NCBI GenBank assembly: GCA_965655095.1
Contig: OZ296649.1
Location: forward strand, 148,862,001 to 148,926,000
DNA length: 64,000 bases
Origin: Haplodiscus bocki
Lineage: Eukaryota
Reading direction: 5' to 3'
Positions 1 through 64,000 of the stretch are shown here, piece after piece; position 1 is the first letter of the stretch, and every line of letters begins with the position of its first letter. A model generated the notes under the pieces. That model worked only from the letters and a program-made list of their open reading frames with translations. It was not told where the DNA came from and made no database searches. Position numbers and translations under genes: made by a program.

Positions 1-1434
1 GGATATGAGAGGGAACATTCGTAAGCTAAGACAGTAGTTGCCTTAGCTCTGATAAACAAAGCAACACGTGGTTTATTGTAGGCAACCTCATGTGGATTTG
101 TACTACAATCATCAAGTCGATTAAGGTTAAACCGGCGTACGTTAAGACGTTCTCGAAAAAAATATTGCATTGCCAAAAAGTCGTTAATATGGTCTTCATT
201 GACAGAGTGAGTTTGATCTTCAAGAGGTTCGTCGTTCAGGAGAGGAAACTGGAGAACTAAGAAGAGCTGGAGTATGATAATCTTGAACATGGAGTATAAA
301 AGGTAGCAGTTCCACGAGGAGTGCAAGTAGTTGGATCAAAATTAAATTTTAGGCTTGAACAAACAAACGAGGCAGGTGAGGTTCTATATGTTATATCTGG
401 GCAGAAAATTGGAATGGGATGAACATATAATCTTTCAAAACAAACGCGTATGGAGAACTGAATTTCTAAATTGAGTTTATAAAGGATGGCAATTTCCTCA
501 GTCTTTTTTGCGGGACTAAGACTTAGAGAGCGATTTATATTAACAATGCCATCGGATTCAAGAGTGTTATCAAGATAAAACCCAGTAGAAAGAAAATTAA
601 AGGACTGTGCGTATTGATGGATATTTCAAAAGTTCTGGAGAGAGGGAGGTAATTCATGTGATGAATTTAAACTGAAACATTGAATGTGAAGTTCGAGACA
701 AGTAGTCGTATCCAAAGATGTATGCTCAAGAGATGTAGGATTAATTAAAATATGGATTGGACGAGGAGAAAGGTCAGTAGTTGACAATAATGCAATATTT
801 AATTTACGAGACGGGTTAGTAATGGGTGTAGAAGGTGAGCGAGAGGTAAGTGGTGTATTAGATTGGCGAGGAGAGGAATGAAGGTAGCTTGTGAGTTTGT
901 TAGTTGTGTTAAAAAATTTGTAGACATTACAACTATAGTTCCTCTGATAGAGGAAAAAGTACGAAAAAACTTAGTACTTCCAGTGTTATTGAAATCATCG
1001 TCAGATAAGGTTATGGCATCATAAGAAAGGATTATGGTATCGTTAAATTCGTTTCCTGGGAGAATATCGGGGAGTGGTCCACTTGGTAAAATATTCTCGT
1101 TATAATATGGTGAAGCAATTTTTGAAAAGATTAAAAAAAACTACCTATTAGAGAAGAAACGTGAAGAAGAGGTTTGAATTTCGTTGTTTGAAGGCTGAAA
1201 GATCACAGGAGTTGAAAATTGCAGAGAGTGGTATCTATGAAATTTAAAGAGTCGGTTAACTATTTTGTACTTTTCAGTAAAATACCGATATGGAAAGTTC
1301 AAAAAATAGAGAGACCGGTTACTTGAACGAAATCTAGTAAGTTAGCAAAGAAGAAATGAACGTTTGAAGAGATGCATCTTGATGAGTTTGTTAATTTTCA
1401 TATAACTGTGAGATAGAATCTTTAAATGTTAAGA

Positions 1435-1562
1435 AGCAGGAAGAGATATTTTTGTTGTTCGTCAAGTATCAACAAGAGATATTTTGTTGTTTGTTAAATA
1501 GCAGCAAGAGAGCTTCTGTTAATTGTCAAGTAGAAGCAAGAGAGCTTTTGTTGATTTCATGT
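1435..1562. repeat. Four degenerate ~32-bp direct subrepeats inside each unit (representative copy in U0)
   Basis: AGCAGGAAGAGATATTTTTGTTGTTCGTCAAGT / ATCAACAAGAGATATTTTGTTGTTTGTTAAAT / AGCAGCAAGAGAGCTTCTGTTAATTGTCAAGT / AGAAGCAAGAGAGCTTTTGTTGATTTCATGT. Present in every unit; two subrepeats are lost in U13. Confidence 0.9.
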
Positions 1563-2091
1563 ACCAGCTGAATGAGTCGAAGATAAGCGATGAATGAAGA
1601 GAACAAAGTATTCAGCTAAACTATTTTGCAGTGGAAAATCTAATGATTGGTTGAGGACTTCGTATCATGGAAATTTGTTGGATAGCAGCGAGTTTGACTT
1701 GGGAGGTAACATAACGTTCTAGAAAGTTGTTTTGATTTGCGAAGCGTATATCGGTTATTAAATGTCGAGGATCGAGTTCAAAGAGTATCTATCGAAATCA
1801 ACAATATTCGTACCGGTGCAATCCCAACGCTCGGTTGGTAACTCCGTTGAAAAACGATCTGATTGGTAGGCGAGTTTCATAACAGAGATAAATGTAGGTT
1901 CTAAGAAACTGTTTGGATTTTCGAATAGTTTATTAGTCTTTCAAAATGTCGGAGAACGAAGTCAAAACATCTACAAAACTGAAAGTTTAACTTGTTTTGA
2001 TAGGCGGTGTAGTTATGAACAGACAAAGGGATTATTTGGAAGGATAATCATTTTGAAAAACAGAGGCTGTCTAAACTGATTTGAGCTATTT

Positions 2092-2610
2092 TTATCCCGA
2101 GTGAACATAATATTTAGATGGAGGTATATGGGTGCGGTAGTCTTTGACAGGTTGTCGTCGAAGATGGCGGGCTGTTCGGGATTGAGAATATACGGAAGTT
2201 TGGGAAGATGTTGCGCCTAGTGGAGGCGCCGTTGGTGTTTTGGTATCAATTTTATTGGTATTTGCTTGATCATTCAGCGTAGTAGGCTGTTGTTGAGAAT
2301 TATCAAAGATTAATGGAGACGAAGTGTCGTCATCAGGGGAATTTATCGAGGTTTGGTGCCTGTCAGTCAAAAAGAAATCTGGTGTAGTCTCGTTGCCAGA
2401 ATCTTCTAGCAAATCGTATGGTAATCGCTCGGGTGCATATATTTCGCCGGCTGGGTTAAACGAGGATATGGTTATATGTGGCTTAAAAGAAACCGTTTTA
2501 TATTGTTGAAAAAGTTATTCTAAATGGGGGACAACGAGATAAAATGGGATCAAATGGTTTCGGTGTGGGAACAAAACATTTCCTTGATGTGACAGTAACT
2601 GATATTTCAC
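2092..2610 (-). pseudogene. pol 3' end fragment (integrase C-terminus) in U0
   Basis: Homologous to 31591..32109. The ORF track lists its distal 106 codons (2092..2412). Confidence 0.65.
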
Positions 2611-2613
2611 ATT

Positions 2614-3256
2614 TTACTCGACGCATTGTATTTGTAGAACCGTCTGGAATCCATGATTTATATTGTGATTGAGGGCTGTAGACACATACACCATAAAAAT
2701 CTTGATCCAATGGGGTGGCTTGCATGGAACTTCGAATACGAATGAGATAATTTCGCTGTCCTAAATCAGTTAAGAAAACAATAGTTTGAGGAGATTCCAT
2801 GGTTCGGTTAGATCGTGGACCGGAAAGTTCCAGGAGAAAGCTGACATGACTCTGACAGCCATTCCTAGTAACAGCATGATACCTAAACATTGTGCTCGGA
2901 TAGTAACTTTGTCGATCATGTTAATGGTTAGTCTTAGTATTGTATACAAAAATTTCAGTTGTTTTTGTATATGAGAGGGAAAATTGGTAAGCCAAGACAG
3001 TAGTTGCCTTAGCTCTGATAAACAAATCAACACGTGGTTTATTGTAGGCAACGTCATGTGGATTTGTACTACAATCATCAAGTCGATTAAGGTTAAACCG
3101 GCGTATGTTGAGACGTTCTCGACAAAAATAATGAATTGCCAATATGTTGTTTATTTCGTCTTGATTGACAGTGTGAGTTTGATCTTCAAGAGGTTCGTCG
3201 TTCAGGAGAGGAAACTGGAGAGCTAAGAAGAACTGGAGTATGATAATCTTGAACAT
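2614..3256 (-). pseudogene. env-like glycoprotein 5' fragment (U1)
   Basis: ATG at 3256 (MFKIIILQFFLALQFP). ORFs 2921..3304 and 2498..2890 are in the same frame, split by the shared TAA at 2921-2923. Confidence 0.62.
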
Positions 3257-6200
3257 GGAGTATAAAAGGTAGCAGTTCCACGGGAGTGCAAGTAGTTGGA
3301 TCAAAATTAAATTTCAGGCTTGAATAAACGAGGCAGGTGAAGTTCTATATGTTAAATCTGGGCAGAAAAGTGGAATGGGATGAACATATAATCTTATAAA
3401 ACAAACGCGTATGGAGAACTGAATTTCTAAATTGGGTTTATAAAGGATGAAAATTTCCTTAGTCTTGTTTTCGGGACTAAGACTTAAAGAGCGATTTATA
3501 TTAACAATGCCATCGGATTCAAGAATGGTGTCAAGATAAAATCCAGTAGAAAGAAAATTAAAGGACTGTGCGTTTTGATGGGTATTTCAAAAGTTCTGGA
3601 GAGAGGGAGGTAACTCATGTGATGAATTTAAACTGAAACATTGAATGTGACGTTCGGCACAAGTAGTCGTATCCAAAGATGTATGCTCAAGAGATGTAGG
3701 GCTAATTAAATTACGGATCGGAAGAGGAGAAAGGTCAGTAGTTGACAATAATGCAATATTTAAATTACGAGACGGGTTAGTATTGGATGTAGAAGGTGAA
3801 CGAGAGGTAAGTGGTGTATTACATTGGCGAGGAGAGGAATCAACATAGTTTGTGAGTTTGTTAGTTGTGTTAAATTACTCGGAGACATTACAATTATAGT
3901 TCCTCTGATAAGGGAAAAAGTACGAAAAAATTGAGTACTTCCAGTAATAATGAAATCATCGTCAGATAAAGTTATGGCATCATAAGAAAAGATTATGGTA
4001 TCGTTAAATTCGTTTCCTGGGAGAATATCGGGGAGTGGTCTACTTGGTAAAAGACTCTGGTTATGATATGGTGAAGCAATTTTTGAAAAGATTAAAAAAA
4101 ACTACCTATGTGAGAAGAAACGTGAAGAAGAGGTTTGAATTTCGTTGTTTGAAGGCTGAAAGATCACAGGAGTTGAAAGATGCAGAGTGGTATCTTTGAA
4201 AAATTAAAGAGTCGGTTGACTAATTTGTACTTTTCAGCAAAATACCGATATGGAAAGGTGTTCAAAAATTAGAGTGACCGGTTATTTGAACGAAATCTAG
4301 TAACTTAGCAAAGACGAAATGAGCGGTTGAAGAGATTCATCTTGATGATTTTGTTAATTTTCAAAAAACTGTGAGATAGAATCTTTATATATTAAGAAGC
4401 GGCAAGAGAGATTTTTGTTGTTCGTCAAGTATCAACAAGAGATATTTTGTTGTTTGTTGAATAGCAGCAAGAGAGCTTCTGTTCTTTGTCAAGTAGTAGC
4501 AAGAGAGCTTTTGTTGATTTTAAGTACCGGCTGAATGAGTTGAAGATTAGCGATGGATGAAGAGAAGAAATTATTCAACTAATCTCTTTTGCAGTGGAAA
4601 ATCTAATGATTGGTTGAGGACTTCGTATCATGGAATTTTGTTGGCTAGCAGCGAGTTTGACTTGGGAGGTAGCCTAACGTTCTAGAAAGTTGTTTTGAAT
4701 TCCGAAGCGTATATCGGTTATTAAATGTCGAGGATCGATTTCAAAGAGTATCTATCGAAATCAACAATATTCTTACCGGAACAATCCCAACGCTCGGTTG
4801 GTAACTCCGTTAAAAAATGATCTGATTGGTAGGCGAGTTTCATAACAGAGATAAATGTAGGTTCTAAGAAACTGTTTGGATTTTTGAATAGTTTAGTCTT
4901 TCAAAATGTCGGAGAACGAAGTCAAAACATCTACAAAAATGAGAGTTTATTTTGCTTTGATATGCGGTGTAGTTATGAACAGACAAAGGCATTATTTGGA
5001 AAGATAACAATTTTGAAAAACAGAGGCTGTCTAAACTGATTTGAGCTATTTTTATCCCGAGTGAAAATAATATTTAGATGGAGGTATATGGGTGCGGTAG
5101 TCTTTGACAGGTTGTCGAAGACGGCGGGTTGTTCGGGATTGATAATATAGGGAAGTTTAGGAAGATGTTGCGCCTAGTGGATGCCCTGTTGGTGTTTTGG
5201 TATCAGTTTGATTGGTATTTGCTTGATCATTTAGCTTATTAGACTGTTGTTGAGAATTATCAAAGATTAATGGAGACGAAGTGTCGTCATCAGGGGAATT
5301 CATCGAGGTTTGGTGCCTGTCAGAAATCTGGTGTAGTCTCGTTGCCAGAATCTTCTAGCGAATCGTAAGGTAATTGCTCGGGTGCATATATTTCGCCGGC
5401 AGGGTTAAACGAGGATAGGGTTATATGTGGCTTAAAAGAAACCGTTTTATATTGTTGGAAAAGTTATTCTAAATGGGGGAGAACGGGATAAAATTGGATC
5501 AAAAGGTTTCGGTGTGCGAACAAAACATTTCCTTGATGTGACAGTAACTGATATTTCACATTTTACTCGACGCATTGTATTTGTAGAACCATCTGGAATC
5601 CATGATTATTAATGTGATTGAGGGCTGTAGGCCCATACACCATAAAAATCTTGATCCAATGGGGTGGCTTGCATGGAACTTTGAATACGAATGAGATAAT
5701 TTTGCGGTCCTAAATCAGTTAAGAAAACAATAGTTTGAGGAGATTCCTTGGTTCGGATAGATCGTGGACCGGAAAGTTCCAAGAGAAAGCTGACATGACT
5801 CTGACAGCCATTCTTAGTAACAGCATGATACCTCACCAGTGTGCTCGGATAGTAACTTTGTCGATCATGTTATTGGTTAGTCTCAGTATTGTAGACATAA
5901 ATTTTAGTTGTTTTTGTATATGAGAGGGAAAATTGGTGAGCTAAGACAGCAGTTGGTTCTCGACAAGAATAATGAATTGCGAATATGTCGTTAATTTGGT
6001 CTTGATTGACAGTGTGAGTTTGATCTTCAAGAGGTTCGTCGTTCAGGAGAGGAAACTGGAGAGCTAAGAAGAACTGGAGTATGATAATCTTGAACATGGA
6101 GTATAAAAGGTAGCAGCAGTTCCACGGGAGTGCAAGTAGTTGGATCAAAATTAAATTTCAGGCTTGAATAAACGAGGCAGGTGAGGTTCTATATGTTAAA

Positions 6201-9200
6201 TCTGGGCAGAAAAGTGGAATGGGATGAACATATAATCTTTTAAAACAAACGCGTATGGAGAACTGAATTTCTAAATTGGTTTTACAAAGGATGGCGATTT
6301 CCTTAGTCTTTTTTGCGGGACTAAGACTTAAAGAGCGATTTATATTAACAATGCCATCGGATTCAAGAATGGTGTCAAGATAAAATCCAGTAGAAAGAAA
6401 ATTAAAGGACTGTGCGTTTTGATGGGTATTTCAAAAGTTCTGGAGAGAGGGAGGTAACTCATGTGATGAATTTAAACTGAAACATTGAATGTGACGTTCG
6501 GCACAAGTAGTCGTATCCAAAGATGTATGCTCAAGAGATGTAGGGCTAATTAAATTACGGATCGGAAGAGGAGAAAGGTCAGTAGTTGACAATAATGCAA
6601 TATTTAAATTACGAGACGGGTTAGTATTGGATGTAGAAGGTGAACGAGAGGTAAGTGGTGTATTACATTGGCGAGGAGAGGAATCAACATAGTTTGTGAG
6701 TTTGTTAGTTGTGTTAAATTACTTGGAGACATTACAATTATAGTTCCTCTGATGAGGGAAAAAGTACGAAAAAATTGAGTACTTCCAGTAATAATGAAAT
6801 CATCGTCAGATAAAGTTATGGCATCATAAGAAAAGATTATGGTATCGTTAAATTCGTCTCCTGGGAGAATATCGGGGAGTGGTCTACTTGGTAAAAGATT
6901 CTGGTTATGATATGGTGAAACAATTTTTGAAAAAATTAAAAAAAACTACCTATGTGAGAAGAAACGTGAAGAAGAGGTTTGAATTTCGTTGTTTGAAGGC
7001 TGAAAGATCACAGGAGTTGAAAGATGCAGAGTGGTATCTATGAAAAATTAAAGAGTCGGTTGACTATTTTGTACTTTTCAGCAAAATACCGATATGGAAA
7101 GTGTTCAAAAATTAGAGAGACCGGTTATTTGAACGAAATCTAGTAACTTAGCAAAGACGAAATGAACGGTTGAAGAGATGCATCTTGATGAGTTTGTTAA
7201 TTTTCATATAACTGTGAGATAGAATCTTTAAATGTCAAGAAGCAGGAAGAGATATTTTTGTTGTTCGTCGAGTATCAACAAGAGATATTTTGTTGTTTGT
7301 TGAATAGCAGCAAGAGAGCTTCTGTTCTTTGTCAAGTAGTAGCAAGCGAGCTTTTGTTGATTTTAAGTACCGGCTGAATGAGTTGAAGATTAGCGATGGA
7401 TGAAGAGAAGAAATTATTCAACTAAACTATTTTCCAGTGGAAAATCTAAAGATTTGTTGAGGACTTCGTATCATGGAATTTTGTTGGCTAGCAGCGAGTT
7501 TGACTTGGGAGGTAACCTAACGTTCTAGAAAGTTGTTTTGAATTCCGAAGCGTATATCGGTTATTAAATGTCGAGGATCGAGTTCAAAGAGTATTTATCG
7601 AAATCAACAATATTCTTACCGGAACAATCCCATCGCTCGGTTGGTAACTGCGTTAAAAAACGATCTGATTGGTAGGCGAGTTTCATAACAGAGATAAATG
7701 TAGGTTCTAAGAAACTGTTTGGATTTTTGAATAGTTTATTAGTCTTTCAAAATGTCGGAGAACGAAGTCAAAACATCTACAAAAATGAAAGTTTATTTTG
7801 CTTTGATATGCGGTGTAGTTATGAACAGACAAAGAGATTATTTGGAAAGATAACAATTTTGAAAAACAGAGGCTGTCTAAACTCATTTGAGCTATTTTTA
7901 TCCCGAGTGAAAATAATTTTTAGATGGAGGTATATGGGTCCGGTAGTCTTTGACAGGTTGTCGTCGAAGACGGCGGGTTTATCGGGATTGATAATATCCG
8001 GAAGTTTGGGAAGATGTTGCGCCTAGTGGAGGCGCTGTTGGTGTTTTGGTATCAGTTCGATTGGTATTTGCTTAATCATTCAGCGTAGTAGGCGGTTTTT
8101 GAGAATTATCAAAGATTAATGGAGACGAAGTGTCGTCATCAGTGGAATTTATCGAGGTTTGGTGCCTGTCAGTCAAAAAGAAATCAGGTGTAGTCTCGTT
8201 GCGAGAATCTTCTAGCGAATGGTAAGGTAATTGCTCGGGTGCATATATTTCGCCGGCTGGGTTAAACGAGGATATGGTTATATGTGGCTTAAGAGAAACC
8301 GTTTTATATTGTTGGAAAAGTTATTCTAAATGGGGGACAACGGGATAAAATGGGATCAAATGGTTTCGGTGTGCGAACAAAACATTTCCTTGATGTGACA
8401 GTAACTGATATTTCACACTTTACTCGAGGCATTGTATTTGTAGAACCATCTGGAATCCATGATTATTAATGTGATTGAGGGCTGTAGGCCCATACACCAT
8501 AAAAAACTTGATCCAATGGGGTGGCTTGCATGGAACTTTGAATACGAATGAGATAATTTTGCGGTCCTAAATCAGTAAAGAAAACAATAGTTTGAGGAGA
8601 TTCCATGGTTCGGTTAGATCGTGGACCGGAAAGTTCCAAGAGAAAGCTGGCATGACTCTGACAGCCATTCCTAGTAACAGCATGATACCTAAACATTGTG
8701 ATCGGATAGGAACTTTGTCGATCATGTTAATGGTTAGTCTTAGTATTGTATAAAAAAATTTCAGTTGTTTTTGTATATGAGAGTGAAAATTGGTGAGCTA
8801 AGACAGTAGTTGCCTTAGCTCTGATAAACAAATCAACACGTGGTTTATTGTAGGCAACGTCATGTTGATTTGTACTACAATCATCAATTCGATTAAGGTT
8901 AAACCGGCGTACGTTAGGACGTTCTCGACAAGAATAATGAATTACGAATATGTCGTTAATTTGGTCTTGATTGACAGTGTGAGTTTGATCTTCAAGAGGT
9001 TCGTCGTTCAGGAGAGGAAACTGGAGAGCTAAGAAGAGCTGGAGTATGATAATCTAGAACATGGAGTATGAAAGGTAGCAGTTCCACGAGGAGTGCAAGT
9101 AGTTGAATCGAAATTAAATTTTAGGCTTGAACAAACAAACGAGGCAGGTGAGATTCTATATGTTATATCTGGGCAGAAAAGTGGAATGGGACGAACATAT

Positions 9201-10883
9201 AATCTTTCAAAACAAACGCGTATGGAGAACTGAATTTCTAAATTGGGTTTATAAAGGATGGCAATTTCCTTAGTCTTTTTTTGCGGGACTAAGACTTAAA
9301 GAGCGATTTATATTAACAATGCCATCGCATTCAAGAGTGTTATCAAGATAAAATCCAGTAGAAAGAAAATTAAAGGACTGTACGTTTTGATGGGTATTTC
9401 AAAAGTTCTGGAGAGAGGGAGGTAATTCATGTGATGAATTTAAACTGAAACATTGAATGTGACGTTCGAGACAAGTAGTCGTATCCAAAGATGTATGCTC
9501 AAGAGATGTAGGATTAATTAAATTATGGATTGGACGAGGAGAAAGGTCAGTAGTTGACAAAAATGCAATATTTATATTACGAGACGCGTTAGTATTGGGT
9601 GTAGAAGGTTAACGAGAGGTAAGTGGTGTAATAGATTGGCGAGGAGAGGAATGAACATAGTTTGTGAGTTTGTTACTTGTGTTAAATTACTTGGAGACAT
9701 TACAATTATAGTTCCTCTGATAAGGGAAAAAGTACGAAAAAAATTAGTACTTCCAGTAATATTGAAATCATCGTCAGATAAAGTTATGGCATCATAAGAA
9801 AGGATTATGGAATCGTTAAATTCGTTTCCTGGTGGAATATCGGGGAGTGGTCTACTTGGTAAAATATTCTGGTTGACATGGTGAAGCAATTTTTGAACGG
9901 AATAAAAAAAACTAACTATGTGAGATGAAACGTGAGGAAGAGGTTTGAATTTCGTTGTTTGAAGGCTGAAAAATCACAGGAATTGAAAAAAGCAGAGAGT
10001 GGTATCTATGAAATTTAAAGAGTCGGTTAACTATTTTGTATTTTTTAGTAAAATACCGATATGGAAAGTGTTCAAAAACTAGAGGGACCGCTTTTTTGAA
10101 GGAAATCTAGTAGCTTGGCAAGGAAGAAAAGAACGATTGAAGAGATTCATCTTGATGAGTTTGTTAATTTTCAAATAACTGTGGGATACAATCTTTAAAT
10201 GTTAAGAAGCAGCAAGAGAGATTTTTGTTGTTCGTCAAGTATCACCAAGAGATATTTTGTTGTTTGTTAAATAGCAGCAAGAGAGCTGTTATTTGTCAAG
10301 TAGTAGCAATAGAGCTTTTGTTGATTTTAAGTACCAGCTGAATGAGTCGAAGATAAGCGATTAATGAAGAGAAGAAATTATTCAGCTAAACTATTTTGCA
10401 GTGGAAAATCTAAAGATTGATTGATGACTTCGTATCATGGAAATTTGTTGGCTAGCAGCGAGTTTGACTTGGGAGGTAACTTAACGTTCTAGAAAGTTGT
10501 TTTGACATCCGAAGCGTATATCGATTAAAAAATGTCGAAGATCGATTTCAAAGAGTATCTATCGAAATCAACAATATTCGTAACGGTGCAAACCCAACGC
10601 TCGGCTGGTAACTCCGTCAAAAAACGAGTTGATAGGTAGGCGAGTTTCATAAGAGAGATAAATGTAGGTTCTAAGAAACTGTTTGGATTTTTGAATAGTT
10701 TATTAGTCTTTCAAAATGTCGGAGAATGAAGTCAAAACATCTACAAAACTGAAAGTTTAACTTGTTTTGATAGGCGGTGTAGTTATGAACAGACAAAGGG
10801 ATTATTTGGAAGGATAATCATTTTGAAAAACAGAGGCTGTTTAAACTGATTTGAGCTATTTTTATCCCGAGTGAAAATAATAT

Positions 10884-11378
10884 TTAGATGTGAGGTATAT
10901 GGGTCCGGTAGTCTTTGACAGGTCGTCGAAGACGGCAAGTTTTTCGGGATTGAGAAAATACGGAAGATTGGGAAGATGTGGCGCCTAGTGGAGGCACTGT
11001 TGGTGTTATGTTATCAGTTTGATTGGTATTTCCTTGATCATTCAGCGTAGTAGGCGGTTGTTGAGAATTATCAAAGATTAATGGAGACGAAGTGTCGTCA
11101 TCAGGGGAATTTATCGAAGTTTGGTGCCTGTCAGTCAAAAAGAAATCTGGTGTAGTCTCGTTGCCAGAATCTTCTAGCAAATCGTAAGGTAATCGCTCGG
11201 GTGCATATATTTCGCCGGCTGGGTTAAACGAGGATATGGTTATATGTGGCTTAAAAGAAACCGTTTTATTTTGTTGAAAAAGTTTTTCTAAATGGGTGAC
11301 AACGTGATAAAATGGGATCAAATGGTTTCGGTGTGCGAACAAAACATTTCCTTGATGTGACAGTAACTGATATTTCAC
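10884..11378 (-). pseudogene. pol 3' end fragment (integrase C-terminus), open copy in U3
   Basis: 164 open codons homologous to 31591..32109, including the HRNHLIPFY motif. Confidence 0.72.
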
Positions 11379-14300
11379 ATTTTACCCGACATATTGTATT
11401 TGTAGAACCGTCTGGAATCCATGATTTATATTGTGATTGAGGGCTGTAGACCCATACACCATAAAAATCTTGATCCAATGGGGTGGCTTGCATGGAACTT
11501 TGAATACGAATGAGATAATTTTGCTGTCATAAATCAGTTAAGAAAACAATAGTTTGAGGAGATTCCATGGTTCGGTTAGATCGTGGACCGGAAAGTTCAA
11601 AGAGAAAGCTGATATGACTCTGACAGCCAGTCTTAGTAACAGCATGATACCTAACCAGTGTGCTCGGATAGTAACTTTGTCGATCATGTTATTGGTTAGT
11701 CTTAGTATTGTAGACATAAATTTTGTTGTTTTTGTACATGAGAGGGAACATTGGTAAGCTAAGACAGTAGTTGCTTTAGCTCTGATAAACAAATCAACAC
11801 GTGGTTTATTGTAGGCAACGTCATGTGGATTTGTACTACAATCATCAATTCGATTAAGGTTAAACCGGCGTACGTTAAGACGTTCTCGAAAAGAATAATG
11901 ATTTGCGAATAGGTCGTTAATTTGGTCTTGATTGACAGTGTGAGTTTGATCTTCAAGAGGTTCGCCGTCCAGGAGAGTAAACTGGAGAGCTAAGAAGAGC
12001 TGGAGTATGATAATCTGAAAAATGGATTACAAAAGGTAGCAGTTCCACGAGGAGTACAAGTAGATGGATCAAAAATAAATTTTAGGCTTGAACAAACAAA
12101 CGAGGCAGGTGAGGTTCTATAGGATATATCTGGGCAGAAAAGTGGAAAGGGACAAACATATAATATTTTAAATGAAACGCGTATGCAGAACTGAATTTCT
12201 AAATTGGGTTTATAAAGGATGGCAATTTCCTTAGTCTTTTTCGCGGGACTAAGACTTAAAGAGCGATTTATATTAACAATGCCATCGGAATCAAGAGTGT
12301 TATCAAGATAAAACCCAGTAGAAAGAAAATTAAAGGACTGTGCGTATTGATGGATATTTCAAAAGTTCTGGAGAGAGGGAGGTAACTCATGTGATGAATT
12401 TAAACTGGAACATTGAATGTGACGTTCGACACAAGTAGTCTTCTCCAAAGATGTATGCTCAAGAGATGTAGGGCTAATTAAATTACGGATCGGACGAGGA
12501 GAAAGGTCAGTAGTTGATAAAAATGCAATATTTAAATTACGAGACGGGTTAGTATTGGATGTAGAAGGTGAACGAGAGGTAAGTGGTGTATTAGATTGGC
12601 GAGGAGAGGAATCAACATAGTTTGTGAGTTTGTTAGTTGTGTTAAATTACTTGGAGACATTACAATTATAGTTCCTCTGATAAGGGAAAAAACACGAAGA
12701 AATTGAGTACTTCCAGTAATAATGAAATCTTCGTCAGATAAAGTTATGACATCATAAGAAAGGATTATGGTATCGTTAAATTCGTTTCCTGGGAGAATAT
12801 CGGGGGGTGGTCTGCTTGTTAAAAAAACTCTGGTTATGATATAGAGAAGCAATTCTTGAAAAGATTAAAAAAAACTACCTACGTGAGATGAAACGTGAAG
12901 GTGAAGAAGAGGTTTGAATTTCGTTGTTTGAAGGCTGAAAAATCACAGGAGTTGAAAAATGCAGAGAGTGGTATCTATGAAAATTAAAGAGTCGGTTGAC
13001 TATTTTGTACTTTTCAGTAGAATACCGATATGGAAAGTGTTCAAAAATTAGAGAGACCGCTTACTTGAACGAAATCTAGTAACTTAGCAAAGAAGAAATG
13101 ATCGGTTGAAGAGATGCATCTTGATGATTTTGTTAATTTTCATATAACTGTGAGATACAATCTTTAAATGTTAAGAAGCAGGAAGAGATATTTTTGTTGT
13201 TCGTCAAGTATCAACAAGAGATATTTTGTTGTTTGTTAAAAAGCAGCAAGAGAGCTTCTGTTATTTGTCAAGTAGTAGCAAGAGAGCTTTTGTTGATTTT
13301 AAGTACCAGCTGAATGAGTCGAAGGTAAGCGATGAATGAAGAGAAGAAATTTTTCAGCTAAACTATTTTGCAGTGGAAAAACTAATGAGTGGTTGAGGAC
13401 TTCGTATCATGGAATTTTGTTGGCTAGCAGCGAGTTTGACTTGGGAGGTAACTTAACGTTCTAGAAAGTTGCTTTGAATTCCGAAGCGTATATTGGTTAC
13501 AAAATGCCGAAGATCGAGTTCAAAGAGTATCTATCGAAAACAACAATATTCGTACCGGTGCAATCCCAACGCCTGGTTAGTAACTCCGTCAAAAAACGAT
13601 CTGATTGGTAGGCGAATTTCATAACAGAGATAAATGTAGGTTCTAAGAAACTGTTTGGATTTTTGAATAGTTTATTAGTCTTTCGAAATCTCGGAAAACC
13701 AAGTCAAAACATCTACAAAAAAGAAAGTTTATTTTGCTTTGATATGCGGTGTAGTTATGAACAGACAAAGAGATTATTTGGAAAGATAACAATTTTGAAA
13801 AACAGAGGCTGTCTAAACTCATTTGAGCTATTTTTATCCCGAGTGAAAATAATTTTTAGATGGAGGTATATGGGTCCGGTAGTCTTTGACAGGTCGTCGA
13901 AGACGGCGGGTTGTTCGGGATTGAGATTATACGGAAGGTTGGGAAGATGTTGCGCCTAGTGGAGGCGCTGTTGGTGTTATGGTATCAGTTTGAATTGTAT
14001 TTGCTTGATCATTCAGCGTAGTAGGCGGTTGTTGAGAATTATCAAAGATTAATGGAGACGAAGTGTCGTCATCAGTGGAATTTATCGAGGTTTGGTGCCT
14101 GTCAGTCAAAAAGAAATCTGGTGTAGTCTCGTTGCCAGAATCTTCTAGCGAATCGCAAGGTAACCGCTCGAGTGCACATATTTCAACGGCCGTGTTAAAG
14201 GAGGATATGGTTATATGTGGCTTGAAAAAAAACCGTTTTATATTGTTGAAAAAGTTTTTCTAAATGGGGGACAACGGGATAAAATGGGATCAAATGGTTT

Positions 14301-17300
14301 CGGTGTTTGAACAAAACATTTCCTTGATGTGACAGTAACTGATATTTCACATTTTACCCAACGCATTGTATTTGTAGAACCGTCTGAAATCCATGACTTT
14401 TATTGTGATTGAGGGCTGTAGACCCATACACCATAAAAATCTTGATCCAATGGGGTGGCTTGCATGGAACTTTGAATACGAATGAGATAATTTTGCGGTC
14501 CTAAATCAGTTAAGAAAACAATAGTTTGAGGAGATTCCATGGTTCGGTTAGATCGTGGACCGGAAAGTTCCAGGAGAAAGCTGACATGACTCTGACAGCC
14601 ATTCTTAGTAACAGCATGATACCTAACCAGTGTGCTCGGATAGTAACTTTGTCGATCATGTTATTGGTTAGTCTTAGTATTGTAGACATATATTTTAGTT
14701 GTTTTTGTATATGAGAGGGAACATTGGTAAGCTAAGACAGTAGTTGCCTTAGCTCTGATAAACAAATCAACACGTGGTTTATTGTAGGCAACGTCATGTG
14801 GATTTGTACTACAATCATCAAGTCGATTAGGGTGAAACCGGCGTACGTTAAGACGTGCTCGACAAAAATATTTAATTGCCAATATGTTGTTAATTTGGTC
14901 TTGATTGACAGTGTGAGTTTGATCTTCAAGAGGTTCGCCGTTCAGGAGAGGAAACTGGAGAGCTAAGGAGAGCTGGAGTATGATGGTCTTGAAAAAGGAT
15001 TAAAAAAGGTAGCAGTTCCACGAGGAGTGCAAGTAGATGGATCAAAATTAAATTTTAGGCTTGCACAAACAAACGAGGCAGGTGAGGTTCTATAGCTTAT
15101 ATCTGAGCAGAAAAGTGGAAAGGGACGAACATATAATCTTTTAAAACAAACGCGTATGGAGAACTGAATTTCCAAATTGGGTTTATAAAGGATGGCAATT
15201 TCCTTAGTCTTTTTTGCGGGACTAATACTTAAAGAGCGATTTATATTAACAATGCCATCGGATTCCAGAGTGTTATCAAGATAAAATCCAGTACAAAGAC
15301 AATTAAAGGACTGTGCGTTTCGATGGGTATTTCAAAAGTTCTGGAGAGAGGGAGGTAATTCATGTGATGAATTTAAACTGAAACATTGACTGTGACGTTC
15401 GATACAAGTAGTCGTATCCAAAGATGTATGCCCAAGAGATGTAGGAATAATTAAATTATGGATTGGACGAGGAGAAAGGTCAGTAGTTGACAATAATGCA
15501 ATAATTAATTTACGAGACGGGTTAGTAATGGGTGTAGAAGGTGAACGAGAGGTAAGTGGTGTATTAGATTGGCGAGGAATGAACATAGTTTGTGAGTTTG
15601 TTAGTTGTGTTAAATTACTTGGAGACATTACAATTATAGTTCCTCTGATAAGGGAAGAAGTACGAAAAAATTTAGTACTTCCAGTAATATTGAAATCATC
15701 GTCAGATAAAGTTATGGCATCATAAGAAAGGATTATGGTATCGTTAAATTCTTTTCCTGGGAGAATATCGGGGAGTGGTCTATTTGGTAAAATATTCTGG
15801 TTAAGATATGGTGAAGCAATTTTTGAAAAGAATAAAAAAGTACCTTTGTGAGATGAAACGTGAAGAAGAGGTTTGAATTTCGTTGTTTGAAGGCTGAAAG
15901 ATCAGAGGAGTTGAAAATTGGAGAGAGTGGTATCTATGAAATTTAACTATTTTGTATTTTTTAGTAAAATACCGATATGGTAAGTGTTCAAAAACTAGAG
16001 TGACCACTTTTTTGAAGGAAATCTAGTAGCTTAGCAAAGAAGAAATGAACGATTGAAGAGATTCATCTTGATGAGTTTGTTAATTTTCAAATAACTGTGA
16101 GATACAATCTTTAAATGTTAAGAAGCAGCAAGAGAGATTTTTGTTGTTCGTCAAGTATCAACAAGAGATATTTTGTTGTTTGTTAAATAGCAGCAAGAGA
16201 GCTTCTGTTATTTGTCAAGTAGTAGCAAGAGAGCTTTTGTTGATTTCATGTGCCAGCTGAATGAGTCGAAGATAAGCGATGAACGAAGAGAAGAAATTAT
16301 TCAGCTAAACTACTTTGCAGTGAAAAACTAATGAGTGGTTGAAGACTTCGTATCATGGAATTTTGTTGGCTAGCAGCGAGTTTGACTTGCGAGGTAACTT
16401 AACGTTCTAGAAAGTTGTTTTGAGTTCCGAAGCGTATATCGATTATAAAATGTCGATGATCGAGTTCAAAGAGTATCTATCGAAATCAACAATACTCGTA
16501 CCGGTGCAATCCCAACGCTCGGTTAGTAACTCCGTCAAAAAACGATCTGATTGGTAGGCGAATTTCATAAGAGAGATAAATGTAGGTTCTAAGAAACTGT
16601 TTGGGTTTTTGAATAGTTTATTAGTCTTTCAAAATCTCGGAAAACGAAGTCAAAACATCTAAAAAAAATGAAAGTTTATTTTGCTTTGATATGCGGTGTA
16701 GTTATGAACAGACAAAGAGATTATTTGCAAAGATAACAATTTTGAAAAACAGAGGCTTTCTAAACTGATTTGAGCTATTTTTATCCCGAGTGAAAATAAA
16801 ATTTAGATGGAGGTATATGGGTGCTGTAGTCTTTGACAGGTTGTCGTCGAAGACGGCGGGTTGTTCGGGATTGATAATATCCGGAAGTTTGGGAAGATGT
16901 TGCGCCTAGTGGAGGCGCTGTTGGTGTTTTGGTATCAGTTTGATTGGTATTTGCTTGATCAATCAGCATAGTAGGCGGTTGTTGAGAATTATCAAAGATT
17001 AATGGAGACGAAGTGTCGTCATCAGTGGAATTTATCGAGGTTTGGTGCCTGTCAGTCAAAAAGAAATCTGGTGTAGTCTCGTTGCCAGAATCTTCTAGCG
17101 AATCGCAAAGTAATCGCTCGCGTGCATATATTTCGCCGGCTAGGTTAAACGAGGATATGGTTATATGTGGCTTGAAAAAAAACCGTTTTATATTGTTGAA
17201 AAAGTTATTCTAAATGAGGGACAACGGGATAAAATGGGATCAAATGGTTTCGGTGTGCGAACAAAATATTTCCTTGATGTGACAGTAACTGATATTTCAC

Positions 17301-17459
17301 ATTTTACCCGACGCATTGTATTTGTAGAACCGTCTGGAATCCATGATTTATATTGTGATTGAGGGCTGTAGACCCATACACCATAAAAATCTTGATCCAA
17401 TGGGGTGGCTTGCATGGAACTTTGAATACGAATGAGATAATTTTGCTGTCCTAAATCAG

Positions 17460-17475
17460 TTAACCGGCCGGTTAA
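17460..17475. repeat. Perfect 16-bp palindrome TTAACCGGCCGGTTAA (also at 20414-20429 and 23366-23381)
   Basis: Read directly from the sequence. It replaces TTAAGAAAACAA found in most other units. Confidence 0.95.
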
Positions 17476-20400
17476 TAGTTTGAGGAGATTCCATGGTTCG
17501 GTTAGATCGTGGACCGGAAAGTTCCAGGAGAAAGCTGACATGACTCTGACAGCCATTCTTAGTAACAGCATGATACCTAACCAGTGTGCTCGGATAGTAA
17601 CTTTGTCGATCATGTTATTGGTTAGTCTTAGTATTGTAGACATATATTTTAGTTGTTTTTGTATATGAGAGGGAACATTGGTAAGCTAAGACAGTAGTTG
17701 CCTTAGCTCTCATAAACAAATCACCACGTGGTTTATTGCAGGCAACGTCATGTGGATTTGTACTACAATCATCAAGTCGATTAAGGTTAAACCGGCGTAC
17801 GTTAAGACGTTCTCGACAATAATAATGAATTGCCAATATGTTGTTAATTTGCTCTTGATTGACAGTGTGAGTTTGATCTGCAAGAGGTTCGCCGTTCAGG
17901 AGAGGAAACTGGAGAGCTAAGGAGAGCTGGAGTATGATGGTCTTGAAAAAGGATTAAAAAAGGTAGCAGTTCCACGAGGAGTGCAAGTAGATGGATCAAA
18001 ATTAAATTTTAGGCTTGCACAAACAAACGAGGCAGGTGAGGTTCTATAGCTTATATCTGAGCAGAAAAGTGGAAAGGGACGAACATATAATCTTTTAAAA
18101 CAAACGCGTATGGAGAACTGAATTTCCAAATTGGGTTTATAAAGGATGGCAATTTCCTTAGTCTTTTTTGCGGGACTAATACTTAAAGAGCGATTTATAT
18201 TAACAATGCCATCGGATTCCAGAGTGTTATCAAGATAAAATCCAGTACAAAGACAATTAAAGGACTGTGCGTTTCGATGGGTATTTCAAAAGTTCTGGAG
18301 AGAGGGAGGTAATTCATGTGATGAATTTAAACTGAAACATTGACTGTGACGTTCGATACAAGTAGTCGTATCCAAAGATGTATGCCCAAGAGATGTAGGA
18401 ATAATTAAATTATGGATTGGACGAGGAGAAAGGTCAGTAGTTGACAATAATGCAATAATTAATTTACGAGACGGGTTAGTAATGGGTGTAGAAGGTGAAC
18501 GAGAGGTAAGTGGTGTATTAGATTGGCGAGGAATGAACATAGTTTGTGAGTTTGTTAGTTGTGTTAAATTACTTGGAGACATTACAATTATAGTTCCTCT
18601 GATAAGGGAAGAAGTACGAAAAAATTTAGTACTTCCAGTAATATTGAAATCATCGTCAGATAAAGTTATGGCATCATAAGAAAGGATTATGGTATCGTTA
18701 AATTCTTTTCCTGGGAGAATATCGGGGAGTGGTCTATTTGGTAAAATATTCTGGTTAAGATATGGTGAAGCAATTTTTGAAAAGAATAAAAAAGTACCTT
18801 TGTGAGATGAAACGTGAAGAAGAGGTTTGAATTTCGTTGTTTGAAGGCTGAAAGATCAGAGGAGTTGAAAATTGGAGAGAGTGGTATCTATGAAATTTCA
18901 CTATTTTGTATTTTTTAGTAAAATACCGATATGGTAAGTGTTCAAAAACTAGAGTGACCACTTTTTTGAAGGAAATCTAGTAGCTTAGCAAAGAAGAAAT
19001 GAACGATTGAAGAGATTCATCTTGATGAGTTTGTTAATTTTCAAATAACTGTGAGATACAATCTTTAAATGTTAAGAAGCAGCAAGAGAGATTTTTGTTG
19101 TTCGTCAAGTATCAACAAGAGATATTTTGTTGTTTGTTAAATAGCAGCAAGAGAGCTTCTGTTATTTGTCAAGTAGTAGCAAGAGAGCTTTTGTTGATTT
19201 CATGTGCCAGCTGAATGAGTCGAAGATAAGCGATGAACGAAGAGAAGAAATTATTCAGCTAAACTACTTTGCAGTGAAAAACTAATGAGTGGTTGAAGAC
19301 TTCGTATCATGGAATTTTGTTGGCTAGCAGCGAGTTTGACTTGCGAGGTAACTTAACGTTCTAGAAAGTTGTTTTGAGTTCCGAAGCGTATATCGATTAT
19401 AAAATGTCGATGATCGAGTTCAAAGAGTATCTATCGAAATCAACAATACTCGTACCGGTGCAATCCCAACGCTCGGTTAGTAACTCCGTCAAAAAACGAT
19501 CTGATTGGTAGGCGAATTTCATAAGAGAGATAAATGTAGGTTCTAAGAAACTGTTTGGGTTTTTGAATAGTTTATTAGTCTTTCAAAATCTCGGAAAACG
19601 AAGTCAAAACATCTAAAAAAAATGAAAGTTTATTTTGCTTTGATATGCGGTGTAGTTATGAACAGACAAAGAGATTATTTGCAAAGATAACAATTTTGAA
19701 AAACAGAGGCTTTCTAAACTGATTTGAGCTATTTTTATCCCGAGTGAAAATAAAATTTAGATGGAGGTATATGGGTGCTGTAGTCTTTGACAGGTTGTCG
19801 TCGAAGACGGCGGGTTGTTCGGGATTGATAATATCCGGAAGTTTGGGAAGATGTTGCGCCTAGTGGAGGCGCTGTTGGTGTTTTGGTATCAGTTTGATTG
19901 GTATTTGCTTGATCAATCAGCATAGTAGGCGGTTGTTGAGAATTATCAAAGATTAATGGAGACGAAGTGTCGTCATCAGTGGAATTTATCGAGGTTTGGT
20001 GCCTGTCAGTCAAAAAGAAATCTGGTGTAGTCTCGTTGCCAGAATCTTCTAGCGAATCGCAAAGTAATCGCTCGCGTGCATATATTTCGCCGGCTAGGTT
20101 AAACGAGGATATGGTTATATGTGGCTTGAAAAAAAACCGTTTTATATTGTTGAAAAAGTTATTCTAAATGAGGGACAACGGGATAAAATGGGATCAAATG
20201 GTTTCGGTGTGCGAACAAAATATTTCCTTGATGTGACAGTAACTGATATTTCACATTTTACCCGACGCATTGTATTTGTAGAACCGTCTGGAATCCATGA
20301 TTTATATTGTGATTGAGGGCTGTAGACCCATACACCATAAAAATCTTGATCCAATGGGGTGGCTTGCATGGAACTTTGAATACGAATGAGATAATTTTGC

Positions 20401-23400
20401 TGTCCTAAATCAGTTAACCGGCCGGTTAATAGTTTGAGGAGATTCCATGGTTCGGTTAGATCGTGGACCGGAAAGTTCCAGGAGAAAGCTGACATGACTC
20501 TGACAGCCATTCTTAGTAACAGCATGATACCTAACCAGTGTGCTCGGATAGTAACTTTGTCGATCATGTTATTGGTTAGTCTTAGTATTGTAGACATATA
20601 TTTTAGTTGTTTTTGTATATGAGAGGGAACATTGGTAAGCTAAGACAGTAGTTGCCTTAGCTCTGATAAACAAATCAACACGTGGTTTATTGTAGGCAAC
20701 GTCATGTGGATTTGTACTACAATCATCAAGTCGATTAGGGTGAAACCGGCGTACGTTAAGACGTGCTCGACAAAAATATTTAATTGCCAATATGTTGTTA
20801 ATTTGGTCTTGATTGACAGTGTGAGTTTGATCTTCAAGAGGTTCGCCGTTCAGGAGAGGAAACTGGAGAGCTAAGGAGAGCTGGAGTATGATGGTCTTGA
20901 AAAAGGATTAAAAAAGGTAGCAGTTCCACGAGGAGTGCAAGTAGATGGATCAAAATTAAATTTTAGGCTTGCACAAACAAACGAGGCAGGTGAGGTTCTA
21001 TAGCTTATATCTGAGCAGAAAAGTGGAAAGGGACGAACATATAATCTTTTAAAACAAACGCGTATGGAGAACTGAATTTCCAAATTGGGTTTATAAAGGA
21101 TGGCAATTTCCTTAGTCTTTTTTGCGGGACTAATACTTAAAGAGCGATTTATATTAACAATGCCATCGGATTCCAGAGTGTTATCAAGATAAAATCCAGT
21201 ACAAAGACAATTAAAGGACTGTGCGTTTCGATGGGTATTTCAAAAGTTCTGGAGAGAGGGAGGTAATTCAAGTGATGAATTTAAACTGAAACATTGACTG
21301 TGACGTTCGATACAAGTAGTCGTATCCAAAGATGTATGCCCAAGAGATGTAGGAATAATTAAATTATGGATTGGACGAGGAGAAAGGTCAGTAGTTGACA
21401 ATAATGCAATAATTAATTTACGAGACGGGTTAGTAATGGGTGTAGAAGGTGAACGAGAGGTAAGTGGTGTATTAGATTGGCGAGGAATGAACATAGTTTG
21501 TGAGTTTGTTAGTTGTGTTAAATTACTTGGAGACATTACAATTATAGTTCCTCTGATAAGGGAAGAAGTACGAAAAAATTTAGTACTTCCAGTAATATTG
21601 AAATCATCGTCAGATAAAGTTATGGCATCATAAGAAAGGATTATGGTATCGTTAAATTCTTTTCCTGGGAGAATATCGGGGAGTGGTCTATTTGGTAAAA
21701 TATTCTGGTTAAGATACGGTGAAGCAATTTATGAAAAGAATAAAAAAGTACCTTTGTGAGATGAAACGTGAAGAAGAGGTTTGAATTTCGTTGTTTGAAG
21801 GCTGAAAGATCAGAGGAGTTGAAAATTGGAGAGTGGTATCTATGAAATTTAACTATTTTGTATTTTTTAGTAAAATACCGATATGGTAAGTGTTCAAAAA
21901 CTAGAGTGACCACTTTTTTGAAGGAAATCTAGTAGCTTAGCAAAGAAGAAATGAACGATTGAAGAGATTCATCTTGATGAGTTTGTTAATTTTCAAATAA
22001 CTGTGAGATACAATCTTTAAATGTTAAGAAGCAGCAAGAGAGATTTTTGTTGTTCGTCAAGTATCAACAAGAGATATTTTGTTGTTTGTTAAATAGCAGC
22101 AAGAGAGCTTCTGTTATTTGTCAAGTAGTAGCAAGAGAGCTTTTGTTGATTTCATGTGCCAGCTGAATGAGTCGAAGATAAGCGATGAACGAAGAGAAGA
22201 AATTATTCAGCTAAACTACTTTGCAGTGAAAAACTAATGAGTGGTTGAAGACTTCGTATCATGGAATTTTGTTGGCTAGCAGCGAGTTTGACTTGCGAGG
22301 TAACTTAACGTTCTAGAAAGTTGTTTTGAGTTCCGAAGTGTATATCGATTATAAAATGTCGATGATCGAGTTCAAAGAGTATCTATCGAAATCAACAATA
22401 CTCGTACCGGTGCAATCCCAACGCTCGGTTAGTAACTCCGTCAAAAAACGATCTGATTGGTAGGCGAATTTCATAAGAGAGATAAATGTAGGTTCTAAGA
22501 AACTGTTTGGGTTTTTGAATAGTTTATTAGTCTTTCAAAATCTCGGAAAACGAAGTCAAAACATCTAAAAAAAATGAAAGTTTATTTTGCTTTGATATGC
22601 GGTGTAGTTATGAACAGACAAAGAGATTATTTGCAAAGATAACAATTTTGAAAAACAGAGGCTTTCTAAACTGATTTGAGCTATTTTTATCCCGAGTGAA
22701 AATAAAATTTAGATGGAGGTATATGGGTGCTGTAGTCTTTGACAGGTTGTCGTCGAAGACGGCGGGTTGTTCGGGATTGATAATATCCGGAAGTTTGGGA
22801 AGATGTTGCGCCTAGTGGAGGCGCTGTTGGTGTTTTGGTATCAGTTTGATTGGTATTTGCTTGATCAATCAGCATAGTAGGCGGTTGTTGAGAATTATCA
22901 AAGATTAATGGAGACGAAGTGTCGTCATCAGTGGAATTTATCGAGGTTTGGTGCCTGTCAGTCAAAAAGAAATCTGGTGTAGTCTCGTTGCCAGAATCTT
23001 CTAGCGAATCGCAAAGTAATCGCTCGCGTGCATATATTTCGCCGGCTAGGTTAAACGAGGATATGGTTATATGTGGCTTGAAAAAAAACCGTTTTATATT
23101 GTTGAAAAAGTTATTCTAAATGGGGGACAACGGGATAAAATGGGATCAAATGGTTTCGGTGTGCGAACAAAATATTTCCTTGATGTGACAGTAACTGATA
23201 TTTCACATTTTACCCGACGCATTGTATTTGTAGAACCGTCTGGAATCCATGATTTATATTGTGATTGAGGGCTGTAGACCCATACACCATAAAAATCTTG
23301 ATCCAATGGGGTGGCTTGCATGGAACTTTGAATACGAATGAGATAATTTTGCTGTCCTAAATCAGTTAACCGGCCGGTTAATAGTTTGAGGAGATTCCAT

Positions 23401-26400
23401 GGTTCGGTTAGATCGTGGACCGGAAAGTTCCAGGAGAAAGCTGACATGACTCTGACAGCCATTCTTAGTAACAGCATGATACCTAACCAGTGTGCTCGGA
23501 TAGTAACTTTGTCGATCATGTTATTGGTTAGTCTTAGTATTGTAGACATATATTTTAGTTGTTTTTGTATATGAGAGGGAACATTGGTAAGCTAAGACAG
23601 TAGTTGCCTTAGCTCTGATAAACAAATCAACACGTGGTTTATTGTAGGCAACGTCATGTGGATTTGTACTACAATCATCAAGTCGATTAGGGTTAAACCG
23701 GCGTACGTTAAGACGTGCTCGACAAAAATATTTAATTGCCAATATGTTGTTAATTTGGTCTTGATTGACAGTGTGAGTTTGATCTTCAAGAGGTTCGCCG
23801 TTCAGGAGAGGAAACTGGAGAGCTAAGGAGAGCGGGAGTATGATGGTCTTGAAAAAGGATTTAAAAAGGTAGCAGTTCCACGAGGAGTGCAAGTAGATGG
23901 ATCAAAATTAAATTTTAGGCTTGCACAAACAAACGAGGCAGGTGAGGTTCTATAGCTTATATCTGAGCAGAAAAGTGGAAAGGGACGAACAAATAATCTT
24001 TTAAAACAAACGCGTATGGAGAACTGAATTTCCAATTTGGGTTTATAAAGGATGGCAATTTCCTTAGTCTTTTTTGCGGGACTAATACTTAAAGAGCGAT
24101 TTATATTAACAATGCCATCGGATTCCAGAGTGTTATCAAGATAAAATCCAGTACAAAGACAATTAAAGGACTGTGCGTTTTGATGGGTATTTCAAAAGTT
24201 CTGGAGAGAGGGAGGTAATTCATGTGATGAATTTAAACTGAAACATTGACTGTGACGTTCGATACAAGTAGTCGTATCCAAAGATGTATGCCCAAGAGAT
24301 GTAGGAATAATTAAATTATGGATTGGACGAGGAGAAAGGTCAGTAGTTGACAATAATGCAATAATTAATTTACGAAACGGGTTAGTAATGGGTGTAGAAG
24401 GTGAACGAGAGGTAAGTGGTGTATTAGATTGGCGAGGAATGAACATAGTTTGTGAGTTTGTTAGTTGTGTTAAATTACTTGGAGACATTACAATTATAGT
24501 TCCTCTGATAAGGGAAGAAGTACGAAAAAATTTAGTACTTCCAGTAATATTGAAATCATCGTCAGATAAAGTTATGGCATCATAAGAAAGGATTATGGTA
24601 TCGTTAAATTCTTTTCCTGGGAGAATATCGGGGAGTGGTCTATTTGGTAAAATATTCTGGTTAAGATATGGTGAAGCAATTTTTGAAAAGAATAAAAAAG
24701 TACCTTTGTGAGATGAAACGTGAAGAAGAGGTTTGAATTTCGTTGTTTGAAGGCTGAAAGATCAGAGGAGTTGAAAATTGGAGAGAGTGGTATCTATGAA
24801 ATTTAACTATTTTGTATTTTTTAGTAAAATACCGATATGGTAAGTGTTCAAAAACTAGAGTGACCACTTTTTTGAAGGAAATCTAGTAGCTTAGCAAAGA
24901 AGAAATGAACGATTGAAGAGATTCATCTTGATGAGTTTGTTAATTTTCAAATAACTGTGAGATACAAGCTTTAAATGTTAAGAAGCAGCAAGAGAGATTT
25001 TTGTTGTTCGTCAAGTATCAACAAGAGATATTTTGTTGTTTGTTAAATAGCAGCAAGAGAGCTTCTGTTGTTTGTCAAGTAGTAGCAAGAGAGCTTTTGT
25101 TGATTTTAAGTACCAGCTGAATGAGTCGAAGATCAGCGATGAACGAAGAGAAGAAATTATTCAGCTAAACTAATTTGCAGTTGAAAATCTAATCATTGAT
25201 TCATGACTTCTTATCATGGAAATTTGTTGGCTAGCAGCGAGTTTGACTTGCGAGGTAACTTAACGTTCTAGAAAGTTGTTTTGAGTTCCGAAGCGTATAT
25301 CGATTATAAAATGTCGAGGATCGAGTTCAAAGAGTATCTAACGAAATCAACAATATTCGTAACGGTGCAAACCCAACGCTCGGTTGATAACTTCGTCAAA
25401 AAACGATTCGATAGGTAGGCGAGTTTCATAAGAGAGATAAATGTAGGTTCTAAGAAACTGTTTGGATTTTTAAATAGTTTATTAGTCTTTCAAAATGTCG
25501 GAGAATTAAGTCAAAACATCTACAAAACTGAAAGTTTAATTTGTTTTGATAGGCGGTGTAGTTATGAACAGATAAAGGGATTATTTGGAAGGATAATAAT
25601 TTTGAAAAAAAGAGGCTGTCTAAACTGATTTGAGCTATTTTTATCCCCAGTGAAAATAATATTTAGATGGAGGTGTATGGGCGCGGTAGTCTTTGACAGG
25701 TTGTCGTCGAAGACGGCGGGTTGTTCGGGATTGATAAAATCCGGAAGTTTGGGAAGATGTTGCGCCTAGTGGAGGCACTGTTGGTGTTTTGGTATCAGTT
25801 CGATTGGTATTTGCTTGATTATTCAGCGTAGTAGGCGGTTTTTGAGAATTATCAAAGATTAATGGAGACGAAGTGTCGTCATCAGTGGAATTTGTCGAGG
25901 TTTGGTGCCTGTCAGTCAAAAAGAAATCTGGTGTAGTCTCGTTGCCAGAATCTTCTAGCGAATCGCAAGGTAATCGCTCGGGTGCATATATTTCGCCGGC
26001 TGGGTTAAACGAGGATATGGTTATATGTGGCTTAAAAGAAACCGTTTTATATTGTTGGAAAAGTTATTCTAAATGGGGGACAACGGGATAAAATGGGATC
26101 AAATGGTTTCGGTGTGCGAACAAAACATTTCCTTGATGTGACAGTAACTGATATTTCACATTTTACTCGACGCATTGTATTTGTAGAACCATCTGGAATC
26201 CATGATTATTAATGTGATTGAGGGCTGTAGTCCCATACACCATAAAAATCTTGATCCAATGGGGTCGCTTGCATGGAACTTTGAATACGAATGAGATAAT
26301 CTTGCTGTCCTGAATCAGTTAAGAAAACAAGAGTTTGAGGAGATTCCATGGTTCGGTTAGACCCTGGACCGGAAAGTTCCAAGAGAAAGCTGACATGACT

Positions 26401-27157
26401 CTGACAGCCATACCTAGTAACAGCATGATACCTAACCATTGTCCTCGGATAGTAACTTTGTCGATCACGTTAATGTTATATTAAAGTCTTAGTATTGTAT
26501 ACATAAAATTTAGTTGTTTTTGTATATGAGAGGGAACATTGGTAAGCTAAGACAGTAGTTGCCTTAGCTCTGATAAACAAATCAACACGTGGTTTATTGT
26601 AGGCAACGTCATGTGGATTTGTACTACAATCATCAAGTCGATTAGGGTGAAACCGGCGTACGTTAAGACGTGCTCGACAAAAATATTTAATTGCCAATAT
26701 GTTGTTAATTTGGTCTTGATTGACAGTGTGAGTTTGATCTTCAAGAGGTTCGCCGTTCAGGAGAGGAAACTGGAGAGCTAAGAAGAGCTGGAGTATGATG
26801 GTCTTGAAAAAGGATTTAAAAAGGTAGCAGTTCCACGAGGAGTGCAAGTAGATGGATCAAAATTAAATTTTAGGCTTGCACAAACAAACGAGGCATGTGA
26901 GGTTCTATAGGTTATATCTGAGCAGAAAAGTGGAAAGGGACGAACATATAATCTTTTAAAACAAACGCGTATGGAGAACTGAATTTCCAAATTGGGTTTA
27001 TAAAGGATGGCAATTTCCTTAGTCTTTTTCGCGGGACTAAGACTTAAAGAGCGATTTATATTAACAATGCCATCGGATTCAAGAGTGCTATCAAGATAAA
27101 ACCCAGTAGAAAAAATAAAGGACTGTGCGTTTTGATGGGTATTTCAAAAGTTCAGGC

Positions 27158-27176
27158 GAGAGAGAGAGAGAGAGAG
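27158..27176 (+). repeat. (GA)9G microsatellite expansion in U9
   Basis: Other units read GGAGAGAGGGAGG at this site. Confidence 0.9.
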
Positions 27177-30130
27177 GTAACTCATGCGATGAATTTAAAC
27201 TGAAACATTGAATGTGAAGTTCGACACAAGTAGTCGTATCCAAAGATGTATGCTCAAGAGATGTAGGGCTAATTAAATTACGGATCGGACGAGGAGAAAG
27301 GTCAGTAGTTGACAATAATGCAATATTTGAATTACGAGACGGGTTAGTATTGGGTATAGAAGGTGAACGAGAGGTAAGTGGTGTATTAGAATGGCGAGGA
27401 GAGGAATCAACATAGTTTGTGAGTTTGTTAGTTGTGTTAAATTACTTGGAGACATTACAATTATATTTCCTCTGATAAGGGAAAAAGTACGAAAAAATTG
27501 AGTACTTCCAGTAATATTGAAATCATCGTCAGATAAAGTTATGGCATCAAAAGAAAGGATTAGGGTATCGTTAAATTCGTTTCCTGGGAGAATATCGAGG
27601 AGTGGTCTACTTGGTAAAATACTCTGGTTATGACATAGAGAAGCAATTTTTGAAAAGATTAAAAAACTACCTACGTGAGAAGAAACGTGAAGAAGAGGTC
27701 TGAATTTCGTTGATTGAAGGCTGAAAAATCACAGGATTTGAAAAATGGAGAGAGTGGTATCTATGAAATTTAAAGAGTCGGTTGACTATTTTGTACTTTT
27801 CAGTAAAATACCAATATGGAAAGTTTTCAAAAATTAGAGAGACCGGTTACTTGAACGAAATCTAGTAACTTAGCAAAGAAGAAATGAACGGTTGAAGAGA
27901 TGCATCTTGATGACTTTGTTAATTTTCATATAACTGTCAGATGGAAACTTTAAATGTTAAGAAGCCGGAAGAGATATTTTTGTAGTTCGTCAAGTATCAA
28001 CAAGAGATATTTTGTTGTTTGTTAAAAAGCAGCAAGAGAGCTTCTGTTATTTGTCAAGTAGTAGCAAGAGAGCTTTTGTTGATTTCATGTGCCAGCTCAA
28101 TGAGTCGAAGATAAGCGATGAACGAAGAGAAGAAATTATTCAGCTAAACTACTTTGCAGTGAAAAACTAATGAGTGGTTGAAGACTTCGTATCATGGAAT
28201 TTTGTTGGCTAGCAGCGAGTTTGACTTGGGAGGTAACTTAACGTTCTAGAAAGTTGTTTCGAATTCCGAAGCGTATATTGGTTATAAAATGCCGAAGATC
28301 GAGTTCAAAGAGTATCTATCGAAAACAACAATATTCCTACCGGTGCAATCCCAACGCTCGGTTAGTAACTCCGTCAAAAAACGATCTGAATGGTAGGCGA
28401 ATTTCATAAGAGAGATAAATGTAGGTTCTAAGAAACTGTTTGGATTTTTGAATAGTTCATTAGTCTTTCAAAATCTCGGAAAACGAAGTCAAAACATCTA
28501 AAAAAATGAAAGTTTATTTTGCTTTGATATGCGGTGTAGTTATGAACAGATAAAGGGATTATTTGGAAGGATAATAATTTTGAAAAAAAGGGGCTGTCTA
28601 AACTGATTTGAGCTATTTTTCTCCCGAGTGAAAATAATATTTAGATGGAGTTAGATGGGTCCGGTAGTCTTTGACAGGTTGTCGTCGAAGACGGCGGGTT
28701 GTTCGGGATTGATAATATCCGGAAGTTTGGGAAGATGTTGCGCCTAGTGGAGGCGCTGTTGGTGTTTTGGTATCAGTTCGATTGGTATTTGCTTGATTAT
28801 TCAGCGTAGTAGGCGGTTTTTGAGAATTATCAAAGATTAATGGAGACGAAGTGTCGTCATCAGTGGAATTTGTCGAGGTTTGGTGCCTGTCAGTCAAAAA
28901 GAAATCTGGTGTAGTCTCGTTGCCAGAATCTTCTAGCGAATCGCAAGGTAATCGCTCGGGTGCATATATTTCGCCGGCTGGGTTAAACGAGGATATGGTT
29001 ATATGTGGCTTAAAAGAAACCGTTTTATATTGTTGGAAAAGTTATTCTAAATGGGGGACAACGGGATAAAATGGGATCAAATGGTTTCGGTGTGCGAACA
29101 AAACATTTCCTTGATGTGACAGTAACTGATATTTCACATTTTACTCGACGCATTGTATTTGTAGAACCATCTGGAATCCATGATTATTAATGTGATTGAG
29201 GGCTGTAGTCCCATACACCATAAAAATCTTGATCCAATGGGGTCGCTTGCATGGAACTTTGAATACGAATGAGATAATCTTGCTGTCCTGAATCAGTTAA
29301 GAAAAGAGTTTGAGGAGATTCCATGGTTCGGTTAGACCCTGGACCGGAAAGTTCCAAGAGAAAGCTGACATGACTCTGACAGCCATACCTAGTAACAGCA
29401 TGATACCTAACCATTGTCCTCGGATAGTAACTTTGTCGATCACGTTAATGTTATATTAAAGTCTTAGTATTGTATACATAAATTTTAGTTGTTTTTGTAT
29501 ATGAGAGGGAACATTGGTAAGCTAAGACAGTAGTTGCCTTAGCGCTGATAAACAAATCAACACGTGGTTTATTGTAGGCAACGTCATGTGGATTTGTACT
29601 ACAATCATCAAGTCGATTAGGGTTAAACCGGCGTACGTTAAGACGTTCTCGACAAAAATATTTAATTGCCAATGTGTTGTTAATTTGGTCTTGATTGACA
29701 GTGTGAGTTTGATCTTCAAGAGGTTCGCCGTTCAGGAGAGGAAACTGGAGAGCTAAGAAGAGCTGGAGTATGATGGTCTTGAAAAAGGATTTAAAAAGGT
29801 AGCAGTTCCACGAGGAGTGCAAGTAGATGGATCAAAATTAAATTTTAGGCTTGCACAAACAAACGAGGCAGGTGAGGTTCTATAGGTTATATCTGAGCAG
29901 AAAAGTGGAAAGGGACGAACATATAATCTTTTGAAACAAACGCGTATGGAGAACTGAATTTCCAAATTGGGTTTATAAAGGATGGCAATTTCCTTAGTCT
30001 TTTTCGCGGGACTAAGACTTAAAGAGCGATTTATATTAACAATGCCATCGGATTCAAGAGTGCTATCAAGATAAAACCCAGTAGAAAAAAGAAAGGACTG
30101 TGCGTTTTGATGGGTATTTCAAAAGTTCAG

Positions 30131-30149
30131 GAGAGAGAGAGAGAGAGAG
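30131..30149 (+). repeat. (GA)9G microsatellite expansion in U10
   Basis: Same site and same expansion as 27158-27176. Confidence 0.9.
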
Positions 30150-31590
30150 GTAACTCATGCGATGAATTTAAACTGAAACATTGAATGTGAAGTTCGACAC
30201 AAGTAGTCGTATCCAAAGATGTATGCTCAAGAGATGTAGGGCTAATTAAATTACGGATCGGACGAGGAGAAAGGTCAGTAGTTGACAATAATGCAATATT
30301 TGAATTACGAGACGGGTTAGTATTGGGTGTAGAAGGTGAACGAGAGGTAAGTGGTGTATTAGAATGGCGAGGAGAGGAATCAACATAGTTTGTGAGTTTG
30401 TTAGTTGTGTTAAATTACTTGGAGACATTACAATTATATTTCCTCTGATAAGGGAAAAAGTACGAAAAAATTGAGTACTTCCAGTAATATTGAAATCATC
30501 GTCAGATAAAGTTATGGCATCAAAAGAAAGGATTAGGGTATCGTTAAATTCGTTTCCTGGGAGAATATCGAGGAGTGGTCTACTTGGTAAAATACTCTGG
30601 TTATGACATAGAGAAGCAATTTTTGAAAAGATTAAAAAACTACCTACGTGAGAAGAAACGTGAAGAAGAGGTCTGAATTTCGTTGATTGAAGGCTGAAAA
30701 ATCACAGGAGTTGAAAAATGCAGAGAGTGGTATCTATGAAATTTAAAGAGTCGGTTGACTATTTTGTACTTTTCAGTAAAATACCGATATGGAAAGTTTT
30801 CAAAAATTAGAGAGACGGGTTACTTGAACGAAATCTAGTAACTTAGCAAAGAAGAAATGAACGGTTGAAGAGACGCATCTTGATGACTTTGTTAATTTTC
30901 ATATAACTGTCAGATGGAAACTTTAAATGTTAAGAAGCCGGAAGAGATATTTTTGTAGTTCGTCAAGTATCAACAAGAGATATTTTGTTGTTTGTTAAAA
31001 AGCAGCAAGAGAGCTTCTGTTATTTGTCAAGTAGTAGCAAGAGAGCTTTTGTTGATTTCATGTGCCAGCTCAATGAGTCGAAGATAAGCGATGAACGAAG
31101 AGAAGAAATTATTCAGCTAAACTACTTTGCAGTGAAAAACTAATGAGTGGTTGAAGACTTCGTATCATGGAATTTTGTTGGCTAGCACCGAGTTTGACTT
31201 GGGAGGTAACTTAACGTTCTAGAAAGTTGTTTCGAATTCCGAAGCGTATATTGGTTATAAAATGCCGAAGATCGAGTTCAAAGAGTATCTATCGAAAACA
31301 ACAATATTCCTACCGGTGCAATCCCAACGCTCGGTTAGTAACTCCGTCAAAAAACGATCTGAATGGTAGGCGAATTTCATAAGAGATAAATGTAGGTTCT
31401 AAGAAACTGTTTGGGTTTTTGAATAGTTTATTAGTCTTTCAAAATCTCGGAAAACGAAGTCAAAACATCTAAAAAAAATGAAAGTTTATTTTGCTTTGAT
31501 ATGCGGTGTAGTTATGAACAGACAAAGAGATTATTTGGAAAGACAACAATTTTAAAAAACAGAGGCTGTCTAAACTGATTTGAGCTATTT

Positions 31591-32109
31591 TTATCCCGAG
31601 TGAAAATAAAATTTAGATGGAGGTATATGGGTGCTGTAGCCTTTGACAGGTTGTCGTCGAAGACGGCGGGTTGTTCGGAATTGAGAATATACTGAAGTTT
31701 GGTAAGATGTTGCGCCTAGTGGAGGCGCTGTTGGTGTTTTGGTATCAGTTTGATTGGTATTTGCTTGATCATTCAGCATAGTAGGCGGTTGTTGAGAATT
31801 ATCAAAGATTAATGGAGACGAAGTGTCGTCATCAGTGGAATTTATCGAGGTTTGGTGCCTGTCAGTCAAAAAGAAATCTGGTGTAGTCTCGTTGCCAGAA
31901 TCTTCTAGCGAATCGCAAGGTAATCGCTCGGGTGCACATATTTCACCGGCCGGGTTAAAGGAGGATATGGTTATATGTGGCTTGAAAAAAACAGTTTTAT
32001 ATTGTTGAAAAAAATTTTCTAAATGGGGGACAACGGGATAAAATGGGATCAAATGGTTTCGGTGTGCGAACAAAACATTTCCTTGATGTGACAGTAACTG
32101 ATATTTCAC
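31591..32109 (-). pseudogene. pol 3' end fragment: integrase C-terminal region plus S/T/P/D-rich tail (fully open copy, 5'-truncated)
   Basis: 172 open codons, VKYQLLSHQGNVLFAHRNHLIPFYP...RRLRRQPVKGY. 'Y.L....G.....HRNHL.PFY' matches the end of the Ty3/Gypsy integrase C-terminal domain (Y-x-L...H-x-x-x-L-K-P-Y/F pattern). The basic R-x-L-R-R-x-P-x-x-Y end is typical of Gypsy pol termini. There is no real start: the annotated start is a GTG at the junction. Confidence 0.75.
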
Positions 32110-35082
32110 ATTTTACCCGACGCATTGTATTTGTAGAACCAACTGGAATCCAAGATTTATATTGTGATTGAGGGCTGTAGACCCATACACCATAAAAATC
32201 TTGATCCAATGGGGTGGCTTGCAAGGAACTTTGAATACGAATGAGATAATTTTGCTGTCCTAAATCAGTTAACAAAACAATAGTTTGAGGAGATTCCATG
32301 GTTCGGTTAGATCGTGGACCGGAAAGTTCCAAGAGAAAGCTGACATGACTCTGACAGCCATTCTTAGTAACAGCATGATACCTAACCAGTGTGCTCGGAT
32401 AGTTACTTTGTCCATCATGTTATTGGTTAGTCTTAGTATTGTAGACAAAAATTTTAGTTGTTTTTGTATATGAGAGGGAACATTGGTAAGCTAAGACAGT
32501 AGTTGCCTTAGCTCTGATAAACAAATCAACACGTGGTTTATTGTAGGCAACGTCATGGGGATTTGTACTACAATCATCAAGTCGATTAAGGTTAAACCGG
32601 CGTACGTTGAGACGTTCTCGACAAAAATAATGAATTGCCAATATGTTGTTTATTTCGTCTTGATTGACAGTGTGAGTTTGATCTTAAAGAGGTTCGTCGT
32701 TGAGGAGAGAGAGAATGTGAGGGAACTGGAGAGCTAAGAAGAGCTGGAGTATGACAATTTTGAACAAGGATTATAAAAGGTAGCAGTTCCACGAGGACTG
32801 CAAGTAGATGGATAAAAATCAAATTTCAGGCTTCAATAAACGAGGCAGGTGAGGTTCTATAGGTTATACCTGGGCAGAAAAGTGGAACGGGACGAACATA
32901 TAAGCTTTTAAAACAAACGCGAATGGAGAAGTGAATTTCTAAATTCGGTTTATAAAGGATGGCAATTTCCTTAGTCTTTTTTGCGGGACTAAGACTTAAA
33001 GAGCGATTTATATTAACAATGCCATCGGATTCAAGAGTGTTATCAAGATAAAATCCAGTAGAAAGAAAATTAAAGGACTGTGCGTTCTGATGGGTATTTC
33101 AAAAGTTCTGGAGAGAGGAAGGTAATTCATGTGATGAATTTAAACTGAAACATTGAATGTGACGTTCGAGACAAGTAGTCGTATCCAAAGATGTATGCTC
33201 AAGAGATGTAGGATTAATTAAATTATGGACTGGACGAAGAAAAAGGTCAGTAGTTGACAATAATGCAATATTTAATTTACGAGACGGGTTAGTAATGGGT
33301 GTAGAAGGTGAACGAGAGATAAGTGGTGTATTAGATTGGCGAGGAGAGGAATGAACATAGTTTGTGAGTCTGTTAGTTGTGTTAAATTACTTGGAGACAT
33401 TACAATTATAGTTCCTCTGATAAGGGAAAAAGTATGAAAAAATTTAGTACTTCCAGTAATATTGAAATCATCGTCAGATAAAGTTATGGCATCATAAGAA
33501 AGGATTATGGTATCGTTAAATTCGTTTCCTGGGAGAATATCGGGGAGTGGTCTATTTGGTAAAATATTCTGGTTAAGATATGGTGAAGCAATTTTTGAAA
33601 AAAATAAAAAACTACCTTTGTGAGATGAAACCTGAAGAAGAGCTTTGAATTTCGTTGTTTGAAGGCTGAAAGATCAGAGGAGTTGGAAATTGAAGAGAGT
33701 GGTATCTATGAAAATTAAAGAGTCGGTTAACTATTTTGTATATTTTGGTAAAATACCGATAAGGAAAGTGTTCAAAAACTAGAGGGACCGCTTTTTTGAA
33801 GAAATCTAGTAGCTTAGCCAAGAAGAAATGAACGATTGAAGAGATTCATCTTGATGAGTTTGTTAATTTTCAAATAACTGTGAGATACAATCTTTAAATG
33901 TTAAGAAGCAGCAAGAGAGATTTTTGTTGTTCTTCAAGTATCAACAAGAGATATTTTGTTGTTTGTTAAATAGCAGCAAGAGAGCTTCTGTTATTTGTCA
34001 AGTAGTAGCAAGAGAGCTTTTGTTGATTTCATGTACCAGCTGAATGAGTCGAAGATAAGCGATGAATGAAGAGAAGAAAATATTCAGCTAAACTATTTTG
34101 CAGTGGAAAGTCTAATGATTGGTTAAGGACTTCGTAACATGGAATTTTGTTGGCTAGCAGCGAGTTTGACTTGGGAGGTAACATAACGTTCTAGAAAGTT
34201 GTTTTGAATTCCGAAGCGTATATCGGTTATTAAATGCCGAAGATCGAGTTCAAAGGGTATCTATCGAAAACAACAATATTCGTACCGGTGCAATCCCAAC
34301 GCTCGGTTAGTAACTCCGTCAAAAAACGATCTGATTGGTAGGCGAATTTCATAAGAGAGATAAATGTAGGTTCTAAGAAACTGTTTGGGTTTTTGAATAG
34401 TTTATTAGTCTTTCAAAATCTCGGAAAACGAAGTCAAAACATCTAAAAAAATGAAAGTTTATTTTGCTTTGATATGCGGTGTAGTTATGAACAGACAAAG
34501 AGATTATTTGGAAAGACAACAATTTTAAAAAACAGAGGCTGTCTAAACTGATTTGAGCTATTTTTATCCCGAGTGAAAATAATATTTAGATGGAGGTATA
34601 TGGGTCCGGTAGTCTTTGACAGGTCGTCGAAGACGGCGGGTTGTTCGGGATTGAGAATATACGGAAGTTTGGGAAGATGTTGCGCCTAGTGGAGGCGCTG
34701 TTGGTGTTATGGTATCAGTTTGAAATGTATTTGCTTGATCATTCAGCGTAGTAGGCGGTTGTTGAGAATTATCAAAGATTAATGGAGACGACGTGCCGTC
34801 ATCAGTGGAATTTATCGATGTTTGGTGCCTGTCAGTCAAAAAGAAATCTGGTGTAGTTTCGTTGCCAGAATCTTCTAGCGAATCGCAAGGTAATCGCTCG
34901 GGTGCACATATTTCGCCGGCTGGGTTAAACGAGGATATGTTTATATGTGGCTTAAAAGAAACCGTTTTATATTGTTGGAAAAGTTATTCTAAATGGGGGA
35001 CAACGGGATAGAATGGGATCAAATGGTTTCGGTGTGCGAACAAAACATTTCCTTGATGTCACAGTAACTGATATTTCATATT

Positions 35083-35726
35083 TTACCCGACGCATTGTAT
35101 TTGTAGAACCGTCTGAAATCCATGACTTATATTGTAATTGAGGGCTGTAGACCCATACACCATAAAAATCTTGATCCAATGGGGTGGCTTGCATGGAACT
35201 TTGAATACGAATGAGATAATTTTGCGGTCCTAAATCAGTTAAGAAAACAATAGTTTAAGGAGATTCCATGGTTCGGTTAGATCGTGGACCGGAAAGTTCC
35301 AAGAGAAAGCTGATATGACTCTGACAGCCATTCTTAGTAACAGCATGATACCTAACCAGTGTGCTCGGATAGTAACTTTGTCGATCATGTTATTGGTTAG
35401 TCTTAGTATTGTAGACATATATTTTAGTTGTTTTTTGTATATGAGAGGGAACATTGGTAAGCTAAGACAGTAGTTGCCTTTGCTCTGATAAACAAATCAA
35501 CACGTGGTTTATTGTAGGCAACGTCATGTGGATTTGTACTACAATCATCAAGTCGATTAAGGTTAAACCGGCGTACGTTGAGACGTTCTCGACAAAAATA
35601 AAAAATTGCCAATATGTTGTTTATTTCGTCTTGATTGACAGTGTGAGTTTGATCTTCAAGAGGTTCGTCGTTCAGGAGAGGGAACTGGAGAGCTAAACAG
35701 AGATGGAGTATGATAATATTGAACAT
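35083..35726 (-). pseudogene. env-like glycoprotein 5' fragment (U12), with a 1-bp frameshift near 35430
   Basis: ATG at 35726 overlaps the end of ORF B. Homologous to 40944..41586. Confidence 0.58.
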
Positions 35727-36628
35727 GGATTATTAAAGGTAGGAGTTCCACGAGGATTGCAAGTAGATGGATCAAAATTAAATTTTAGGCTGGCACAAAC
35801 AAACGAGGCATGTGAGGTTCTATAGGTTATATCTGAGCAGAAAAGTGGAACGGGACGAACATATAAGCTTTTAAAACAAACGCGAATGGAGAACTGAATT
35901 TCTAAATTGGGTTTACAAAGGTTGGCAATTTCCTTAGTCTTTTTTGCGGGAGTAAGACTTAAAGAGCGATTTTTATTAACAATGCCATCGGATTCGAGAG
36001 TGTTATCAAGATAAAATCCAGTAGAAAGAAAATTAAAGGACTGTGCGTTCTGATGGGTATTTCGAAAGTTCTGGAGAGAGGAAGGTAATTCATGTGATGA
36101 ATTTAAACTGAAACATTGAATGTGACGTTCGAGACAAGTAGTCGTAATCAAAGATGTATGCTCAAGGGATGTAGGATTGATTAAATTATGGACTGGACGA
36201 GGAAAAAGGTCAGTAGTTGACAATAATGCAATATTTAATTTACGAGACGGGTTAGTAAATGGTGTAGAAGGTGAACGAGAGGTAAGTGGTGTATTAGATT
36301 GGCGAGCAATGAACATAGTTTGTGAGTTTGTTAGTTGTGTTAAATTACTTGGAGACATTACAATTATAGTTCCTCCGATAAGGGAAAAAGTACGAAAAAA
36401 TTTAGTACTTCCAGTAATATTGAAATCATCATCAGATAAAGTTATGGCATCATAAGAAAGGATTATGGTATCGTTAAATTCGTTTCCTGGGAGAATATCG
36501 GGGAGTGGTCTATTTGGTAAAATATTCTGGTTAAGATATGGTGAAGCAATTTTTGAAAAGAAGAAAAAACTACCTTTGTGAGATGAAACGTGAAGAAAAG
36601 GTTTGAATTTCGTTGTTTGAAGGCTCAA
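35693..36628 (-). pseudogene. Accessory ORF ('ORF B') of unknown function between pol and env; longest open copy (311 codons)
   Basis: Longest ORF in the window. Fragments of it recur in every unit. It probably extends further 5' across a frameshift into the FEHFPYRYFTKKYKIVNRLFKFHRYH frame. No domain was recognised, and the annotated start is not ATG. Confidence 0.6.
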
Positions 36629-39600
36629 AGATCAGAGGAGTTGAAAATTTGAGAGAGTGGTATCTATGAAATTTAAAGAGTCGGTTAACTATTTTGTATT
36701 TTTTAGTAAAATACCGATATGGAAAGTGTTCAAAAACTAGACGGACCGCTTTTTTGAAGGAAATCTAGTAGCTTAGCAAAGAAGAAATGAACGATTGAAG
36801 AGATTCATCTTGATGAGTTTGTTAAATTTCAAATAACTGTGAGATACAATCTTTAAATGTTAAGAAGCAGGAAGAGATATTTTTGTTGTTCGTCAAGTAT
36901 CAACAAGAGATATTTTGTTGTTTGTTAAATAGCAGCAAGAGAGCTTCTGTTAATTGTCAAGTAGTAGCAAGAGAGCTTTTGTTGATTTCATGTACCAGCT
37001 GAATGAGTCGAAGATAAGCGATGAATGAAGAGAAGAAATTATTCAGCTAAACTATTTTGCAGTGGAAAATCTAATGATTGATTGATGACTTCGTATCATG
37101 GAAATTTGTTGGCTAGCAGCGAGTTTGACTTGGGAGGTAACTTAACGTTCTAGAAAGTTGTTTTGAATTCCGAAGCGTATATCGATTATAAAATGTCGAG
37201 GATCGAGTTCAAAGAGTATCTATCGAAATCAACAATATTCGTACCGGTGCAATCCCAACGCTCGGTTGGTAACTCCGTCAAAAAACGATTTGATAGGTAG
37301 GCGAGTTTCATAAGAGAGATAAATGTAGGTTCTAAGAAACTGTTTCGATTTTTGAATAGTTTATTAGTCTTTCAAAATGTCGGAGAATGAGGTCAAAACA
37401 TCTACAAAACTGAAAGTTTAATTTGTTTTGATAGGCGGTGTAGTTATGAACAGACAAAGGGATTATTTGGAAGGATTATAATTTTGAAAAACAGACCCTG
37501 TCTAAACTGATTTGAGCTATTTTTATCCCGAGTGAAAATAATATTTAGATGGAGGTATATGGGTGCGTTAGTCTTTGACAGGTTGTCGTCGAAGACGGCG
37601 GGTTGTTCGGGATTGATAATATCCGGAAGTTTGGGAAGATGTTGCGCTTACTGGAGGCGCTGTTGGTGTGATGGTCTCAGTTTGATTGGTATTTGCTTGA
37701 TCATTCAGCGTAGTAGGCGGTTTTTGAGAATTATCAAAGATTAATGGAGACGAAGTGTCGTCATCAGTGGAATTTATCGAGGTTTGCTGCCTGTCAGTCA
37801 AAAAGAAATCTGGTGTAGTCTCGTTCCCAGAATCTTCTAGCGAATCGTAAAGTAATCGCTCGCGTGCATATATTTCGCCGGCTAGGTTAAACGAGGATAT
37901 GGTTATATGTGGCTTGAAAAAAAACCGTTTTATACTGTTGAAAAAGTTTTTCTAAATGGAGGACAACGGGATAAAACGGGATCAAATGGTTTCGGTGTGC
38001 GAACAAAACATTTCCTTGATGTGACAGTAACTGATATTTCACATTTTACCCGACGCATTGTATTTGTAGAACCGTCTGGAATCCATGATTTATATTGTGA
38101 TTGAGGGCTGTAGACCCATACACCATAAAAATCTTGATCCAATGGGGTGGCGGCTTGCATGGAACTTTGAATACGAATGAGATAAATTTGCTGTCCTGAA
38201 TCAGTTAAGAAAACAGTAGTTTGAAGAGATTGCATGGTTCGGTTAGATCGTGAAAGTTTCAAGAGAAAGCTGACATGACTCTGACAGCCATTCTTAGTAA
38301 CAGCATGATACCTAACCAGTGTGCTCAGATAGTAACTTTGTCGATCATTTTATTGGTTAGTCTTAGTAATGTAGACATAAATTTTAGTTGTTTTTGTATA
38401 TGAGAGGGAACATTGGTAAGCTAAGACAGTAGTTGCCTTAGCTCTGATAAACAAATCAACACGTGGTTTATTGTAGGCAACGTCATGTGGATTTGTACTA
38501 CAATCATCAAGTCGATTAAGGTTAAACCGGCGTACGTTAAGACGTTCTCGACAAAAATATTGAATTGCCAATATGTTATTTCGTCTTGATTGACAGTGTG
38601 AGTTTGATCTTCAAGAGGTTCGTCGTTGAGGAGAGAGAGAATGTGAGGGAACTGGAGAGCTAAGAAGAGCTGGAGTATGACAATTGTGAACAAGGATTAT
38701 AAAAGGTAGCAGTTCCACGAGGACTGCAAGTAGATGGATCAAAAACAAAATTCAGGCTTCAATAAACGAGGCAGGCGAGGTTCTATAGGTTATACCTGGG
38801 CAGAAAAGTGGAACGGGACTAACATATAATCTTTTAAAACAAACGCAAATGGAGAACTGAATTTCTAAATTCGGTTTATAAAGGATGGCAATTTCCTTAG
38901 TCTTTTTTGCGGGACTAAGACTTAAAGAGCGATTTATAATAACAATGCCATCGGATTCAAGAGTGTTATCAAGATAAAATCCAGTAGAAAGAAAATTAAA
39001 GGACTGTGCGTTTTGATGGGTATTTCAAAAGTTCTGGAGAGAGGGAGGTAATTCATGTGATGAATTTAAACTGAAGCATTGAATGTGACGTTCGACACAA
39101 GTAGTCGTATCCAAAGATGTATGCTCAAGAGATGTAGGATTAATTAAAATATGGATTGGACGAGGAGAAAGGTCAGTAGTTGACAATAATGCAATATTTA
39201 ATTTACGAGACGGGTTAGTAATGGGTGTAGAAGGTGAGCGAGAGGTAAGTGGTGTATTAGATTGGCGAGGAGAGGAATGAAGGTAGCTTGTGAGTTTGTT
39301 AGTTGTGTTAAAAAATTTGTAGACATTACAACTATAGTTCCTCTGATAGAGGAAAAAGTACGAAAAAACTTAGTACTTCCAGTGTTATTGAAATCATCGT
39401 CAGATAAGGTTATGGCATCATAAGAAAGGATTATGGTATCGTTAAATTGGTTTCTTGGGAGAATGTCGGGGAGTGGTCTATTTGGTAAAACATTTTGGTT
39501 ATGATATGGTGAAGCAATTTTTGAAAAGATTAAAAAAGCTATCTATGTGAGATGAAACGTGAGGAAGAGGTTTGAACTTCGTTGTTTGAAGGCAGAAAGA

Positions 39601-40943
39601 TCAGAGGAGTTGAAAATTGGAGAGAGTGGTATCTATGAAATTTAAAGAGTCGGTTAATTATTTTGTATTTTTTAGTAAAATACCGATATGGAAAGTGTTC
39701 AAAAATTAGAGAGACCGGTTACTTGAACGGAATCTAGTAACCTAGCAAAGAAGAAATGAACGGTTGAAGAGATGCATCTTGATGAGTTTGTTAATTTTCA
39801 TATAACTGTGAGATAGAATCTTTAAATGTTAAGAAGCAGGAAGAGATATTTTTGTTGTTCGTCAAGTATCAACAAGAGAGCTTTTGTTGCTTTTAAGTAC
39901 CAGCTGAATGAGTCGAAGATTAGCGAAGAATGAAGAGCAGAAATTATTCAGCTTAAATATTTTGCAGTTAAAATCTAATGATTGGTTGAGGACTTCGTAC
40001 CATGGCATTTTGATGGCTAGCGAGTTTGACTTGGGAGGTGATCTAAGGTTCTAGAAAGTTGTTTTGAATTCTGAAGCGTATATCGATTATAAAATGCCGC
40101 AGAACGAGTTCAAAGAGTATCTATCGAAAACAACAATATTCGTACCGGTGCAATCCCAACGCTCGGTTAGTAACTCCGTCAAAAAACGATCTGATTGGTA
40201 GGCGAATTTCATAAGAGAGATAAATGTAGGTTCTAAGAAACTGTTTGGGTTTTTGAATAGTTTATTAGTCTTTCAAAATCTCGGAAAACGAAGTCAAAAC
40301 ATCTAAAAAAATGAAAGTTTATTTTGCTTTGATATGCGGTGTAGTTATGAACAGACAAAGAGATTATTTGGAAAGACAACAATTTTAAAAAACAGAGGCT
40401 GTCTAAACTGATTTGAGCTATTTTTATCCCGAGTGAAAATAATATTTAGATGGAGGTATATGGGTCCGGTAGTCTTTGACAGGTCGTCGAAGACGGCGGG
40501 TTGTTCGGGATTGAGAATATACGGAAGTTTGGGAAGATGTTGCGCCTAGTGGAGGCGCTGTTGGTGTTATGGTATCAGTTTGAAATGTATTTGCTTGATC
40601 ATTCAGCGTAGTAGGCGGTTGTTGAGAATTATCAAAGATTAATGGAGACGACGTGCCGTCATCAGTGGAATTTATCGATGTTTGGTGCCTGTCAGTCAAA
40701 AAGAAATCTGGTGTAGTCTCGTTGCCAGAATCTTCTAGCGAATCGCAAGGTAATCGCTCGGGTGCACATATTTCACCGGCCGGGTTAAAGGAGGATATGG
40801 TTATATGTGGCTTGAAAAAAAACCGTTTTATATTGTTGAACAAGTTTTTCAAAATGAGGGACAACGGGATAGAATGGGATCAAATGGTTTCGGTGTGCGA
40901 ACAAAACATTTCCTTGATGTCACAGTAACTGATATTTCATATT

Positions 40944-41586
40944 TTACCCGACGCATTGTATTTGTAGAACCGTCTGAAATCCATGACTTATATTGTGATT
41001 GAGGGCTGTAGACCCATACACCATAAAAATCTTGATCCAATGGGGTGGCTTGCATGGAACTTTGAATACGAATGAGATAATTTTGCGGTCCTAAATCAGT
41101 TAAGAAAACAATAGTTTGAGGAGATTGTATGGTTCGGTTAGACCGTGGACCGGAAAGTTCCAAAAGAAAGCTGGCATGACTCTGACAGCCATTCTTAGTA
41201 ACAGCATGATACCTAACCAGTGTGCTCGGATAGTAACTTTGTCGATCATGTTATTGGTTAGTCTTAGTATTGTAGACATATATTTTAGTTGTTTTTGTAT
41301 ATGAGAGGGAACATTGGTAAGCTAAGACAGTAGTTGCCTTTGCTCTGATAAACAAATCAACACGTGGTTTATTGTAGGCAACGTCATGTGGATTTGTACT
41401 ACAATCATCAAGTCGATTAAGGTTAAACCGGCGTACGTTGAGACGTTCTCGACAAAAATAAAAAATTGCCAATATGTTGTTTATTTCGTCTTGATTGACA
41501 GTGTGAGTTTGATTTTCAAGAGGTTCGTCGTTCAGGAGAGGGAACTGGAGAGCTAAAAAGAGATGGAGTATGATAATATTGAACAT
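40944..41586 (-). pseudogene. env-like glycoprotein 5' fragment (~214 codons, one internal TAA, truncated at the unit junction)
   Basis: ATG at 41586 is followed by a hydrophobic signal-peptide-like MFNIIILHLFLALQFP and spaced cysteines (YFC...DDC...YQC...NGC). ORFs 41251..41586 and 40849..41163 are in the same frame, separated only by TAA at 41251-41253. It lies downstream of pol. Confidence 0.65.
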
Positions 41587-41921
41587 GGATTATTAAAGGT
41601 AGGAGTTCCACGAGGAGTGCAAGTAGATGGATCAAAATTAAATTTTAGGCTGGCACAAACAAACGAGGCATGTGAGGTTCTATAGGTTATATCTGAGCAG
41701 AAAAGTGGAACGGGACGAACATATAAGCTTTTAAAACAAACGCGAATGGAGAACTGAATTTCTAAATTGGGTTTACAAAGGTTGGCAATTTCCTCAGTCT
41801 TTTTTGCGGGAGTAAGACTTAAAGAGCGATTTATATTAACAATGCCATCGGATTCGAGAGTGTTATCAAGATAAAATCCAGTAGAAAGAAAATTAAAGGA
41901 CTGTGCGTTTTGATGGGTATT

Positions 41922-42488
41922 TCAAAAGTTCTGGAGAGAGGAAGGTAATTCATGTGATGAATTTAAACTGAAACATTGAATGTGACGTTCGAGACAAGTA
42001 GTCGTATCCAAAGATGTATGCTCAAGGGATGTAGGATTGATTAAATTATGGACTGGACGAGGAAAAAGGTCAGTAGTTGACAATAATGCAATATTTAATT
42101 TACGAGACGGGTTAGTAAATGGTGTAGAAGGTGAACGAGAGGTAAGTGGTGTATTAGATTGGCGAGCAATGAACATAGTTTGTGAGTTTGTTAGTTGTGT
42201 TAAATTACTTGGAGACATTACAATTATAGTTCCTCCGATAAGGGAAAAAGTACGAAAAAATTTAGTACTTCCAGTAATATTGAAATCATCATCAGATAAA
42301 GTTATGGCATCATAAGAAAGGATTATGGTATCGTTAAATTCGTTTCCTGGGAGAATATCGGGGAGTGGTCTATTTGGTAAAATATTCTGGTTAAGATATG
42401 GTGAAGCAATTTTTGAAAAGAAGAAAAAACTACCTTTGTGAGATGAAACGTGAATAAAAGGTTTGAATTTCGTTGTTTGAAGGCTCAA
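41922..42488 (-). pseudogene. ORF B N-terminal part, truncated by TGA (U14; near-identical copy at 44879..45445)
   Basis: 188 codons nearly identical to 35693..36628 up to the CGA/TGA polymorphic codon. Confidence 0.55.
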
Positions 42489-45400
42489 AGATCAGAGGAG
42501 TTGAAAATTTGAGAGAGTGGTATCTATGAAATTTAAAGAGTCGGTTAACTATTTTGTATTTTTTAGTAAAATACCGATATGGAAAGTGTTCAAAAACTAG
42601 AGGGACCGCTTTTTTGAAGGAAATCTAGTAGCTTAGCAAAGAAGAAATGAACGATTGAAGAGATTCATCTTGATGAGTTTGTTAAATTTCAAATAACTGA
42701 GATACAATCTTTAAATGTTAAGAAGCAGGAAGAGATATTTTTGTTGTTCGTCAAGTATCAACAAGAGATATTTTGTTGTTTGTTAAATAGCAGCAAGAGA
42801 GCTTCTGTTAATTGTCAAGTAGTAGCAAGAGAGCTTTTGTTGATTTCATGTACCAGCTGAATGAGTCGAAGATAAGCGATGAATGAAGAGAAGAAATTAT
42901 TCAGCTAAACTATTTTGCAGTGGAAAATCTAATGATTGATTGATGACTTCGTATCATGGAAATTTGTTGGCTAGCAGCGAGTTTGACTTGGGAGGTAACT
43001 TAACGTTCTAGAAAGTTGTTTTGAATTCCGAAGCGTATATCGATTATAAAATGTCGAGGATCGAGTTCAAAGAGTATCTATCGAAATCAACAATATTCGT
43101 ACCGGTGCAATCCCAACGCTCGGTTGGTAACTCCGTCAAAAAACGATTTGATAGGTAGGCGAGTTTCATAAGAGAGATAAATGTAGGTTCTAAGAAACTG
43201 TTTCGATTTTTGAATAGTTTATTAGTCTTTCAAAATGTCGGAGAATGAAGTCAAAACATCTACAAAACTGAAAGTTTAATTTGTTTTGATAGGCGGTGTA
43301 GTTATGAACAGACAAAGGGATTATTTGGAAGGATAATAATTTTGAAAAACAGACCCTGTCTAAACTGATTTGAGCTATTTTTATCCCGAGTGAAAATAAT
43401 ATTTAGATGGAGGTATATGGGTGCGTTAGTCTTTGACAGGTTGTCGTCGAAGACGGCGGGTTGTTCGGGATTGATAATATCCGGAAGTTTGGGAAGATGT
43501 TGCGCTTACTGGAGGCGCTGTTGGTGTGATGGTCTCAGTTTGATTGGTATTTGCTTGATCATTCAGCGTAGTAGGCGGTTTTTGAGAATTATCAAAGATT
43601 AATGGAGACGAAGTGTCGTCATCAGTGGAATTTATCGAGCTTTGCTGCCTGTCAGTCAAAAAGAAATCTGGTGTAGCCTCGTTCCCAGAATATTCTAGCG
43701 AATCGTAAAGTAATCGCTCGCGTGCATATATTTCGCCGGCTAGGTTAAACGAGGATATGGTTATATGTGGCTTGAAAAAAAACCGTTTTATACTGTTGAA
43801 AAAGTTTTTCTAAATGGAGGACAACAGGATAAAACGGGATCAAATGGTTTCGGTGTGCGAACAAAACATTTCCTTGATGTGACAGTAACTGATATTTCAC
43901 ATTTTACCCGACGCATTGTATTTGTAGAACCGTCTGGAATCCATGATTTATATTGTGATTGAGGGCTGCAGACCCATACACCATAAAAATCTTGATCCAA
44001 TGGGGTGGCGGCTTGCATGGAACTTTGAATACGAATGAGATAATTTTGCTGTCCTGAATCAGTTAAGAAAACAGTAGTTTGAGGAGATTGCATGGTTCGG
44101 TTAGATCGTGAAAGTTCCAAGAGAAAGCTGACATGACTCTGACAGCCATTCTTAGTAACAGCATGATACCAAACCAGTGTGCTCGGATAGTAACTTTGTC
44201 GATCATGTTATTGGTTAGTCTTAGTATTGTAGACATATATTTTAGTTGTTTTTGTATATGAGAGGGAACATTGGTAAGCTAAGACAGTAGTTGCCTTAGC
44301 TCTGATAAACAAATCAACACGTGGTTTATTCTAGGCAACGTCATGTGGATTTGTACTACAATCATCAAGTCGATTAAGGTTAAACCGGCGTACGTTAAGA
44401 CGTTCTCGACAATAATAATGAATTGCCAATATGTTGTTAATTTGGTCTTGATTGACAGTGTGAGTTTGATCTTCAAGAGGTTCGCCGTTCAGGAGAGAAA
44501 ACTGGAGAGCTGAGAAGAGCCGGAGTATGATAATCTTGAAAATGGATTTAAAAAGGTAGCAGTTCCACGAGGAGTGCAAGTAGATGGATCAAAATTAAAT
44601 TTTAGGCTGGCACAAACAAACGAGGCATGTGAGGTTCTATAGGTTATATCTGAGCAGAAAAGTGGAACGGGACGAACATATAAGCTTTTAAAACAAACGC
44701 GAATGGAGAACTGAATTTCTAAATTGGGTTTACAAAGGTTGGCAATTTCCTCAGTCTTTTTTGCGGGAGTAAGACTTAAAGAGCGATTTATATTAACAAT
44801 GCCATCGGATTCGAGAGTGTTATCAAGATAAAATCCAGTAGAAAGAAAATTAAAGGACTGTGCGTTTTGATGGGTATTTCAAAAGTTCTGGAGAGAGGAA
44901 GGTAATTCATGTGATGAATTTAAACTGAAACATTGAATGTGACGTTCGAGACAAGTAGTCGTATCCAAAGATGTATGCTCAAGGGATGTAGGATTGATTA
45001 AATTATGGACTGGACGAGGAAAAAGGTCAGTAGTTGACAATAATGCAATATTTAATTTACGAGACGGGTTAGTAAATGGTGTAGAAGGTGAACGAGAGGT
45101 AAGTGGTGTATTAGATTGGCGAGCAATGAACATAGTTTGTGAGTTTGTTAGTTGTGTTAAATTACTTGGAGACATTACAATTATAGTTCCTCCGATAAGG
45201 GAAAAAGTACGAAAAAATTTAGTACTTCCAGTAATATTGAAATCATCATCAGATAAAGTTATGGCATCATAAGAAAGGATTATGGTATCGTTAAATTCGT
45301 TTCCTGGGAGAATATCGGGGAGTGGTCTATTTGGTAAAATATTCTGGTTAAGATATGGTGAAGCAATTTTTGAAAAGAAGAAAAAACTACCTTTGTGAGA

Positions 45401-48400
45401 TGAAACGTGAATAAAAGGTTTGAATTTCGTTGTTTGAAGGCTCAAAGATCAGAGGAGTTGAAAATTTGAGAGAGTGGTATCTATGAAATTTAAAGAGTCG
45501 GTTAACTATTTTGTATTTTTTAGTAAAATACCGATATGGAAAGTGTTCAAAAACTAGAGGGACCGCTTTTTTGAAGGAAATCTAGTAGCTTAGCAAAGAA
45601 GAAATGAACGATTGAAGAGATTCATCTTGATGAGTTTGTTAAATTTCAAATAACTGAGATACAATCTTTAAATGTTAAGAAGCAGGAAGAGATATTTTTG
45701 TTGTTCGTCAAGTATCAACAAGAGATATTTTGTTGTTTGTTAAATAGCAGCAAGAGAGCTTCTGTTAATTGTCAAGTAGTAGCAAGAGAGCTTTTGTTGA
45801 TTTCATGTACCAGCTGAATGAGTCGAAGATAAGCGATGAATGAAGAGAAGAAATTATTCAGCTAAACTATTTTGCAGTGGAAAATCTAATGATTGATTGA
45901 TGACTTCGTATCATGGAAATTTGTTGGCTAGCAGCGAGTTTGACTTGGGAGGTAACTTAACGTTCTAGAAAGTTGTTTTGAATTCCGAAGCGTATATCGA
46001 TTATAAAATGTCGAGGATCGAGTTCAAAGAGTATCTATCGAAATCAACAATATTCGTACCGGTGCAATCCCAACGCTCGGTTGGTAACTCCGTCAAAAAA
46101 CGATTTGATAGGTAGGCGAGTTTCATAAGAGAGATAAATGTAGGTTCTAAGAAACTGTTTCGATTTTTGAATAGTTTATTAGTCTTTCAAAATGTCGGAG
46201 AATGAAGTCAAAACATCTACAAAACTGAAAGTTTAATTTGTTTTGATAGGCGGTGTAGTTATGAACAGACAAAGGGATTATTTGGAAGGATAATAATTTT
46301 GAAAAACAGACCCTGTCTAAACTGATTTGAGCTATTTTTATCCCGAGTGAAAATAATATTTAGATGGAGGTATATGGGTGCGTTAGTCTTTGACAGGTTG
46401 TCGTCGAAGACGGCGGGTTGTTCGGGATTGATAATATCCGGAAGTTTGGGAAGATGTTGCGCTTACTGGAGGCGCTGTTGGTGTGATGGTCTCAGTTTGA
46501 TTGGTATTTGCTTGATCATTCAGCGTAGTAGGCGGTTTTTGAGAATTATCAAAGATTAATGGAGACGAAGTGTCGTCATCAGTGGAATTTATCGAGCTTT
46601 GCTGCCTGTCAGTCAAAAATAAATCTGGTGTAGTCTCGTTCCCAGAATATTCTAGCGAATCGTAAAGTAATCGCTCGCGTGCATATATTTCGCCGGCTAG
46701 GTTAAACGAGGATATGGTTATATGTGGCTTGAAAAAAAACCGTTTTATACTGTTGAAAAAGTTTTTCTAAATGGAGGACAACAGGATAAAACGGGATCAA
46801 ATGGTTTCGGTGTGCGAACAAAACATTTCCTTGATGTGACAGTAACTGATATTTCACATTTTACCCGACGCATTGTATTTGTAGAACCGTCTGGAATCCA
46901 TGATTTATATTGTGATTGAGGGCTGCAGACCCATACACCATAAAAATCTTGATCCAATGGGGTGGCGGCTTGCATGGAACTTTGAATACGAATGAGATAA
47001 TTTTGCTGTCCTGAATCAGTTAAGAAAACAGTAGTTTGAGGAGATTGCATGGTTCGGTTAGATCGTGAAAGTTCCAAGAGAAAGCTGACATGACTCTGAC
47101 AGCCATTCTTAGTAACAGCATGATACCAAACCAGTGTGCTCGGATAGTAACTTTGTCGATCATGTTATTGGTTAGTCTTAGTATTGTAGACATATATTTT
47201 AGTTGTTTTTGTATATGAGAGGGAACATTGGTAAGCTAAGACAGTAGTTGCCTTAGCTCTGATAAACAAATCAACACGTGGTTTATTCTAGGCAACGTCA
47301 TGTGGATTTGTACTACAATCATCAAGTCGATTAAGGTTAAACTGGCGTACGTTAAGACGTTCTCGACAAAAATAATGAATTGCCAATATGTTGTTTATTT
47401 CGTCTTGATTGACAGTGTGAGTTTGATCTTCAAGAGGTTCGTCGTTGAGGAGAGAGAGAATGTGAGGGAACTGGAGAGCTAAGAAGAGCTGGAGTATGAC
47501 AATTGTGAACAAGGATTATAAAAGGTAGCAGTTCCACGAGGACTGCAAGTAGATGGATCAAAAACAAATTTCAGGCTTCAATAAACGAGGCAGGTGAGGT
47601 TCTATAGGTTATACCTGGGCAGAAAAGTGGAACGGGACTAACATATAATCTTTTAAAACAAACGCAAATGGAGAACTGAATTTCTAAATTGGGTTCATAA
47701 AGGATAGCAATTTCCTTAGTCTTTTTTGCGGGACTAAGACTTAAAGAGCGATTTATATTAACAATGCCATCGGAATCAAGAGTGTTATCAAGATAAAATC
47801 CAGTAGAAAGAAAATTAAAGGACTGTGCGTTTTGATGGGTATTTCAAAAGTTCTGGAGAGAGGGAGGTAAGTTATGTGATGAATTTAAACTGAAACATTG
47901 AATGTGACGTTCGAGACAAGTAGTCGTATCCAAAGATGAATGCTCAAGAGAGGTAGGATTAATTAAATCATGAATTGGACGAGGAAAAAGGTCAGTAGTT
48001 GACAATAATGCAATATTTAAATTACGAGACGGGTTAGTATTGGGTGTAGAAGGTGAACGAGAGGTAAGTGATGTAGTAGATTGGCGAGGAATGAACATAG
48101 TTTGTGAGTTTGTTAGTTGTGTTAAATTACTAGGAGACATTACAATTATAGTTCCTCTGATAGAGGAAAAAGTACGAAAAAACTTAGTACTTCCAGTGTT
48201 ACTGAAATCATCGTCAGATAAAGTTATGGCATCATAAGAAAGGATTATGGTATCGTTAAATTCGTTTCCTGGGAGAATATCGGGGAGTGGTCTACTTGGT
48301 AAAATATTCTGGTTACGATATGGTGAAGCAATTTTTGAAAAAATTAAAAAACTACCTATGTGAGATGAAACGTGAAGAAGAGGTTTGAATTTCGTTGTTT

Positions 48401-51400
48401 GGGGGCTGATAGATCACAGGAGTTGAAAATTGGAGAGAGTGGTATCTATGAAATTTAAAGAGTCGGTTAACTATTTTGTATTTTTTAGTAAAATACCGAT
48501 ATGGAAAGTGTTCAAAAACTAGAGGGACCGCTTTTTTTGAAGGAAATCTAGTAGCTTAGCAAAGAAGGAATGAACGATTGAAGAGATTCATCTTGATGAG
48601 TTTGTTAATTTTCAAATAACTGTGAGATACAATCTTTAAATGTTAAGAAGCAGCAAGAGAGATTTTTTTGTTCGTCAAGTATCAACAAGAGATATTTTGT
48701 TGTTTGTTAAATAGCAGCAAGAGAGCTTCTGTTATTTGTCAAGTAGTAGCAAGAGAGCTTTTGTTGATTTCATGTACCAGCTGAATGAGTCGAAGATAAG
48801 CGATGAATGAAGAGAAAAAATTATTCAGCTAAACTATTTTGCAGTGGAAAGCCTAATGAGTGGTTGAGGACTTCGTATCATGGAATTTTATTGGCTAGCA
48901 GCGAGTTTGACTTGGGAGGTAACTTAACGTTCTAGAAAGTTGTTTTGAATTCCGAAGCGTATATTGGTTATAAAATGCCGCAGAACGAGTTCAAAGAATA
49001 TCTATCGAAAGCAACAATGTTCGTACCGGTGCAATCCCAATGCTCGGTTGGTAACTCCGTCAAAAAACGATTTGATAGGTAGGCGAGTTTCACAAGAGAG
49101 AAAAATGTAGGTTCTAAGAAACTGTTTGGATTTTTGAATAGTTTATTAGTCTTTCAAAATGTCGGAGAATGAAGTCAAAACATCTACAAAACTGAAAGTT
49201 TAATTTGTTTTGATAGGCGGTGTAGTTATGAACAGACAAAGGGATTATTTGGAAGGATAATAAATTTGAAAAACAGAGCCTGTCTAAACTGATTTGAGCT
49301 ATTTTTATCCCGAGTGAAAATAATATTTAGATGGAGGTATATGGGTGCGGTAGTCTTTGACAGGTTGTCGTCGAAGACGGCGGGTTGTTCGGGATAGATA
49401 ATATCCGGAAGTTTGGGAAGATGTTGCGCTTACTGGAGGCGCTGTTGGTGTTATGTTATCAGTTTGATTGGTATTTGCTTGATCATTCAGCGTAGTAGGC
49501 GGTTGTTGAGAATTATCAAAGATTAATGGAGACGAAGTGTCGTCATCAGTGGAATTTATCGAGGTTTGCTGCCTGTCAGTCAAAAAGAAATCTGGTGTAG
49601 TCTCGTTCCCAGAATCTTCTAGCGAATCGCAAAGTAATCGCTCGCGTGCATATATTTCGCCGGCTAGGTTAAACGAGGATATGGTTATATGTCGCTTAAA
49701 AAACCGTTTTATATTGTTGGAAAAGTTATTCTAAATGGGGGACAACGGGATAAAATGGGATCAAATGGTTTCGGTGTGCGAAATAAACATTTCCTTGATG
49801 TGACAGTACCTGATATTTCACATTTTACTCGACGCATTGTATTTGTAGAACCGTCTGGAATCCATGATTATTATTGTGATTGAGGGCTGTACACCCATAC
49901 ACCATAAAAATCTTGATCCAATGGGGTCGCTTGCATGGAACTTTGAATACGAATAAGATAATTTTGCTGTCCTGAATCAGTTAAGAAAGCAATAGTTTGA
50001 GGAGATTCCATGGTTCGGTTAGACCGTGGACCGGAAAGTTCCAAGAGAAAGCTGACATGACTCTGATAGCCATACCTAGTAACAGCATGATACCTAACCA
50101 TTGTCCTCGGATAGTAACTTTGTCGATCACGTTAATGTTTAGTCTTAGTATTGTATACATAAATTTTAGTCGTTTTTTGTATATGAGAGGGAACGTTGTT
50201 AAGCTAAGACAGTAGTTGCCTTAGCTCTGATAAAACAAATCACCACGCGGCTTATTGTAGGCCACGTCATGTGGATTTGTACTACAATCATCAAGTCGAT
50301 TAATGTTAAACCGGCGTACGTTAAGACGTTCTCGACAAAAATAATGAATTGCCAATATGTTGTTTATTTCGTCTTGATTGACAGTGTGAGTTTGATCTTC
50401 AAGAGGTTCGTCGTTGAGGAGAGAGAGAATGTGAGGGAACTGGAGAGCTAAGAAGAGCTGGAGTATGACAATTGTGAACAAGGATTATAAAAGGTAGCAG
50501 TTCCACGAGGACTGCAAGTAGATGGATCAAAAACAAATTTCAGGCTTCAATAAACGAGGCAGGTGAGGTTCTATAGGTTATACCTGGGCAGAAAAGTGGA
50601 ACGGGACTAACATATAATCTTTTAAAACAAACGCAAATGGAGAACTGAATTTCTAAATTGGGTTCATAAAGGATAGCAATTTCCTTAGTCTTTTTTGCGG
50701 GACTAAGACTTAAAGAGCGATTTATATTAACAATGCCATCGGAATCAAGAGTGTTATCAAGATAAAATCCAGTAGAAAGAAAATTAAAGGACTGTGCGTT
50801 TTGATGGGTATTTCAAAAGTTCTGGAGAGAGGGAGGTAAGTTATGTGATGAATTTAAACTGAAACATTGAATGTGACGTTCGAGACAAGTAGTCGTATCC
50901 AAAGATGAATGCTCAAGAGAGGTAGGATTAATTAAATCATGAATTGGACGAGGAAAAAGGTCAGTAGTTGACAATAATGCAATATTTAAATTACGAGACG
51001 GGTTAGTATTGGGTGTAGAAGGTGAACGAGAGGTAAGTGATGTAGTAGATTGGCGAGGAATGAACATAGTTTGTGAGTTTGTTAGTTGTGTTAAATTACT
51101 AGGAGACATTACAATTATAGTTCCTCTGATAGAGGAAAAAGTACGAAAAAACTTAGTACTTCCAGTGTTACTGAAATCATCGTCAGATAAAGTTATGGCA
51201 TCATAAGAAAGGATTATGGTATCGTTAAATTCGTTTCCTGGGAGAATATCGGGGAGTGGTCTACTTGGTAAAATATTCTGGTTACGATATGGTGAAGCAA
51301 TTTTTGAAAAAATTAAAAAACTACCTATGTGAGATGAAACGTGAAGAAGAGGTTTGAATTTCGTTGTTTGGGGGCTGATAGATCACAGGAGTTGAAAATT

Positions 51401-54400
51401 GGAGAGAGTGGTATCTATGAAATTTAAAGAGTCGGTTAACTATTTTGTATTTTTTAGTAAAATACCGATATGGAAAGTGTTCAAAAACTAGAGGGACCGC
51501 TTTTTTTGAAGGAAATCTAGTAGCTTAGCAAAGAAGGAATGAACGATTGAAGAGATTCATCTTGATGAGTTTGTTAATTTTCAAATAACTGTGAGATACA
51601 ATCTTTAAATGTTAAGAAGCAGCAAGAGAGATTTTTTTGTTCGTCAAGTATCAACAAGAGATATTTTGTTGTTTGTTAAATAGCAGCAAGAGAGCTTCTG
51701 TTAATTGTCAAGTAGTAGCAAGAGAGCTTTTGTTGATTTCATGTACCAGCTGAATGAGTCGAAGATAAGCGATGAATGAAGAGAAGAAATTATTCAGCTA
51801 AACTATTTTGCAGTGGAAAATCTAATGATTGATTGATGACTTCGTATCATGGAAATTTGTTGGCTAGCAGCGAGTTTGACTTGGGAGGTAACTTAACGTT
51901 CTAGAAAGTTGTTTTGAATTCCGAAGCGTATATCGATTATAAAATGTCGAGGATCGAGTTCAAAGAGTATCTATCGAAATCAACAATATTCGTACCGGTG
52001 CAATCCCAACGCTCGGTTGGTAACTCCGTCAAAAAACGATTTGATAGGTAGGCGAGTTTCATAAGAGAGATAAATGTAGGTTCTAAGAAACTGTTTCGAT
52101 TTTTGAATAGTTTATTAGTCTTTCAAAATGTCGGAGAATGAAGTCAAAACATCTACAAAACTGAAAGTTTAATTTGTTTTGATAGGCGGTGTAGTTATGA
52201 ACAGACAAAGGGATTATTTGGAAGGATAATAATTTTGAAAAACAGACCCTGTCTAAACTGATTTGAGCTATTTTTATCCCGAGTGAAAATAATATTTAGA
52301 TGGAGGTATATGGGTGCGTTAGTCTTTGACAGGTTGTCGTCGAAGACGGCGGGTTGTTCGGGATTGATAATATCCGGAAGTTTGGGAAGATGTTGCGCTT
52401 ACTGGAGGCGCTGTTGGTGTGATGGTCTCAGTTTGATTGGTATTTGCTTGATCATTCAGCGTAGTAGGCGGTTTTTGAGAATTATCAAAGATTAATGGAG
52501 ACGAAGTGTCGTCATCAGTGGAATTTATCGAGCTTTGCTGCCTGTCAGTCAAAAAGAAATCTGGTGTAGTCTCGTTCCCAGAATATTCTAGCGAATCGTA
52601 AAGTAATCGCTCGCGTGCATATATTTCGCCGGCTAGGTTAAACGAGGATATGGTTATATGTGGCTTGAAAAAAAACCGTTTTATACTGTTGAAAAAGTTT
52701 TTCTAAATGGAGGACAACAGGATAAAACGGGATCAAATGGTTTCGGTGTGCGAACAAAACATTTCCTTGATGTGACAGTAACTGATATTTCACATTTTAC
52801 CCGACGCATTGTATTTGTAGAACCGTCTGGAATCCATGATTTATATTGTGATTGAGGGCTGCAGACCCATACACCATAAAAATCTTGATCCAATGGGGTG
52901 GCGGCTTGCATGGAACTTTGAATACGAATGAGATAATTTTGCTGTCCTGAATCAGTTAAGAAAACAGTAGTTTGAGGAGATTGCATGGTTCGGTTAGATC
53001 GTGAAAGTTCCAAGAGAAAGCTGACATGACTCTGACAGCCATTCTTAGTAACAGCATGATACCAAACCAGTGTGCTCGGATAGTAACTTTGTCGATCATG
53101 TTATTGGTTAGTCTTAGTATTGTAGACATATATTTTAGTTGTTTTTGTATATGAGAGGGAACATTGGTAAGCTAAGACAGTAGTTGCCTTAGCTCTGATA
53201 AACAAATCAACACGTGGTTTATTCTAGGCAACGTCATGTGGATTTGTACTACAATCATCAAGTCGATTAAGGTTAAACTGGCGTACGTTAAGACGTTCTC
53301 GACAAAAATAATGAATTGCCAATATGTTGTTTATTTCGTCTTGATTGACAGTGTGAGTTTGATCTTCAAGAGGTTCGTCGTTGAGGAGAGAGAGAATGTG
53401 AGGGAACTGGAGAGCTAAGAAGAGCTGGAGTATGACAATTGTGAACAAGGATTATAAAAGGTAGCAGTTCCACGAGGACTGCAAGTAGATGGATCAAAAA
53501 CAAATTTCAGGCTTCAATAAACGAGGCAGGTGAGGTTCTATAGGTTATACCTGGGCAGAAAAGTGGAACGGGACTAACATATAATCTTTTAAAACAAACG
53601 CAAATGGAGAACTGAATTTCTAAATTGGGTTCATAAAGGATAGCAATTTCCTTAGTCTTTTTTGCGGGACTAAGACTTAAAGAGCGATTTATATTAACAA
53701 TGCCATCGGAATCAAGAGTGTTATCAAGATAAAATCCAGTAGAAAGAAAATTAAAGGACTGTGCGTTTTGATGGGTATTTCAAAAGTTCTGGAGAGAGGG
53801 AGGTAAGTTATGTGATGAATTTAAACTGAAACATTGAATGTGACGTTCGAGACAAGTAGTCGTATCCAAAGATGAATGCTCAAGAGAGGTAGGATTAATT
53901 AAATCATGAATTGGACGAGGAAAAAGGTCAGTAGTTGACAATAATGCAATATTTAAATTACGAGACGGGTTAGTATTGGGTGTAGAAGGTGAACGAGAGG
54001 TAAGTGATGTAGTAGATTGGCGAGGAATGAACATAGTTTGTGAGTTTGTTAGTTGTGTTAAATTACTAGGAGACATTACAATTATAGTTCCTCTGATAGA
54101 GGAAAAAGTACGAAAAAACTTAGTACTTCCAGTGTTACTGAAATCATCGTCAGATAAAGTTATGGCATCATAAGAAAGGATTATGGTATCGTTAAATTCG
54201 TTTCCTGGGAGAATATCGGGGAGTGGTCTACTTGGTAAAATATTCTGGTTACGATATGGTGAAGCAATTTTTGAAAAAATTAAAAAACTACCTATGTGAG
54301 ATGAAACGTGAAGAAGAGGTTTGAATTTCGTTGTTTGGGGGCTGATAGATCACAGGAGTTGAAAATTGGAGAGAGTGGTATCTATGAAATTTAAAGAGTC

Positions 54401-57400
54401 GGTTAACTATTTTGTATTTTTTAGTAAAATACCGATATGGAAAGTGTTCAAAAACTAGAGGGACCGCTTTTTTTGAAGGAAATCTAGTAGCTTAGCAAAG
54501 AAGGAATGAACGATTGAAGAGATTCATCTTGATGAGTTTGTTAATTTTCAAATAACTGTGAGATACAATCTTTAAATGTTAAGAAGCAGCAAGAGAGATT
54601 TTTTTGTTCGTCAAGTATCAACAAGAGATATTTTGTTGTTTGTTAAATAGCAGCAAGAGAGCTTCTGTTATTTGTCAAGTAGTAGCAAGAGAGCTTTTGT
54701 TGATTTCATGTACCAGCTGAATGAGTCGAAGATAAGCGATGAATGAAGAGAAAAAATTATTCAGCTAAACTATTTTGCAGTGGAAAGCCTAATGAGTGGT
54801 TGAGGACTTCGTATCATGGAATTTTATTGGCTAGCAGCGAGTTTGACTTGGGAGGTAACTTAACGTTCTAGAAAGTTGTTTTGAATTCCGAAGCGTATAT
54901 TGGTTATAAAATGCCGCAGAACGAGTTCAAAGAATATCTATCGAAAGCAACAATGTTCGTACCGGTGCAATCCCAATGCTCGGTTGGTAACTCCGTCAAA
55001 AAACGATTTGATAGGTAGGCGAGTTTCACAAGAGAGAAAAATGTAGGTTCTAAGAAACTGTTTGGATTTTTGAATAGTTTATTAGTCTTTCAAAATGTCG
55101 GAGAATGAAGTCAAAACATCTACAAAACTGAAAGTTTAATTTGTTTTGATAGGCGGTGTAGTTATGAACAGACAAAGGGATTATTTGGAAGGATAATAAA
55201 TTTGAAAAACAGAGCCTGTCTAAACTGATTTGAGCTATTTTTATCCCGAGTGAAAATAATATTTAGATGGAGGTATATGGGTGCGGTAGTCTTTGACAGG
55301 TTGTCGTCGAAGACGGCGGGTTGTTCGGGATAGATAATATCCGGAAGTTTGGGAAGATGTTGCGCTTACTGGAGGCGCTGTTGGTGTTATGTTATCAGTT
55401 TGATTGGTATTTGCTTGATCATTCAGCGTAGTAGGCGGTTGTTGAGAATTATCAAAGATTAATGGAGACGAAGTGTCGTCATCAGTGGAATTTATCGAGG
55501 TTTGCTGCCTGTCAGTCAAAAAGAAATCTGGTGTAGTCTCGTTCCCAGAATCTTCTAGCGAATCGCAAAGTAATCGCTCGCGTGCATATATTTCGCCGGC
55601 TAGGTTAAACGAGGATATGGTTATATGTCGCTTAAAAAAACCGTTTTATATTGTTGGAAAAGTTATTCTAAATGGGGGACAACGGGATAAAATGGGATCA
55701 AATGGTTTCGGTGTGCGAAATAAACATTTCCTTGATGTGACAGTACCTGATATTTCACATTTTACTCGACGCATTGTATTTGTAGAACCGTCTGGAATCC
55801 ATGATTATTATTGTGATTGAGGGCTGTACACCCATACACCATAAAAATCTTGATCCAATGGGGTCGCTTGCATGGAACTTTGAATACGAATAAGATAATT
55901 TTGCTGTCCTGAATCAGTTAAGAAAGCAATAGTTTGAGGAGATTCCATGGTTCGGTTAGACCGTGGACCGGAAAGTTCCAAGAGAAAGCTGACATGACTC
56001 TGATAGCCATACCTAGTAACAGCATGATACCTAACCATTGTCCTCGGATAGTAACTTTGTCGATCACGTTAATGTTTAGTCTTAGTATTGTATACATAAA
56101 TTTTAGTCGTTTTTTGTATATGAGAGGGAACGTTGTTAAGCTAAGACAGTAGTTGCCTTAGCTCTGATAAAACAAATCACCACGCGGCTTATTGTAGGCC
56201 ACGTCATGTGGATTTGTACTACAATCATCAAGTCGATTAATGTTAAACCGGCGTACGTTAAGACGTTCTCGACAAAAATAATGAATTGCCAATATGTTGT
56301 TTATTTCGTCTTGATTGACAGTGTGAGTTTGATCTTCAAGAGGTTCGTCGTTGAGGAGAGAGAGAATGTGAGGGAACTGGAGAGCTAAGAAGAGCTGGAG
56401 TATGACAATTGTGAACAAGGATTATAAAAGGTAGCAGTTCCACGAGGACTGCAAGTAGATGGATCAAAAACAAATTTCAGGCTTCAATAAACGAGGCAGG
56501 TGAGGTTCTATAGGTTATACCTGGGCAGAAAAGTGGAACGGGACTAACATATAATCTTTTAAAACAAACGCAAATGGAGAACTGAATTTCTAAATTGGGT
56601 TCATAAAGGATAGCAATTTCCTTAGTCTTTTTTGCGGGACTAAGACTTAAAGAGCGATTTATATTAACAATGCCATCGGAATCAAGAGTGTTATCAAGAT
56701 AAAATCCAGTAGAAAGAAAATTAAAGGACTGTGCGTTTTGATGGGTATTTCAAAAGTTCTGGAGAGAGGGAGGTAAGTTATGTGATGAATTTAAACTGAA
56801 ACATTGAATGTGACGTTCGAGACAAGTAGTCGTATCCAAAGATGAATGCTCAAGAGAGGTAGGATTAATTAAATCATGAATTGGACGAGGAAAAAGGTCA
56901 GTAGTTGACAATAATGCAATATTTAAATTACGAGACGGGTTAGTATTGGGTGTAGAAGGTGAACGAGAGGTAAGTGATGTAGTAGATTGGCGAGGAATGA
57001 ACATAGTTTGTGAGTTTGTTAGTTGTGTTAAATTACTAGGAGACATTACAATTATAGTTCCTCTGATAGAGGAAAAAGTACGAAAAAACTTAGTACTTCC
57101 AGTGTTACTGAAATCATCGTCAGATAAAGTTATGGCATCATAAGAAAGGATTATGGTATCGTTAAATTCGTTTCCTGGGAGAATATCGGGGAGTGGTCTA
57201 CTTGGTAAAATATTCTGGTTACGATATGGTGAAGCAATTTTTGAAAAAATTAAAAAACTACCTATGTGAGATGAAACGTGAAGAAGAGGTTTGAATTTCG
57301 TTGTTTGGGGGCTGATAGATCACAGGAGTTGAAAATTGGAGAGAGTGGTATCTATGAAATTTAAAGAGTCGGTTAACTATTTTGTATTTTTTAGTAAAAT

Positions 57401-59305
57401 ACCGATATGGAAAGTGTTCAAAAACTAGAGGGACCGCTTTTTTTGAAGGAAATCTAGTAGCTTAGCAAAGAAGGAATGAACGATTGAAGAGATTCATCTT
57501 GATGAGTTTGTTAATTTTCAAATAACTGTGAGATACAATCTTTAAATGTTAAGAAGCAGCAAGAGAGATTTTTTTGTTCGTCAAGTATCAACAAGAGATA
57601 TTTTGTTGTTTGTTAAATAGCAGCAAGAGAGCTTCTGTTATTTGTCAAGTAGTAGCAAGAGAGCTTTTGTTGATTTCATGTACCAGCTGAATGAGTCGAA
57701 GATAAGCGATGAATGAAGAGAAAAAATTATTCAGCTAAACTATTTTGCAGTGGAAAGCCTAATGAGTGGTTGAGGACTTCGTATCATGGAATTTTATTGG
57801 CTAGCAGCGAGTTTGACTTGGGAGGTAACTTAACGTTCTAGAAAGTTGTTTTGAATTCCGAAGCGTATATTGGTTATAAAATGCCGCAGAACGAGTTCAA
57901 AGAATATCTATCGAAAGCAACAATGTTCGTACCGGTGCAATCCCAATGCTCGGTTGGTAACTCCGTCAAAAAACGATTTGATAGGTAGGCGAGTTTCACA
58001 AGAGAGAAAAATGTAGGTTCTAAGAAACTGTTTGGATTTTTGAATAGTTTATTAGTCTTTCAAAATGTCGGAGAATGAAGTCAAAACATCTACAAAACTG
58101 AAAGTTTAATTTGTTTTGATAGGCGGTGTAGTTATGAACAGACAAAGGGATTATTTGGAAGGATAATAAATTTGAAAAACAGAGCCTGTCTAAACTGATT
58201 TGAGCTATTTTTATCCCGAGTGAAAATAATATTTAGATGGAGGTATATGGGTGCGGTAGTCTTTGACAGGTTGTCGTCGAAGACGGCGGGTTGTTCGGGA
58301 TAGATAATATCCGGAAGTTTGGGAAGATGTTGCGCTTACTGGAGGCGCTGTTGGTGTTATGTTATCAGTTTGATTGGTATTTGCTTGATCATTCAGCGTA
58401 GTAGGCGGTTGTTGAGAATTATCAAAGATTAATGGAGACGAAGTGTCGTCATCAGTGGAATTTATCGAGGTTTGCTGCCTGTCAGTCAAAAAGAAATCTG
58501 GTGTAGTCTCGTTCCCAGAATCTTCTAGCGAATCGCAAAGTAATCGCTCGCGTGCATATATTTCGCCGGCTAGGTTAAACGAGGATATGGTTATATGTCG
58601 CTTAAAAAAACCGTTTTATATTGTTGGAAAAGTTATTCTAAATGGGGGACAACGGGATAAAATGGGATCAAATGGTTTCGGTGTGCGAAATAAACATTTC
58701 CTTGATGTGACAGTACCTGATATTTCACATTTTACTCGACGCATTGTATTTGTAGAACCGTCTGGAATCCATGATTATTATTGTGATTGAGGGCTGTACA
58801 CCCATACACCATAAAAATCTTGATCCAATGGGGTCGCTTGCATGGAACTTTGAATACGAATAAGATAATTTTGCTGTCCTGAATCAGTTAAGAAAGCAAT
58901 AGTTTGAGGAGATTCCATGGTTCGGTTAGACCGTGGACCGGAAAGTTCCAAGAGAAAGCTGACATGACTCTGATAGCCATACCTAGTAACAGCATGATAC
59001 CTAACCATTGTCCTCGGATAGTAACTTTGTCGATCACGTTAATGTTTAGTCTTAGTATTGTATACATAAATTTTAGTCGTTTTTTGTATATGAGAGGGAA
59101 CGTTGTTAAGCTAAGACAGTAGTTGCCTTAGCTCTGATAAAACAAATCACCACGCGGCTTATTGTAGGCCACGTCATGTGGATTTGTACTACAATCATCA
59201 AGTCGATTAATGTTAAACCGGCGTACGTTAAGACGTTCTCGACAAAAATATTTAATTGCCAATATGTTGTTAATTTGGTCTTGATTGACAGTGTGAGTTT
59301 GATCT

Positions 59306-60007
59306 TCAAGAGGTTCGTCGTTCAGGAGAGGAAACTGGAGAGCTAAGAAGAGCTGGAGTATGATAGTCTTGAAAAGGATTAAAAAAGGTAGCAGTTCCAC
59401 GAGGAGTGCAAGTAGATGGATCAAAATTGAATTTTAGGCTTGCACAGACAAACGAGGAAGGTGAGGTTCTATAGGTTATATCTGAGCAGAAAAGTGGAAA
59501 GGGACGAACATATAATCTTTTAAAACAAACGCGTATGGAGAACTGAATTTCTAAATTAGGTTTATAAAGGATGGCAATTTCCTTAGACTTTTTCGCGGGA
59601 CTAAGACTTAACGAGCGATTTATATTAACAATGCCATCGGATTCAAGAGTGCTATCAAGATAAAATCCAGTAGAAAGAAAATTAAAGGACTGTGCGCTTT
59701 GATGGGTATTTCGAAAGTTCTGGAGAGAGGGAGGTAATTCATGTGATGAATATAAACTGAAACATTGAATGTGACGTTCGAGACAAGTAGTCGTATCCAA
59801 AGATGTATGCTCAAGAGATGTAGGATTAATTAAATTATGGATTGGACGAGGAGAAAGGTCAGTAGTTGACAATAATGCAATATTTAATTTACGAGACGGG
59901 TTAGTAATGGGTGTAGAAGGTGAACGAGAGGTAAGTGATGTAGTAGATTGGCGAGGAATGAACATAGTTTGTGAGTTTGTTAGTTGTGTTAAATTACTTG
60001 GAGACAT
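59306..60007 (-). pseudogene. ORF B C-terminal part (U20)
   Basis: 233 open codons homologous to 35693..36628. It carries CGA at the polymorphic stop and is frameshifted near its 3' end. Confidence 0.55.
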
Positions 60008-62262
60008 TACAATTATAGTTCCTCTGATAGAGGAAAAAGTACGAAAAAACTTAGTACTTCCAGTGTTATTGAAATCATCGTCAGATAAAGTTATGGCATC
60101 ATAAGAAAGGATTATGGTATCGTTAAATTCGTTTCCTGGGAGAATATCGGGGGGTGGTCTGCTTGTTAAAATACTCTGGTTATGATATAGAGAAGCAATT
60201 TTTGAAAAGACTAAAAAAGTACCTTTGTGAGATGAAACGTGAAGAAGAGGTTTGAATTTCGTTGTTTGAAGGCTGAAAGATCAGAGGAGTTGAAAATTGG
60301 AGAGAGTGGTATCTATGAAATTTAAAGAGTCTGTTGACTATTTTGTACTTTTCAGTAAAATACCGATATGGAAAGTTTTCAAAAATTAGAGAGACCGGTT
60401 ACTTGAACGAAATCTAGTAACTTAGCAAAGAAGAAATGAACGGTTGAAGAGATGCATCTTGATGACTTTGTTAATTTTCATATAACTGTCAGATGGAAAC
60501 TTTAAATGTTAAGAAGCCGGAAGAGATATTTTTGTTGTTCGTCAAGTATCAACAAGAGATATTTTGTTGTTTGTTAAATAGCAGCAAGAGAGCTTCTGTT
60601 ATTTGTCAAGTAGCAAGAGAGCTTTTGTTGATTTTAAGTACCAGCTGTATGAGTCGAAGATAAGCGCTGAATGAAGAGAAAAATTATTCAGCTAAACAAT
60701 TTTGCAGTGGAAAATCTAATGATTGATTGATGACTTCGTATCATGGAAATTTGTTGGCTAGCAGCGAGTTTGACTTGGGAGGTAACTTAACGTTTTAGAA
60801 AGTTGTTTTGAATTCCGAAGCGTATATTGGTTATAAAATGCCGAAGATCGAGTTCAAAGAGTATCTATCGAAAACAACAATGTTCGTACCGGTGCAATCC
60901 CAATGCTCGGTTGGTAACTCCGTCAAAAAACGATTTGATAGGTAGGCGAGTTTCACAAGAGAGAAAAATGTAGGTTCTAAGAAACTGTTTGGATTTTTGA
61001 ATAGTTTATTAGTCTTTCAAAATGTCGGAGAATGAAGTCAAAACATCTACAAAACTGAAAGTTTAATTTGTTTTGATAGGCGGTGTAGTTATGAACAGAC
61101 AAAGGGATTATTTGGAAGGATAATAAATTTGAAAAACAGAGCCTGTCTAAACTGATTTGAGCTATTTTTATCCCGAGTGAAAATAATATTTAGATGGAGG
61201 TATATGGGTGCGGTAGTCTTTGACAGGTTGTCGTCGAAGACGGCGGGTTGTTCGGGATAGATAATATCCGGAAGTTTGGGAAGATGATGCGCTTACTGGA
61301 GGCGCTGTTGGTGTTATGGTATCAGTTTGATTGGTATTTGCTTGATCATTCAGCGTAGTAGGCGGTTGTTGAGAATTATCAAAGATTAATGGAGACGAAG
61401 TGTCGTCATCACTGGAATTTATCGAGGTTTGCTGCCTGTCAGTCAAAAAGAAATCTGGTGTAGTCTCGTTCCCACAATCTTCTAGCGAATGGTAAGCTAA
61501 TCGCTCGGGTCCATATATTTTACCGGCTGGGTTAAACGAGGATATGGTTATATGTCGCTTAAAAAAACCGTTTTATATTGTTGGAAAAGTTATTCTAAAT
61601 GGGGGACAACGGGATAAAATGGGATCAAATGGTTTCGGTGTGCGAAATAAACATTTCCTTGATGTGACAGTACCTGATATTTCACATTTTACTCGACGCA
61701 TTGTATTTGTAGAACCGTCTGGAATCCATGATTATTATTGTGATTGAGGGCTGTACACCCATACACCATAAAAATCTTGATCCAATGGGGTCGCTTGCAT
61801 GGAACTTTGAATACGAATGAGATAATTTTGCTGTCCTGAATCAGTTAAGAAAGCAATAGTTTGAGGAGATTCCATGGTTCGGTTAGACCGTGGACCGGAA
61901 AGTTCCAAGAGAAAGCTGACATGACTCTGATAGCCATACCTAATAACAGCATGATACCTAACCATTGTCCTCGGATAGTAACTTTGTCGATCACGTTAAT
62001 GTTTAGTCTTAGTATTGTATACATAAATTTTAGTCGTTTTTTGTATATGAGAGGGAACATTGTTAAGCTAAGACAGTAGTTGCCTGAGCTCTGATAAAAC
62101 AAATCACCACGCGGTTTATTGTAGTCCACGTCATGTGGATTTGTACTACAATCATCAAGTCGATTAAGGTTAAACCGGCGTACGTTAAGACGTTCTCGAC
62201 AAAAATATTTAATTGCCAACATCTTGTTAATTTGGTCTTGATTGACAGTGTGAGTCTGATCT

Positions 62263-62964
62263 TCAAGAGGTTCGTCGTTCAGGAGAGGAAACTGGAGAGC
62301 TAAGAAGAGCTGGAGTATGATAGTCTTGAAAAGGATTTAAAAAGGTAGCAGTTCCACGAGGAGTGCAAGTAGATGGATCAAAATTGAATTTTAGGCTTGC
62401 ACAAACAAACGAGGCAGGTGAGGTTCTATAGGTTATATCTGAGCAGAAAAGTAGAAAGGGACGAACATATAATCTTTTAAAACAAACGCGTATGGAGAAC
62501 TGAATTTCTAAATTAGGTTTATAAAGGATGGCAATTTCCTTAGTCTTCTTCGCGGGACTAAGACTTAAAGAGCGATTTATATTAACAATGCCATCGGATT
62601 CAAGAGTGCTATCAAGATAAAATCCAGTAGAAAGAAAATTAAAGGACTGTGCGCTTTGATGGGTATTTCGAAAGTTCTGGAGAGAGGGAGGTAATTCATG
62701 TGATGAATTTAAACTGAAACATTGAATGTGACGTTCGAGACAAGTAGTCGTATCCAAAGATGTATGCTCAAGAGATGTAGGATTAATTAAATTATGGATT
62801 GGACGAGGAGAAAGGTCAGTAGTTGACAATAATGCAATATTTAATTTACGAGACGGGTTAGTAATGGGTGTAGAAGGTGAACGAGAGGTAAGTGATGTAG
62901 TAGATTGGCGAGGAATGAACATAGTTTGTGAGTTTGTTAGTTGTGTTAAATTACTTGGAGACAT
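62263..62964 (-). pseudogene. ORF B C-terminal part (U21)
   Basis: 233 open codons, near-identical to 59306..60007. Confidence 0.55.
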
Positions 62965-64000
62965 TACAATTATAGTTCCTCTGATAGAGGAAAAAGTACG
63001 AAAAAACTTAGTACTTCCAGTGTTATTGAAATCATCGTCAGATAAAGTTATGGCATCATAAGAAAGGATTATGGTATCGTTAAATTCGTTTCCTGGGAGA
63101 ATATCGGGGGGTGGTCTGCTTGTTAAAATACTCTGGTTATGATATAGAGAAGCAATTTTTGAAAAGAATAAAAAAGTACCTTTGTGAGATGAAACGTGAA
63201 GAAGAGGTTTGAATTTCGTTGTTTGAAGGCTGAAAGATCAGAGGAGTTGAAAATTGGAGAGAGTGGTATCTATGAAATTTAAAGAGTCGGTTAATTATTT
63301 TGTATTTTTTAGTAAAATACCGATATGGAATTTGTTCAAAAATTAGAGAGACCGGTTACTTGAACGAAATCTAGTAACCTGGCAAAGAAGAAATGAACGG
63401 TTGAAGAGATGCATCTTGATGAGTTTGTTAATTTTCATATAACTGTGAGATAGAATCTTTAAATGTTAAGAAGCAGGAAGAGATATTTTTGTTGTTCGTC
63501 AAGTATCAACAAGAGATATTTTGTTGTTTGTTAAGTAGCAGCAAGAGAGCTTCTGTTATTTGTCAATGGTAGCAAGAGAGCTTTTGTTGATTTTAAGTAC
63601 CAGCTGAATGAGTCGAAGGTAAGCGATGAATGAAGAGAAGAAATTATTGAGCTAAACTATTTTGCAGTGGAAAAACTAATGAGTGGTTGAGGACTTCGTA
63701 TCATGTAATTTTGTTGGCTAGCAGCGAGTTTGACTTGGGAGGTAACATAACGTTCTAGAAAGTTGTTTTGAATTCCGAAGCGTATATCGATTATAAAATG
63801 CCGAAGATCGAGTTCAAAGAGTATCTATCGAAAACAACAATGTTCGTACCGGTGCAATCCCAATGCTCGGTTGGTAACTCCGTCAAAAAACGATTTGATA
63901 GGTAGGCGAGTTTCACAAGAGAGAAAAATGTAGGTTCTAAGAAACTGTTTGGATTTTTGAATAGTTTATTAGTCTTTCAAAATGTCGGAGAATGAAGTCA

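Follow-up and report, generated by a model that had tools for sequence, protein, structure and literature searches.

A 65-unit macrosatellite inside a Ty3/gypsy element within an intersectin-like gene of Haplodiscus bocki

How does a long stretch of animal DNA come to consist entirely of one retroelement-derived sequence repeated head to tail, and what surrounds it? The question is raised by a 64-kb stretch of the Haplodiscus bocki genome (G000:C2:148,862,001-148,926,000; the window, i.e. the whole stretch analysed), which contains 20 whole units (u31-u50) and parts of two others (u30 and u51). A 200-bp probe gave 22 matches within it, all on a single strand, and 21-mers common to the window units recur at spacings of 2,844-2,978 bp with no reverse-complement match. 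The first-pass annotation, which reported about 22 same-orientation copies of 2.95 kb running off both ends, describes the window well but not the whole array, which overruns the window on both sides (C2:148,820,691-149,011,807; 191,117 bp) and comprises 65 same-strand units of 2,816-2,978 bp each. Since the 65 unit lengths add up to the full span, there is no foreign DNA inside the array, as had been claimed for the space between the copies. The locus lies 2.7 Mb from the contig end, within a gene. The features of the window are:

1..64000, minus strand: part of the tandem array, 20 whole and 2 partial units
14366..17315, minus strand: example unit u46, 2,950 bp
16784..17315, minus strand: integrase C-terminal tail, colinear with the integrase-core flank and with relatives
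16116..16242, unstranded: 32-bp micro-repeat, about 4 copies, in the non-coding pol-env spacer
14966..15901, minus strand: ORF X, upstream of env, from homologues and frame counts
14366..14995, minus strand: env 5' part (PF24664 positions ~26-114), which runs on into the env flank in relatives
17305..17326, minus strand: junction of the env 5' part to the integrase tail, from breakpoint comparison

Each unit runs from the integrase tail, which starts just past what we take to be a GPY-like motif, through a non-coding spacer and ORF X into the env 5' part. The integrase and env parts are identified by their colinearity with the array flanks and with relatives, the profile support alone being weak: unit frames matched PF24664 at E 0.018 in one of eight frames in one scan and were informative in none of eight in the other, and no unit frame matched an integrase profile (two Pfam scans, 8 frames each). 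Profile similarity of the translated unit, originally proposed as the check, is thus weak for env and absent for integrase, and it is colinearity that bears out the internal coding slice of integrase tail, accessory ORF and env 5' end named by the first-pass annotation. That such a unit lacks every replication function was likewise confirmed: LTR, gag, pol-core and env-3' sequences gave no match within the 64-kb window. The env part has, by eye, a signal-peptide-like start, for which the ESM Atlas returned no usable match. ORF X has 52 homologues at E<=0.001; it matched no Pfam family in a profile search and nothing in a word-index protein search, and its AlphaFold model (mean pLDDT 46) was too poor for a structure search. 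Alignments to relatives are often interrupted near the 32-bp micro-repeat.

The integrase tail and ORF X are broken in most units; the frame is kept over at least 90% of the zone in 11 and 5 of the 65 units, respectively, and for the env 5' part in none of the 65. Within the array pN/pS is 0.70-1.19 over six frames, and in five of six frames the indels that shift the frame are more numerous than those that keep it, the sixth showing equal numbers. To judge by these counts the array is non-coding, its former coding frames being in neutral decay.

Beyond the array ends lies the remainder of one element. As the first-pass annotation had anticipated for growth in situ, one end continues into the integrase core, RNase H, reverse transcriptase (RT), gag region and 5' LTR, and the other into the remaining part of env, followed by the 3' LTR:

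C2:149,018,343-646, minus strand: 5' LTR
C2:149,011,808-149,018,342, minus strand: gag region, RT, RNase H and integrase core
C2:148,813,597-148,820,690, minus strand: rest of env, post-env ORF and a 2.8-kb insertion
C2:148,813,295-596, minus strand: 3' LTR

One flank matched the Pfam families for RT (PF00078, E 1e-6) and RNase H (PF17917, E 9e-10) as well as rve_3 (E 0.008), and the other matched the env family PF24664 (Monjiviricetes_fusion) at E 6e-6, below the cut-off. The domain order is RT - RNase H - integrase with a Ty3-like RT, whose best PDB matches, two out of two, were Ty3 RT (E 6e-12) and Ty3 Gag-Pol (E 2e-11). No PDB sequence match was obtained for env, and five fragments of the gag/protease region gave no relevant Pfam match, the gag region being assigned by position only. 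The LTRs are identical at 271 of 304 positions (89%), with a TG start; TGG directly follows the 5' LTR, a primer site and a purine tract are present, and a 4-bp target duplication (CTAT/CTAT) encloses the element, the 3' LTR end being off by one letter. These features identify the parent as a single Ty3/gypsy LTR element with a gB/chuvirus-type env, inside which the array grew in place.

Dispersed copies of the same family serve as a reference. Among 16 that were fetched, none carries a tandem unit; pol, unit and env occur once, in this order, in 13, and the other 3 have deletions in this region. The env of relative L032 matched PF24664 above the cut-off of 27 bits (E 6e-7, 28.3 bits), and the env piece of relative L035 gave no match in a word-index protein search. 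A 4-bp target duplication was also found in relatives C7 (exact) and C43 (one mismatch); for two of four relatives a clean LTR start was not obtained. Additional ORFs lie on either side of env in this family. It looks old, the best other copies being 81-83% identical internally and all copies seen being broken. In a tree with 13 relatives, the 25 units sampled from the 65 all group together in a single clade, with support 100/100 and a stem length of 0.051.

The element is inserted in sense orientation between the coiled-coil and SH3 exons of an intersectin-like gene, a location that the window alone could not show. The exons next to it are:

C2:149,019,541-748, minus strand: host coiled-coil exon
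from ~C2:148,812,529, minus strand: host DPF exon, predicted acceptor

The gap between these exons is 207,011 bp, more than three times the next largest exon-exon gap found in the gene. They are phase-compatible, the downstream acceptor having been picked among six AG sites for phase fit and the phase check covering these two exons only. The element thus appears to make an intron of ~207 kb, as far as splicing can be read from exon anatomy. The gene has the order EH - coiled coil - SH3 domains on a single strand, with one EH and four SH3 domains found; the first EH and the fifth SH3 expected for intersectin/Dap160 were not located at the host locus. The EH exon best matches intersectin-1; two of the four SH3 exons searched best match intersectin 1 or 2, and the other two rank other SH3 proteins higher. 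The coiled-coil exon had no match in a word-index protein search, and a genome-wide search for the EH family did not recover the host locus. A peptide from the start of the coiled coil has one match in the genome, and the gene is apparently single-copy. EPS15, considered as the host gene, was dropped once the SH3 exons appeared.

At all 64 junctions (64/64) the breakpoint is identical, with little or no microhomology, and all 52 genome matches of a junction 16-mer fall inside the array. A single illegitimate event probably founded the duplication of the 2.95-kb interval. The units have since diverged in an ordered manner: their distance grows with lag, from 3.5% between neighbours (lag 1) to 10.1% at lag 60 (mean pairwise 7.4%), and four-gamete incompatibility, to which recurrent mutation contributes, climbs as sites lie farther apart, from 0.15 to 0.42. 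The units are mosaic in composition, similar pairs occur at lag 2, and some units are nearly identical (u33/u35, 0.0%; u17/u18 and u21/u22, 0.07%). Along the unit, diversity varies rather little (4.8-10.5%); u01 and u65 resemble the other units least in their outer halves. The poorly homogenised outer halves, the distance gradient and the mosaics together fit unequal exchange or gene conversion. The array is, by this pattern, in concerted evolution through local homogenisation and exchange between units.

The founding step was probably early, because the two end units (K 0.1145+/-0.013) differ about as much as the two LTRs (K 0.111+/-0.040). This dating is soft, the LTR interval being wide; moreover, the LTR clock may run slow, since between family copies the LTRs diverge less (K 0.16) than the internal parts (K ~0.24) and the RT of the flank against a relative has a dN/dS of 1.03. 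On this scale the array has persisted for ~0.055 substitutions per site, with turnover ongoing. Array-wide fixed changes against relatives (18 synonymous, 26 nonsynonymous; pN/pS 0.42, p=0.006) point to purifying selection; in ORF X the fixed differences are 8 synonymous and 6 nonsynonymous.

Logan short-read contigs from four runs (two samples of a single study, perhaps including the sample that was assembled) contain the head-to-tail joint in one of four runs and the junction letters at a unit edge in all four, and among the pieces shown they bridge the array edge into pol in three of four. In X1 the summed depth is ~1,300 over the unit against 16-20 for exact flank contigs, a depth that gives no copy number. 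The count of 65 is that of the assembly, and near-identical neighbours could include assembly errors.

How the units were multiplied can be weighed on this evidence. One burst of rolling-circle or break-induced replication, templated by a 2.95-kb circle and with its product re-entering the parent element, would account for the exact integer count, the equal phase at both ends, the single junction type and the short deep nodes of the unit tree. An integer count is, however, also expected under unequal exchange, and the distance-dependent divergence, local clades, two-unit steps and mosaics indicate many stepwise events, from 0% to 11% divergence, which makes a single burst improbable. Of the unequal crossover or rolling circle suggested initially, the pattern thus favours stepwise exchange, or gene conversion. 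The claim that growth occurred at the DNA level, not by retrotransposition, stands for the expansion, whereas the first duplication could still date from reverse transcription. A template switch by reverse transcriptase, with the element integrating as a two-unit form and growing later as DNA, would agree with the equal K of end units and LTR pair, and the purifying signal leaves little neutral time (pN ~0.02) before the array ancestor. The same pN may represent neutral time after insertion, and the LTR interval is wide; the junction offers little or no microhomology, and no second element with it was found, although the exact 16-mer would often be lost in old copies. We hold such a switch to be possible, yet on balance rather unlikely.

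An assembly artefact, be it the whole array or the greater part of it, is extremely improbable: some neighbouring units show no or hardly any difference, but the mean pairwise distance and the ordered structure argue against it, as do the Logan contigs with junction and array edge and the excess of unit over flank depth, uncalibrated as it is. Selection might have kept the array, either for small RNAs that target the family and arise on read-through from the host gene or as a spacer tuning intersectin transcription or splicing. The host gene is probably essential and single-copy, with the array on its transcribed strand, and the array has lasted through ongoing turnover; special expression programmes are reported for the giant satellite-filled introns of Drosophila (PMC6508621). 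Coding constraint is lacking, however, the family, which looks old, leaves little to silence and the diversity along the unit is fairly even, so that selective maintenance seems very doubtful.

The preferred course, very probable as a whole, is duplication in situ within an intronic Ty3/gypsy element, followed by unequal exchange or conversion to 65 units and neutral decay. A Ty3/gypsy element bearing a gB-type env landed, in sense orientation, in what was presumably an intron of the intersectin-like gene. At insertion or soon after, the interval from integrase tail to early env would have been illegitimately duplicated, and the two direct copies may then have been the substrate for repeated unequal exchange between sister chromatids or homologues and for gene conversion. 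Units would thus have been added and homogenised locally, sometimes two per step, and the non-coding array would be decaying neutrally, tolerated as bulk in the 207-kb intron.

Retroelement-derived satellites are already known, and the present array is an unusually complete, datable, intronic, coding-slice variant. Among literature titles and the starts of abstracts, mostly open-access, we found no array of a pol-env slice inside an intact-flanked element, nor one in an intersectin intron. Drosophila Y fertility genes have simple satellites in megabase introns of testis genes. Here, too, tandem DNA swells an intron to hundreds of kb (compare PMC6508621), but it consists of one macrosatellite derived from a retroelement, and the scaffold gene concerned is endocytic. 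The maize CRM1TR and CRM4TR monomers derive from LTR/UTR parts of Ty3/gypsy elements in plant (peri)centromeres (PMC3648361, which also cites the potato repeat Sobo, with a 4.7-kb monomer and ~360 kb); they share with our array an illegitimate junction in a Ty3/gypsy element and local homogenisation by conversion or unequal exchange, whereas here an internal coding slice was amplified, LTRs and target duplication are retained and the site is an animal gene intron. The human MaLR 'LTR arrays' (25 arrays, the largest listed with 25 units, within segmental duplications, several large ones inside introns; PMC2588610) are also animal megasatellites, with ~3.5-kb units composed wholly of LTR-element sequence, internal parts included, and with unequal crossing-over, but they combine LTR pieces and internal pieces, in either orientation, as mosaics; here one clean slice makes 65 units at one locus with its parent retained. 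Internal-to-internal junctions are common in Drosophila LTR-element tandems, which are reported as low-copy and attributed to deletions across head-to-tail tandems, as against 191 kb within a single element here (PMC5932611). The gB-type 'ancient errantiviruses' (PMC13524379) share the Ty3/gypsy gag-pol-env organisation and the class III-type env profile match; that work covers intact elements, whereas here extra ORFs flank env and all copies seen are broken, and the words 'tandem' and 'accessory' do not occur in its main text.

Most satellites derived from transposable elements have no surviving parent, so that their birth must be guessed. Here the two LTRs are still in place, as are the target duplication and the two breakpoints, and one-unit relatives survive in number; the LTR pair and the end units provide two internal clocks, and 65 ordered units record the growth of the array. 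It is conceivable, though we consider it unlikely, that an intact and apparently single-copy intersectin gene yields transcripts from which 191 kb of sense-strand retroelement repeats, themselves still turning over, are correctly removed by splicing, with hugely different intron lengths between alleles. If so, the locus would offer a natural allelic series for the onset and cost of intron gigantism; the element may then sit on one homologue only, and the array might supply small RNAs that act against the family it came from. The locus indicates that coding DNA whose ends share little or no homology is enough to seed a macrosatellite of 190 kb. A core endocytosis gene can, it appears, have one of its introns inflated by a single event of this kind.

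The window, at C2:148,862,001-148,926,000, is filled entirely by tandem repeat: common 21-mers return every ~2.95 kb, no shared 21-mer has an inverted match within the window, and a 200-bp probe gives 22 matches on one strand, in line with the same-orientation ~2.95-kb copies of the first-pass annotation. With an additional 100 kb on either side of the window, in a genome of 1.5 Gb, the array was found to pass both window ends, as had been proposed; its limits lie at C2:148,820,691-149,011,807 (contig OZ296649.1), with identical unit phase at both ends. It holds exactly 65 units (u01 to u65) of 2,816-2,978 bp, whose lengths add up to the full 191,117 bp. Among the Logan contigs of four runs, X1 to X4 (two samples, one study; sample possibly the assembly's own), the junction letters at the unit edge are present in all four, the head-to-tail joint in X3, and a contig joining the array edge to pol in X1, X2 and X4. 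Summed X1 depth over the unit is ~1,300 (average of 14 bins) versus 16-20 for exact flank contigs, depth not being equal to copy number. The tandem array is real.

In X1, the long exact pol-flank contigs (940, 838 and 528 bp; L019:5748-8936) have a depth of 17-20, versus 26-72 for those joints-table contigs that come from other copies; this lower depth, again not equal to copy number, hints weakly at an element present on just one homologue. The GC skew of ~+0.3 across window positions 1-64000 is a strong strand bias, CpG is not depleted in the unit, and the transition/transversion ratio between the end units is ~0.9.

Four informative domain matches, among 19 fragments scanned, were obtained in the element flanks, and an LTR pair lies outside them.

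Features of the parent element
Upstream flank of the array, minus strand: RT (PF00078, E 1e-6)
Upstream flank of the array, minus strand: RNase H (PF17917, E 9e-10)
Upstream flank of the array, minus strand: integrase core, weak (rve_3, E 0.008)
Downstream flank of the array, minus strand: env (PF24664 Monjiviricetes_fusion, E 6e-6)
5' C2:149,018,343-646 and 3' C2:148,813,295-596: LTR pair, 304 bp, 271/304 identical, enclosing array and flanks

Ty3 RT and Ty3 Gag-Pol are the sole two PDB matches of the flank RT. A TGG word follows the 5' LTR, a purine tract precedes the 3' LTR, and the target duplication is 4 bp, a length matched in relative C7. The array ends, which had been suggested to run into the rest of pol and env, do so, and the parental element that was to be sought proved to be the one enclosing the array. 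Its 3' part carries an unrelated inserted repeat of ~2.8 kb (L006:about 2890-5730) beside an 87-bp direct duplication, with relatives in stretches L003, L047, L048 and L049.

The unit starts just 3' of a GPY-like integrase motif. Its integrase tail takes up ~530 bp and is followed by a spacer that contains a 32-bp micro-repeat, by ORF X (an unnamed frame upstream of env) and by the first ~630 bp of env. LTR, gag, pol-core and env-3' sequences are absent from the window, so the earlier view of an internal coding slice devoid of replication functions holds. ORF X has no Pfam match and a poor predicted fold; of its 52 homologues in a representative library, the eight looked up are all unnamed. 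In the family, env is flanked by two extra ORFs, ORF X and a post-env ORF (L006:5694-6455; L035:6526-7566) that has no real Pfam match and whose dN/dS of 0.51 is the clearest mark of purifying selection observed.

The element family is dispersed and old, with 95-443 candidates per probe; the best other copies (40 scored per probe) share 81-83% identity in their internal parts and 89% in the LTR. The order pol, single unit interval, env is found in 13 of 16 fetched copies, the other three having deletions there; none of the 16 has a tandem unit, and in the 14 copies scanned no open frame in the unit interval exceeds 347 codons. In gene order and env profile match, the family fits the gB-type env-bearing Ty3/gypsy elements of PMC13524379. 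Copies L031 (C4:77.16 Mb) and L032 (C4:76.70 Mb) are close sisters (support 100/100), possibly a segmental duplication, and copy L036 carries, as judged by eye, an inserted LINE-like RT frame (7844-8431).

A single breakpoint is common to all 64 junctions and, compared with the relatives, shows little or no microhomology. All 52 genomic occurrences of the junction 16-mer lie inside the array. In a tree with 13 relatives, the 25 units sampled group as a single clade (100/100). Pairwise distance between units averages 7.4% (range 0-11.4%) and climbs steadily from 3.5% for neighbours to 10.1% at lag 60; neighbouring units cluster in the unit tree. The units are mosaics: over 332 sites, four-gamete incompatibility increases with the distance between sites, from 0.15 up to 0.42. 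Five lag-2 pairs suggest that growth included two-unit steps. Under unequal exchange and conversion, the outer halves of the end units would be the least homogenised. These halves show the least similarity to other units: the nearest unit to the first 900 columns of u01 is at 6.4-7.1%, and to the last 1,500 columns of u65 at 4.6-8.2%, versus 0.3-2.0% in its inner half. Since this matches theory, we infer that the array grew by unequal exchange and conversion. A single rolling-circle burst would not be expected to leave divergent outer halves; of the two DNA-level routes first proposed, unequal crossover is thus retained and such a burst is disfavoured. Across six real frames, pN/pS among the array units is 0.70-1.19, frame-shifting indels are commoner than in-frame ones in five of these, and frames covering at least 90% of their zone survive in 11 (integrase tail), 5 (ORF X) and 0 (env) of 65 units. 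The array is non-coding.

By K2P, the two LTRs are 0.111+/-0.040 apart, and u01 and u65 are 0.1145+/-0.013 apart. A plain reading of these values as ages is weakened because between copies LTRs diverge less than internal regions (0.16 versus ~0.24), dN/dS of the flanks against relatives is 0.51-1.03, and the stem of the array clade is 0.051. Since synonymous changes are enriched (18, versus 26 nonsynonymous; pN/pS 0.42, p=0.006, pN 0.021) among the differences fixed in 90% or more of the units, edge unit included, a large part of this stem is probably older than the insertion. The founding duplication would then date from roughly the first third of the time since insertion; less probably, it arose in reverse transcription.

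The host gene is intersectin-like; intersectin and an env of this type mark the host as an animal. Along the same strand, EH exons come first, followed by coiled-coil exons, the element itself, one exon with DPF repeats and, last, four SH3 domains. The EH exons, located through motifs, match intersectin-1 best in PDB (E 2.5e-9; PF12763, E 0.016). Intersectin is the best match of two SH3 exons; for two further ones GRB2 and others rank above it, with intersectin among the matches. The coiled-coil-start peptide has one genome match, and no close second copy of the last SH3 was found. The exon preceding the element (208 bp) has a phase-2 end. Six acceptor sites are candidates for the DPF exon, and one of them agrees with that phase in the open frame. 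The gap across the element is 207,011 bp, versus 1.3-58 kb between the other exons found; judged from sequence, with the phase fit concerning the two flanking exons only, it would be a working giant intron. Another intron carries a protein-primed-type DNA polymerase B frame (L044:2435-4510; PF03175, E 2e-14), with a second, similar copy at L045:6162-8058; both adjoin a 200-N scaffold gap and are Maverick/Polinton-like. Between the host SH3 exons (L005:780-5242) lie two local, very recent duplications, one of 906 bp (99.8%) and one of 699 bp (99.9%). Directly downstream of the gene is a separate tandem array (L001:1-4989), whose 1,413-bp unit is present in at least 3.5 copies that are 94% alike.

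Our literature search returned no described pol-env coding slice amplified within a fully flanked element, nor such an array in an intersectin intron. The retroelement-derived satellite as a kind is already known, since earlier reports record satellites derived from LTR, gag or pol segments (PMC12628747), maize CRM1TR/CRM4TR and potato Sobo (PMC3648361), human MaLR arrays with 3.5-kb units (PMC2588610) and internal tandems at low copy in Drosophila (PMC5932611). The anatomy of the present array agrees with the original proposal of a macrosatellite built from the pol-env interval of an env-bearing retroelement.

Follow-up and report, generated by a model that had tools for sequence, protein, structure and literature searches.

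The window, by which we mean the whole stretch of 64,000 nucleotides that was analysed, consists from end to end of a head-to-tail array of units of about 2.96 kb, in which 22 repeat copies follow one another at a spacing of 2843-2979 nucleotides. Each unit holds the tail of a pol gene, a spacer, an open reading frame that we call ORF B and the start of an env gene (Table 1). In the unit bearing the finding, the pol stop (TAA 37525-37523) and the env ATG (35726-35724) lie about 1.8 kb apart on the minus strand, as a first-pass annotation of this DNA had reported. The long same-strand ORF that it placed between them is also there, as a stop-free frame of 312 codons (36631-35696) closed by a TAG (35695-35693). 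None of 2000 base shuffles of the unit contained a frame as long (median 94, maximum 236).

Table 1. Features of the window and of the unit under study (positions counted from the first letter of the window)
Feature	Positions	Strand	Basis or remark
Tandem array, interior of one env-bearing Gypsy element	1..64000	-	22 copies; extends past the window
Unit bearing the finding	35096..38058	-	Cuts at 38058 and 35095
pol C-terminal tail, after the integrase core, broken	37523..38058	-	Stop TAA 37525-37523
Non-coding spacer	36575..37522	-	Gap lengths, dN/dS, indels, stops common to copies
Degenerate splice-donor-like motif, stop in the ORF B frame	36568..36574	-	G|GTAAG in dispersed copies
ORF B proper, 285 codons from the candidate ATT start	35693..36550	-	Selection, conservation, reading of the units
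Conserved C-terminal domain of ORF B	35696..36010	-	Homology; predicted one helix and five strands
Candidate splice acceptor for env mRNA	35833..35834	-	108 nt before the env ATG
env N-terminal part, broken, cut by the array junction	35096..35726	-	Class III fusion type; overlaps the end of ORF B

Similarity matches trace the array over about 190 kb (G000:C2:148.821-149.010 Mb), which divided by the unit length gives about 64 units. A pol with reverse transcriptase (RT), RNase H and integrase continues into the first unit, and at the opposite end the remainder of env follows on from the last one; a 304-bp direct repeat, 89% identical, surrounds the whole array together with its host element. 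Because the array junction was recovered in contigs from both of two sequencing runs, the array is not an assembly artefact. Mean divergence among the 20 complete units is 5.7%, and ORF B dN/dS among array units is 0.98 (0.68-1.48). When the 20 complete units are read from the ATT at 36550, one ends at the normal stop, after 285 codons, another continues for 297, and the remaining 18 are cut off after 12-162. Evolution of ORF B among the units is neutral, the array is dead sequence, and the window is a satellite-like internal amplification of one dead, decayed env-bearing Ty3/Gypsy copy. The array character of the window does not figure in the first-pass annotation, and the pol and env in the unit are fragments.

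The parent element

We examined 80 loci chosen by similarity to ORF B or env. From these we kept 45 dispersed copies in which at least 230 ORF B residues were covered at the expected distance from env, leaving out both array ends as well as deleted, truncated and unrelated loci. The 45 copies, in which the order pol-ORF B-env recurs, fall into a short (n=24) and a long (n=21) subfamily, with pol-env gaps of about 1.3-1.5 kb and mostly 1.7-2.4 kb, respectively; the array belongs to the long subfamily. All 45 are decayed. Intact pol-ORF B-env relatives, to which the first-pass annotation had looked, did not turn up: no intact copy of the window's family was present among the 80 loci, and ORF B is therefore known from decayed copies.

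Of eight dispersed copies tested, seven carry a pair of long terminal repeats (LTRs); these repeats measure 297-310 bp, are 80-92% identical and stand 14.8-15.9 kb from each other. Gene order and LTR pairs show the parent to be a Ty3/Gypsy element of about 15-16 kb, with pol, spacer, ORF B, env and a further gene, ORF E, between two LTRs of about 300 bp. The pol of the array's host element matches RVT_1, RT_RNaseH, Integrase_H2C2 and rve, some of these below the curated cut-off, and the RT-RNaseH-integrase order with flanking LTRs is that of Ty3/Gypsy elements (Metaviridae). The env ORF after pol matches the class III fusion family PF24664, which makes it a gB/class III env. E-values are 5.2e-10 and 6.5e-7 in two relatives, both over the cut-off, 5.8e-6 in the array's host element, just under the cut-off, and 0.01 for the env fragment in the window. 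The parent is thus, as proposed in the first-pass annotation, an env-bearing Gypsy element with extra genes, here ORF B and ORF E.

In canonical errantiviruses (Drosophila gypsy, ZAM), env directly follows pol and is of the F type. The contrast that had been drawn with these elements holds for the pol-env interval, which is 1.3-2.4 kb and contains an ORF in the ORF B elements, but it extends to the env itself, which is of the class III (gB/Monjiviricetes) and not the F type; the parent is not an errantivirus of the Drosophila kind.

Trees of env, RT and integrase were built only from elements of this genome. In the env tree, the ORF B carriers group together (support 0.944, midpoint root), and the RT and integrase trees, which have no outgroup, are compatible with this grouping. 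Two elements without ORF B, L070 and L077, were considered as processed spliced RNAs, an origin that we rejected because their breakpoints carry no GT-AG.

Selection on ORF B and ORF E

The 24 short and 21 long copies were compared by net dN/dS, the value for the branch between subfamilies after subtraction of within-subfamily decay. Far from the value near 1 that the first-pass annotation had set against its own reading, ORF B has a net dN/dS of 0.13 (0.08-0.19, 270 codons), and the two env blocks have 0.13 and 0.11. Values for the other two sense frames over ORF B are 1.30 and 3.20. Those for the reverse frames are 1.43, 2.91 and 0.32, and the 0.32 is probably a shadow of the ORF B sense frame. 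Within each subfamily ORF B dN/dS is 0.74-0.88, and all genes, pol and env included, have values not far below 1 there, as expected from decay after insertion. In the short subfamily, about 295 codons in the ORF B frame are free of common stops, of which there are many in the other frames. Because its frame is the only one with a low between-subfamily dN/dS, ORF B is a real gene and not a shifted piece of env or pol: a separate ORF between pol and env under purifying selection, as an accessory gene would be. The copy in hand is a fossil of a gene that was formerly kept under purifying selection.

The boundaries of the frame bear on the same worry, also voiced in the first-pass annotation, that ORF B might be a frameshifted part of env or pol. 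Stops common to copies lie between pol and ORF B, and ORF B has its own stop, common to copies, in both subfamilies. Env starts at its own common ATG in a different frame (17/24 short, 15/21 long copies), and the last part of ORF B overlaps the beginning of env.

The spacer between pol and ORF B measures about 0.4 kb in the short subfamily and 0.75-1.4 kb in most long copies, with net dN/dS of 0.91, 0.90 and 0.43 in its three frames. Since indels between the subfamilies are mostly not multiples of 3 and common stops occur in every frame, we read the spacer as non-coding; the interval therefore holds one ORF and not several. Where one or more ORFs had been suggested, one stands, and the remaining 0.9 kb or so of the window's interval yields no other. 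The first-pass observation is confirmed, and its interpretation is largely supported.

ORF E, which is unrelated to ORF B, follows env; it lies outside the window and is interrupted in the array's host element. In the short subfamily it spans 592 codons without a common stop, with a common ATG near the start, and a homologous frame occurs in the long subfamily (hhalign 100%). Two blocks of ORF E give net dN/dS values of 0.06 and 0.05, and a third is saturated (8 x 9 copies). With ORF E also under selection, env in the parent is flanked by accessory genes on either side. A Pfam search with five fragments, not all of them surely in the ORF E frame, gave no match. Moreover, a separate young env-bearing lineage (family B, L039) carries different extra ORFs that are also under selection, and in families A and L056/57 env lies close behind pol.

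Expression and possible roles of ORF B

The first 180 residues of ORF B are 33% Ser/Pro/Thr (36-44% in homologues), and the protein has many Ser/Thr-Pro sites. No signal peptide or membrane helix was found in ORF B, where the top hydropathy window reaches only 0.45-1.32. The last 95 or so residues are conserved more widely than the rest. Specifically, another family in the same genome, family C (nine copies aligned; at least 150 matches among 808 candidates), has a frame of about 480 codons before env, with 0 common stops versus 32 and 47 in the other frames. The end of this frame is homologous to the ORF B C-terminal domain (hhalign 93.9%, E 1.5e-7; reversed control E 0.66), and dN/dS among the nine copies, 0.83 in the ORF frame versus 0.81 and 0.90, does not separate the frames.

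A profile search for the domain in 1.84 billion representatives returned 68 proteins, many of which look like copies from the same organism; database proteins P0006 and P0093 match loci L092 and L062, respectively. Three others, P0061, P0071 and P0069, have no close match in the present genome (G000), where their best identities are 44, 35 and 34%; because none exceeds 44% here, the ORF B domain exists in other genomes. Homologues at the protein level stand at 25-40% identity. A metagenome scan with P0061 found no DNA context of the outside homologue, and the domain is absent from the young families A, B, L039 and L056/57.

The suggestion that ORF B, in which no domain had been recognised, may represent an undescribed family has held up. 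Pfam gave no meaningful match for ORF B, its alignments or the outside homologues (best single-member E 0.008), PDB searches by sequence gave none (best E 0.18-0.75), and the protein atlas gave no usable one (best 0.82). AlphaFold on the whole of ORF B was unusable (pLDDT 41.5). On the C-terminal domain (58 sequences) it returned a model of one helix and five strands (pLDDT 64, pTM 0.47), so that the structural route envisaged in the first-pass annotation led to a model but not to a clear fold match. The best hit was E 0.2 in Foldseek against viral models and, in VIA-align against 48,161 chains, Z 4.7, among generic beta sandwiches; no matrix protein is among the fold matches listed by either. 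Given a model of middling confidence, these comparisons demonstrate neither a new nor a known fold.

No AUG common to copies is present in the ORF B frame, and the copy in the window has its two Met codons at residues 92 and 106. Immediately upstream of the open frame stands a donor-like G|GTAAG, the TAA of which is an in-frame stop. GTAAG occurs at most 40 nt upstream of the ORF B start in 19/24 short and 4/21 long copies, against a background of 3/288 and 0/246 windows. Conservation starts at AAA-ATT-G, and ATT is present in 19/24 short and 9/21 long copies. Such conservation of ATT is unremarkable, because at 9 of 19 shared Ile columns the two subfamilies both have it as their most frequent codon. 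Out-of-frame AUGs common to copies lie inside ORF B, e.g. at 36453 (19/24 short, 15/20 long), which would place env beyond the reach of leaky scanning. Before the env ATG stands a pyrimidine-rich YAG (AG in 14/24 and 11/21 copies; pyrimidine fraction 0.79/0.81), and no ATG common to copies lies between this candidate acceptor and the env ATG.

We hypothesize that splicing from the donor just upstream of ORF B would remove ORF B from the RNA and yield env mRNA, and that, with this donor left unused, ORF B would be translated from an AUU in the context AAAAUUG. Initiation at AUU may be given about an even chance. An AUU start has been described for a reverse-transcribing virus, in ORF I of rice tungro bacilliform virus (PMC5902531), and an internal promoter in the space after pol for the Tor elements of Oikopleura (PMC4402516); both, as reported there, are precedents for what in the ORF B element are candidate mechanisms only.

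The main alternative to an AUU start is that ORF B may be the second exon of a spliced product and receive its AUG from an upstream exon, e.g. of gag, as in CERV of the Cer1 element. The absence of a common AUG would suit such an exon, as would a YAG at 36488 (AG in 18/23 and 15/20 copies, pyrimidine fraction 0.69/0.76) that directly precedes the most constrained block of ORF B (ratio 0.04). The 22 codons before this AG, however, are constrained in the ORF B frame (0.36, 0.14-0.76), unlike the end of an intron, which argues mildly against the exon; we regard it as unlikely, though a serious contender.

We consider it probable that ORF B is the now-fossil accessory gene of a 15-16-kb env-bearing Ty3/Gypsy element and likely encoded a soluble, intracellular, low-level regulator made from a sub-genomic RNA (gene order, purifying selection, separate frames, the lack of a common AUG and of membrane segments, LTR pairs and array decay being the observed parts of this account). 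The predicted protein would join a disordered, phosphorylatable N-terminus to a small folded domain and act as an adaptor. As to what it did, we tentatively favour regulation of viral RNA export, splicing or transcription, in the manner of Rev, CERV or Tas. A regulator fits best because of the solubility of the protein, its weak start codon, its many Ser/Thr-Pro sites and the Y-x-L-R-S motifs of family C and P0105, which resemble a foamy-virus chromatin-binding motif. A role as an assembly or budding adaptor for Env, supported by the position of ORF B and by PSAP-like motifs in family C only (PSAPP in 3/9 copies, PSA[PL] in 6/9), seems rather unlikely. Antagonism of host silencing seems somewhat less likely, and any other function less likely again.

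In negative-strand RNA viruses, the gene before the glycoprotein gene is often the matrix gene, and ORF B and env might accordingly have been acquired jointly from such a virus, with ORF B a matrix-like adaptor for assembly or budding. ORF B always lies directly before env and overlaps its start, its carriers group in the env tree, the env is of the Monjiviricetes fusion type, and the motif in family C is of the late-domain kind. Nevertheless, a low-abundance protein without an AUG suits a structural role poorly, and no PSAP-like motif was noticed by eye in the alignment of long and short ORF B. We find a captured matrix gene improbable. Much more so is the reading of ORF B as a frameshifted part of env (or pol) or as an extension of its N-terminus, which is largely refuted for the window's family: there ORF B ends at its own common stop, and env starts at its own ATG in a different frame. 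While the occupied alignment columns of family C place ORF B and env in one frame, and two of its eight informative copies read through, the five undeleted copies are spaced by 73, 73, 73, 71 and 74 nt, none a multiple of 3. A non-coding remnant, or a frame open by chance, for which the near-neutral dN/dS in the array and within each subfamily might speak, has next to no likelihood and is refuted by the between-subfamily dN/dS, low in the ORF B frame alone; protein-level homologues and the like decay of pol and env within subfamilies also speak against it.

Relation to known elements

Env-carrying Ty3/Gypsy elements with an HSV/gB-type env are known across animals (Chary & Hayashi 2026, PMC13524379). 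As that survey describes them, they resemble the ORF B elements in their LTRs, RT-RNaseH-integrase order, class III env after pol and many copies (PMC13524379). In the ORF B elements, by contrast, the pol-env gap is 1.3-2.4 kb and includes an ORF under selection, and a further ORF follows env. The survey set a limit of 1000 nt on the pol-env distance, and the word 'accessory' is absent from its main text (PMC13524379).

By analogy, the nearest functional precedent for ORF B would be CERV of the Caenorhabditis elegans element Cer1. This, too, is a Gypsy element of an invertebrate with an orphan ORF behind pol; according to its description, CERV is expressed within a spliced mRNA and is needed for export of unspliced RNA (PMC10309623). 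CERV, however, replaces env and shares exons with gag, whereas ORF B sits beside a true env (PMC10309623). Extra ORFs between pol and env are already known in LTR retrotransposons, and elements with captured extra ORFs have been reported from bdelloid rotifers and plants (PMC5408684, PMC6431247). In the rotifers, as described, the extra ORF is a single ORF3, in several cases with a known enzyme fold (GDSL, DEDDy) (PMC5408684, PMC6431247); here, by contrast, env lies between two orphan genes. An invertebrate env-bearing Gypsy element with selected orphan genes on both sides of env was not found in our searches of open-access literature.

Complex vertebrate retroviruses are distinguished by the accessory genes that surround env, and the ORF B/ORF E lineage would be an independent invertebrate Gypsy counterpart of them. 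In lentiviruses vif, vpr, tat and rev lie between pol and env, while nef, or the foamy bel genes, come after env. The ORF B elements share with these viruses accessory genes on both sides of env and splice signals in the interval, the latter here as motifs only. Unlike them, they have a Gypsy-type pol and a class III env, and no sequence or fold similarity was found, so the likeness is one of layout only.

In its widest form, which we put forward at somewhat less than even confidence, our proposal is of a clade of invertebrate 'complex retroviruses' on a Gypsy chassis. Two undescribed genes would flank env, and ORF B would be an AUU-initiated regulator of new fold, switched against env by one donor. 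With a second env-bearing lineage of this genome carrying a different set of three to four extra genes of independent origin, accessory-gene complexity would have arisen at least twice outside Retroviridae, and would have been missed by a survey with a 1-kb gap limit. The lineage is a reason to repeat metazoan errantivirus surveys without such a limit, and it offers two undescribed protein families, ORF B and ORF E, to characterise. Finally, the locus documents a satellite-like array of about 190 kb growing within a single element.

A gene downstream of env

The elements that carry ORF B, the orphan frame between pol and env, also hold a second orphan of ~590 codons, ORF E, located after env. 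Its start is rich in Ser, Pro and Thr and is followed by a conserved middle and then a helical-looking end. Its net dN/dS (the between-subfamily value after subtraction of within-subfamily decay) is 0.05-0.06.

Locations of ORF E and of other features
Feature	Location	Description
ORF E	L027:~8900-10000 with L136; L028:8852-9472; host element L053:4991-4643 + 1893-1574	downstream of env
ORF B deletions	L070 (~6980); L077 (~6860)	start 14-24 nt upstream of the pol stop
Array junction	window 35095-35105 and every unit boundary	env joined to pol
Second tandem array	L113-L115, G000:C2:~95.62-95.70 Mb	unit ~1.47 kb
PTAPP motif	window 37660-37646 and other units	in pol tail

Extra genes in other env-bearing lineages

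Family B (L044-L052) and L039, from the same genome, constitute a young env-bearing lineage with other genes in a pol-env interval of ~2.8 kb. In family B, where env spans 721 codons, this interval contains two sense ORFs of ~100-136 codons (dN/dS 0.16 and 0.10) and, in antisense orientation, a further ORF that is conserved (dN 0.23, with dS at saturation). Another ORF, 159 codons long, lies 3' of env (dN/dS 0.11). L039 has a homologue of the 136-codon ORF (E 1e-5). Among those scanned, the extra ORFs of family B and L039 had no Pfam match. The opening segment of the family B pol frame (L046, L048, L051, and L052) resembles a macrodomain, judging by a motif; macrodomain was absent from the Pfam hits of the scan that took in family B. 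The large, old family C (L058-L066, L117) encodes an ORF B homologue of ~480 codons, in which PSAP-like and Y-x-L-R-S motifs are present.

Deletions, arrays and duplications

Two short-subfamily copies, L070 and L077, have lost ORF B by deletion, and neither deletion has GT-AG ends. The env-pol junctions of the window's array consist of short A/T-rich microhomology plus a few extra bases. Units of the second array, from the same family as the window's element, comprise the C-terminal domain of ORF B and the env start. In L013 a separate duplication of 2.2 kb covers the spacer together with the pol tail, and L089 has one of 6.5 kb. We take the PTAPP motif of the pol tail to resemble a retroviral late domain.
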